Positions 1-64,000 of a stretch of DNA of 64,000 bases are shown in pieces. The notes beneath the pieces are model-generated. The model ran no database searches, had not been told where the DNA came from, and saw nothing but the letters and a program-made list of their open reading frames with translations. Position numbers and translations under genes: made by a program. The stretch spans positions 166,908 to 230,907 of the forward strand of contig NW_003314300.1 of the NCBI RefSeq assembly GCF_000143415.4, in the 5' to 3' direction. Source of the DNA: Selaginella moellendorffii. Its lineage: Eukaryota; Plantae; Lycopodiophyta. The stretch's first letter is position 1. Each line of letters begins with the position of its first letter.

Positions 1-314
1 AAGGGTGGTCTCTGGAGTTCCTGGACAAGCCGAAACCATCGAAACTATAGACGAGGAAGATTAAGGTATGCTTCCATTTTGTTCTTACAGTGCCAAAAAT
101 TAAAAAATTTCATTCCAGGAGATCGAAAAGCAGAACTTTGGCTTCTAAAACATATGCTCGAAGCTAAAGAGTTTAGCTTCATGGCAAAAAGTGACCGTCA
201 GATGTAGAAGATCCAACGGCTCACGTGACGTTTTAAGTAAAGTGGAATATCCACGTGGCGAGGTTTACGAGCGGGAAAATTTGAACTGTCTTGTGGGCTA
301 GGGTTTATATTTCC

Positions 315-2383
315 ATGGGGCATCCTGGGAGGACGCTGGAAATCCCGGTCCAGTCCGGCAAGGACACTTCTTCGTGCGCTCCCTGCGAGAGTGAGATCCA
401 GGTGAGTCGATCGCAATCGCAATCCAAGCGCTTGCATTCATTCCTTGAAATCTTGGCTCCAGATCACACGGATCGGTGGAAATGGAACGCGGCCGCCGCA
501 GAAGCCGTGCTGTTCTTCGTGCTCCTCCGCCGGGTATGAGATTCCACCCCCGACTCCCGCTCCCTACAACAGGGCGCTGCCTAACGATGTGGAATTTCCA
601 CTCCCGGAGCCCGTCCCTCGGCTGGATCTCATGAGCGCGCGCCCGACGCCAAACAAGAACACCGTCTATGAGATTCCTCCGACGCCGCCGGGAGCTGCGA
701 CGCCGAGCAGCAATGCCAGCAGAGACAAATCGGTGAGAGTGAGGGAGATTTCAGTCATCTCAGCGAAGCCGCCGCACGATCTAGACCGGATTCGTGAGGA
801 GCATCCGAGCGTTCACATCGAGGTGGAGGAGCCAAGCGACATCACAATTGGTGTGCGTAACATCTCGGTGAACGGCGGGAAAGATGAGAAAGGCAAGGAG
901 ACAAACAGAGATGGCTACGAGGAGAAGGAAGCTCCTGCCGAGCAGATGGGCTCGCCACCTTTGATGGCTTCGGAGAATTCGCTCATCGATTTCTCGCTCT
1001 TTCTGCTCAAGAATGCGAGATCTCGCGAGAAAGTCCGGCGGTCACTAGCCAAAGATCTGAACGAGAAGAAGGGGGCTGCTGAACCCGAGGAAGATCTGGA
1101 AGGCTTGCTTCGCAAATGGGAAGCCGCGCAGCTGGAAGAAGCTGCGGCTGCTAGAGCCAAGGAAGAAGAGCTGCTTCGTGCTTCTCCCGCGGTGCCGATG
1201 TTTCCCGGGATCAAGGAGCTGCCTTTGCTAAACTACATCAACGCGGAGGGGAAGATCGAGCCTCAGTGCGACCCCAACACGGCTGTCAGTGCGTTTGCGG
1301 TGCTGGACAGGCTGAAGAAGGTGCAGTACATCGGCATTGCGAAGAGCCTCCGGAACAGTATGAGGAAGATAATGGGGAGAAAGCCCGGCTTTTGCTACTA
1401 CTACAAAGTTTATCACTTGCCCAACGTGGAGAGCTTCCCAAAGCCGAACTATGTCAAGCAAAGGGTACGTTTCTACTGGTTTTTTTGCACAGATTTAAGA
1501 AGATTTAACCGGGAACATGATCGTGAATTGTCAGCTGTCTGTTTGAGCGTTCGTGTGAACAGTGGATAGAAGAATTGGGATCGCCTCCACCCGGGAATGC
1601 GGACGAGACGCAGAGAAAGCAATGGGAGCAGCCTGCCGAGGTTTCTGTGGGTGCAGTTATGGACAGGGGATCCGTTTTAGCGGCGGCAATCGAGAAAGCT
1701 AAAGGACTTATCCAAATTATGGTCAGGAGAGGTCTCAAAGAGGAGGTACGTAGTTGGCTCTATTTTTCTTTTCCAGAATAGATCACATTCTCTATGTTTT
1801 ATTCAGATGATATATGATCCTGCACTGATGGAGTTGGGACGGTGTGATGTTTTGGAGGTATGCTATCCTGTATCTCTTTAGTTGCTGATTCTGTAAGTGT
1901 AGACCACTACTCCGGCGGACGCTCCCAAAGGGAAGCACACAGTGGTTACAACGCCGTATGGTGGAACAGTTGATTACTTTATCTGCTACCACGATAAATC
2001 AAAGCTGAGCAATGGCTGGTTGTATGATGTAACCATCAACAAAGACAATCAAGAGACCAGGTGAGCATGCATGTAGTAAAGAAAATCATACATTGGTTGA
2101 ACCGAGTTTATTGGTACAGGCATTTGATTACCTGCGGGAACAACTGTCCCGCCAATCTTTCAGAAAATACTTTCCTGGAGCTGATTTTTGCATTTCTCCT
2201 GGTAAATCCATTGTATTTGAAGCAGTTTAGATTAAAAAACTCACACCTTGTCTGTAACAGCATCAAGGTGTTCCGAGAGACAAAGACTTGCGAAACGGAT
2301 TCTCAATGCACAACTTTTCTGTGGCCGAATTTATCCAGAAGTTCGACAATTTTAAGCCGTGGTTCCCCCGCGTTTCGTCATGA
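315..2383 (+). CDS. Multi-exon protein with a GIY-YIG-like domain (plant/algal/cyanobacterial GRXS16-N-type) and a long low-complexity N-terminus
   Basis: ATG 315, intron ~402-462, long exon to ~1464 containing VSAFAVLDRLKKVQYIGIAKSLRNSM...CYYYKV, then EQWIEELGSPPPGN...QRKQWE. Further GT-AG exons end in FKPWFPRVSS* at 2383. The junction at 1465-1560 is not cleanly resolved. Confidence 0.6.
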
Positions 2384-2542
2384 AGTCTAGTGCAAGCTAG
2401 CATTTCACTGGGTAGGTGTTTTCTCTAACCTTCCACTGGCCGGCCGCTACAGCAGAACACTGGAGCAATCACGGCAATCCAAGGTCTTCTAGACAAATCA
2501 GTTTTTATTTTTTTGTTTTCTCAACTTTCCAAAATAATGCAG

Positions 2543-3829
2543 TCATTTGCACTCGAAGTGCACGTACACTGAACACTTGACGGCCTTCTTCTGGGTTCTG
2601 AAACCTGGCATCACCATGAACTCCAGCTTACTCTTCTTACAACTCTTGCACGGCGAAGCTGGATGCACAACTGGTTCTACGTAAACGGGATTGACGTCCA
2701 TTCCTCGTCCGACTCTGATAATCCCAGCCGCCGGGTTCATCGAGTAAGCGAGCCGGTGCAGCAACCAGACGCCTTTGCAAGCGTTGATGAAAGCCGAGGT
2801 GAAGCAGTTCCTCTCAGCCGTCGCCTTGAAGATGATCGTCCAAGGAAAGAGACCCCACATATCGTGAGTCTTGTTCTCGCAAAAGTTGAGGAAGTCGGGC
2901 TCAAAGTTGGCGTGGGCCGGGTTGACGGCATCCGCGATATCCAGCAGCTTCATCCGTTGGAACTCCTCGAGCCTGGCAAGAGCTCGCTGGGACGGGTTGA
3001 GGATCTTGGTGATGCCAAAGTGGTCGAAGCTTTCGTTCTCGAAGCAGTGGAACAGGGCCTTGTTGATGCGAGACTCCAGAGCGAACGCCGTGTGTTCCTT
3101 CTTTGCAAAGACTGTCCTCGGCTCCAGATCTCCCAGAGCTCGCAACACCGAGTAGCCGGACATCTCCATCTGCTTCATGAAGACTTTGCAGAACTTCCGA
3201 ATGGCCAGAGTCGCTCGCACGACCGTCATCTCAAGGAGGAGCTCGGTGGCAGTGATCTCCATATCCATGGAAACGTGGTCTACTGCCGGTGACGACGATC
3301 TTCGTGGTGGAAGAGTGGTGTTTCCCTCGCGAGACTTTATCGCTCCCCCGACGCGCTTCTCACTAAGGACGGAGCATTCTTCGCCATTTCCCTCGGTGGT
3401 AAGCGTTTCCTTGCTCTGGTTTCTCTGCGGGACTAACAGTGGACTCCCTTTGTGCCTACAGCAAATACCTGTGATCTCTCGCTCTTTCATCGCCATGCTT
3501 TGCAGCTGCTCCAGTTGCCACTCTAGCATGTCGATCGTGTCCTGCTTGTCAACCAGTGCCGATTGCTGCCGTTTGCTCAACTCCAGGAGCTCCTGAGTCG
3601 GCTGCTGCCGGAGCCTGATCGTCCTCGAGTTTGTAGCTGGCGAAGAACTATGCTCTGATCTAGCAGCAGGAACTGGAGAAGTCGCTCGATTCCCGCAAGC
3701 GATGATGCTGGAGAGGATTCCTATCAAAGGCCGGCAACCCGTCGCTCTGGTACACAGCTTCTCAAAGTTTGCTTGCATCTCGTCGTCCTCACTCGTGCTG
3801 CTCTTGCTGCTTGCAGCCACTCGTCTTCG

Positions 3830-3865
<36 letters not shown>

Positions 3866-4171
3866 ATTCTTCGCGCTCGGGGACACTGGAATCTCTTCGG
3901 CGATTGTTGGCAGCTGCTTGGTGGAACTCACAGAAAACCTCTCCGCCATGGCCGTGTCCTCTTCTTCTCTCATGTGGAGGAGGATGCGCAGCGCTACCTT
4001 CTCCTTCCTTGTGGAATTCTCTTCACCATCATCCAAGGTAGACGATCTAGCAGTAGTTAAGAGGTTGGCGGAATCCATTAACTTCATCTCGTATTTCTTG
4101 CTGCCAGACCTCTTGATGAAGTGTGTGTGGAAGATGAACAGGAATCGAGGGAGATTCCTGGCGAGTAGCAT
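2543..4171 (-). CDS. GIL1/IRK-interacting-like (DUF641-type) coiled-coil protein, intronless, with polyQ
   Basis: 542-aa ORF. C-terminal LESRINKALFHCFENESF...KGVWLLHRLAYS...FMVMPGF...VKCSVYV is typical of the family. True start may be the Met at ~4087. Confidence 0.75.
3830..3865 (-). repeat. (CAG)n coding microsatellite encoding 12 Gln
   Basis: ctg ttg (ctg)10 on the + strand, inside the ORF. Confidence 0.95.
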
Positions 4172-4424
4172 TTATGCGAAAGGTGACAAGCCGCTACTAG
4201 ATGGCTAGTCGGACGGATTGGATTGTTTGGAAATCGAGGAAGTCAAGCTTTTCTGGTTGGAAGTTGGAAGTGCCCGTCTTGGCAGCCGTCTTTTGTTGGA
4301 CAGGTACAGTAATCCTTCATCGCTCTTTTTAGAATCCAACGTTTTTTTTTTTCCTCCAGAAGCCGAGCGACATCACTTCGATCACTTAGATCACTTGCAA
4401 ACGCTTTAGAAGCGAGAATGGTGG

Positions 4425-6020
4425 ATGATGGAAGCTGTGACTTTCACGCAGCTGGCCAGCGAGATCCGGCAGTGCAGCGACGCAAGAGACTTCGATCGAG
4501 CCAGGCAGATCCACAGACAAGTTCTCAAGAGCAAGCATCTCCGCCAGGACGACGCCACTTACCTCGCGAATTTGCTGCTCGAAGCTTATGGAAGATGTGG
4601 GTCTGTGGAGGAAGCCCAGCGTCTCTTCCAGGCCTTGCCACTACCCAACGTCTTCTCGTGGAACATCTTGCTCGAGGCATATGCCCAGAACGGGCATCTC
4701 GATCGCGCGAGAAGCTTGTTTGATCGAATCCCGGATAAAAACGTCGTCTCTTGGACCACCATGATCAAAGCTTATGGTTCTTCCGGCCGAGTGGACGACG
4801 CAAAATTACTCTTCCAAAAAATGCCAGTAAGAAACCTCGTCACCTTCACGGGCATGGTAAAAGCATATGCCGAGACTGGGCATATTCTCGATGCCAGGGA
4901 ATTGTTTGATTCCATGCCCGAGAGGAACCTCGTGGCGTGGACAGTCATGCTTGCGGCATATTCGCAGACTGGGCATCTAGACGAGGTGCTTGCGCTGTTT
5001 GCGCGAATCCCGGAGAGGGAGGTGGTATCGTGCAGCATCGTGATCGGCGCATATTCCGCGAGAGGGCAAATGCGCGAGGCGCGAAAGCTGTTCGATTCGA
5101 TGCGCGAGGGAAATGTGGTGACGTGGACGGCCCTGATCGCTGGGTACGCGGGGCGTGGGGATCTGGAGGAAGCTAGAAGTTTGTTTGAGAGGATGCCCGA
5201 GAGAGATACGGTGTCATGGACGAGTATGATCACAGCTTATGCCCAATTGGGGCATCTGGAAGAGGCGAGAGCTCTCTTTGATTCCATCCCGATCAATCGC
5301 CGGGATGCTGTGGTGTGGAATTCGATGCTCTACGCGTTCTCTCGCGATGGCTGCGTTGCCGGGATGATCGAGACGCTGAGGGCGATGCCACGCCCGGATC
5401 TTGTATCGTGGAACATCGCCATGGCGACACTGGCAGAGTGGGGGATGGGCGATGACTTCGCGAATTTCTTCCTGGAGATGCCCGAGAGGAATGTCTTGTC
5501 GTGGACGAGCATGATCCAGGCGCTCGCGCGGCGGGGCATGCTCCAATCCGCGAGAGACCTCTTCGACACAATGCCGGAGAGGAATCGCGTGTCATGGTCG
5601 ACGATCGTCCAGGCCTTCGCCCGGAATTCGCAGGGCGAGGAGGCGATCCAGCTCGTCCTGGCGATGCTGCTCGAGGGCATCGCGCCGGATGAGATCGCCT
5701 ACATCGAGATCCTGGCCGCGTGCGCCCACATTGGATTGCTAGAAACGAGCCGGCAATTCTTCCACTCCATCACCGCCGACCACGGCCTCGTCCCCTCGAT
5801 CGAGCACTACAGCTGCATGATCCACATTCTGGGACGATCCGGCCAGGCAAGAGACGCCGAGGAGCTCCTCCAAACAATGAGCCTCGTGCCGGATTCTATC
5901 TCCTGGACCGCATTGCTGGGCAGCAGCAACGAAATCAGCCGCGGCGCCCGCGCGGCCAGGAAAGCAGTGGATCTGGACGGAGAAATCTCCGCTCCATCCT
6001 CCTCTCCAACCTCGCCCTAA
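4425..6020 (+). CDS. PLS-class pentatricopeptide repeat protein with truncated E motif, no DYW
   Basis: About 13 tandem ~31-aa repeats (FDSMPERNxVSWTxMIxAYA), then HYSCMIHILGRSG and PDSISWTALLG. Confidence 0.92.
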   Translation: MMEAVTFTQLASEIRQCSDARDFDRARQIHRQVLKSKHLRQDDATYLANLLLEAYGRCGSVEEAQRLFQALPLPNVFSWNILLEAYAQNGHLDRARSLFDRIPDKNVVSWTTMIKAYGSSGRVDDAKLLFQKMPVRNLVTFTGMVKAYAETGHILDARELFDSMPERNLVAWTVMLAAYSQTGHLDEVLALFARIPEREVVSCSIVIGAYSARGQMREARKLFDSMREGNVVTWTALIAGYAGRGDLEEARSLFERMPERDTVSWTSMITAYAQLGHLEEARALFDSIPINRRDAVVWNSMLYAFSRDGCVAGMIETLRAMPRPDLVSWNIAMATLAEWGMGDDFANFFLEMPERNVLSWTSMIQALARRGMLQSARDLFDTMPERNRVSWSTIVQAFARNSQGEEAIQLVLAMLLEGIAPDEIAYIEILAACAHIGLLETSRQFFHSITADHGLVPSIEHYSCMIHILGRSGQARDAEELLQTMSLVPDSISWTALLGSSNEISRGARAARKAVDLDGEISAPSSSPTSP

Positions 6021-6356
6021 AATGTCCCCAAGAACCCTAAACCTGCCCAGGAACCCTAAAATCCCCCTAATTTTTAACCTTTTCTCGATAATTTTCCAAA
6101 ATTTTAGGGGGATCCAGCCAATTGCCAGCGGACTGGCAATTTTGTCGCCACTTGCATGCTGCCATGTGTCTTCTCCCGACACGTCAAATAGGTTCCTTGG
6201 ACAAGTGTCGCCACGTAGGGCGTTATCGGGCTCTCGACAAACAAATCTTTTACTATAGCCTCTCCAAATCATCGAACAGCAAAATGGCCAAGAGGAGTGG
6301 CACTAGTGGTCCTCAAAGCCCTTCTTCTAGGGCTAGGGCTTGGGAGATCGCGAGCG

Positions 6357-8211
6357 ATGGCGGAGGGCAGCATTGCCAAGCGCTCGCGCGCCGATCGCGT
6401 CCCGCTCAAGGCGCTCGCGCGCGTCGCGTCCGTGGCCGCGGGCGTCCAATTCGGCTGGGCGCTGCAGCTATCGCTGCTCACGCCCTACGTCCAGGAGCTC
6501 GGGATTCCTCACACTTTTGCGAGCTACATTTGGCTGTGTGGGCCGATCTCGGGGATGTTCGTCCAGCCCATCGTGGGATTCTACAGCGATCACTGGGAGG
6601 GGAAGTGGGGGAGGCGGCGGCCATTCATTGTCCTAGGCGCGATTTTGGTGGTTATCTCGGTCTTGATCATCAGCTTCGCGGCCGATCTGGGATACATTCT
6701 TGGCGATACTCCCACCAGGAGGCCCAGAGCCATCGGGATCTTTGTGGTCGGGTTTTGGTTCTTGGATCTGGCTAACAACACTCTCCAGGGTCCCTGTAGA
6801 GCACTTCTAGCGGATTTCACTGGTAAGATCCTTGGTTTTCTTCTAGTTCTAGCTTCAAAGTTGAGTTTTTATTCTTCCTGTCACAGGGAGAGATCAGCGA
6901 AGAAATCGCCGGGCAAATGCGTTCTTCTCGTTTTTCATCTCGATTGGAAACATTCTCGGGTTTGCAGCGGGATCTTATAACAATTGGCCGAAGATCTTTC
7001 CTTTCACAGAGACCAGAGGTTGCAACCGACCATGCGCCAACTTAAAGTCGGCTTTTATGATCGACTTGATCCTGCTCATCGTGACGACCCTCTTGAGCAT
7101 TACAGCCGCCCAAGAAATCCCGTGGTCACCACTGACGAAGGCCCAGAAGCACGGTGTGAGTACTCCCACCACCCCGCTGATTCCCGACAAGCCAGATCCA
7201 CAGTACGCCGATGATCCAGAGAACGTAAACGACGACGATGAAGATGAGGAGGAAGAATCGGAGGCCTTCTTCTGGGAGCTTGTGGGAACTTTGCGAGATC
7301 TTCCGCGACCAATGTGGTGCATCCTCTTGGTGACGGCGTTAACTTGGCTGGCGTGGTTTCCGTTCACGCTATTCGACACGGACTGGTTTGGAAGAGAGGT
7401 GTTTAAAGGCGAGCCCGGCTCCGCGACCGCGCAGATTTACGACAGGGGTGTCCGAATGGGATCGTTCGGGCTGATGCTCAACTCGGTGGTGCTCGGGATC
7501 ACGTCCATTGTAATGGAACCACTTTGCCGGATGCTCAAGCCGAGCTTCGTGTGGGGTATCGGGAACTTTATCATGGCCGCGAGCTTTGCTGCGATGATAG
7601 CGATTACTTACGCGATGAAGAACACCGATCGAGTAATCCCGCCGACAGGAACAACCATCGGTGCCCTCGTTGTCTTCGCGGCTCTGGGAGCTCCTCTTGC
7701 GGTACTGTTTTCTTGTCTTTCTCTTCGTTTTTCGTTTTGTCACTGAGTGTGTTTTGTCCCTATAGGTGACTTACAGCATTCCTTTTGCGCTGGCATCGCA
7801 TTCCACGAACAACAGCGGAGGTGGCCAAGGTAAGTTTATCTCTCTCGATTCGCGAGCTTGAAAGTTTCAAACATTTGCAAAGTTCATGTTTTTTTTCTAA
7901 CTTGAGAACCATTCCTACAGGCCTGGCAATGGGAGTGCTGAATCTGGCCGTCGTAGTTCCGCAGGTAACGAAAGAGCTGGCAGTTCCTCGCAATCAAAGC
8001 GTTGTGTTTTCTAATCTCTCTGCAGATCATTATCTCGCTCGGTAGCGGTCCTTGGGATGCGCTATTCGGCGGTGGAAACGTTCCATCCTTCGCGTTGGCG
8101 CTGGGAGCTTCTTTCATTGGCGGAGTTCTCGCGTTTTTAATCCTTCCAAGGCCGGCGCCAGAGTTTCGTTCCAGGAGTATTCGCCGTACGAGAAGCTCTC
8201 CCATACCATAG
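6357..8211 (+). CDS. SUT: Sucrose/H+ symporter (SUT/SUC, GPH family), shorter-loop paralog
   Basis: [63 protein letters not shown], with short GT-AG introns. Confidence 0.93.
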
Positions 8212-8367
8212 GAGAAAGCGATCACTCTTTCTCTATATTATTCCTATTGTTCTTTCCCTCTCCTATTGTTCTTTCCCTATTGTATCAATCATAATAAGCA
8301 TTTTAAAATTTCTCTATATTATTCCTATTGTCCTTCATATTAAGAGGTTTAGGGTTTTCTCCAGTGG

Positions 8368-9985
8368 ATGGGCGGGCCTGGCCTATGGCGCCGTGTGGTG
8401 AGATCTGTGGCGAATTCCCGGCGGCGAGGAGGATCGCGCAATGCGGTAAGAGCGAGTGATTCCATTCTCTGGCCGCAGCGGCAGCGAATTCTCTCCGGGA
8501 TCGAAAGCCATGGGTACGTCGTGCGATCGAGCATTGTGTGGTATTCTTCGAGCTCCAGTCGAGTGGAGCCATTAGGCAAGGGCGGGAAACAAGACGATCG
8601 ATCGTCCGCTTCGTGGATTAAGTCTTTTCCACCGTCGCTCCAGCCGTTTGCGTGCCTTGCGAGGTTGGACAAGCCGATTGGAACTTGGTTACTGGCATGG
8701 CCATGCTTTTGGTATGTAAGTTCTTCTTTTTGTCGATTTTTTTTGTTCTTGGTTTGTAAAGCTTGCTTTGCGTTCTCCAGGTCGATCGCTCTCGCCGCTC
8801 CGGCTGGAAGCTTGCCAGACCTGAAAATGCTCGCGCTGTTTGGAACGGGAGCGATCTTGCTGCGTGGTGCTGGCTGCACGGTGAATGACTTACTTGATCG
8901 TGATATCGATGGCAAGGTCTCTTTGAGTCCATTTTTTTTTTTTCTTGCTGACTTGACGCTCATGTATTTCAGGTTGATAGAACCAAACTTCGGCCAATCG
9001 CTTCTGGAGCATTGTCTCCAGCTCAAGGTGTTGGATTTCTCGGTTGCCAGCTTCTTTTGGGCCTGGGAATTCTCCTCCAGCTCAATGATTTCAGGTAGAA
9101 CAAGCTCTCCTATTTATTTCTCTGTGTTTTTTTCGCTGTGTTCTTCTCAACCTTGACAATATCAGCCGAATTCTAGGAGCATCGTCTCTACTCCTCGTTG
9201 GCACCTATCCCTTGATGAAAAGGTGGACATTTTGGGTATGTATTCTTTCAAGCTCTCGATCTCCAAGTCGAAGTAGAAGACAATGCTGCTGGTTATTGTT
9301 TTTCTAAACAGCCTCAAGCGTATCTGGGCCTAACTTTCAATTGGGGAGCGCTTTTGGGATGGTCGGCCATCCAAGGCAGCTTAAATCCAGCCGTTGTTCT
9401 TCCACTGTATTTGTCCGGGATATGCTGGACGCTTGTCTACGACACCATATATGCACACCAGGTACGCTTTTCCTTCCATTACAAAGAGCACAATGAATTA
9501 TTTTCGCTTTTGTTCGTTCCGCCAGGATAAAGAGGATGACCTCAAAGTGGGTGTCAAGTCCACGGCATTAAGATTCGGAGACCACACTTGTCTCTGGCTC
9601 ACGGGTTTCAGCGCAGCCTCCGTTTCTTTCCTCGCTCTGGCGGGGTACAATACTGGTATCGGTAAGTGCTCACACCAGTGCTTTTCATACCAAGTCGTAA
9701 AGCGCTCGCTCTCGCGATTCCCTTGTTTTTTCTTTCAGGCTGGCCATTCTATGGAGGCGTCCTTGGTACAGCTTGTCACCTCGCTTGGCAGCTCCAGACT
9801 CTCGACATCTCAAACAGCGATGATTGTAACCGGAAGTGAGTGGAGCTCTCTTTTTATTTTTCCAGAAGCCGCCTTGGCTGACTTGAAAGAATTGTCAATC
9901 GTGGTGGTGTGTTTATAGATTTGGATCCAACAAGTGGCTCGGGGCCATTGTTTTCGGCGGCATCGTTCTCGGCAAGTTGCAATGA
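8368..9985 (+). CDS. COQ2: 4-hydroxybenzoate polyprenyltransferase (UbiA family, ubiquinone synthesis)
   Basis: [56 protein letters not shown]. Arg/Ser-rich N-terminal transit peptide, many short introns. Confidence 0.93.
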
Positions 9986-10094
9986 TCGATCGATTCCATC
10001 GACTGAATGGTACGCTTTAAGTTCCTCGTGAATGGTGGTCCTCCTGCGAGCACTCAAAGTTTCTCCAAAAGAAAAATTCCCATGGCAGGCAAAC

Positions 10095-10320
10095 CACGTG
10101 TACAACGAAATTATTTCCGCCCGGCGGCAAAGATTCGTGACGTGTTGAAGCGACGACCATTCCAGGTGCTGACGCGACGGGGCCCTGCCACTGTGGCGCG
10201 CGCTCGAGGCCCCACGTGGCGTCCACTGTGGAGCAATGCGGCTGCGCCACGTGGCACCGTTTAAATTTCAAATATTCCATCCAGCGTCACGCTTTGCCCT
10301 AAGTGGCACTTTTTATATTT
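10095..10320 (+). promoter_or_regulatory. G-box/ABRE-like cluster upstream of the second SUT gene
   Basis: CACGTG at 10095 and 10213, palindromic GCCACGTGGC at 10246-10255, TGACGTGT at 10138, and a TATA-like tttatattt at ~10312. Confidence 0.5.
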
Positions 10321-10549
10321 CCCCTTCTCTCTCGTCTGGGTTATTTCAAATCGCTCGCTTTGGCGCTCACCGTGGCTGGGCGCTCCCATTCCCCCATTCC
10401 CCGGATGGTCTCTTCTCGCCCCATCGCATAGATCTCTCGCGGCGCCAGCAAGGATCCGGCGCATCGATCGGCATTGTGTTGGATCGATCCATCCGCGCAG
10501 TGGCAGTGAGTTGTGGGCTCTTTTCTGACCTAAATTTCGGCGCCCAGGG

Positions 10550-13188
10550 ATGTGGGAGCGGTGGAGGCAGCAGTTCCGGAGGAAGAGGAAGAATCCGGAT
10601 CATCTGGATCCGGTGGGGATGAGCGTCCTGCCCACATTCTCCACCTCCGCCGCCACCGGCGCCGCCGCCAAGAAGAAGAAAGACTCCCGGAAGATCCGCC
10701 AGCGCCAACTCTTCCGCGTCTCCTCCGTGGCCGCCGGGATCCAATTCGGCTGGGCCTTGCAGCTCTCCCTCCTCACTCCATACGTCCAAGAGCTGGGAAT
10801 CCCTCACACATTCGCCAGTTACATATGGCTTTGCGGCCCCATTACCGGAATGCTCGTCCAGCCCATCGTCGGGTACTACAGCGATAACTGTAGGAGCCGA
10901 TGGGGGCGCCGCCGCCCCTTCCTCGTCGCTGGATGCGTTTGCGTGATCATCGCGGTGCTCATCATCGGCTTCTCGGCCGATCTGGGACACCTCTTTGGTG
11001 ATTCGATGGAGAGTACTACCAAGACGCGGGCCATTGTGATGTTCGTGCTGGGATTCTGGCTGCTCGACCTCGCGAACAACACTCTCCAGGGGCCGTGCCG
11101 AGCGCTCCTGGCCGATCTCACAGGTACTCTTGCTCAAAGTTTGTTTTTTTTCTTCCGGTTTTCTTCATCCTTTTAGGAGCTGCTTGGTTCGCCATCTTCT
11201 CTTAGTTCTTCTTCCTTCTCTGCTTTGGAGCTTTCATTTTTCTTTGGAGCTTTTCATCGTAGATCACTCCATGCTTGGCAGTTTTTTCTTTCCTTGATGA
11301 TTTAGCATACTTCTTCTACTTCTGACTTGGAGTTCGTCGATTTTAAGAGTGTTCGCCAGTTTTACAGAGCTGGAGGTGACGAGCAGAGCATGGGCTAGTC
11401 CAAGCGTCCGCATGTACCATATTTCTCCTTCCCCTCTTAGCTTAGAATTGCAAACTTTTCTCATTTTTTCTTTCACTGGTGTAGTTCCAGGGATAGAGAG
11501 ACGTCCTAGACTCTAGTTGGGGTTTCTTATTGTTTTTCTCTACAGTTCTTTCTTGCTAGATTGCCTTGTGTGTTGTTTTTGACATTCTTGGTTGTCCAAG
11601 ATGCCTTATCGCTGAACTTTTCCTTTGCAGGCCGCAGCCAGAGAAGAACGCGAAGAGCAAACGCTTTCTTCTCGCTCTTCATGGCCATTGGCAACATTCT
11701 GGGCTTTGCAACCGGTGCCTACGGCAACTGGGCCAAAGTTTTTCCTTTCGCTATCACGACAGCGTGTGACATGGCCTGCGCCAACTTGAAGTCCGCGTTC
11801 TTCCTCGACATCATAATGCTCATATTCACAACGCTGCTCAGCATCACGGCCGCTCCAGAGGTTCCACTCTCGGAGATCTTACGAGGCGGCGGCGTTGGTG
11901 CTGGTGGTGGTGGCAGCAGCCATGGCAGCAGCAAAAACGACGGCAGCAACAGCACCAGCACGCTGAAAAGGATCCTCAGCAACAGCTCCGAGCGCCGGGA
12001 CGTGGAAAACGCTCACGGCCGGCAAAACTTGAGCGACAGCACCGTCGAGAATGGCAAGCTCGTGGCCAAGCCGTGGAACAACCTCAGTGCCGACCATGGC
12101 AAAGAGCTCGAGACCATCCTCAGCAGCGAAGGCTTGTCCGAATCTCCACACGGTCCGGAGGTGTTGCCGACTTGCGAGACCGAGAACAAGGCCTTCTTCT
12201 GGGAGCTTTTCAGCACCATGAAGACGCTGCCCCGGCAAATGTGGTACATCCTGCTCGTCACGGCTCTCACTTGGGTGGCGTGGTTCCCATTCTTGCTCTA
12301 CGACACGGACTGGATGGGGCACGAGATCTACAGAGGACAGCCCGACTCGAGGCTCCAGGCCAGAACCGATTTGTACAACAAGGGAGTGAGGATGGGATCG
12401 TTCGGACTGATGCTCAACTCTGTGGTGCTGGGACTCACGTCACTCATGGTGGAGCCTTTGTGTCGACGAGTCGGGCCGAGCTACTTGTGGGGATTTGCGG
12501 ATGTGATCCTGGCGTTTTGCTTCGCCGGTATCGTCGGGATCACCAAGGTGGCCGGGAAAGGACGCAGTCCGCCATCAGCAGGTGTTTTGACAGTCGTTCT
12601 CCTCCTCTTTTCGATCCTTGGAATACCACTGGCAGTAAGTTTTTCGTTTCCTTTCTTGTGCTCTACTCTAGAAGAGAAGTTCTTCGCGATTCAAGCACTC
12701 AAGCATGGTTTTGCAGGTCACGTACAGCGTTCCGTATGCTCTGACTGCGAGCTACACGAGCTCCATCGGCGGTGGTCAAGGTAACTTTCCTCTTGTTTAT
12801 CACAGCGTTTAAGCTTTAGCATGGATTTTCTTCTCCAGGGCTCTCTATGGGAGTTTTAAATCTTGCCGTTGTCATCCCACAGGTAAGTTCGTCATAGCTT
12901 TAAGAAACTCTGGTACTTCTTGCGGATACTGATGGATCACCTCTCTGGAACTTACAGGTTATAATCTCGCTCGGAAGTGGGCCTTGGGACCAAGCATTTG
13001 GAGGAGGAAACATACCATCGTTTCTCGTTGCCTCGGGTGCCGCGCTGATTGGAGGAGTGTTGGCCATCACCAAGCTACCAAAGACTCACACCAAGCGTGA
13101 CCACAAGCCTCCACCGATCGAGGTCGAGTTTCCTACGCCAGGTATCCGGCGAACACGAAGCGCTCCAGTCTTTTCGAAGATGGCTTGA
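10550..13188 (+). CDS. SUT: Sucrose transporter, SUT2/type II-like with extended central loop
   Basis: Same SUT motifs and intron positions as the first copy, with a ~110-aa Gly/Ser-rich loop. Start is 10550 or 10619. Ends [14 protein letters not shown]. Confidence 0.92.
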
Positions 13189-13812
13189 GCCTTCGTCGTT
13201 CGTTTTTCTCTCTTTTTTTTCTTGTTGCCTGGCTCATCGTCTATAACTTTGTGTATGATGACTATTTGCGCAAGTTTGTACTGCTGTGTAGCATATTGTG
13301 TATACAGAAGCGCTTTCTCCCGTTCCAGATTTTCGCAAGGAAATCTGCCTGTGTAGAGAAATCGCTATATAACAAAACCTTTACAATAAAACTGATGAGC
13401 AATTATTAATATTTATTGAAACCATCTATTTAGCATGAACCATTCCAGATAATATTCTCAAAACAACCGACCTGGCAGCCCGACGTGGCAGTAGGGCATG
13501 ACGTGGAGGAGTGTGAGGCTCTGCAAAAGTGGATGCTTGATCTCCTGGTGTTATGCCACATTGGAATCTCTAAGTTGTGATTACGCGTAGATAAATAGGA
13601 GCAACTTGTTAAGACTTATAGGATCAAGGGCGATGAGGTGTGAGAGAGGTCAAGGATTATCTTTCAAGCTTAGCAGGAAGGTTGTGGTTTATGGAGGTCA
13701 TTGCAGAACACCTGTTTACCGTCTGGTATGATGATGGCAACCATTAGCATTACCATCCTTTAAAAACCATAAGGGTTTCTAGTTTTTCTCCAACTTTTAC
13801 GTAGCAATAGCA

Positions 13813-15576
13813 ATGAAGAAGAGGAAGGGGGAGTTTGTGGGCGAGGGGGAGAAGAAGCAAATACAAGGGGAGTCCTCCCAAAATGATTTGGAGCCTAGGT
13901 CAATGACAGTTGAGTTGATGAATCACCAAAAGCAAGCCCTAGCCTGGATGCTGGAGCAGGAGTCTAGCGACAGAAAAGGTGGCATCCTTGCTGACGACCA
14001 GGGCCTGGGCAAGACCCTCTCAGCCATCGCGCTCATCCTCGAGGCTAGCCCAAGGTCAATGGCCCAAGACCATGCAAGTCAAAAGAAAGTCAGGGGTGGT
14101 ACGCTCATCGTTTGCCCGGTAAGCGTGATCCGGCAGTGGGAGAGCGAGATCGCAACTAAGGTGGCGGCCACTGCACCACTCTCCACATTCGTCTACCATG
14201 ACAAACGCAAGGTGACGCCTGAGACGCTGGCATTGTACGACGTAGTGATCACCACGTACGGAGTACTGGCCAAGGAGCAGTGTAACAAGGTGAACAAGGT
14301 CTTTAATCGACGTCGTGCAGCTTGGATCGTGGAGAGGCAGTACCTTTCTGGACCCCTGGGCAATGTGGCGTGGCACAGGGTGGTGCTAGACGAAGCACAA
14401 TCCATCCGGAATGCCTACACCCAAGTCTCGCGCTCTTGCATGCATCTCTCCGCGACGTACAGATGGGCTCTCTCAGGAACGCCATTCCAGAACAACATCA
14501 AGGATCTCTATGCTTTTTTCTGCTTTCTCCGGGTCCAGCCCTATTGTCACAATCGTAAAGCTTTTGACGAGCAGTATGAAGTGTATGAGAAGAAGGGCTA
14601 CTCGCTGGAGCTCAAGGCGGCGCTGGAGAGCATTGTGCTTCGGCGGAACAAGAACTCGATCGTTGATGGCGAGCCAGTGCTGCGGCTGCCGCCCAGGCTG
14701 GTCAACCGGGTGGAGGTGGAGCTATCGAAGCTGGAGAGAGAACTCTATGAAGATCTTATGGAGGAGTACGAGGCAAGAATCAGCGAATACAGCAGCGAAG
14801 GGACGCTCCAGATGAACAAGTTTAACATGTTGAGCATGCTGCTGCGACTGAGGCAAATGTGTAACCATCCAGCGCTGCTCGACAGTGACCACCTCTTCCA
14901 AGTCGAAGACGATGATCTCATCATGGATGAAGATGGAAGTGAAGATGGAAGTGGGCACCAGCAGATGAGAGAGGCCTTGAGTAAGCTCCAGCTCGAGGCC
15001 CAGGAGAGGCAAGAAGAGTTTGATCGCAAAGTGCAAGAGATTGGCCAGTCGGCCAAGCTGAAAGCCGCGATGAGGGTGCTGGATATGACCCCTCATGGAG
15101 AGAAATCCCTCATCTTCTCACAGTGGACGTCTATGCTCGACCTGATTGAACCAGAGCTGGAGGAAGCCGGGATCCAGTTCTCCAGGATCGACGGGAGCAT
15201 GAGCACAAGAAAGCGAGTTGAGGCAATCAAGAGATTTAGCGAGGATCCAGAGGTAGCGGTAATGCTTATATCCCTTAGAGCTGGCGGGTGTGGGCTCAAC
15301 CTGGTGGCCGCGACTCGTGTGCTGCTAATGGACATGTGGTGGAACCCGACCACGGAGGACCAGGCCATTGACCGGACGCACCGCATTGGTCAAACTCGGC
15401 CGGTCCACGTGACCAGGTTTGTGGTCAAACAAACTGTGGAGGAGCGCATCTTACAGATTCAGGAGGAGAAGAAGAAGCTGGTGGAATTTGCATTTGGGGA
15501 GAAAAGCTGCAAGGATCACAGCCTCAGCATTGACGAGCTCACGTCGATATTTGTGCTGCAAAACCTTGAATCATAA
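13813..15576 (+). CDS. SNF2-family ATPase, Rad5/16-Ris1-like, single coding exon, no RING
   Basis: GGILADDQGLGKT (motif I), VVLDEAQ (II), WALSGTP (III), LLRLRQMCNHP, IFSQWT, WWNPTTEDQAIDRTHRIGQ (VI). Confidence 0.9.
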   Translation: MKKRKGEFVGEGEKKQIQGESSQNDLEPRSMTVELMNHQKQALAWMLEQESSDRKGGILADDQGLGKTLSAIALILEASPRSMAQDHASQKKVRGGTLIVCPVSVIRQWESEIATKVAATAPLSTFVYHDKRKVTPETLALYDVVITTYGVLAKEQCNKVNKVFNRRRAAWIVERQYLSGPLGNVAWHRVVLDEAQSIRNAYTQVSRSCMHLSATYRWALSGTPFQNNIKDLYAFFCFLRVQPYCHNRKAFDEQYEVYEKKGYSLELKAALESIVLRRNKNSIVDGEPVLRLPPRLVNRVEVELSKLERELYEDLMEEYEARISEYSSEGTLQMNKFNMLSMLLRLRQMCNHPALLDSDHLFQVEDDDLIMDEDGSEDGSGHQQMREALSKLQLEAQERQEEFDRKVQEIGQSAKLKAAMRVLDMTPHGEKSLIFSQWTSMLDLIEPELEEAGIQFSRIDGSMSTRKRVEAIKRFSEDPEVAVMLISLRAGGCGLNLVAATRVLLMDMWWNPTTEDQAIDRTHRIGQTRPVHVTRFVVKQTVEERILQIQEEKKKLVEFAFGEKSCKDHSLSIDELTSIFVLQNLES

Positions 15577-16709
15577 ATAGAGTATCGGTCTTTCGTTTTC
15601 TTAAACCATGCAATTCTGTGAATCAATATAAGAGAATGCAACAATATCGATCCAGGACCAGTGACCACTTTACAGGAGAACAGCTCATGGTCCACTATTG
15701 CGCTGCTTGACAGAGGCCGAGGTTCCAAAAGCTCTCAAATATGCCCCACTGCAACCAGTTCTTCAATGAAGGTGATGTGGAGCTTCAAGAAAGCTCTTTT
15801 CGGTCAATTTCCTAGCTAGTGCGATACTTCCTCAGATTCCTGAAAGGATCAAGCAAGGAACACCAAAATAAAACCAGATTCTCAAGCAGAACCTAGCTCG
15901 CCTGAAATTGTGAATCGCATGATTAAATGAGAAGTCACAAGGGACTAACAGCAGTGAAATATCAGTTTTATTTGGAAATACTAAGGATAACAATCTCAGT
16001 CATAAAAATTAAGGCTCTTGAAGCATTGCGACAAGAGAGCAGCAGCAGCAACGGCAATCACGTTCGCTGGTCGTAGGAAGCCCCACCAGAGATTTATACT
16101 ATGCCACCAAGGCCCTTCTAAAGAGTGCATGAGAACATCTTGTTAAAATCTTCCTTAACTTTGATTTTTGAATTGAGAGAGCCCTTTAGAAAATGCATGT
16201 GGCGAGGTTCCTGAGTAGAACTTCGTAACTTAAGAGCATTTCATGCAATGCAAAAAATGCATGTTGCGATGTCGTGGCGCGTTCTTAAGTAGAACTTCGT
16301 CGCTTGTAATCCGATAATCTTGGAGCCCGGAATTCTTTTCAGATCCTGCCAGCCATCTTTTCAGTTCGAGACTGATCCACGCTTGCGGGACTCTTGTCAC
16401 CGAGTTCTTCTCTTCATGTAGTTGAATGGAGGCTGCTCGTGCACAATGATGGAGGCAGTGTGGGTGGCGAGGATAAACTGAATGGTTCACTTCCGGACTT
16501 CCACTGGGAGGAGTCTGGATGCCTTAAGAAGCTTTTTCCCTGAAGGAGCGAGCTGTTCAACTGGCGACGGACTAGCTGACAGGGTGTTGTGATGACTTTG
16601 GCCTGATAGTGTTCCTTCCTGACATCCCATTGATATATGCCATGTTGTTGAAGAGGCTGTAGTAAACCTGGCTTGCGGCTGCTTCGTATGTCCAGGTCTG
16701 CCGATGGTG

Positions 16710-17120
16710 AAATTCTGTGCGTATCTCCGCATAAAAACTTACTCTTGTTCTGTAAGAAATAACTATAGCATCGATAACTATTTGATTTCTACTAGATATA
16801 AATGCTTGCCACACATTATACAAAGGGAAGCCAATTGGTATAGACAGATCAGCCACACAAATCCCACCCATAAAAAGTGGGGTAATGGTGTGAAATGAGA
16901 TTCTGACTAAGTTTTGATTTAAAGTAACTATTCCATCATCAATATAAGTAGAATAAATATAAGTTATCAATTGAATTTATTCATTAAACTCAATAAAGAT
17001 ATGGCATTTAATCTTGCAACAAAAATGGTTACAGGCTGAGGGGGATATGTATGTGGTGGTGGTGGTGGCGGCTGACTAAGTATAGGTAAAATCAAAGCTA
17101 ATATTTCAAAGATGAAACAA
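16710..17120 (-). pseudogene. 5' fragment of the B-lectin gene, frameshifted and lacking the lectin domain
   Basis: Near-identical to 61120-61560 with small indels giving TGA TAA near 16970. Similarity stops at ...cacagaattt. Confidence 0.85.
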
Positions 17121-18414
17121 ATATATAAATATATAAAGAAATGACAAAGAGTTTATAGGCTGGACATATATGAGATTTGTCAAATCCAAGACTAAGTCTA
17201 AGACGAGTCTAAAACTAAATTTGAAATTGAGTCCAAGTCACAATTATACAGGTTATAAGGTGAAACCATTTATCAATTTCGTACACCTAAGCATAAACCC
17301 TAATCCTGGCTTTCAAGAATGTGTTATTTCAGAAGAGAGTTTCTGATGGAGATGGGGAAGCCAGCTGAACATGTTGTCGGTAATATTGCCCTTTCTTTTG
17401 CTATTCAGATTTACTATAGAAGTCTCGATTTTTGCAAATTGGCAGGATGTATCATTGTGATCCCGAAGAGGCAAGGCCTCCTTCCTCAAAAACGCAATCT
17501 GAGGCCCTATTTGCTGGTCAGCCAAACATCAGTCAGCTACGAGAAAATGCTAGAAGGGTTGCTAGTGACTATTCACTTCGACAATTACAATATTGAGCCA
17601 CTTCACGAACTTCATCATCTGCCATGTAGTTTTTCAATCAGATTGTCCGTGTTTTCTAACTTCCATGTTTTGATTCTTGGCAATAGTCAACTTTTTCGGA
17701 AACAAGTCTGCAGACCGAGTCCCTTTAGACTCGTAGTGTACCGACAGACACATGTTTCTCATTGAGGAAGCTCTGGTCAGAGCAGAGGTGGTGGCTGATG
17801 CTGGTGGCCTTCCTGAATTCGGTGTCGATGGTCTATTGCCTCTATTCAGATTTGAGTTTCCCCACGCACGTCAGCTGTATGAACGCCAGGGTAAGCTCAA
17901 GCCCAGTTAAGTATATGCCTTATTGTATCTAATATTTATTTTGCAAAATGGTATAGTTTTACCTTTCAATCAGTTCCATGAGACCCACCCAGGGGAAGAA
18001 ACCAAGATCATAGGTCGAGAATCGATATCAATCCTTTTAATTCGTAATGGCCAAATAATACCATGAAATGTGACCATCATGGTCAACTGAAAAACGATCC
18101 AGGCAACGGGAGTATGTGTAAATTGCGTCCACTAGTCGAATGTTTCGGAGCTATTTGATCTTGAAGACGGTTGAGTTGTAACAGCAGCCCCGGTTTCACA
18201 AGTTACTACTTTTTTCTGGGCCAGCAAAAGAGTAAGAAAGAAGGGAAAACCTGACTGAGTAAATTCAACAGACCTTGCTCTGTGGAAGAGACAAAATGGG
18301 TTGTGTGGATCTCACGATCAACCACCAGAGTGAACTCGCAGCTTGGATAATATCCCACCAGTTTGAGGCCGGGGCTTCGAACAGAGGCGAAGCTATTGAG
18401 CCGCAATCGAGCAC

Positions 18415-18746
18415 GAGATCCCGTCTTCCTAACCCCCAAATCCGGGAAGGTAGCTTCTTGCTAGCATCGAGAATGCAAATTCAAAATTTACTAATGGTTC
18501 AAGTCAATGGTATGAAATTTTATTATCGGAACCCGGTTGCTGAGATGATGGCTATCAGGTAAGTGTAGAGGTAAACCGGTGTAGAAGACCCGGGTTCGAT
18601 GCCGAAGGGTCCAATCAACAAGGACTTTTAGGGAAAACTCTTGCTCTTTAAGTAGCCTTTTTTCTGATTCGCTAGCTCACTAAAGCAACTTAGACCAGTC
18701 AGTTAGCACCTCGGTTTCTCAAAGCATACGTTTCGGGTTCGATTCT
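18415..18746 (+). repeat. Repeat R, copy 1 (unclassified, with B-box-like motifs)
   Basis: Matches 22009-22376 directly, and 54904-55241 and 58781-59119 inverted. Confidence 0.9.
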
Positions 18747-18799
18747 GATCGATATTACAAAAGAATAAATTTGCAGCTAATTTTGGTTGGAGACTTCTG

Positions 18800-19871
18800 T
18801 GTCGCTGAAAATTTGTGGGCCTCGTATTCCTGAAACAATATCGTGTATCAAGTATTCGTGGCGTGGATGGCTATGCCGACGACGGTGCTCAACAATCATC
18901 CTCCGTTACTGCTCCCCTCATTGCTTGAAGCTCTCAAGAGAACCGGCGAGGAGCGTGTCGCTGCGTTTCACTTCCCAGGCCACGGCCTCAGCGCCTCTTC
19001 GATTTCCAAGCTTCTCGGAGCTCAACTCTTCCAGTTTGATCTCCCGGAGCTGCCAGGCAGCGAGGAGACGTTTCAATCCTCCCCACGTTTCGGCATTCCC
19101 AGCCATGGTTCTTGCTGGAGCAATGCCTCACTATGCTCTTCCTTGTTACGAGAGGCTGCAAGATTGTAAAGCACGAGAGAGTTAGCAAGTGCCTTAGAAC
19201 CTTGCAAAGCTCCAGTCCGAGTTACCTTCTCTTGGCCTCTCTCGATGCCGCAAGGGACCAGATGGTGCAGCAAGCGACGACCATCCAGCGTTTGATACAG
19301 CTCTGGAGCTGGCTTGCACAGCTCGACGACGCCTGAAAGAAATCCCACAAGTTTTAGTCCTTGATAGAAAAATGTGAGCTCGGCAGCCAAAGCTGATACC
19401 ATTTTTGATGAGCTTAGGATCACCATTGGTTTGTGGGAGCTCGGAGTCACAGGAACCCTTGCTGATGGCTTTCTGTGCGATAAATGCAAGGTGGTGTCCG
19501 AGCTTCCTCTTCTGAACTCCATAACTTTTGCTATGGGAGGCGGCACTAGCAGCAGCGACATTGAGAAACTTATCAAAGGCTTTCAAGACCTTTCGAGTTC
19601 TTCCAGATTGACAATAGGTTCTTATTCCAGATCCCGAGTGCCTGATTGTAACAAAAACGGATGGAAAGCATTAGTTAGTCCAAGCTATGCATTCTTTGCA
19701 GAAACTTACTGCTGCAAAGCTGATGAAGCAGTGGGTCTAGCGACTGCTGAGCTCGTGTGCCCGTATCCACCTGGTATTTCTGTGCTCTTTCCTGGAGAGC
19801 TCGTCTCACAGGAGGCCCTTGGCTATTTGAAGCAAGCCCATGCTTCAGGAATTACCATCAGTGGAGCATAA
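18800..19871 (+). pseudogene. Prokaryote-type (AAT-fold) Orn/Lys/Arg decarboxylase pseudogene
   Basis: FHFPGH, FDLPELPG, LQSSSPSYLLLASLDAAR, AELVCPYPPGISVLFPGE spread over several frames. The central PLP-lysine region is absent. Confidence 0.85.
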
Positions 19872-19999
19872 GGTCCAACTCTTTCCACACTTTCTTGAAG
19901 TGACATCACAAAGATCCAGCTGCAAAGAAAGCAACAAGACTTAGATAAATGCAAAGTCATAGAAACTTAATTACATACCGATCACTTCAAGGTTGTCAT

Positions 20000-21590
20000 A
20001 GTTTTCATTGTTTGAGCCTGAGTATATGTTTGCCATGAGAGCATAAGCTGTACCACCTTCATCGTCAACCTTTGATAGAGCATCAAAGGCTGCCTGTGGA
20101 AGAGGTGTGCTCCAGGATATGGATGGCTTTGCTTGGGGCTTGTTTCAATGCGATGATTGGAAAGGCAGGCTTTCCACCACCGCAAGTGCATCCTCCAGCC
20201 GATTAGCACGTCGAAGTAGATCAGCCATGGAGATTACATGCTCCACACTCGGACTAAGTCCATAGTCCAAGCACATCGCGTGAAAGTATTCCATCCCCTT
20301 GTCGACCAAACACCGCATCACTGTCCCCTTGACGGCTGTATCCTGCGATCAGTGCACTCCAAGACACTGCGTCCTTGTCTCCATCGAACACTCGGCAAGA
20401 TTCCACGATGTCACCACACTTACCATAGAAACTTATGAGCGAGTTTGCCACCACCGGAGCCCCCCAGCTTCTTCGATCAGACGATGGATTGTCTGTCCAG
20501 CCTGTAGTGCTCCAAGGCCCCCACAGGCCTTAAGTACCGATGCAAAAGCCTGCCGAGTCCGGTTTCAGTCCTTGGAGTCTTCCAGCCAATGCCTTCTCCA
20601 GCAACGCCACTTTCAAGAGTCTTCCATCCACAAGCCGAGCCTCTTCCTTCTCGGCCATATCCAAGCACGCCTGGAGAAAGGCCGCCAAAGTTCTCGAGCT
20701 GACGACCACGTCTAACGCTTGCATGGCCGTGAATAACTCGAGAGCCCGCTCGGCCTCGCCACCTTTTGCATATCCCATGATCATAACATTCCATGAGACC
20801 GAATTCCCCGCTCTATCATCCCATCGAAAACTCTCCAGCAATCCAGCAATCTCCCCCACTTTGCATACATATCCATCATACTGTTGGAGACAAAAACGCT
20901 GGACGAAATCCCCCTGTTCTTGCAAACTTCGAGTAAATCTCTCCGTCCCTGTCCAGCCATCCCAGATTCGTGCAAGCGTCGAGCACGGCCACCAGAGTCC
21001 GGCATTTGCCTCCGCTCCATCTTCCAAAAGCATAAGCTCAAAGAGCTCCAAGGCTAGCTCGTCTTCCCCTCCTTGCGATCAAGCGTTGATCATGGCACTC
21101 CACACAACCACGTCCTTTGTTCCCAACTTGGCAGCCTGGAAAATCTCTAGAGCTTCTCTCACGCTGCCACACTTTCCATAGAAATCCACCAGGGCGCTGG
21201 CCACGAACCTGTCCACCAAGAATCCACCAAGCTGGGAATGAAGAGCCATGCCTCTCTTGAGGCTCTTGAGCTTGATGATCCTCCCCTGTAAATCTCTCAC
21301 CCCTTTTTCTCTAGCGGCCAGCGAAGAACAGGCCTGGAGAGCCGTGACGAAGATCCGGCCGTTTGGATCCAACCAGCCGCGCAAAGAACTGGAGCGCGAG
21401 ACCCGGCTGGCCGCACCGCGCGTAGCCGCCGATGACGCAGTTCCACGACGCCGCGGTGCGCCGATCCATGGAATCGAAAATGCGGCGTGCCTCGTCCATC
21501 CTGCCCCGTTTCGCGTCCATGAATGACTGCGTTGATCAAGTCGATGTTCTTACTGGAGAGGAGATCGCGCGACATTATCATCTGATTTTA
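20000..21590 (-). pseudogene. PPR pseudogene
   Basis: PPR motifs (SWNCVIGGYARCG, ALVDFYGKCGS, VSWNVMIMGYAKGG) broken across frames. Confidence 0.88.
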
Positions 21591-22008
21591 CGGTTCTTGA
21601 GGATAATGCAAAACTGTGTTTGCTCCATGCAAACTCGAGAGAGAGTATCTTGTGAGATTTGATCAGGCCTCCCAAAACTTGGCCGGTTCTTCGGTATAGA
21701 CAGTCCGGTCCTGGATCTGCCAATCTACGATCCTTGCCTGGGTACATTTACAGACGACCATAGCGACGGGAATGAGCTACCAGTTGTTCTCCTCCCTGCA
21801 TCTTTCATAGAAACAGCGAGTGAGCGAGTGAGTGAGAAAATCTAGAACAAAACTCTCCTGTCAATTTTCCTTCCTTGGCCGAGTGGGGTTTCTTCTCCAT
21901 CTTCTACCGAGTGAACTCCCCACACCCAGAGCGCCACTATCGTCCTTGGATCCCACCATGCGGAGGTCGTCAAGTATTTTGGAAGAGGAGCGTCGCCCCG
22001 ATCCACCC

Positions 22009-22376
22009 AGATCCCGTCCTCTTACCTCTGAAATCGGGGAAGGGCTTCTGCCAGGCACGAAACGCTGGCCTCGAGCAGCGAGAATGCGGATCCGCGATCT
22101 AACAAAGTGCCATGGATGCCATATGGTTCAAGTAGATGGTATTGTTATTTTATTATTGGAACCCGGTTGCCGAGATGATGGCTATCAGGTAAGTGTAGAG
22201 GTAAACCGGTGTAGAAGACCCGGGTTCGATGCCGAAGAGTCCAATCAACAAGGACTTTTAAGCGAAAATCTTGCTCTTTAAGTAGCCCTTGTTCTGGTTC
22301 GCTAGCTCACTAAAACAACTTAGACCAGTCAGTTAGGACCTCGGTTTCCCAATGCATACGTTTCGGGTTCGATTCT
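22009..22376 (+). repeat. Repeat R, copy 2
   Basis: Direct repeat of 18415-18746. Confidence 0.9.
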
Positions 22377-22914
22377 TGCCAATGTTACTTGTAAAGCAAA
22401 GGTAAGAGACAAGAAATACTTTTAACGAATTGAAGGGACTTTATGAGAACTTGAGTTAAAGAAGCACAGTTCTCACCTCAGTATGAAATATTAGATAGAA
22501 TATACTTAAATAGTTTAAGAATATTTATCTAATCTAAAAAGGAATCCTTCCAGAATATCGACAAAGTTGACTTCTTGTCAAAGGGAAAAAGAAATGGTTC
22601 TTTCACGCGCATTCGTCTGCCGGAAGTAGAATGATCAGCGCGCGGGGAGAAAAAGTCTATGATTTCGCGTTTCCAAAGACCACGAATAATATAAGCGTGT
22701 CAACACCAATATCCAACAAAGTATGTGGGCGTCCATTGTCGGCTCGCGATCATTACCTCCATGATCCATCCGAGACGATGTAACTTTATTCAAAAATAAC
22801 GAAAGTGTCCGAAGATATGGTGGAATCTAAGAAGAAACTCATGAGAAATTTCGGCATGGTGAGACTGTACAAACCAAATAGTATCTCTTTGCGAGTATAT
22901 ATAACCTGAGATGA

Positions 22915-24194
<1,280 letters not shown>

Positions 24195-24532
24195 GAACTA
24201 GATTCCGTAACCTTGCACTTAGTACAGTAGCTATCCAGAACAACTTGAAAGTTCACAAAAAATTTGTTCACTTTCATTCCATCCAAGAGATACCAATGTA
24301 TGCTCTAGTGAAATTTCACCTTCCAAGTTATAGTCATAATCTTTGACACATTATGTACAAAATGCTGTCCCCTATGTACGGACACTGATGCCATTCCGTA
24401 CGAGAGATTATTTACCAGCGTTGGATTCTTTGGGCTGTCAAAATAACACTCAAATTTTCCAGTCCGTACAAGAGATGCCGTGTACGGATAGTTTTTTATA
24501 AACCTCACTCGCAGCTGCAAAAGCCCTAGAAA

Positions 24533-27500
24533 ATGATGGACGCGCGCGGGGGATTCATGGAGGATTTCGGGCAGAAGGTGGATCTCACGCAGCGGATCCG
24601 CGAGGTGCTGCTCAACTATCCCGAGGGGACGACCATCCTCAAGGAGATGATCCAGAACGCGGACGACGCGGGAGCGAGCCAGGTGTGTTTCTGTGTGGAT
24701 CGCCGCCGCCACGCCGTCGATTCCCTCGTCTCGCCGCCGCTGGCGCAGTGGCAAGGCCCCGCCCTCCTCGCCTACAACAATGCCGCCTTCACGGAGGAGG
24801 ATTTCCAGAGCATTTCCAGGATTGGCGACAGCAAGAAGCGCGGCCAGGCGTGGAAGACTGGTCGATTTGGGTAAGAAATTTTCTTCTTCCAAGATGCGCT
24901 TCTTTCTAAGCGAGCTTGTGGTTTCTAGGATTGGATTTAACTCCGTGTACCATCTCTCGGATCTGCCATCGTTTGTGAGTGGCAGTCACGTCGTCTTCTT
25001 CGATCCGCAGTGCCAGTTCTTGCCGAGTATATCGTCGCTAAATCCTGGCAAACGCATTGACTTTGTCACTTCCACGGCTCTCGAGAACTTTCCCGACCAG
25101 TTCTCGCCATACTGTGCTTTCGGCTGTGACATGCGACGTCCTTTCGGAGGTACTCTCTTTAGATTTCCATTGAGATCTGCCGAGCAAGCCGCCACCAGCA
25201 AGCTTTCCAAGCAGTCGTATACTTCCACTGACATGCTGGAGCTTCTCCGCGATTTATATCACGAGATTGTACAGGTGATGCTCTTCCTCAAGAACGTCGA
25301 GCGCGTAGAGTTTTACGAGTGGAGCGCCGGTTCTAGCTCCCCGACTCTGCTTTACTCGTGTGCCGTGAGGCTGCCAACTTCCGAGATAAGATCGCACAGG
25401 CAGCTGTTTCTGAGGCTTTCCAAGGGAAAAGACGCTGCTGCTAGCGAAGAAACGAAGGATGTTTTCAGATTGGAGCTGGTTACCAAGGCTTACACAGGGG
25501 CTGACAGCGGCAAGGAAAGTTTGAGCTCGTTTCTTATCTCGCAAGCTATGGGGTCTTCCGCTAGCAGAATTGGTGCTCTGGCTACAAATGCTTTCAAGAG
25601 TTATGGCCTGCGTCTTCTTCCTTGGGCATCAGTAGCTGCATCTATTTTACCCGGTAAGGTCAGTATATATTGTCTACTTGTTTTGAGAGAAATGATCTAA
25701 CCACCTTTGTAGGAATGGAGGTCGAAGGTCGCGCGTTTTGCTTCCTTCCGCTTCCTATAAAAACCGGGATGCCGTTTCACGTCAACGGATACTTCGAGCT
25801 CTCGGCAAATCGACGAGATATATGGCACGGTTCCGACATGGACAGGATGGGAAAGCTTCGCTCAGATTGGAACCAGTGTGTTTTGGAGGATGTTGCGGCA
25901 CTGTGTCTGCGACAGCTTCTTCTGGAAGCTCGGAAGCTTGGCCCGGGAGCCACGTACAGTTCTATGTGGCCACTGGGAAATTCGGGGGCTCCGTGGATCA
26001 AACTCGTGCAGCACTTTTATCGGAGCATTGCCGCAGAGCCACTTCTTCATTCCAGAGTTGCAGAAGGGAAATGGTTGTCACCAATGGAAGTTCTGTTCCA
26101 CGACGAAGAGTATGAGAAGGCCGAGGTACTGGCTGACGCACTTGTAGCGGATGGTTTGCCTCTTGTCCGTTTGCCGAAGCCGCTAAGAGACGCAGTCTTC
26201 AAGTTTTGCGATGCCGAGTTTAAAGTCGTCACACCATTTTCCGTGAGGACTCACTTCTTGAAGAGCAAGCGACAGAAGGGTCCAGCAGAGAGGTCTCATC
26301 TCTTTGCAATTCTCGACTACTGCTTATCGGATCTCGTAGACGAAGAAGCAGCAGAACATCTGAGAAGACTCCCTCTCGTTCCTTTACAAAGTCTGGGAAC
26401 AGGACGGTTTGCCTTAAAAGGCGAGGAGTGCTCATATTTTTTATGCACCGCCTTGGAGATCAGGCTGTTCAAAGGTATACCCGACAAGCTTGTCGACGAA
26501 AATCTTCCTCCCGGGCTGGTTGCGAGGCTCAACAACATTGCAAGAACAGGTCGGAGCAATATTTGTTTGATTGACGATACAACTTTGGCCGAGATTCTGC
26601 AGTACGTACTACCTCCTGAATGGAAAAATGGTGGTGAGATACGTTGGCAGCCTGGGCTTAGGAAGCAGCCTTCGAAAGAGTGGCTTGGTTTTTTCTGGGA
26701 GCATCTCGCTGCTCAACAACGAGATTTATCGAAGTTGCAGCAGTGGCCAATACTACCAACGACCACAGGGACGTTACGAAGACCTGTCCGTTTCTCGGGG
26801 ATTCTCAAAGGCGGCAAGATAAGCAGCAGTTTGGAAGGTGTTTTCATCAAAGCTGGCTGCTTGTTCTTGGACACACAGGTGACGCTCGACCATCCTCAGC
26901 TGTCGAGATATGTTCTTGATCCCACTGTCGCGGAAGTTTTGGATGCCATTGGATTCAGCGCCGCTAACAATCTCTCAAAACTTGCAGAGAGTTTTACTGC
27001 TCTCTCTGGTTTGGAAAGGAGAGAACTCAGGGCTTTTCTATACGACGTGTGCTGGGGTAGCAGGAATGAGATGAACGAGTCTCGTCTACAGATATTCAAG
27101 ACGCTACCGATATTCGAGGCCTACCGTGATTTGGGAACAAGGGATCTGGTTTTCGTTTCCTTAGAAGGTGGTAAGAAATTCTTGCCACCTAGTGGAGTGG
27201 ACGAGACACTCTTGGGACCGGACTGTTTGCATTCAAGTGGCTCACGGGAGCACGAAGTTTTGACGCAGCTGCTAGATGTCATGCAACTCAAGAAGGCAGA
27301 TTTTTTCAAATGGAGGATACTGAGCGACATAAGTAATCTTCCTACAGAGCTGCGGGACCTGTCAATGCTTCAAATTCTTCGTGAACTTCCGGAGCTAAGT
27401 GTCGAAGATCGTTCTCTCGTCGGTATTCTCAAGAAGCTCTCGTTCGTGCCTACCGGAGCCGGCAAGTTTCGAGCGCCAGATGCTCTTTACGACCCAGAGA

Positions 27501-30500
27501 TTCCGGAGCTTGTGAGCATTTTGGACAGCCAGCAGTTTTTTCCATCCCCCGACTACTCTAGTCCCGACGTCCTTCAGAGTTTGCGCCATCTGGGACTGAG
27601 AAGTAGCGTCACTCCAGACACTATACTGGCCAGTGCCCGAGCTATCGAGGGGCTCTCGGCAAGTGTTCCTGACCAGGCAACTTTACGAGGGCGTGTTCTA
27701 CTGTCGTACCTCGACAAGAACGCAAGCAAGTGGCTGCAAGAAGCAGGAACCAACTGGATACTTTCAATTCTCCAAGGCGAAAAGGACTCTACGCTGTCGA
27801 AGTTTTGGAGTGAACTGGCCAACATATGCTGGTGCCCGGTGCTACTGGAGCCACCTCACGATCAGATGCCTTGGCCAGTGGTCTCACAGTCTTTAGCACC
27901 ACCAAGGCTAGTGAGGCTGCCTTCCGATATTTGGCTTGTCTCGGCGACCATGCGAATACTAGACGGACAGTGCGACTCTCCAGGATTATGTCAACGTCTT
28001 GGATGGAGTTCCAAGCTAAGTGGCAATATACTGGCTGCTCAGCTACTGGAGCTTGGAAAAGGTGACAACTTCAAGCTGAGGAAAATTCTAGCTACAACTG
28101 TTCCGAAGATCTACTCTATGCTGAGCGATATGCTGGGAAGTGACGAGATGGAAATCGTGAAGGCCATTCTCGAAGACCGTTCCTGGATATGGGTTGGAAG
28201 CAGGTTCGCAATGGCCAGGGAAGTTGTTTTCGATGGAGCTTTGCACTTGACTCCTTATCTTCACGTCGTTCCAGCTGATCTCGCTGCTTTCAAGGAGCTT
28301 TTTCTGGAACTTGGGGTGAAGGAATCGCTAGACCCGGCAGGCTACAGTACGATCCTTGCTGTTATTGCAAGTGAGAAGTGTGGAGATCCCTTGGACTCTC
28401 GGCAACTAGCTGCGGCTATCTGGATCGTACAACATCTAGCAGACACGAACTTTGGCGAGCAGGGGAAGGAAATTGTTATTCCAGACTGCGATGGCATCCT
28501 CTTGCCGTCGTCTCAGCTTGTCTACAACGATGCCCCCTGGCTCGTGGCCTCCAAGGACATTCCAAACAAGAAGCTAGTGCATTCGAAGATTTCCAACGAC
28601 GTCGCCGAGAAAGTTGGTATCGCTTCCGTTCGAGAGTCGCTGCTTGCCAAAAGTGCCGACTTCGTGGACCTGGGACTGCATGGTGGTATGGAAGCCTTTG
28701 GACAGAGTGAGTCGCTGACAAGCCGGCTAAAACACATCGTAGAGATGTATGCGGACGGACCTGGGACGCTGTTCGAGCTGTTGCAAAACGCAGATGATGC
28801 CGGTGCCACGGAAGTGAGCTTTCTCCTCGACAAGTCTTCCTTCGGCACAAACTCCGTCCTCTCCCGGCAAATGGCTGACTGGCAGGGGCCAGCTCTCTAC
28901 TGTTACAACGATTCCGTTTTCAAGCCGGAGGACTTCTATGCAATATCACGCATCGGCCAGAACAGCAAGCTCGACAAGCCGTCCGCCATTGGGAGATTTG
29001 GCCTTGGCTTTAACTCTGTCTACCATTTCACCGACGTGCCAAGCTTTGTATCAGGTTCAACGATTGTGCTGCTTGATCCACACGCTGATAACCTTCCAGG
29101 CATCTCTCCTGCTCAACCAGGTTTGAAGATTAACTTCGTTGGCAAGGAACTGCTCAATCAGTTCCCTGATCAGTTTGAGTCTTTCCTCCTCTTTGGATGC
29201 GACCTCCAGAAGCCTTTTCTAGGCACTCTATTCCGTTTTCCGCTGAGGACAACAGTGACTGCTGCTCGGAGCGAAATAAAGCAGGATCCGTATCAACCTG
29301 AGGACGTCGTCACACTTTTCTCGGCTCTCAAGAAGTCTGCTGGCGAAGTTTTGCTGTTCCTCCGGCATGTAACGTCGATAAAGCTGTACGTACGTGACGG
29401 TTTACATGCCGAGGTTCAGGAGATATTCAAGGTTCACAGGGAAAATGCTGATTACCAGGAAACCAGCCTCTACGAGTTTGTCACTGGTAACACCCGGCAG
29501 AAATACGACAAGGAACAGTTTGTGAAGCGACTGGAAAAAACTGCAGACAAGCAGCTGCCTTGGTGTTGCGGGAAGATCAGGATAGAGGTAGCAGCTCCGG
29601 ATGGCAACTCTTCCTCGTCCTGGCTTATATGTAGCTCCTTTGGTGGAGGGAACGCAAAGGAGTTTGTCATATCGCCAGCTAACCGAAGCAGAGGATTCGT
29701 TCCATGGGCTGGGATTGCTGCCAGGATGTCCGAAGATGGCAGCATTGAAGTCAAAGAAGATGAAAGAGGTCCAGTGTCCGTGGAGGGCCGAGCATTTTGT
29801 TTCCTGCCTCTCCCGGTTGTCGTCGGGCTTCCAATACACGTAAATGGCTACTTCGAACTATCTGCAAATCGGAGAGATATATGGTATGGTGGTGACATGG
29901 TTGGAGGAGGAAAGCTCAGGTCGCAGTGGAACAGTTTTCTTCTTCAGGATGCAGCAGCTCCTGCGTATGCTCGGCTTCTTCATCGTGCTTCTCGCGAGCT
30001 GGGACCTTCTGCGAGTTATAGTTCACTGTGGCCAACTCAGAGCGTTGGAGAGCCATGGAAGCAGCTAGTTACGCAGGTTTATAAAGCTGTGATCGACTTG
30101 GAGGTGCCTGTTCTGTTCACAACGTTAAGAGGTGGCAAATGGATCTCTGCGAAACAGGCCGTGTTCCCAGACTTTTCATTCCCGGAGATGACCGAGCTTG
30201 GCAATGCTCTTGTGGAAATTGGCCTTCCATTGATATCAGTCCCTGAAGCCGTGACTACGAGGTTCCGAGAAGTGTGCCCGTCCTTGAAGTTTTTCTCGCC
30301 TCGTCTTCTACAAAGGCTGCTGATCGCCAGCAGGCGAACTTTAGAGAGGCGGATCAGCATTCTGGCTCTGAAGTACTCCCTCTCTGATGTCCAGAGCTCA
30401 GCGGATGAAAGCAAGCTATATGGCTTGGCCTTGGTTCCTCTATCAGATGGTTCGTTTGGAACGCTCAACTCAAGATCTACTGGGGAGAAGATTATATTAG

Positions 30501-33500
30501 CAGGTGGAGACGATCACAGGCTACTTAAAGATGCTCTCCCACACATGCTCGTGGATCCTGAAGTTGGAGAGGACATATCCCTCAAGATGACAGACATGGC
30601 TGCGAATGCCGTATCAAATGTTTACGTGATGACTCCTCTCATTCTCCAAGAGCTTCTTCCTCTGGTGCTACCACTGGAGTGGAGTGGACAGGATATCGTT
30701 ACGTGGACTCCCGGTACTCGTGGTCATCCAAGTACCGATTGGATGCTTCTCTTCTGGCACTACATCGCTCGTCATCGTGAGAGCTTATCGAACTTTGAGA
30801 GCTGGCCTCTCTTGCCGACAACAGATGATAAGCTTGTGAGGATGTACAAGGGTGGCTCGATCATCGTCAATGATGGATGGAGCGAAAACATGACCAGTCT
30901 GCTCCAGAAAAGTGGCTGTTTCCTACTGAAAGGTGACCTTCCAGTGCAGCTGCGAGACCACGTACAGGCTGCAAGTGCACACGGCATCCTCCTTGCCTTT
31001 TTCGCGGCAGCCGGAGGAAACTTAAAGATGGTGCCAACTTTGCTCAGGGACTGCTCGGCATTTGAAGTGAGGGAGCTCAGGCATTTTCTGTTTCAAGAGA
31101 AATGGTTTGCTCTGGGACAGATGGACGCTGTGCAGCTCCAAGTGCTCAAGATGTTGCGCCTGTTTGAAAGCGGAGGGGACTTCATTTGTATAGCCGAGTC
31201 CGAGCAGCTGATTGCGCCCGACGGGATCGATGGACAGCTGCTTGCAGATATGTTTATTCAAGCTGAGACTGGGAAAGAGGAGCACATTTTGCAAACGTAC
31301 CTCGGCTTGAAGAAGGTGGACAAGAAAGACTACTTTGCAAGCTACTTCGTCGACTGTATCAAGCAAGTCTCGGAAGGTGACAGGATGAAAGCCTTTCTAA
31401 AAGTCTCGAAGGAGTTGGCTCTGTTCATCGGAGAAATGGAGGAGGCTGCTCTTGCATCGTTATCTCAACTTGCTTTCGTGCCAACAGGATCGAATGCTAT
31501 CGAGGCACCTGAGAGGTTTGCCATTTTTTTTTCCTTCTTTGATTTCTCTTAACACGCATGGCTGTGCAGGCTTTACGATCCCAGGATTTCGGAGCTGCTG
31601 ACGCTCCTTGACAGAAAAGCATTTTTTCCGGCCCATGAGTTTCAAGCGGCTGATCTACTAGACGTACTGGTTGTCCTGGGCCTCAGAAAGTCACTCAAAC
31701 AGGAAGGTCTCTTGGACAGTGCTCGATCGGTCGGAATGATCAGTGCCACGGACGATTCCGAAGCAAGTCGGAGGGGAAAGGCGTTACTTGCTCATATGGA
31801 TGGCCTTGCAGTCAGTGACGAGTCCGTGCCAGTGGTTGGGAGGAGCTTATCTGACATAGACTCTCACTTCTGGGTGGAACTTTCAAGCATCAGCTGGTGT
31901 CCTGTCCGTGGAACGTCTCCGAATCAACTTCTTCCTTGGCTACCTGGACAATTGCCGCTCGTCGCATCTCCAAAGCTTGTGCGGCCAGCGTCAGATATTT
32001 GGCTTGTTTCGGGAGCAATGCGGATTCTTGACGGTGATTGTAGCTCGTTTCTTCAGGAGAAGCTTGGGTGGACTCAGACACTCAAGGCCAACGTGCTAGC
32101 TCATCAGCTTATAGAACTCTCCAAACGCTATAGCAGGGATGTTTTGGACGAAGAAACGACCTTGACATTATCAAGCAGTGTGAAAGACATTTACAAACTT
32201 CTCCAGGGATTTTCGAAGTCCGACGAAATGCTGATCATTCAGTCGATGGTGGAAGGACACGCCTGGTTGTGGATTGGTGACGGTTTCATCCGTGCCAAAG
32301 AGGCAGCGTTTGATTCACCGGCACACTTCTATCCTTACCTTCACGTCCTGCCGGTCGACTTTCTCGAGTTTAAGGAGCTCTTTACAAAGCTGGGCGTACG
32401 CGAAACATTTTCTGCCGGTGACTACGTCAGTATCCTTGAACGTGTAGCTGCCGACGTCAAAGGTGACGCTCTCAGCCCGGAGCAGCTTACGTTCGTTTTA
32501 AGTGTTCTGGGGACTCTGTCGGAAGTTCTTGAAACAGCTGACCGCTCCATCTACGAGTCGATACTGATCCCGGATGCTGTTTCACAGCTCGTTCCTGCGA
32601 AGGCTCTAGTGTACAACGATGCGCCGTGGCTCAGTGAAGATGGCTCACAAGCCGGTGGCCTTAGGCTGGTGCATCCAGACGTTGACAACAATCTGGCGAG
32701 GCAACTTGGAGCAAGGTCGCTCCGTTACTTGTCAGTGGTGGATCAAGAGATGACGAGCAGCTTGCCATGCCTTGGGATTGGCAAGATAAACGAGCTGCTT
32801 GCGAAGTTTGGCGCTGGTGGCGATGAAGAGATGCTGCTTTTCGATCTTCTTGAAGTGGCAGATTGTTGTCAAGCTCGAAAGGTGCACTTCGTATATGACC
32901 AGACAGACCATCCTAAACAGTCGCTTCTACAACCAAACATGAGTAAGACTTTGTGACAAGAATGTTTGAATTTAACTTCGATTGCTTTCTCTGTTGTAGG
33001 CGATTTTCAAGGACCGGCATTGCTTGTTGCTTTTGAAGGCGTTAACTTGACAACGGAGGAAATATGCTCACTTCATACGAGTCCACCTGTTAAGTTCCAT
33101 GGACGAGCATGCAGATATGGAACTGGCTTGTTTGGTTCTTACCAAATAACTGATCTGCTGATGGTGATATCCATGGGCTGTCTATATCTTTTCGATCCAT
33201 CTGGTCAAGTACTGGCGCCAGCTCTCGCAGATGGGAGGAAAGATCCGACAGGAAATCCCATTGGAAAGGCATTTTCTTTGCAAGGTAAGCAAACTTTGTC
33301 CTTTAAATTTCTCTCGTAATATCTTTGGTCGTCTTCTAGGTACTGGTCTCTCCGAAAGGTTCAGCGACCAATTTCATCCTTTCAACTTAAATGAGGAACT
33401 CTCGTTGGATTCTACTAGTGTTACATTCTTTCGCTTGCCTTTGCATCCTGGAAAGGCCAACATAGCTGAGAAGGTTCCAAATATGTTTCATAGTCTCAAG

Positions 33501-36500
33501 AAATACGCTTCAACCAGCATACTGTTTTTGAAATCTGTGGAAAAGGTAAAGTTCTTGAAACTTTCTTTTTAGTGTGCTGATGTTTCTTTAGGTGGTGATA
33601 TCGGAACAAACCATTATTGAGCCTTTTCATGAAGTTTTCTCAGTGTCCGTAGGCTCTGCATTTGCAGCACTTCGTCATCCTTTTCAGGAAAAGAATTGGC
33701 GGAAGTTTCAACTCTCAAATTTCTTTGGCAGCTCGAACACCGTGACAAAAACTCATACGATTGATGTTTTTCTGAAGGAAGATGGCAACACAAGAATGAC
33801 AAAATGGCTAGTTGTCCAAAGTTTATCTTCTGGACAAACTCGAGACATGGCCTTGGACAGGTAGCTACGTACATTCTATTCCTTGTGTATACTCATCTTA
33901 AGTCGTTGTCTTGCAGGAGATACTTACATTATCAGCTTACTCCTATCGCTGGTGTTGCAGCATGTATTTCCGTCGACGGCCGAATGATAGAAGAAGCAGT
34001 ATGCTCCCACAACTCTATACTGTGTCCTCTTCCAGTGACTCTCAACTTCAACATACCAGTTACAATTTTTGGCAACTTTTTACCGTTCACGGCTGGCGGT
34101 CGGTACTGCTTTGACGAATCGCTTGGGGAGTATCCCGTCAAAGTTGGAATGCTAGGAACACACTCTGGGCCCGGATTCTCAGACGATATCCTCCGAGCTA
34201 CATGGAACCGACAGTTACTTTCCTGCGTTTCTCACTCCTACATCGAGTTGCTGCAAGAACTTCAACACCTGCAACTTATTGGACAGGCGAGTAGCTCCGA
34301 AGGAAGCAGCAGTTGGAGTTTCTATTCACTTTGGCCACGATCTGCAGCTGCTACTAGTTCCAATGATTCTCGGTGCTTGGCAAAATGGCTGATCAAGCCT
34401 ATGTACGCAAGGCTGGTGGATATGCCTCTATGGCAGCTGCATGGGGGAAGCGGCATGGTAAAATACAGTGATGGTGTTTTCGTTGCTCCGTCTGGGCAGG
34501 GAGTCGCACCAAAGGCATCGGTTTCCGACTTTCTGAAATCTCACCACCGGATATTTACAGTTCCTTGGGAGCTTGGAAAGGAAGTGGAAGGAGCTGTTGG
34601 CGTGCCAATGAAGGAGCTCAAACCGCAAGCTTTGAGAGCTCTAATGAAAGTGCCGTCGGTAGCAGCTGCCGTTCAGTCTCTTACCACTCAGATCGATCTT
34701 CTCGAGTATTGCTGCATGGATGCAGTCCAGCAAAGTTTTGACGTGACAAGAGAGGGTGGAGTTCCTGACGACTTGGAACTCAGTAACACGGTCTTGGCCG
34801 AGCTGAAAGGTGTAACATGTCCCACGGCGAATGAGTTTATGGTTAAGCTAGGGACGCTGGAAGTCTGGGTGGCAAGTCGAGAGGAGCAACTTCTCCTTCC
34901 TGCGTGCATGAAGAGGTTTCTACACCCTTTGTGCTTGGAGCGGCCTCTTCTGGCGGCATTATTCTACAACAAGGCTTTCCAGCGTCGCATGAACTTGAGA
35001 CAGTTCTCGCCACAAGTTATAGCCGCGAACATATGGACGGTTCTTCCAAGAAGCTGGGCCTCGGCTTCAACTCCTTCAGTGGACTGGAACCAACAAGAAC
35101 CTTCAGCAGAATGGATACGAAATTTATGGACCAACGTCGATCCTACTTCTGTCGACGACTTATCACTTCTCTCCGCAATGCCGCTTATTCCTGCAACGAT
35201 TGACTCGAGAAACGCTCTAGTGCGTGTTGGACAAAGCAAGCTTACATTTGTTCCTCCTCTCACGTTATCAACCGACGAGGAAACGAATGGTGATTTCTCG
35301 AAGGCATGCGCCAGAGCTTTGGCCGAGGTTGACGAGGGATATCCCTGGCTGGTCTCCGTTCTAGGCAAGCTCGGCGTTCCAGTATACCACAGTGACTTTA
35401 CGGACTGCCGTGCTTTACAATGTTGCCTTTCTGAGCCGGGGAGCCCACTGGTAGATATAGTCGTCTCTAAGTTCCTTGCGCTTGAGCAAGCTGGTTTTTG
35501 GCTTGCAAGAGAGGCATCTCTATCCCCGGACGAATGCAAGGAGCTCTACGCTTTGGTGGCAACAGTGGCTTTATATCACGATCCAGATGAAAATTCACTG
35601 TCGAGCCAGGAACTCTCGTTGCTACAGTCGCTTCCAATCTATGAAACCATCCGAGGCAGCTACGTAAAAATCGATCCAGCAGTTTACTATACGGTTTCTT
35701 CCGAGACTTTCATACAACCTGACGATGAGCACCGCTTGTCCGGGAGAGGAGACGCGTTTTATCAACTGTTGGGAGTTCCAAACCTTGGAAATACTGGAAT
35801 ACTTGTTCGGTATGCCTTGCCAAACTTCAACCAGCTAAGTAGCAGCGAGCAGGAAGCAGTGATGGCTTACGTCTATCGAGACTGGGATAACATTAAGGAC
35901 TCTGCCGTGGTCAACGCCTTGAGATCTACAAAGTTCGTCACCTCGGCATCGACCGTTCCTACCAACTTAAGTTCTCCACAAGAGCTCGTTGATCCAGAAA
36001 ACGTTCTACTCAAACAAATCTTCGCGGAGGAACGCTCAAGGTTTCCGGGTGGCAGGTTTGGGACTTCGCGATGGCTACATATATTACGTCGCTGCGGTCT
36101 GTGCTCACTCAAGGATCCAGCATTGATCGTGGAGTGTGCTAAAAAGATCGAAGAACTTGGGAAACGGGATTTACACTCGGACCGATTAGCTATACTGAAA
36201 ATTGAGACCAACGGATCCAGTCGGAACGTCTCGGATGCAGTTTGGTCGATGGCAGGCATGCTGGTGGAAGAGATTATGAACAACTTTGCCGCGGTCTACA
36301 ACAGCAACTTCTGTGATAAACTTAGTAACATTGCGTTCGTTCCAGCAGAGAATGGGATTCCAAGCGTAGCTGGAGGAAGTCCGAACCGGGTACTTGCGTC
36401 CTATAACGAAGCTATCTTGGTGAAAGATTGGCCGCTCGGATGGACTTGCTGTCCTGTGCTTTTTCGACCGAACTCGGTGCCTCCACAGTTCGCTTGGGGA

Positions 36501-38729
36501 GCTCTTCACTTGAGAAGTCCACCACTAATCTCAGTGGTCATTCGACATCTTCAGGCAGGCTCATCAACGAATTTTTTGTTCTTTTCTTGCTCTAGCTGAT
36601 ATAGTTCGATTTTTTTCTATTCAGGTTGTTGGACAAAATGGTGGCGAGGACGTTCTTGCGAGATGGCCAAATGGCAAAGGCTCAAGATCTGTTGAGGAGG
36701 TTTTTGGCGAGGTGCTCTCCTACTTGAGCACTGCCTGGGATGGGCTCTCGGATTCAGGTGTGTACACACTGGTTCTCTACAGAGTCTTATATTTTCTCTT
36801 GCAGATAAAAAGGAACTGTCACTCCATGCTTTTATACCAGTCGCCAATGGTACCCGTCTTGTAACAGCGAGCTCTCTGTACACAAGACTGGGCATGGATC
36901 TTGCTCCCTACATTTTCGAGGCTCCAAGAGCTTATCTTTCATACGTGGACATCCTTTCGGCTCTTGGGATGCATTACGACCCAACGGTTCCAGCAATGGT
37001 AGCTCTCCTTGTCCAACTCCAGCAAACAAGCGGTTTTCACCACCTCAACCCCAACGAGCTTCAAGCCGTGCTTTCGATCTTGCGTTTCATCTGGGAGACC
37101 TCAAAGAAAAGCGACTTAAGCACTGTAGACGTTGTTGTTCCCGACGAGACCGCAAGGCTGGTCCATGCCAGCGCTTGTGCTTATGTTGACGCTGCTGGAG
37201 CCCGTTTGGTCGAAAATATAGACACGACCAAGCTGAGGTTCGTGCATCCGAGCCTTCCGGTGGCGCTCTGTGACGTGCTGCATGTGAAGAAGCTCTCAGA
37301 GGCTGTTCTTGAGGTAAGCTTGCTATTCAATTTCTGTTATAGAATTGATTTCCTGTCGATGGTCGTAGGAAATTGATGACTCGGAGCCTCTGGAGTATGT
37401 GGATTCTCTTGGTGAGTATTCACTGTCGGCCGTGAAGGCTCAGCTTGGGAGCAACGCTTTTGCATGCTCGGTCCAGTCACTCCGTGGACCGCACCAAATC
37501 ACCGAGCAGCATATCTTGGATACTCTCCAAGCAGCGTGCGAGAAACTTAAGTTCGTCAGACGACTTCGCACAAAGTTTTTGCTGGTACCGAGTCTGAAAG
37601 ATATTACTCGAGCGGGCCAGCATCAAGCTTTTCTCTTCATCAGCCGATCACAGACCACCCTCCTCGTAGCGGAACCGCCAACTTTTATTGCTCTTCCGGA
37701 TCTACTCGCAGTTCTTGTCAGCCGGCTTCTGGAGTGCTCGGTTAGCCTTCCTCTCGGACCGTTTTTCAAAACTGGCGTGGGTGACAAACTAGACCAGGTT
37801 GCCAGAATCATTGCCACGGGCAGTGAAGCCGATCGTCAGGGAAGAGATGGGGGAGTGGAGGCATTGCTTGGATCATCAGTAGCTCCAGTTGATGCCAGGG
37901 CCCTCCAGTTTTGTCCACTGAGACCGTTTTACAGTGGAGAGGTTGTAGGATGGCACAGAGATGGACAACAGTCGCAGATCAAGTATGGTCGTGTTGTGGA
38001 GGATATTAGAGCCCCCGCAGGACAGCCGTTGTTTCGGATCCACGTCGAGACCAGTCCGGGACAAGTGGAGATTCTCTCGTCATCCAACATTTTATCTTTC
38101 AAGAGCACGGGTGGAGGCTCATCCGCTTCAAGTGAACAGGCAGCCGTTGTTCTTGGTGCTGCGGGCGAAAGTAGTGAGGAAACAACGATGGGAAGGGGCC
38201 CAGAAAACTTATCAACCTCCCGGCATGAGGTAAGTTTCTTCTATTCTTTTTCTTCTTCGTTTCTACCTGTAGAACTCATAACTTGGAATGATTCATTGCA
38301 GAAAAATGAAGCAGCTATTCTTGGGGTTGCAGGCTACGCACAGGCGATTACAGACATTCTAACTTCGCTAGGACTTCCTCTCACCCTCGAGAGACAATCG
38401 CTGCTCGAACACACGCTCTCTCTCCAGGAGCAGCTCAATTCCTCTAACGCATCTCTCCTCTCGGAGCAAGTAAGTTTTCATTTTCTTTCCTCGTCTTGTT
38501 GGTCGTGCTCACAAACGGCTTTGCTACTCAGGAACGAGCAGATGCCGCAGTGCAAGAGGCCGAGACGCTCAAGTCGTCGTGGACATGTAGGATATGCCTG
38601 AACTCCGAAGTGAATTCCCTCCTCGTCCCCTGCGGCCATGTCCTGTGCCATAGCTGCTGCTCCTCGCTCTCAAGGTGCCCGTTTTGCCGCCAGTTTGTCA
38701 CCTCCATCCACCGAATGTTTCGACCTTAG
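24533..38729 (+). CDS. Sacsin-like protein (three GHKL/Hsp90-like SRR repeats) with C-terminal RING finger, roughly 4,500 aa
   Basis: FGQ...LKEMIQNADDAGA...GRFGIGFNSVYH and FGQ...LFELLQNADDAGA...GRFGLGFNSVYH, a degenerate third repeat, and terminal CRICLNSEVNSLLVPCGHVLCHSC...CPFCR. The ORFs join through short introns. Confidence 0.93.
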
Positions 38730-39052
38730 CTCAGCAGTGTAAGCTCTCTCGTTCTGTTTTGTTTTTCATCTGTTATTGGTTCTTTCAGCTCGTCGCGATT
38801 GGAGACTCCAGCTTGGCCCGAGAATAGTGCACACGAAAGCTCAAACTCACAGCCGTGAGCACCTTTTTTTTCTTTCTGGCTGACTTGAAACTGTTTTCTT
38901 TACCTTGACAGTTAGTCGTTAGGTTTCATGGCCGCATGACAGTCCCAAGCATCATCTTCATGGATTCGTTGGAGCTGGCGATTGATCGTGATCCGGGCCG
39001 AGAGAAAGGCACCTCCATCCGTGCTTGACGAGAGCAAAAACTATCGACCGCG

Positions 39053-40242
39053 ATGGCGCAAATGTTCTACAACCAGCTGGGAAGCACAGGCCTCAAGGTG
39101 AGCGCTCTTGGCTATGGATCCTGGGTGAGCTTTGGGAATCAAATGGAGACCAAGGAAGCCAAGGTGCTCATGGCCAAGGCCCGAGAGTTTGGCATCAACT
39201 TCTTCGACAGCGCCGAGGTGTACGCCAATGGCCGGGCCGAAGAAATCATCGGGGAAGTTGTCAAGGAACTTGGGTGGCGGAGATCAGACCTGGTGATCAC
39301 CACCAAAGTTTTCTGGGGAGGAGCCGGTCCCAACGACAAGGGCCTCTCGCGGAAGCACATAATCGAGGGGACCAAAGGCTGCTTGGAGAGGCTCCAGATG
39401 GACTACGTGGATATCATGCTGTGTCACAGGCCGGATACCTCCACTCCGATCGAGGAGACAGTGAGAGCTATGAACTACATTGTGGACAATGGCTGGGCCT
39501 TGTACTGGGGGACGAGCGAATGGAGTGCTCAGCAGATCACCGAGTGCTGGGAGATTGCCAGGAGGCTGGGGATGATGGGGCCGATGGTGGAGGAGCCCGA
39601 GTATAATCTTCTCGCGAGAGAAAAGGTTCGTGGAGGTGGTGTTTTCTCATCTTGTGTTCTCCAACAGTCTGGTTTTCCAAATAGGTGGAGGTGGAGTTTC
39701 TTCCGTTGTACCAAAACTATGGCTTGGGAGTCGCGACTTGGAGTCCATTAGCATCGGGGGTCTTGACGGGGAAGTATAGCAAAGGAGTGATCCCAGCGGA
39801 CAGCCGGTTTGCTCTCGACAACTACAGTGTAAAGTTGCTCCATTTGCGCTACAAAGTGTTTGCTTTGGAGTAATCTAACCAGTGCGATCATCGTGATTTT
39901 CCAGAACTTGGCGAGTCGATCTTTGCTTCCAGACGTCTTGGGCCGAGTTGACAACTTGAAACCCATCGCCAGAGAGCTGGGGATCTCACTGGCGCAGCTG
40001 GGGATAGCGTGGTGTGCCTCGAATCCAAACGTGAGCACTGTGATCACTGGAGCTACGAAAGAAAGCCAGGTACTACATTGTCTCACTCAAAGCTTCGTAG
40101 ATCAAAGCTTGGATCTTTTTCTTTTCAGCTCGTGGAGAATGTCAAGGCGCTGGAGGTGATCCAGAAGCTAACTCCGGAGCTCATGGACAGAATCGAGTCG
40201 ACCATTTTGAGCAAGCCAAAGAAACCCGAAGTGTTTAGATAG
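39053..40242 (+). CDS. KAB1: Voltage-gated K+ channel beta subunit (aldo-keto reductase family)
   Basis: [66 protein letters not shown], 3 short introns. Confidence 0.93.
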
Positions 40243-40309
40243 AACAGGCTTATATATATAATAGCTATCCTTTTCTTCGTTACGGGGTTTTAGGGTTCTT
40301 CGTGTAACT

Positions 40310-41395
40310 ATGGAGCTGGAAGAGATCCAAGGCATCGCCTCCATTGCGCTGCTTCCATCCGGCTCTATCTCGGGTCACTTCGTCCACCCTCCATCGTCTT
40401 CATGCCTCGGTTTGTATGGAACAGGTAAGAGAAAAACCTTTGGGTTTTAGCGAAGACGATGATCCATTTCTTTTCTTCCTTGTCGCTCCTAGAAATCCCT
40501 TGCGCGCGAGAATGCAGCCGAGCGGAAGACTATCGCCTCATCAATCTCACGCTGCTGGACTACAGAGTATGGGATCGATCGATTTGTAGCTCCGTTTTCA
40601 TGGTTTTTCTTGGTGTTTTTTCTCTCTTTTTTTTCCAGACTAAGAAGGAGACGAGCGTGATCGTCGAGTGTAGAGGACAGGACGCTTCGCGGTTCCACAA
40701 TGTGGATGATGTTCATGGGTGAGAGAAAATCTCTCTCTCTCCATCTTTCTTTTGAGCTAAGCTGTGGTTTAATTGTTCCGATAAGGTGGGAAGAGGATGT
40801 GATCAAAGCAGCGAAGGCGAGCGATCCAAACAACCATCTCCAAATCTCGTTCGAGTGTGAGACTCTCAAAGCCGACGAGGACGCGGAGAGACACTTGCAA
40901 AGGTTTCTTCCAGCGCTCGCCAACAAAGGAGCTGTCGGTAAAGCTGTCACCTTTCTCACAAGCTATGGAAGCTAAAAACCTTTGCTTCCGTTCTTTTCCT
41001 TGGCAGTTAACATTGGCACCATGAAGATCAAGGGTCTCGACCTGGAAGAACTCACGAGATCGTCCAACCAAGACGCTGTCACTGGCAAAGCATCCCTGCA
41101 ACCAAACACTCCAGAGCCCATCGATCCAGAGTTCACGCTACACGACCAGGTGGTGGAAGTGAAAACGATGGAGCAACTCCAGCTCGATCCAAGCCCGCAA
41201 GACATGACGGACGAGATCGGCAAGCTGCTCGAGGAGGAGCTCCAAGCCGAGGGACTGGCCGATGCTCCAGTGGAGTTTTCATTCTCGTGGAAGGATCAAC
41301 TCAACCCGTCCCTGCGGATCAAAGTTCCAAAGGAGGAGGAGGAGGATCTGGACGAAGAAATGCCGGAAGAATCCCTGGCATCCAACACGAGCTAG
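40310..41395 (+). CDS. Plant protein of unknown function with acidic tail
   Basis: Spliced ORF MELEEIQGIASIALLPSGSISGHF...CARECSRAEDYRLI...VECRGQDA...ISFECETLKAD...VNIGTMKI with four GT-AG introns. It resembles an uncharacterised land-plant family from memory. Confidence 0.75.
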
Positions 41396-41549
41396 AGTTA
41401 CGTCAAAGATCGCCAAACTTTCCATCGATCTTATTCGTAGAAGAATCCAATCCAGTGTACACTTTTTCGCTCGTAAATCCACTGGAGCTCCTTGAGCTCT
41501 TATAGATCCACAAACTTATATCTTAGATCTATACAAACCGAGAAGAAAC

Positions 41550-42494
41550 TTACGAGGATTGACGAGATTTTGTCACTCCAATGCAAGCATCAATGAGATC
41601 ATCGTCGTCGACAAAGTCCTGCGACAAGATCTGGAGATGATCACCCAGTCCCTTCTTGTAAGCCTGCGAGATGAAGAGCCGCGCTCTCGGCCGGATCCTG
41701 TTCGTCACCGGATAGACGCAAAGGATGGCGCTGGTCACCTGCGGCGTGCAAGTGTTCTCCACGCGATAGAAGTACTTTCGATCCTTGTTCGCCGGATGCT
41801 CTCCCAGATGCTTCATGTTCGCGTTGAACTTGGCGAGTGGAAGATCGGTGTCGGTCCAGTTATCCTTGAGGAAGGCCGAGCTGAAGAGCAAGCTCCCGGG
41901 CGATGGAGCCGCGGTCTTCCTCGGCTTCCAGATGCAAATCACTCTCTTGGGCAGGATCTCCTCGAGCGTCTTGTCGAAAACGTTGGCGTCGTGGGTGACG
42001 AGGTTGTCAGCTCCGATCTGGTCGACCAGCCACTTGTCATACTCGGGAGGATCATCGTAGCCAAACTCGGTCCTCACTTCCAGGATCACCACCTCGGACT
42101 TTGTCTCGGAGAGGAACTTCTTGAGACTGGCGATGACAGTGTCGGCTTTGTAGCTCTTGAGAATGCCGTGGCAAACTCTTCCAGTGCTCTCCACCCGGAT
42201 GTCAAACACGCGGACTCCCTGGCAGAGCTGCTTGTAGATCGAGAGGGACTGGCACTGCGCGAATGGCCGCGACACGCCATAGATTCCAATCTTGTCCGTG
42301 GCGGAGTCGTGAGTTCCCGGCCATAGCACGTCTCTCACCTTGATCCTTCCCAGCTCCAGCGTCGACATCCATTCCTTGTGGTTGTCGCTGCGGTAGTCCG
42401 AGCCTGGGAACTCGGTGCCCTCTTTCTTCTCCAGCTCGGTCAGCTCCTTGGCTTCCGCGATAGCGGCCTTCTCGGAGGAGATCCTTGCGCCCAT
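41550..42494 (-). CDS. PI-PLC X-domain (PLC-like phosphodiesterase) protein, intronless
   Basis: WPGTHDSAT, CQSLSIYKQLCQGVRVFDIRV, VCHG, SEVVILEVR. ATG at 42494 (the ORF track uses an upstream TTG). Confidence 0.9.
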   Translation of the reverse strand: MGARISSEKAAIAEAKELTELEKKEGTEFPGSDYRSDNHKEWMSTLELGRIKVRDVLWPGTHDSATDKIGIYGVSRPFAQCQSLSIYKQLCQGVRVFDIRVESTGRVCHGILKSYKADTVIASLKKFLSETKSEVVILEVRTEFGYDDPPEYDKWLVDQIGADNLVTHDANVFDKTLEEILPKRVICIWKPRKTAAPSPGSLLFSSAFLKDNWTDTDLPLAKFNANMKHLGEHPANKDRKYFYRVENTCTPQVTSAILCVYPVTNRIRPRARLFISQAYKKGLGDHLQILSQDFVDDDDLIDACIGVTKSRQSS

Positions 42495-43059
42495 CTTGCG
42501 AATCTCTCCCTTCTCTTCTCTCGGGAGGAAATGGGAGATCAAAGCATGGGAGAGCTAGCGCTAGAAAACTACGCTAAGAGTGCCCACATTCTTACATTCG
42601 CGCGAAGAGGACAAAGCTTCTCCAGCTCACGCCATTGGATAAGTGGCCTTGAACGTAGATCGTATGTAGCTGTGACTTGCTGGCCATACAGCAAGAAGCA
42701 CGTGGGCACCCTTGGTTGGACCACGTCTTATAAGCTTTGACAGGCTCATTCATACTGTTTACAAGGTTCCCAAGAAGCATGGATGAATTCAAGCAAGCTG
42801 CCCTGATGATCATCTCTGCTGTTCGGCAGCTAATGTGTTCTGCGGCATTCCCCCTCAGGTGTGCCGAATGTCCACTCTCCTCCAGATCTCTTGTGCTTTT
42901 GGGCGACCCCTTGTGTAGTGGTTGATGTAGTGATGCCACCAGCTTGCATTATGTTGTGGTCTTGGTGTGTGAGTTCATTCTCCTGCAAGAATTTGCACAA
43001 TTGGATCATCTATCTTGTATAGCCAAGGATGACATGGAAGGTTGGAACCTGAAGGGATA

Positions 43060-44090
43060 GGTGGCCTTTCAAGGTGTTTATATGTAGCACAATCATTGAC
43101 AATGTGGTTTACATCTTCCACCTTCTCAACACAGGTGGGGCAGAATTGCAGTTCTCACTTGGTGGGACATCTTAGTTCTTTAGTGGGAATTTCTCAAAAC
43201 GGTGCAGTAACTTCCAAGAATCCTCTGAACTGCTGATGCATGTTGACTGTGGTAATGTATTTGTCTGAGAGTGGGCACTCCTGTTGCAACCCGTGTCTCC
43301 ACCTGAACTCATCTAAAACATCCGCTTTGATATTTTAGTAGAGCTCTGGATGATCAACTCTGGAGGGATGTCAAGCTCATGTAGGCGTTGAAAGAGTTCG
43401 CTATGTGAGACTTGATCAAATGTCTTGACAATGTCAACCTAGCATGCATATATTAATTGAGATGGAGTGTGACAGAGCGCGACCCTCACCATGATCAAGT
43501 GGTGGATACACAAATAATGCAGGTGGGAGCTGGTGGCTGGCTGCTCTACATACACCCTCGCCACTCTGTCCATGTGGCAAGTAATTTCTCGACTACCTTT
43601 GCCAAGAGCTTGGCCAAAATTATGGTGATTGTGCACTAGTTGGTCGGGCATAATGGATCTCCAGCCTTCTGGATTGGTACCACATGATTGATGCTCAGGA
43701 GTCCGAACTCCAGGATCTTATTAGAAATTAGAGCTAACCAATGCATTGAATGTTTGGAGAAGTTCAGCTGTGAAGCCGTAGACATCAGCCACAGATCTTC
43801 AAGAAGTTAGATTGAATCTATCTATTCTGCCATGATCTCAAAATGCCAAACCACTGGAATTGTAAAGGCAGAGGATTATTCAATTCATACAGTTAGCTGG
43901 ATCCATGTGTCCACGTCCTTGACAATCACTAGTTCACACTGCTTCCAGAAGATGCAATATGCTCTTGAGGGCTGGTGTCACACCTGCCAGACTTGCCAAA
44001 TGTTCATGGGCTTGGTATGGAATCTACCTCAAGCACTTTAGTTTTTCTGAAAGTGTAGCTGTAATAGCATCATACAGAGTTCAACATTCT
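43060..44090 (-). mobile_element. Degenerate non-LTR retrotransposon (LINE) ORF2 relic
   Basis: Minus-strand translation gives VVPIQKAGDPLCPTN..ITIILAKLLAKVVEKLL, YAC*VDIVKTFDQVSHSELFQRL, GLQQECPLS, and a CCHC-like FCPTCVEKVEDVNHIVNDC. Confidence 0.8.
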
Positions 44091-46956
44091 TCATTCGACA
44101 TGGCTTTTAGGTTAGTTATAATTTAAACAATAAACCCCTCTTAATCCATTCTATTTAATATTAATCAGAAGAATTAAACATAGAAATTGAAAATAATTTA
44201 AAATCAAGAAGGAAATCTGTGTGTATATGGAATATAGAAATAAAATACAGAAATATGCATATTAATAAACACAAAAACTCTATCTTATATACACAAGCAA
44301 GAGGTCTGGATTGAAGCTAATTCAATAGCTATTAAAATCCTATTATGTTAATATTAGTGTACAGCCATTTATATTAGTATGTGGCATTATAATTGTACAA
44401 TTAAACTTCACATCTTCCCCTCCTTTCAAAAGGATAGAAGGTAATTAAAGTTCTTTGGTTGACAGAATAGGATCTAGAAGAACATTAAAAGGAGGCACTG
44501 ATAGATTTATATATGGTATTAATTGCTTATGATCCCTTTGTACAAAGCATTTCAACCATTACACATACATAATATTTAGAGGATTAGCCTATTGAATGTT
44601 ATGCCAAACTTTACAAATTTGTTGTTTAACTTGCCACAACACTTGATATAATCCTTTCTACTGAGTAAGAATCCCTTTAAACAAGCCATGTACTGTAAAA
44701 TTGGGAAAACAAACAAACACCAAGTCATCTACTTTATATTCCATAAGTAGATAATGGTAATAGTTGTAGTGTTATTATTGTCCCACTTGTATGTAGCTTA
44801 ATTATTCAGTAAACTTTGCTCAAATAAGTGGAAGAATGCTTCTCAAATACTAATTCCAGGATCTAGCATCATCATAACAATCACGAAAGTAAATTCAACT
44901 CTATTAGTAGTATTTGATCATGATTATATAATAGTTTATATGATGAAGCACCAATAAAACTCTATGAAGCACCAATAAAACATATGTATACTAAAGAGAC
45001 AACAAATAACCATCCCAATTCAAATGTTAAAAGTTCATATACTTTGTAATCATCCTTTTGAATGTCTAAACAAGCTATTACACCAAACCATTTGTCTGTG
45101 CATGATAGCACTTGTGAAAGTGCAACATATCCCCAACTAATGTTAAAATGTGAAATACCTCAAGCATAAATATGGGACCATTATTCGAGAGAATCTGCTC
45201 CAGACATGAATGTTGGAACATCATTCAATTGAAGAAGAAATATCTTATAGTAGTTGCAGATACACTAGCAAGTATACCAACTTTCACCTACTAAGTCAAA
45301 TATTCAAAAGCAATAATAATATACTCATTGCCAGTAGTCAACCATGAAAAAGTCCCTATCAGATCAATTGCCACCAACTCAAATGGATAGAAAATTACAA
45401 TTGACTCCAACCACCAAACATAACTCTGCATATACTGAAAAATATCACGTCGCATCTTTAACCAATGAAAAGACCTATATAGCTTCTCGCTCACACAACA
45501 ATGTCCTATATGTTTACCTAAAATAGGCGAATCATAGTAGGTATGGAGAAAATGTGGAATAAATATCAAAGGCACCACTAATTATAAATGATCATTAGGA
45601 TCCATCCCCACAAAATAAAGAAGATCGTCTTTAAGGCGAAATTGAGAATGTAAATATCAAAATGGCAAATCATCAGCAAATGATGCAAAATTCTCAAATA
45701 TATTGCAAAGCTTTTGAATCCACGAGTCAAATTTTTGAGCCTCATGACCCTCGTCAAAAGAAGGTAAATCTTACTTCACACCTTGTAGACATTGAACATC
45801 AAGTATGGCAACTGCCAATAACACGAAATCTTTGTTTAAAAAATCCATAGATACTAGAACAATAGGCTTATTAGAAAAGTGAATAAAGGAATAAAACAGA
45901 AATATAGGAAGAAGTAATGGGGAGACAAAAGTGATGGAAGCAGAAATAAAAGCAAAAGGACGAAGAGAAATAAAAGTAATAAGAAAATATAAGATAAGGG
46001 GTGAAACCTTAAAATCATGGAAGTGTTGCAACCAATCTATACCAAGGATGAGGTCAAAAGTTTGATTCAGTACCACCTGTAATAACTGAAACTCAAGTTC
46101 AAGATCAGCCACATGCATAATTAAATCTACCCCATTCCGTACACATGCATATATATAGTTGTTGCTAGAAAGAATGAAAATTAGCTTTACTGTATGATAC
46201 AAATGTAGACGAGAATATGTAGTAATAGGTCGAATAATAGAAGATAAACTCGAGTCTATATCAACTAACATGAAGAGAATAATAGGAAACCTTTTGTTAT
46301 AAAAACAAGCTTGGAAACTAAACACTATATGAATTGGTGCTTGTAAACCCCTTAATGATACTCTTGAAAGAAGGATAGAGAGTCACCAACTTATTCATAT
46401 AAGGACCCTTTACTACTTGTGTGACTTTTCATTTCCCAAAAGCATTTTGGTGTCTAAACCTTTCATTACAACATCACCAATAAGACATTGTTGACATCAA
46501 GATCTCCACCCAAAAAATGGAAGATGCCAATCTAAAAAATATTGATGATGCCATTATGTGATCAACATCATCATATACCCAATAACAAATATCACAACCA
46601 TGACCATATCCTTGCTCTTGTCCTTAAACTTGGGTAACAACAACATCAACCTCCATTAGAATAAAACCATCTCTCATAGGAGTGGAGTTGAAGGATGTGC
46701 AACAAAAAATAAAATCTTACAAAGTGCTAGCCATAACATTCCCAACTTGATCCACTTTGACATATTTGTCTTTGCACAAACTAAGAGGCTCCGAAAATGA
46801 ATGCCAAATTCCATTACTAAGTCAAATGGCCCTTAATAAAAATAATGCAATTTTTGGAATGCATTATCATAATCATCAGTATGTCTAATGTGCATTTCAA
46901 AAAATCCAGAAGAATGCCCTAATCTGCACAAATAGTTACACTTAAATCATTGTACC

Positions 46957-47418
46957 TGTAGCGCATGTGATCATGGGATGAGATTTGGATATACTGTCAC
47001 CATGGATCCTTGGAACCTTGGGAGATAAATGGGGATAAAATAGCCACTAAGGGCTCTCTCATCAAGCAATTGCCCCTTTTCCAGTTGGCTTAAGGGGAGA
47101 GAGATAAGGTGCGCTACAGTTGGTATCGGAGCAAATGGCACGGGTTCGATTCCCATTGATTAGTGGCTACTTAAAAAGTATAATATACCCTTGAGCAAGG
47201 TATATTCCTACCCCTAAATTTGAAATCGTACGTATTGGGCATCCATGCGTACGTCCTTCCTCTTGTGTGGAGTATCCACGGACGAAGGTATCCACCGTGG
47301 GACTGCGGTACGGGTGGATGACTAGTTGCCTCACATGGAATAACTGGTCTACACAATGAAAGGATTAGTAGATTGAGTGTGGAAATGGCTTAAGGGGAGA
47401 GAGATAAGGTGCGCTACA
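46957..47418 (+). mobile_element. Miniature LTR (TRIM-like) element nested in the gypsy relic
   Basis: Termini TGTAGCGCA...TGCGCTACA, 5-bp TSD GTACC (46952-46956 and 47419-47423), first LTR ending 47118 followed by tRNA-iMet-type PBS TGGTATCGGAGC (47121-47132). Confidence 0.88.
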
Positions 47419-47672
47419 GTACCACTACAATGCCGTCCCTTAAAGACATATAGGAAACTCACATAAATGTTGAGCATCATCCCAAGAATGATATATAGCA
47501 ATCACCAGCTGATCTACACAATGGAAGGATTGGTAGATTGAGTGTGGAAATGGCTTAAGGGGAGAGAGATAAGGTGCGCTACAGTACCACTACAATGCCG
47601 TCCCTTAAAGACATATAGGAAACTCACATAAATGTTGAGCATCATCCCAAGAATGATATATAGCAATCACCA
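47348..47672. repeat. Tandem duplication, period 165 bp
   Basis: tctacacaatg...gtgcgctacagtacc...caatcacca occurs twice, nearly identical. Confidence 0.93.
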
Positions 47673-48019
47673 TAAAGTGATTAAACCAATAGTACACATC
47701 ATCCTTAGAATTCCCACAGAAGAACTTCAGCTAGACGTGAGGATTGGCAATAAGAGTAAGAGGAATTGTACCATGCATCATAAATGCTGTTATCAATTGA
47801 GTCTGATTGTTCAACTATAATTGCATAGCATTGAGCAATTGCACCAATTATTTCTCTAGAGTGAAAAGAGGAGGAGGTTGTTACTCTACCATAAAGATGA
47901 ATAAAAAGATAAAAACAAAAGAGAAAAAATTGAAAAAGCTATAAAGAAAGTGAGATAAAGTTAAATTTAAACCAAAATCCCAAATCCAAGCACTCTTTAA
48001 AGAAAATCAAAGATGCCCT

Positions 48020-48562
48020 TCACTTCCACCAATATGAGTGTATACAATATAGAAATAGAATACAGAAATATATATATCAATTAGCCCATCATATCAAGTG
48101 ATATATTACCTGCTGGGCTTGCATGATTGAAACATATGGAGTAAGTTGTTTTGACGGGTCATTCTACTTCATAATTCGACCATTGGAACTACATACCAAT
48201 ACATTGTCATGAGTCAGACCACCCATCAGCTTTTTTGCAAGAAATGCTTTCACTGACACTAAGACAACATTGGCAATTGTCAAATTTCCAATTCATCTAA
48301 AAGTCAATTCATTGAATTGACTTCAGTCTAGAAAACTTATTATTGTATATAAGTTATGGTTTTTGGGCTAATTGATATATATATATCTGTATTCTATTTC
48401 TATATTGTATACACTCATATTGGTGGAAGTGAATTAGTCTGACTCACGACAATGTATTGGTATGTAGTTCCAATGGTCGAATTATGAAGTAAAATGACCC
48501 GTCAAAACAACTTACTCCATATGTTTCAATCATGCAAGCCCAGCAGGTAATATATATCACTT
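48020..48562. repeat. Two interleaved inverted repeats (A-B-X-A'-B')
   Basis: 48020-48087 vs 48365-48432, and 48097-48219 vs 48437-48562. Confidence 0.9.
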
Positions 48563-50683
48563 TAAATAAAATTAATTTTTCATGAGGTAAGTGTCAATTC
48601 TTCAATTTGTCATTTGATCCTTTCTCTTTACCTTCTACTCTTCCCAACTTTTTCTTATTTTTTGGCTTGAGCCATTTTTTCATATTTTTAATATATATAT
48701 TTTTATCCGTAGTGTTTCCATCTTCTAGCACATCAATCATTTATGATTTTTATGACTCAATTCCTAATTCAATATTGAGTTGAGTGTTTTATGTCATCAT
48801 ATTAATTTAGATGTTAATTATGTATATTAAGTTGAAAATATTATTTTATTTTGTTAGCAAGGTCTTTGATTAGTTCTAATGTTGACTATTCCCTTATTTC
48901 AAAAGTTGAGTCACTTTGACCAAAATTTTAATTTAATTGTATATCCCCACTTGTGAGTGCCATTGAAAACTTTTGCTTTATTATTGTTATTGAAGAGTTT
49001 ATATATTCCCTTGAGAATATGGATATTTCTATTGATTTTTTTGTCTCAAATGTTGAGTTATATATTAAGGAGGTTGAGTGGTGTAAATCTTTTATTTATA
49101 TTGTCATAGCTGAAGTATTTTATAATAAGAAATCCTTTATTTTCCAAGTAGTTCTTTCTTAAATTTTCTCACTTTTTTCTTTACCTCAATGCTTCAAAAC
49201 AAATTTTTTAAAGAAGGGGGTAGAAGGGACAACAATAAAGTGAAGATGAGCAAATACAATAGTAAAGCAAAAATAAATAACATACATTGTGAAGTGTGAA
49301 TGAAATTAATTCTTTAGAATTTTTTTTCCTTTGAAAAGGGGATATAGAAGATAAATAGAGTGAGTTCGACCTCCCATATATAGTGTTAAACAAAGATAAA
49401 GATTGTGAATTTAAATTAATATAAGTGTTAGATGTTAACCAAAGCAAAGATGCAAAGGTAAATTTTATTTCTTACCGTGAGTTTAAATTAATGATGGTTT
49501 TGGAGGATTATCAATAAATAAACTTAATGGCAAGATGTATTGTTTGTTGTAATGGCATTTCATAGACTATAGTGATTCTCAAAGTCCCTTACTTTAGTTC
49601 AAAGTTATAGCTCTAAGGTTGGTTTGAGCATTTGGTAGTTATATATAGAGTTGTAAGTATTTTATTAAAATTCCATAATCGACTAATGCTTATGCTATGA
49701 CTTTAGGTTTTTTGTTAGTTATAGTTGTTAACAATTACATTAGTGAAAGCTTTAAGTTTTTATGGCAATTTATAATTGTTTAACAAAAGCTCTAAATGTT
49801 CCACCTGACTTATCATCATCACGTTCTCATCTTCCAAAGAGGAGGATGGTATAAAGTTATGAATATATATATATATATTACTCTACCTAAGCATATAGTA
49901 TATAAATCTTCCATTCAAGACTTAATTTAGTCCATTCATACTTGTGGAGTAAAACCATTTAACATTCCTATTCCAATATGTTGAGCACTCATATAACTAA
50001 ATTAATATAAATGTTATATTCATTAAGTCTAATATGTGATAAAGAGAAATACTCAATAAGTAAAATTTTTTAATTTAATATCTAGTAATATGGCTGTAAC
50101 AAGTGTAACAAGTAAATAAAATTAGTTAGTTTATTGCTAGACAAACATTTAATTTAGTTAATATAATTAATCATTCTAAATATTCCATTGTTAATAAATG
50201 ATGGATTTGTTGATAATCTCAACAGAAACTACCCAATAATACCCCTAAAATTATTTATATTTCTTGATTATACATTTAGGATCATCACACATTGATAACT
50301 CACCTTAAAAATATGGGAAATTCAAGAAAAATTCTAAACTTTATAAGCATATGCATTCACTATATATTTATAACTCAGGTTTTAGTAGAGATTCTCAATA
50401 AATAAAAGCAACAACTAATTTAACACCAATTTTTAAAACCCCATACATTAGAATGCTTTAATGTGTGATAAAACATTCTATAAAAGTAGTGTAAAGTGGC
50501 TAGAATGACTAACTCCTTAAAACTAAGTCAAAATCTTTTTAGAATTTTGAAGGGTAATTTATATTTTATCTTTAAGCGATGTGATTAATAGCTTTACAAT
50601 GGTATAATCCCTAAAAAGAAAAGAAAGAAAAAGAACCTTGAAACTAAATTCAATAGAGAGTGAGGTAGAGGAGGATGAGTATA

Positions 50684-51695
50684 TTATAAGCAACTAAAGA
50701 AAACGACTTGAAAAACGATCCATGGGGTTCAAATATAGAGGGAAAGGGTTCATGAACAAAAATGCACCCCCTTTTCCAATCAATTAAGAGTCTTGGGATA
50801 ATTAGGGTTAAGTGTCCTTGGGTTTAAATAGTACTGGGCTTGGTGACATTCAAGAGCTTACACATACAAAACAATACATACACACAAGAAACTATCATCA
50901 AGATAACAAAGACTCATCATGCTTGCTTATTATGTATTGTTATGGGGGGCTACTACATTTTTGGTGGATTGCCTAAGAATGAAGATTGAGCATAAAGATT
51001 GTAAGGGAAGAGTATAAATATTGCATAAGCTGCACTACCTTCACTAAATCACAGTTGGATAGTAAGATATAGAAATAATTAAAATCTAAAAAAAGACAAA
51101 AGTGATATTAAGATCCTAAATCTTTGAGAACATTACTATAAATAAAAGAAAGTATAGAAGTGCATTAGGACGTACCTTATTTGTCATGGGATGATATTGA
51201 GTGGCTAAGATGAAAAACTCTTCAAACTAAGTCAAGAAAGAAATTATTTTAGAATCTTAAGTCTCTTGAGATATTTTAAATCAATCAAGCACTCATATTG
51301 CTTTTGGAGGGGGGAGAGAGAGAGAGAGAGGGAGAGGGAGAGAGAGAGCTTTATGATAAGCAAAGTACACCCTTCTACAAAAGGTAGTGACTTAAACCCT
51401 CTATGTGCCACATGTCCATAGGACAGTGATGTGGAACTTGAGGTTCAGAGCCTTGGGCCACTAAATGAAAGAATGATGCCAAACTCCCAAGCATAGAGGT
51501 ATAAGCTCCTGAGTTTGGACTTCCTGAGAGGTCACCCAGCCTAGTACTATTCAAACCCAAAGACACTTAACCCTAAATATCCCAAGACCCTTAATCGATT
51601 AGAAAAGAGGGTGCACTTTTATTCATAGGCCCTTTCCCTTTATATTTGAACCCCATGGACCATCTCTCGAGTCATTCTTTTTGGTTGCTTACAAT
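50684..51695. repeat. Diverged ~165-bp inverted repeat pair enclosing a (GA)n tract
   Basis: 50684-50848 is the reverse complement of ~51531-51695 with many transitions. GA microsatellite at 51314-51348. Confidence 0.8.
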
Positions 51696-52489
51696 CTACC
51701 ACACTTCCCTGCAAGTTCATGCCCTTGTGAACGGAAGTTGAGAGCTGTAGCTCTCTTGAAAGCCCCGCTCTCTTAACATCCTACCCCTCAGGTCGAGCCC
51801 AGCAGGAGCAAACTAGACCAGCCAGATGTCAATCAATATGTGGTGTGATTCCCCTAGCCAGCCAATAGATGAAAAACTGTCCTAGAGCAACTAACATCCC
51901 AATGCTACAACTAATACGCAAAATGAAGCCAAATGGAGTCTAGCACTATTTTAATATACCAGTGGCCTAATGCGAGGACATGGGTACTCCACCAACTAAC
52001 ATGGTGTGAAGTTTGGGCTTAAACCCAAGCCAGACGCAGAACAAAGACAGGCACACAAGCAGGAGTTAAACTATACCTCAGGTTTGTTGGCCATACCCGA
52101 CCTACCCACTATCCCTACTATACATTTGGAACCACCCACAGCGCCCCGCCCCCCCCTGGCTAAGTATGCTTAGTTAATAACACGTAGGAATTTCGTCCTT
52201 ATGCTCGTCCGGTCTAAGTACATTCGATAACTCCACTAGCACAAGAAAAATTGATAAAAAGTCTAGCAATACTGACCTCCTACTGTTGTAGTAGTAAGGA
52301 AAGAGTGTCTGCAAGGATTAGCCGACAGGTAACTTTCAATACTTGAAGTCACATTCGCAATAGTTATTATTAGAACCCATAATAGCTAAATTGATTTTTT
52401 TTTTTTTAAATTATAGGGGTAGATTTAGGGGAGTAGAGTACAATGTATAACTAAAAAATGATTCATGGATATTGGTAATACAACAATAA

Positions 52490-53760
52490 TTATATGGGTA
52501 CACAATCTCAAGTATCACGAGTCATGTGAAATCAATTGGTATAAAATGAGGTTAGTAGCTTTAGGCTACACACAATGAGCTAAGATCAATTACAATAAAA
52601 AAATTTCACCTGTAGTTAAAATGATTTCTACATGATTAATTCTTGACATAGCTAACCATCTAGATCTTGAGGTTGAATAAATAGATGTTAAAAACACATT
52701 TTTAAATGGTAAATTGGAATACCTAGTATACATGCATCAACCTTCTGAGTTTGAAGTATGTGGAAAAGAACACTTTATTTATTTGTAAGCTTTAGTGGTC
52801 TAATTATACAATCCCCAAAAATATTACAACACCTTAAACAAGTTTTTTTTAATACTTGGTCTATGCAAAAGTAGATTGGAATCTCTACTATTGTATTTGA
52901 GAGTCAATAATGTATGTGTCTACATCAATTATCTCATCAAGGCTAAAAATACATTGAATTTATGATGGCTAAAGAAGCAACTTCAAGATGATAGATCTAG
53001 GTAAAATTTTATTTTATCTTGGCTTATGAGTTTCTTATAATAGGGAACACTACATCTTGAGAATTCATCAACAAAAGTATATATGCAATCTCATATAGAA
53101 TATGACAAAAAAAATTTACTACACACATTGCCCCAACTCTAGCAGTAAAGTTCCACAAACTTTTCAAAGATGATAATCCACATTCTGGGAGGTAGAAAAA
53201 GGAGATGATGTAATTACTATATCAGAACATGGTTAGTGCTTTGTTGTACCTTGCAATAGTGAGTCAAAGCAGCAGTTGTTTCTTGTGTATGCAACTTCAT
53301 GTAGAACCTAGGGAAGAGACATTAGTATTTGTGTTCATTGATGTTTGCATTTCAAATCTAATATTTCTTAGTAGTCAATGAATCTATAGTGCCTCCTTTA
53401 CTGCTTTACTTACATTGTATTACATCATTGATAATGTCACTATTCATTATTTCTAACTCCGCATAACAACATTAGAGTTTAAACATATACTTAGTTGTTA
53501 ATCTGCAGTCATCAAGGTCTCCAGCAAGATTAGTGTCAACCTATGGAACTAGTGTTCCTACTCCGATTTCTCACTTTATTTGGGAACATGTGGAGCGAGA
53601 GGAGATCAAACTCAAGTACCACTCAACAATTTAAATAATTGCATACGTTATCTTCCTAGAGAGAGCTGAGATCTAAAGACGTTTTACAAACTGAAAAGAT
53701 TGTCAGATAGAGTGGGACTGTTAGAGTAGCAGGAATCAATGTGACAAGAAGATAGGGATC
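52490..53760 (+). mobile_element. Degenerate Ty1/copia RT-RNase H relic with PPT and LTR start
   Basis: YKMRLVALGYTQ, ISPVVK, IDVKNTFLNGKL..VYMHQP, HFIWEHVERGEIKLKY. Purine tract agagtgggac followed by TGTTAGAG at ~53719. Confidence 0.85.
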
Positions 53761-53809
53761 TTAGAGAGATTTAAGGAGATGAACACATATATAAACCTGT
53801 ACTTCTAAA

Positions 53810-54470
53810 GCATTCATATTGTAGTATTTTTCCCTTCATCCTGTCCATCAGAGTGACTTTCAGAGATCCACACTTCATGTAAAAGTCGAATATCGTGCTT
53901 GCAAGAAACCTGTTAGACTTGAGTCCCCTCATGGAAAGCTCTGAATGGAAAGCCATTCCTCTCTAAGAGACACCACTGTCACCATTTTTCCAGCCAACTC
54001 CCTGCCGTCTTCTCCCGCTGCCAAGCCTGCACAGGCACCAAGAACAACCACAAAAGTTCTCGTGTTGGAAGCCTTGATCCAGTATGATGGAGAAAAGTTC
54101 CAGTGCCAAACCCTTTTCTCCACTCCAAGCATAAGCCTTGATGATCACATTCCAGGACACCACGGTTCACTGCTTCATGCAGTCGAAAACTCACCGAGCT
54201 TGCTCTCACATCTGGCGTACATGTCGATGGACGTGTGAGCCAGGAAAACATTCCCATCTCGTCTGCATTTGGCGAGCACCTGTTCAAGTTCCTCCTTACT
54301 GCCGCAAGACTTTAGTGTTGCGAGGAGTGCTCGTTCGTGTCGCACTATCTTTCTCTTCAAGTTGTCGTGGGAGTTGAATGCCTGTTGATCATCTAAGCTA
54401 CAATTTTCCCCGGACTGCACATTTATATTCCCGCATCTGTGACGCTCAATGATACATCTAGCAAAGAACA
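53810..54470 (-). pseudogene. PPR gene fragment
   Basis: GNVFLAHTSIDMYARC, VVSWNVIIKAYAWSGEKGLALELF and NRFLASTIFDFYMKCGSL in different frames. Confidence 0.8.
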
Positions 54471-55859
54471 AGGAAACATGACTTAGAGAGCTTTGTCGAA
54501 TTTAAAAGCCACGTACCTCTCAAGGAAATTCCATCGCCTGCCGCAGCTACCATGTAGTTCCTTCCATCGCTCCAGAATGCTACTGCTTATACGAACAGCA
54601 GGATTTTCCTTTAAATACCTCGAAGAAAAACCATTCTGGACGAGACTACACACCTTGCTGATGGAAATCTTACTGTTCCCCAAAGCAATTGTAGCGATTT
54701 TTCTGGATTTTCACGGCAGTTGCAAAGAAGAGCCAGGAGTCGCGAGCAGGCCAAATCGTGAAAGAACCCTATTAGAATAATGCCTACATTTTTCAAATCA
54801 CTCGCGACCATCGCCCTTTTCTCTAAAGGTAAAGGTAAGCCGCGCTCGCAATCGATTCGTTTTACTTAATGTAGTGGTCTTTGCTTTACAAGTAACATTG
54901 GCAGGAATCGAACCCGAAACGTATGCTTAGGGAAACCGAGGTCCTAACTGACTGGTCTAAGTTGTTTTAGTGAGCTAGCGAACCAGAACTAAAAGTCCTT
55001 GTTGATTGGACCCTTCGGCATCGAACCCGGGTCTTCTACAACGGTTTACCTCTACACTTACCTGATAGCCATCATCTCAGCAACCGGGCTCCAATAATAA
55101 AATAACAATACCATCTACTTGAACCATATGGCATCCATGGCACTTTGTTAGATCGCGGATCCACATTCTCGCTGCTCGAGGCCAGCGTTTCGTCCTTGGC
55201 AGAAGCCCTTTCCCGATTTCAGAGGTAAGAGGAGGGGATCTAGATGGATTGGGGCGACGCTCCTCTTCCAAAATACTTGACGACCTCCGCGCGGTCGGAT
55301 CCAAGGACGATAGTGGCGCTCTGGATGTGGGGAGTTCACTCAGTGGTGGATTAAAAGATGGAGAACCGGCCCAAGGAAGGAAAATTGACAGGAGAGTTTT
55401 GTTCTAGATTTTCTCACTCACTCGCTCACTCGCTGTTTCTATGAAAGATGCAGGGAGGAGAACAACTGGTAGCTCATTCCCGTCGCTATGGTCGTCTGTA
55501 AATGTACCCAGGCAAGGATCGTAGATTGGCAGATCCAGGACCGGACTGTCTATACCGAAGAACCGGCCAAGTTTTGGGAGGCCTGATCAAATCTCACAAG
55601 ATCTCTCTCTCAGCATCCAGCGAGTTTGCATAGAGCAAGCACAGTTTTGCATTATCCTCCTATTGTTCTTACGCTTTTTTTTCCTGTAAAGAATGAAAAC
55701 GAACAGAAAAATGGTCATGAGTTATATAAAATTCTCTCAACTATGCTTCGAAAATTTTCCACAGCGCCGCTGATTAGCCCACATCTGCCCAGATTTGTTT
55801 TTAATTGCCAGGATTTGTTCTTCGTCTCTAAACCTCAAGAACCCTAAAATCAGATGATT

Positions 55860-57440
55860 GCATGGATTCAATCCAGCTGGACGGCGACGGCCGCGAGCGC
55901 GATCTCCTCTCCAGTAAGAGCATCGGCTTGATCAACGCAGTCATTCATGGACGCGAAACGGGGCAGGCACGCCGCATTTTCGATTCCATGGATCGGCGCA
56001 CCGCGGCGTCGTGGAACTGCGTCATCGGCGGCTACGCGCGGTGCGGCCATCGCGCTCCAGTTCTTTCCGCGGCTGCATGCCGAGGGGTTGGATCCAAACT
56101 TCCGGATCTTCGTCACGGCTCACCAGGCGTGTTCTTCACAGGCCGCTAGAGAAAAGGGGGTGAGAGATTTACAGGGGAGGACCATCAAGCTCAGGAGCCT
56201 CAAGAGAGGCTTGGCTCTTCATTCCCAGCTCCAGAGTGGTGGATTCTTGGTAGACAGGTTCGTGGCCGGCGCCCTGGTGGATTTCTATGGAAAGTGTGGC
56301 AGCGTGCTCTAGAGATTTTCCTGGCTGCCAAGTTGGGAACAAAGGACGTGGTTTTGTGGAGTGCCATGATCAGCGCTTGCTCGCAAGGAGGGGAAGACGA
56401 GCTAGCCTTGGAGCTCTTTGAGCTTATGCTTTTGGAAGATGGAGTGGAGGCGAATGCTCGGACTCTGGCGGCCGTGCTTGACGCTTGCACGAATCTGGGA
56501 TGGCTGGACAGGGGCGGAGAGATTTACTCGAAGTTTGCAAGAACAGGGATGGGGATTTCGTCCAGCGTTTTTGTCTCCAACATGTATGCAAAGTGGGGCA
56601 GATTGCTGGATTGCTGGAGCGTTTTCGATGGGATGATAGAGCGGGATTTGGTCTCATGGAATGTTATGATCATGGGATATGCAAAAGGTGGCGAGGCCGA
56701 GCGAGCTCTCGAGTTATTCACGGCCATGCAAGCGTTAGACGTGGTCGTCAGCTCGAGGACTTTGGCGGCCTTTCTCCAGGTGTGCTTGGATATGGCCGAG
56801 AAGGAAGAGGCTCGGAAGACTCTTGAAAGTGGCGTCGCTGGAGAAGGTATTGGCTTTTCATTCCCGGTTTCTTGACAGGTTGGAAGACTCCAAGGAGTGA
56901 AACCGGACTCAGCAGGCTTTTGCATCGGCACTTAAGGCCTGTGGGGGTCTTGGAGCACTACAGGCTGGACAGACAATCCATCGTCTGATCGAAGAAGCTG
57001 GGGCCGAGAACTCTCCGGTGGTGGCAAACTCGCTCATAAGTTTCTACAGCAAGTGTGGTGACATCGTGGAATCTCCCCGAGTGTTCGATGGGTTGGACGT
57101 GTCTTGGAGTGCACTGATCGCAGGATACAGCCGTCAAGACGCGGTGTTTGGTCGACAAGGGGATGGAATACTTTCACGCTATGTGCTTGGACTATGGACT
57201 TAATCCGAGTGTGGAGCATGTAATCTCCATGGCTGATCTACTTGGACGTGCTAATCGGCTGTAGGATGCGCTTGCGGTGGTGGAAAGCCTGCCTGTGGAA
57301 GAGGTGTGCTCCAGGATATGGATGGCTTTGCTTGGGGCTTGTTCAATGTGGTGATTGGAAAGGTAGCCTTTGGTGCTCTATCAAAGGTTGACGATCAAGG
57401 TGATCAGGCTCAAACAATGAAAACTATGACAACCTTGAAG
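55860..57440 (+). pseudogene. PPR pseudogene (paralog of 20000-21590)
   Basis: Same motifs with partly different frameshifts. Confidence 0.88.
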
Positions 57441-57559
57441 TGATTGGTACGCAATTAAATTTCTATGACTTTGGATTTATCTAACTCTTGTTGTTTTCTT
57501 TGCAGCTGGATCTTTGTGATGTCACTTCAAGACATGAAGTGTGAAAAGAGTTGGATCTT

Positions 57560-58730
57560 ATGCTTAATTCCTGAAGCATGGGCTTGCTTCAAATAGCCAA
57601 GAGCCTCCTGTGAGACGAGCTCTCCAGGAAAGAGCACAGAAATACCGGGTGGATACGGGCACACGAGCTCAGCAGTCGCTAGACCCACTGCTTCATCAGC
57701 TTTATAGCAGTAAGTTTCTGCAAAGAATGCATCTCTTGGACTAACTAGTGCTTTCCATCCGTTTTTGTTACAATCAGACACTCAGGGTCTGGAATAAGAA
57801 CCTATTGTCAATCTGGAAGAACTCGAAAGCTCTTGAAAGCCTTTGATAAGTTTCTCAATGTCGCTGCTGCTAGTGCCGGCTCCCATAGCAAAAGTTATGG
57901 AGTTCAGAAGAGGAAGCTCGGACACCACCTTGCATTTATCGCACAGAAAGCCATCAGCAAGGTTCCTGTGACTCCGAGCTCCCACAAACCAATGGTGATC
58001 CTAAGCTCATCAAAAATGGTATCAGCTTTGGCTGCCGAGCTCACATTTTCTCTATCAAGGACTCAAACTTGTGGATTTCTTTCAGGCGTCATCGAGCTGT
58101 GGAAGCCAGCTCCAGAGCTGTATCAAACGCTGGATGGTCATCGCTTGCTGCACAACTCATCTGGTCCCTTGCAGCATCAAGAGAGGCCAAGAGAAGGTAA
58201 CTCGGACTGGAGCTTTGCAAGGTTCGAAGGCACTTGCTAATTGCTTTACAATCTTGCAGCCGCTCATAACAAGGAAGAGCATAGTGAGGCATTGCTCCAG
58301 CAAGAACCATGGCTGAGAATGTGGGCGTTCCTGGGGAGGATTGAAACGTCTCCGCGCTTGCAGCAGCTCATCACCGCCGCTTGAATTCCACACGTAGAGC
58401 CGTTTACCAAGAACCACGAATACCCGGCTCCGAAAAGCTCCGCAGTCATTTGCTGCGCTTTGGCTATGGCTTCTTGTGGCCAGGCCTGGCAGCTCCGGGA
58501 AGAGTTGAGCTCCGAGAAGCTTGGAAATCGAAGCCTGAGAAGTGAAACGCAGTGACACGCTTCTCTTGAGAGCTTCAAGCAATGAGGGGAGCAGTAACGG
58601 AGGATGATTGTTGAGCACCGTCGTCGGCATAGCCATCCACGCCATGAATCGCTCAAGCACGAATACTTGATACACGATGTTGTTTCAGGAATGCGAGACC
58701 CACAAATTTTCATCCAGCGACACAAAAGTC
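57560..58730 (-). pseudogene. Orn/Lys/Arg decarboxylase pseudogene, second copy
   Basis: Retains EAIAKAQQMTAELFGAGYSWFLVNGSTCGIQAAVMS..LPRNAH (absent from the left copy), plus SSSPSYLLLASLD and CPYPPGI. Frameshifted. Confidence 0.87.
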
Positions 58731-61108
58731 ATGTGATAGAATAACTCAAGCTGAAACTTAGTCTTTTGTAATATCGATCAGAATCGAACCCGAAACGTAT
58801 GCCTTGAGAAACCGAGGTCCTAACTGACTGGTCTAAGTTGTTTTAGTGAGCTAGCGAACCAGAACAAGGGCTACTTAAAGAGCAAGATTTTTCCCTAAAA
58901 GTCCTTGTTGATTGGACCCTTCGGCATCGAACCCGGGTCTTGTACAACGGTTTACCTCTACACTTACCTGATAGCCATCATCTCAGCAACCGGGCTCCGA
59001 TAATAAAATAACAATACCATTGACTTGAACCATTAGTAAATTTTGAATTTGCATTCTCGCTGCTCGAGCGCCCTAGCAAGAAGCCCTTCCCGGATTTGGG
59101 AGTTAGGAGGACGGGATCTCGTGCTCGATTGCGGCTCAATCACTTTGCCTCTGTTCGAAGCCCCGGCCTCAACCTGGTGGGATATTATTCAAGCGAGTGT
59201 GGAAATGTTGAGTGGCTCGCAAGTTCACTCTGGTGGTTGATCGTGAGATCCACACAACCCATTTTTTCTCTTCCACAGAGCAAGGTCTGTTGAAACTTAA
59301 TCACCCTTCTTTCTTGCTCTTTTGCTGGCCCAGAAAGAAGTAGTAATAACGCATGGATTGTGATCCACAGATGTTCCGAAACCTGGGCTGCTGTTAGCCG
59401 CAACTCAACCGTCTTCAAGATCGAATAGCTCCGAAACATTCGACTAGTGGACACAATTTACACATACTCCCGTTGCCCGGATCGTTTTTCAGTTTGACCA
59501 TGATGGCCACATTTCATGGTACTATTTGGCCATTACGAATTAAAAGGATTGATATCGATTCTCGACCTATGATCTTGGTTTCTTTCCCTGGGTACTGATT
59601 GAAAGAAATGGCATAGCACTTGGGCGGTAAAACTAAACCATTTTGCAAAATAAATATTAGATACAATAAGGCATATACTTAACTAGTAGCGGGCCTGAGC
59701 TTACCCTGGCGTGCGTGGGGAAACTCAAATCTGAATAGAGGCAATAGACCATCGACACCGAATTCAGGAAGGCCACCGGCATCAGCCACCACCTCTGCTC
59801 TGACTAGAGCTCCCTCGATGAGAAACATGCGTCTGTCGGTACACTACGGACTCGGTCTGCAGACTCGTTTCCGAAAAAGCTTACTATCGCCAAGAATCAA
59901 AACATGAAAGTTAGAAAACACAGACAATCTGATTGAAAAACTACATGGCAGATGATGAAGTTCGTGAAGCGGCTCAATATCGTAATTGTCGAAGTGAATA
60001 GTCACTGGCAACCCTTCTAGCATTTTCTTGCAGCGGACAGATGTTTAGCTGACCAGCAAATAGGGCCTTTTCAGCTTGGCAGATTGTGTTCTTGAGGAAG
60101 GAGGCCTTGCCTCTTCGGGATCACGATGATACATCCTGCCAATCTGCAAAAATCAAGACCTGTATAGTAAATCTGAATAGCAAAAGAAAGGGCAATATTA
60201 CGAGTGACATGTTCAGCTGCCTTCCCATCTCCATCCCAAACTCTCTGAAGGAATAACAGATTCTGGAGCTTGAAATAATGCCTCTGGGAGCATGGACTCA
60301 TACCCTTTTGGATTAACTAAGAGTTTTATTAGATTAGTTTTTTGAACCACTATAAAAATAGGGTTTTGAGGATTTTGTACTCAAATTGTTGTATACGAAC
60401 CATTTTTTCTTCTCTATTATTTTAGTATTTCATTAATAATTTTATCTTCTTTTGACGACAATGAATTATAATCCATTATCAATCTTTTGAAATTTTGTTA
60501 TGGAAAATGATAAGCTTTCTTGTAATAGAAGTGTTGAAGCATGGAGCCAAAGGGATTTTACCAGCCTTTAGAAGATGCTAGATTATGTATTATTTGACCA
60601 TTTATCTCTATCTAAAAGAGGAATTAAAAGCTTCAAATTCAAGAAGTGAGGAAAGAGTATGTAGGATTTCAAAAGAAATTAATTGAGTGCATAGAAGATA
60701 TATTTGTAATTTCAGGGAAATGTGTGACTTTGTACAACTTTTATGTGTGCTTATTTAACAATCTAATGCTTTAAATAGAACTTTAAACAAGGTTTGTCCT
60801 CATTACAAAAGAATTAAAGTTTAATTATAGGATATCCTAGAATATACATGAATATTCTAGGAAGCAAATAAAAAATTCTTGGTCAAAAACTTTAAGTGTT
60901 CTTCTGCTAGATTTAAGAATTAGCATAAATACCTAAGTTTAACTAATTTTTAGTAGTGGTATTAATACTTTTAAAAATATATTTTAAAGTATAAATAGAC
61001 TCTAAAATTGTTAGATATGAGCATTAATATTAATATTTTATTTAACCAAATGCATGCTATAGTAGACATAGAAGGCATAAAATCTTTTTGACAGATCAAT
61101 TTTTCAAT

Positions 61109-62068
61109 ATGGTCTTAAATATTTGTTTCATCTTTGAAATATTAGCTTTAATTTTACCTATATTTAGTCAGCAACCACCACCACCACATAGATATCCCCC
61201 TCAGCCTGTAACCATTTTTGTTGCAAGATTAAATGCCATATCTTTATTGGAGTTCAATGAAGTTATAAATTCAATTGATACTTATATTTATTCTACTTAT
61301 ACTCATGATGGAATATTTGGAATTGGAAGTAATTCTATTGTAGTCACTTTAAATCGAAACTTAGTCAGAATCTCATTTCACATCGTTGCCCCACTTTTTA
61401 TGGGTGGGATTTGTGTGGCTGATCCGTCTATACCAATTGGCTTCCCCTCGTATATTGTGCGACAAGCATTTATATCTATTAGAAATCAAATAGTTACAGA
61501 TGCTACAGTTATTTCTTACAGAACAAGAGTAAGTTTTTATGCAGAGATACGCACAGAATTTATGAATTTTGCAATAGCCTATGAACTAATAAGACTACAA
61601 ACTGATTTACAATACAGTAGTAGTTATCATCTGAAAATACCAGATAGTATTTATCATGAAGATCATGATATAAGTGATTGTTGGAGCTTTGGATTTTCTC
61701 TTATAAGCAACAATAATAAAGTTCCAGGATCATATCTTCCAGCTGGAAATAGTTTAAACTCCATAAATGGGTTATACAGGCTCACCATACAACCTAATGA
61801 TTGCAAACTAGTATTAGTTAATAAAAGAGATGGTGTGATCTTGTGGAGTAGTAGTCATTCTTATGAGCCTGTTGTTGGATGTTTTGCACATCTTCAACAT
61901 AATGGGAAGCTTGTCATAAAAAGCACTGCAAATAATATTTTTTGGGAGACTGATGTAGAATGTAGATTGAAAGATTGTTTTATAATTGCAAGTCTTGTGG
62001 TAAAAGGGGAAGGGACTGTATTCATTTATAACTTAGAAACTCAAATAGTGTTATGGAAAGCTATCTAG
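61109..62068 (+). CDS. Secreted bulb-type (B/GNA) lectin domain protein, AT-rich and intronless
   Basis: Signal-like MVLNICFIFEILALILPIFS, poly-Pro, then LPAGNSLNSINGLYRLTIQPNDCKLVL...ILWSS...LQHNGKLVI...FWET...EGTVFIYN...VLW. Confidence 0.75.
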   Translation: MVLNICFIFEILALILPIFSQQPPPPHRYPPQPVTIFVARLNAISLLEFNEVINSIDTYIYSTYTHDGIFGIGSNSIVVTLNRNLVRISFHIVAPLFMGGICVADPSIPIGFPSYIVRQAFISIRNQIVTDATVISYRTRVSFYAEIRTEFMNFAIAYELIRLQTDLQYSSSYHLKIPDSIYHEDHDISDCWSFGFSLISNNNKVPGSYLPAGNSLNSINGLYRLTIQPNDCKLVLVNKRDGVILWSSSHSYEPVVGCFAHLQHNGKLVIKSTANNIFWETDVECRLKDCFIIASLVVKGEGTVFIYNLETQIVLWKAI

Positions 62069-62343
62069 TAAAAGTTGTAGAATATTGTCAAGTATCTAGA
62101 GACTAAACTTAAATATTGCGACGTTTTAAGAAAGGATTACCATAATTCAAATAACCAACAGCCCAACCAATTGCTCAGATCTAAATGACTAAGATAAAGC
62201 ATACAGATTTTCAGTTGGTGGCACTCAAATTTTATATTAATTTTTCAGAAAGAGTAGTTTCGTAATATGGTTTAGCGTGGCAAACAAAAGAAACATTTTG
62301 AAAAGATGCATGGGAATATACTCTCGCATTTGGAGATAGGGTT

Positions 62344-62856
62344 ATGGCGGCCTCCTCTTTCGTTTGCTCGCCTTCCAGCGTCTTCGCTAGGCCTCCTCCC
62401 ACTACCGCTAGCGCTGGAGGTCTGTGCTCGGCTTTCAGGGGCCTCAGCTTGGCCAGGCACCATTCTTTCACTCCAATCAAGCAGCAGCAGAGCATTTCTC
62501 GCGTCGCTACCACGGTCAGCAAGCTCAAGACTCACAAGGTCCGTGTCGAATCTCTCTCTTGTTTAGAGAAGCGCTTGAGAAACGCTGCTTTGATTGCTTC
62601 TCTAGGCCTCAGCAAAGCGTTTCAAGGTGACTGGAGGCGGCATTTTGATGCGCAGGAGGGCTGGCAAGCAGCATCTCTTGGTGAAGAAGAATTCCAAGCG
62701 TAGAAAGCGCCTCTCGAAACTGGTTCGCTACGAAAAACTTCGCTCTCTTCTCGATTGAGACGCTCATGCCATCTTCCTTCTCTCCAGGTTCCGGTGAAAA
62801 GGAGCGACTACACAGGCATCGTACGAGCCTGCCCCTACATGAAAGTAAAGAGGTGA
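62344..62856 (+). CDS. RPL35: Plastid 50S ribosomal protein L35 (nuclear-encoded, 3 exons)
   Basis: Ser/Ala-rich transit peptide, KLKTHK|ASAKRFKVTGGG..MRRRAGKQHLLVKKNSKRRKRLSK, last exon VPVKRSDY...PYMKVKR*. Confidence 0.93.
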
Positions 62857-62988
62857 GAGCTCCCAAAAATCGTTTTTTTCTCGAGCATCTGGAGACCATT
62901 CCTTCCTTTTTCCAGGAGAAACCTCTTGCGCTCGGCAAGGAGAGCTCTTACTCCGGCAGTAGCAGCACCATCGCCACCACCACCACCA

Positions 62989-64000
62989 TCAAGCGATCAA
63001 GACACGCCGTCGGCTTAGCCTCCGTAAGCTATTCTCCTGAAAGATGTTTGCCAGGAGCACGTAACCAGCCGAGTCCTTTGGACTCAAATCCATCACACTC
63101 TTGGCCGCCAGTGTCCCATGGTTGAGTTGCTTGAAGCTGCTGCAAGCTCCAAGCAGCGATCTCCACTCCAGAACATCCGGCTCAAAAGGCATGCTGATGA
63201 TCAGATCCCTCGCGTCTTGCACGTATCCCCCGCGGCTCAACAGGTCCACCATGCACGAGAAGTGCTGCTTCGCGGGCTTGAGACCATAATCCTGGCTCAT
63301 CGACACAAAGCAGCACCTCCCAGCGTAAACTCTTCCAAAGTGAGCGCAAGCCAAGAGATGGACGATGAAGCACACCGGATCCGGCCTCTCCACCGTCACC
63401 ATCTCGTCCACGACACGAAAGACTTGGTCGAATCTCCCGTTCAAAGCGCTCACCACCAGCATTGCGCTCCATGCTACCGAGTCACGACTGGGCATACCAT
63501 CGAACATCCTCTTGGCGACGCCGATATGCCCGTTCTGCCCATAGCCGGCTAGCACCGCCGTCCACGACACGATGTCCCACTCGGGCATCTCCCTGAGCAA
63601 AACGCTAGATTCCAAAAGATGCCCGTTTTGGGCATATGCTGCCGCCATGGAACTCCAAGCCACTGTGTCCCTCTCGGGCATGGTGTCAAAGACACACTTT
63701 GCTTCCTCTACATGGCCTGCCCGAGCATACGCCGATAAGAGAGCCGACCATGAAACAATATCCTGCTCGGGCAGAGCATCAAAGCTTTCCTTTGCGTGTG
63801 CGAGATCCCCAGAAGCAGTATATGCAGCAAGCATGGCAGTCCCACTGATGGAGTCGTGCTCGGCCATGGCATCAAACACCAACTTTGCCTCGTCAAATCT
63901 AGACGCCGACGAGAAGAGCTTGAGCATCTCGGTGGCCTGGATCAAGCTCCAATGCGGCATCTCCTGGAGCAAAACTTTTGCCTCATCGACGTCTTGAGCA
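62989..64000 (-). CDS. PLS-E class PPR protein, 5' end beyond the window
   Basis: Tandem 31-aa repeats, HFSCMVDLLSRGG, PDVLEWRSLLGAC, SAGYVLLANIF. No DYW. Confidence 0.9.
   Translation of the reverse strand, partial: AQDVDEAKVLLQEMPHWSLIQATEMLKLFSSASRFDEAKLVFDAMAEHDSISGTAMLAAYTASGDLAHAKESFDALPEQDIVSWSALLSAYARAGHVEEAKCVFDTMPERDTVAWSSMAAAYAQNGHLLESSVLLREMPEWDIVSWTAVLAGYGQNGHIGVAKRMFDGMPSRDSVAWSAMLVVSALNGRFDQVFRVVDEMVTVERPDPVCFIVHLLACAHFGRVYAGRCCFVSMSQDYGLKPAKQHFSCMVDLLSRGGYVQDARDLIISMPFEPDVLEWRSLLGACSSFKQLNHGTLAAKSVMDLSPKDSAGYVLLANIFQENSLRRLSRRRVLIA

Follow-up and report, generated by a model that had tools for sequence, protein, structure and literature searches.

Why does the same mosaic of gene remnants stand twice, in opposite orientations, around a block of genes in Selaginella moellendorffii? 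We analysed a 64-kb stretch of DNA (the window), which contains no N, and found by repeat finding and self-BLASTN that the two copies, or arms, form a single colinear chain of inverted matches (16710–22401 against 61561–54879; Table 1). Globally aligned, the arms were 95.4% identical across 5107 well-aligned columns, with 234 substitutions and 63 indel events, and identity fell from about 90% to background precisely at 16710/61561 and 22401/54879. A preliminary description had read the arms as colinear reverse complements with sharp ends, as all three methods bear out, and the terminal words that it quoted are correct in the alignment: the inner terminus is ...GTAAAGCAAAG and the outer one AAATTCTGTG... 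(the reverse complement of ...CACAGAATTT). Pfam and tblastn recovered the order of contents that it gave (5' part of a lectin gene, unclassified segment, repeat R, decarboxylase, PPR, R), and the mixed base composition that it remarked on corresponds to segment GC values of 0.27 to 0.55. One internal segment is non-homologous between the arms. Self-search, which covered the window, revealed no third copy.

The left arm sits between an SNF2-type helicase gene and the peroxidase gene that opens the spacer. No interrupted gene or element was recognisable at its flanks; had there been one, it would have proved that the arm was copied and inserted there. The spacer had been described as 32.5 kb of intact genes, which holds for about 21 kb of it, whereas about 10 kb is rich in AT and carries MITE-like foldbacks as well as a PPR remnant.

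Table 1. Features of the inverted arms, the spacer and the lectin-like gene (window positions).
Feature	Position	Strand	Basis or remark
Left arm (derived copy)	16710..22401	+	5692 bp; repeat finding, self-BLASTN, global alignment
Dead copy of lectin codons 3-151, left arm	16710..17128	-	In-frame stops, no start codon (ATG)
Left-arm segment with no homology to right arm at that position	17129..17312	.	Alignment
Unclassified segment, left arm	17313..18327	.	No Pfam match, no ORF conserved between arms
Repeat R1, left arm	18328..18772	+	Alignment
Orn/Lys/Arg decarboxylase (OKR_DC_1) pseudogene, left arm	18800..19900	+	Extra 125-bp deletion
PPR pseudogene, left arm	20022..21565	-	~1.5 kb; Pfam/tblastn
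Candidate gene-conversion tract	21647..21878	.	232 bp, identical to 55371-55602
Repeat R2, left arm	21909..22401	+	3' end is inner end of arm
Spacer	22402..54878	.	32477 bp
Peroxidase (spacer)	22999-24194	+	
Sacsin-like (spacer)	24693-38601	+	
Aldo-keto reductase, KAB1-like (spacer)	from 39053	+	
PI-PLC-X (spacer)	41553-42542	-	
AT-rich repeat-laden DNA (spacer)	about 44000-53900		MITE-like foldbacks
PPR remnant (spacer)	about 54050-54217	-	
Right arm (native at outer end)	54879..61561	-	6683 bp; repeat finding, self-BLASTN, global alignment; lectin-like ORF crosses outer boundary
Repeat R2, right arm	54879..55341	-	Alignment
PPR pseudogene, right arm	55895..57345	+	In-frame TAG at 56147 common to left arm
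Decarboxylase pseudogene, right arm	57500..58730	-	Pfam OKR_DC_1 matches
Repeat R1, right arm	58754..59194	-	Alignment
Unclassified segment, right arm	59195..60267	.	No ORF conserved between arms
Right-arm AT-rich segment (GC 0.27), immediately upstream of lectin ATG, no homology to left arm	60268..61114	.	Alignment, GC
Intact lectin-like gene	61109..62068	+	319 codons; signal-peptide-like start; weak B_lectin match; arm boundary at codon 151

The outer end of the right arm reveals which copy is the older. The lectin-like ORF there stays open for 319 codons, running through position 61561, and its product is 36% identical to the S. moellendorffii paralogue SELMODRAFT_428061 over residues 11–319, colinearly across the boundary. 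Because this colinearity continues beyond codon 151, the outer end is a duplication breakpoint inside native sequence rather than a transposon terminus, which makes the left arm the derived copy. Two of the larger indels can be polarised, and both are left-arm deletions: one removed 177 bp between two GAGG words and the other 125 bp of decarboxylase coding sequence.

The cargo was already decayed when it was duplicated. The right-arm decarboxylase matches Pfam OKR_DC_1 at profile positions 66–116 and 261–294, together with positions 66–112 of the C-terminal domain, and in neither arm did Pfam match the OKR_DC_1 positions between 116 and 253. These coordinates were taken from the profile and not from solved structures, among which a phmmer search of the PDB placed the C-terminal piece only. 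For the PPR gene, 23 of 27 stop codons over three frames, including the in-frame TAG, are common to both copies. Since the internal loss of OKR_DC_1 and the PPR stops are found in both arms, the decarboxylase and PPR genes were dead before the duplication. What had been called gene fragments are indeed remnants, but near full-length ones: the decarboxylase extends from the N to the C terminus around its shared internal loss, and the PPR pseudogene over its ~1.5 kb. The unclassified segment and the junction flanks gave no Pfam family, and a 153-codon ORF in the left-arm copy of this segment is broken in the right arm and is thus not conserved.

Repeat R occurs twice in each arm. R1 and R2 are 62–66% identical in their 5' halves and 91–94% identical in their core, whereas each is 94–97% identical to its own partner in the opposite arm. 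Because R1 and R2 resemble each other less than either resembles its cross-arm partner, their alignment identifies them as old repeat copies that would already have lain in the source segment. R holds two GGGTTCGAT box-B-like words. As a tRNA-derived SINE it was rejected: ARAGORN found no tRNA, and Rfam returned nothing at gathering level and only chance-level matches (E 3–10). The inner end of the arm is also the 3' end of R2, a placement that fits a unit ending in a repeat element as well.

We consider it likely that the arms arose when a segment of native chromosomal DNA was duplicated locally and in reverse, in one event of breakage and end joining. They are two non-transposon copies above the usual bounds for a segmental duplication (at least 1 kb and at least 90% identity), and their content is part of a native gene, pseudogenes and intergenic DNA. 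The source would have been the right arm, carrying in order the first 151 codons of the lectin-like gene with its upstream sequence, ~1 kb of unclassified DNA, and the decarboxylase and PPR genes tail to tail between the R copies; the reversed copy would have come to lie 32.5 kb away, between the helicase and peroxidase genes. The abrupt ends of homology, with no microhomology seen in the aligned junction sequences, suggest breakage followed by non-homologous end joining. The repair mechanism, like gene conversion and any capacity for inversion, is inferred; the arrangement of the arms, the native right outer junction, the earlier death of the pseudogenes and the lack of transposon termini are established.

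Two mechanisms would lead to this outcome. Our preference, which is tentative, is a staggered-break inversion, in which the spacer would have inverted and the DNA lying between the staggered breaks would have been filled in on either side, so that each end was left with an inverted duplicate; a single ancestral segment would then have given rise to both arms. The locus has the form predicted by this model: unique flanking sequence is duplicated in inverted orientation on either side of the segment, and the junctions are abrupt. A possible but more doubtful route of the same class is that a copy of the segment was joined into a break, with the spacer left in place. Whichever event it was, the arms have since diverged by ~4.6% and gained indels.

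The arms may have stayed in contact after they formed. Perfect identity between them extends over 232 bp at most, and the second-longest such tract measures 87 bp; when we simulated uniformly placed differences, none of 5000 simulations reached an identical length of 232 bp. The perfect identity of this tract suggests that gene conversion between the arms probably affected at least one short tract, although the identity could instead reflect local constraint. With arms of 5–6 kb, 95% identity and a 232-bp identical tract, it is reasonable in principle that the arms might mediate flipping of the spacer, as far as their sequence goes. A stronger version, which we think improbable, holds that the arms are active recombination substrates, that haplotypes or populations of S. 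moellendorffii differ in which way round the block of peroxidase, sacsin-like, KAB1-like and PLC-X genes lies, and that the 232-bp tract is a footprint of exchange.

The preliminary description had left the choice between a mobile unit and the scar of an inversion with duplicated ends. The second remains fully viable, as one of our two preferred mechanisms. The first would make the arm a non-autonomous, gene-fragment-carrying transposon of the Pack-MULE, Pack-CACTA or Helitron type that was copied locally, so that both arms are insertions. Gene-capturing elements do contain such unrelated remnants, facing both ways and varying in GC, the ends are sharp, and the inner end is that of a repeat. 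However, the hallmarks of such elements, not seen at the ends when the locus was first described (transposase, TIR and TSD), were again absent on testing. To look for TIRs, we aligned the terminal 150 bp of each arm locally; the scores, 8 and 7, lay below the medians for shuffled sequence, 10 and 9. The 10-mers flanking the left arm (GCCGATGGTG / GTAAGAGACA) and the right arm (ATGTAGTGGT / ATGAATTTTG) have no duplication in common, and Pfam found no transposase in the ORFs of the arms. A Helitron begins with 5'-TC, ends with 3'-CTRR after a hairpin and inserts between A and T; neither the 5'-TC start nor the 3'-CTRR end was present in either orientation (AAATTCTGTG... with ...GTAAAGCAAAG, or, reversed, CTTTGCTTTAC... 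with ...CACAGAATTT). R1 and R2 are direct repeats, and as terminal LTRs they failed as well: their similarity is very uneven, and no TG..CA ends flanked by a matching 5-bp duplication are present, the sole TG/CA placement found in the R ends giving the non-matching flanking 5-mers CAGAG and AAGGT. The arm also continues 1.6 kb past R1 and is thus not an R-bounded unit, and the right arm, whose outer end falls within an intact colinear gene, is not an insertion bounded there. Within the window, nothing shows that the duplication is a mobile element, and we regard a gene-capturing transposon as very unlikely.

An assembly artefact, in which a haplotig or chimeric read was placed in reverse and one arm is not real, is a natural concern for S. 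moellendorffii, whose assembly contains two haplotypes. Foldback artefacts are near-identical copies with no 32-kb spacer, however, and here the spacer is too long and the divergence between the arms too great, with 4.6% substitutions, 63 indels and a wholly non-homologous internal segment. Each arm also runs seamlessly into unique flanks, and the window has no gap, which makes an artefact extremely unlikely. Almost no credence is due to the idea that 16710–61561 is a giant composite transposon, with ~6-kb terminal inverted repeats and the peroxidase–sacsin–KAB1–PLC block as cargo, which the topology of long inverted terminal repeats flanking 32.5 kb would suit, but which has no TSD at its outer flanks (GCCGATGGTG versus ATGAATTTTG), a right end inside an intact gene and an interior of ordinary conserved plant genes with no transposase among the scanned ORFs.

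Scars of the kind proposed here, left by a one-off inverted segmental duplication, are common in genomes, and the locus is structurally ordinary. No effect on the intact genes is evident, although 5.7 kb of dead DNA now lies upstream of the peroxidase gene. The value of the locus is as a clean, datable case (~4.6% divergence) of a small, repeat-poor plant genome making, and then eroding, local duplications: one junction is native, both cargo pseudogenes are older than the event, and two deletions are assignable to the derived copy.

Among known systems, Pack-MULEs and gene-capturing plant Helitrons resemble the arms in packing unrelated gene remnants of mixed orientation into a few kilobases. 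The arms differ in lacking TIRs, TSDs and Helitron termini and in having one end inside an intact native gene, and their remnants are near full-length decayed genes and not short exon–intron snippets. The resemblance to intrachromosomal inverted segmental duplications extends to size and identity (5.1 kb at 95.4%), inverted orientation, a unique spacer and signs of gene conversion. Such duplications, and inverted low-copy repeats, can drive inversions through non-allelic homologous recombination; for this the arms are substrates of modest quality, with identical tracts of 232 bp and then 87 bp. The staggered-break inversions of Drosophila offer a further parallel. Inverted duplications of non-repetitive flanking sequence were found at the breakpoints of 17 of 29 Drosophila inversions, where they reach at most ~1.9 kb, with a median of 321 bp, around large-scale inversions (Ranz et al. 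2007, PLoS Biol 5:e152, PMC1885836). As in those cases, ancestrally unique, non-repetitive sequence that includes gene parts is duplicated in inverted orientation at both ends of the segment, one copy decays, and the junctions are abrupt, as end joining predicts. In Drosophila the duplications are shorter, whereas here ~6-kb arms surround only 32.5 kb, and inversion of the spacer is our proposal. Should the spacer turn out to be reversed in the other haplotype or in a sister species, this locus would provide a plant example, on a small scale, of the Drosophila staggered-break mechanism.

The two arms, 16710-22401 (5692 bp) and 54879-61561 (6683 bp), pair in inverted orientation as one colinear chain of matches (16710-22401 with 61561-54879), as revealed by repeat finding and self-BLASTN within the window. 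In a global alignment of the arms run 400 bp past each end and scored per 100 columns, identity was about 90% inside and dropped to the background level precisely at two pairs of positions, 16710/61561 and 22401/54879. These analyses confirmed the preliminary description of colinear reverse complements with sharp ends, and the terminal words that it quoted are correct in the nucleotide view. After badly aligned stretches had been taken out, the arms were 95.4% identical (234 substitutions over 5107 columns), with 63 indel events between them; this similarity is far above chance expectation. The window contains no Ns, and we rejected a foldback assembly artefact because the arms are too diverged and, at 32,477 bp, too far apart.

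Pfam and tblastn upheld the parts list proposed for the arms, and the pieces are, as claimed, of mixed orientation and composition, with two pseudogenes on opposite strands and segment GC ranging from 0.27 to 0.55. The proposal that these pieces are gene fragments held in part: they are remnants of unrelated genes, but the decarboxylase and PPR sequences are too long to be captured snippets. Homology to PPR genes covers about the length of an ordinary intronless one, and the decarboxylase remnant takes in everything between the N-terminal motif region and the C-terminal domain, apart from the core loss described below.

Features of the inverted arms and of the spacer between them (window positions)
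Feature	Left arm	Right arm	Spacer	Remarks
Lectin part				outermost 420-450 bp of arms; copy of codons 3-151 of lectin-like ORF
Non-homologous segment	184 bp	847 bp		inward of lectin part; right-arm segment very AT-rich
Uncharacterised segment				about 1 kb; no family match; no ORF kept in both arms
Repeat R1	18328-18772	58754-59194
Orn/Lys/Arg decarboxylase (OKR_DC_1) pseudogene	18800-19900	57500-58730		strand opposite to PPR pseudogene
PPR pseudogene				about 1.5 kb; strand opposite to decarboxylase pseudogene
Repeat R2	21909-22401	54879-55341		3' end is inner end of arm
Class III peroxidase			22999-24194	two exons
Sacsin-like gene			24693-38601	very long
Aldo-keto reductase, KAB1 kind			from 39053
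PI-PLC-X gene			41553-42542	minus strand

Both pseudogenes were already dead when the duplication happened. In each arm, the decarboxylase matches positions 66-116 and then 253/261-294 of the mainly bacterial family OKR_DC_1, plus the C-terminal domain, and has only about 70 nt of sequence where some 140 profile positions are expected; in this family the lost core bears the PLP-binding lysine. An in-frame TAG (56147) interrupts the main frame of the PPR pseudogene in both arms, and the arms have 23 of the 27 stop codons over three frames in common. Repeat R, present in each arm as R1 and R2, also predates the arms, because R1 and R2 (with 62-66% identity over the 5' half and 91-94% over a core of some 265 bp) are less alike than each is to its counterpart in the opposite arm (94-97%). 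R carries two GGGTTCGAT words resembling a tRNA box B, was recognised neither as a tRNA by ARAGORN nor by Rfam, and has no further copies in the window beyond those in the arms. Although unclassified, it may represent a SINE-like family. R1 and R2 are not an LTR pair: their similarity is uneven, a search for TG..CA ends flanked by the same 5 bp found none, and the arm runs 1.6 kb past R1.

The outer end of the right arm falls at codon 151 of a lectin-like ORF (61109-62068, plus strand), which has a signal-peptide-like start and runs uninterrupted through 319 codons at a GC content of about 32%. Its sole database relative, a 324-residue S. moellendorffii bulb-type lectin-domain protein with 36% identity, aligns colinearly over residues 11-319 without a break at the arm boundary. 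This colinearity through codon 151 argues that the right outer end is a duplication breakpoint within a native gene, merely the point where homology to the left copy ceases. The left lectin copy lacks an ATG, contains in-frame stops and passes into unrelated sequence. Because the right ORF is intact across the boundary whereas the left copy is broken, we infer that the left arm is the derived copy, at least at its lectin end. The polarisable large indels are both deletions in the left arm, namely the loss of 125 bp of decarboxylase coding sequence and of 177 bp between two GAGG words. The lectin-like ORF may be an unannotated gene; the protein collection contains no entry identical to it, although for the PLC-X ORF there is one at 100% identity, masked as the window's own. 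The lectin paralogue and the ranking of the PLC-X hits, by lycophytes and bryophytes, both point to S. moellendorffii as the source.

The spacer (22402-54878) had been described as 32.5 kb of intact genes, which holds for about two-thirds of it; the stretch between about 44 and 53.9 kb is AT-rich (29-37% GC), with MITE-like foldbacks and hardly any ORFs. Adjoining this block, at the spacer's border with the right arm, is a short PPR-like remnant (54050-54217, minus strand, within 53900-54811), around which Pfam recognised none of the ORFs. Two foldbacks were found, at 48019-48562 and 50679-51699: one is a 545-bp unit with arms of about 200 bp that are 97-99% complementary, and in the other, arms of 169 bp (85%) are spaced 683 bp. 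A 165-bp unit is repeated twice in tandem at 47344-47672. The sacsin-like gene has a weak internal direct repeat (25721-25922 and 29780-29981, 69% identity), consistent with repeated sacsin domains. Upstream of the arms lies an older direct duplication (6420-7556 and 10715-12492; three colinear blocks, 69-75% identity) that overlaps an ORF (6297-6977) matching MFS transporters.

Plant substitution rates are roughly 7e-9 per site per year, at which the divergence of about 4.6% gives a rough arm age of a few million years. One tract of 232 bp (21647-21878 versus 55371-55602) is perfectly identical. When as many differences were placed uniformly in each of 5000 simulations, the longest run without a difference averaged 104 bp (99.9th percentile, 200) and never reached 232 bp (0/5000); the second and third longest runs observed are unremarkable. 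We read this tract as one candidate for gene conversion; if so, there has been interaction between the arms. Such interaction would make the suggested flipping of the spacer plausible, but would not be evidence of inversion.

The structure is a clearly bounded inverted segmental duplication in which native DNA with old pseudogenes was copied, probably in a one-off, non-mobile event. One tentative account is an inversion with staggered breaks. This model predicts what we observed: unique sequence duplicated in inverted orientation at both ends of one segment, abrupt junctions, at which no microhomology was seen in the nucleotide view, and one native junction. The spacer's peroxidase side would in that case originally have adjoined R2 and the lectin gene; the two novel junctions would be 16709/16710 and 54878/54879. 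A somewhat less likely alternative of the same class is that the right arm was copied in reverse and joined into a break between the SNF2-type helicase gene and the peroxidase gene, leaving the spacer unmoved; no feature interrupted by the left arm, which would point to this course, was recognised.

The further idea that the arms are a Pack-type or Helitron-like mobile unit finds no support within the window, given that the terminal 150 bp of the arms show no inverted similarity (they scored 8 and 7, where shuffled sequence gave medians of 10 and 9), no target-site duplication is seen in the 10-mers next to each arm or next to the structure as a whole, a TC start or CTRR end is absent in both orientations, no transposase domain occurs among the arm ORFs scanned, and the right outer end lies inside a native gene. 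The preliminary description had itself noted no transposase, TIR or TSD at the ends. One trait, the coincidence of the arm's inner end with the end of R2, is still compatible with a mobile unit.

Mobility is thus without support, and the duplication is a structural scar of an ordinary sort. Such duplications occur at 17 of 29 Drosophila inversions, where often only one breakpoint is duplicated and one copy decays (Ranz et al., PMC1885836). The Drosophila duplications attributed to staggered breaks are at most 1.9 kb, whereas the arms here are larger, a mild counterpoint to the isochromatid form of the inversion model.
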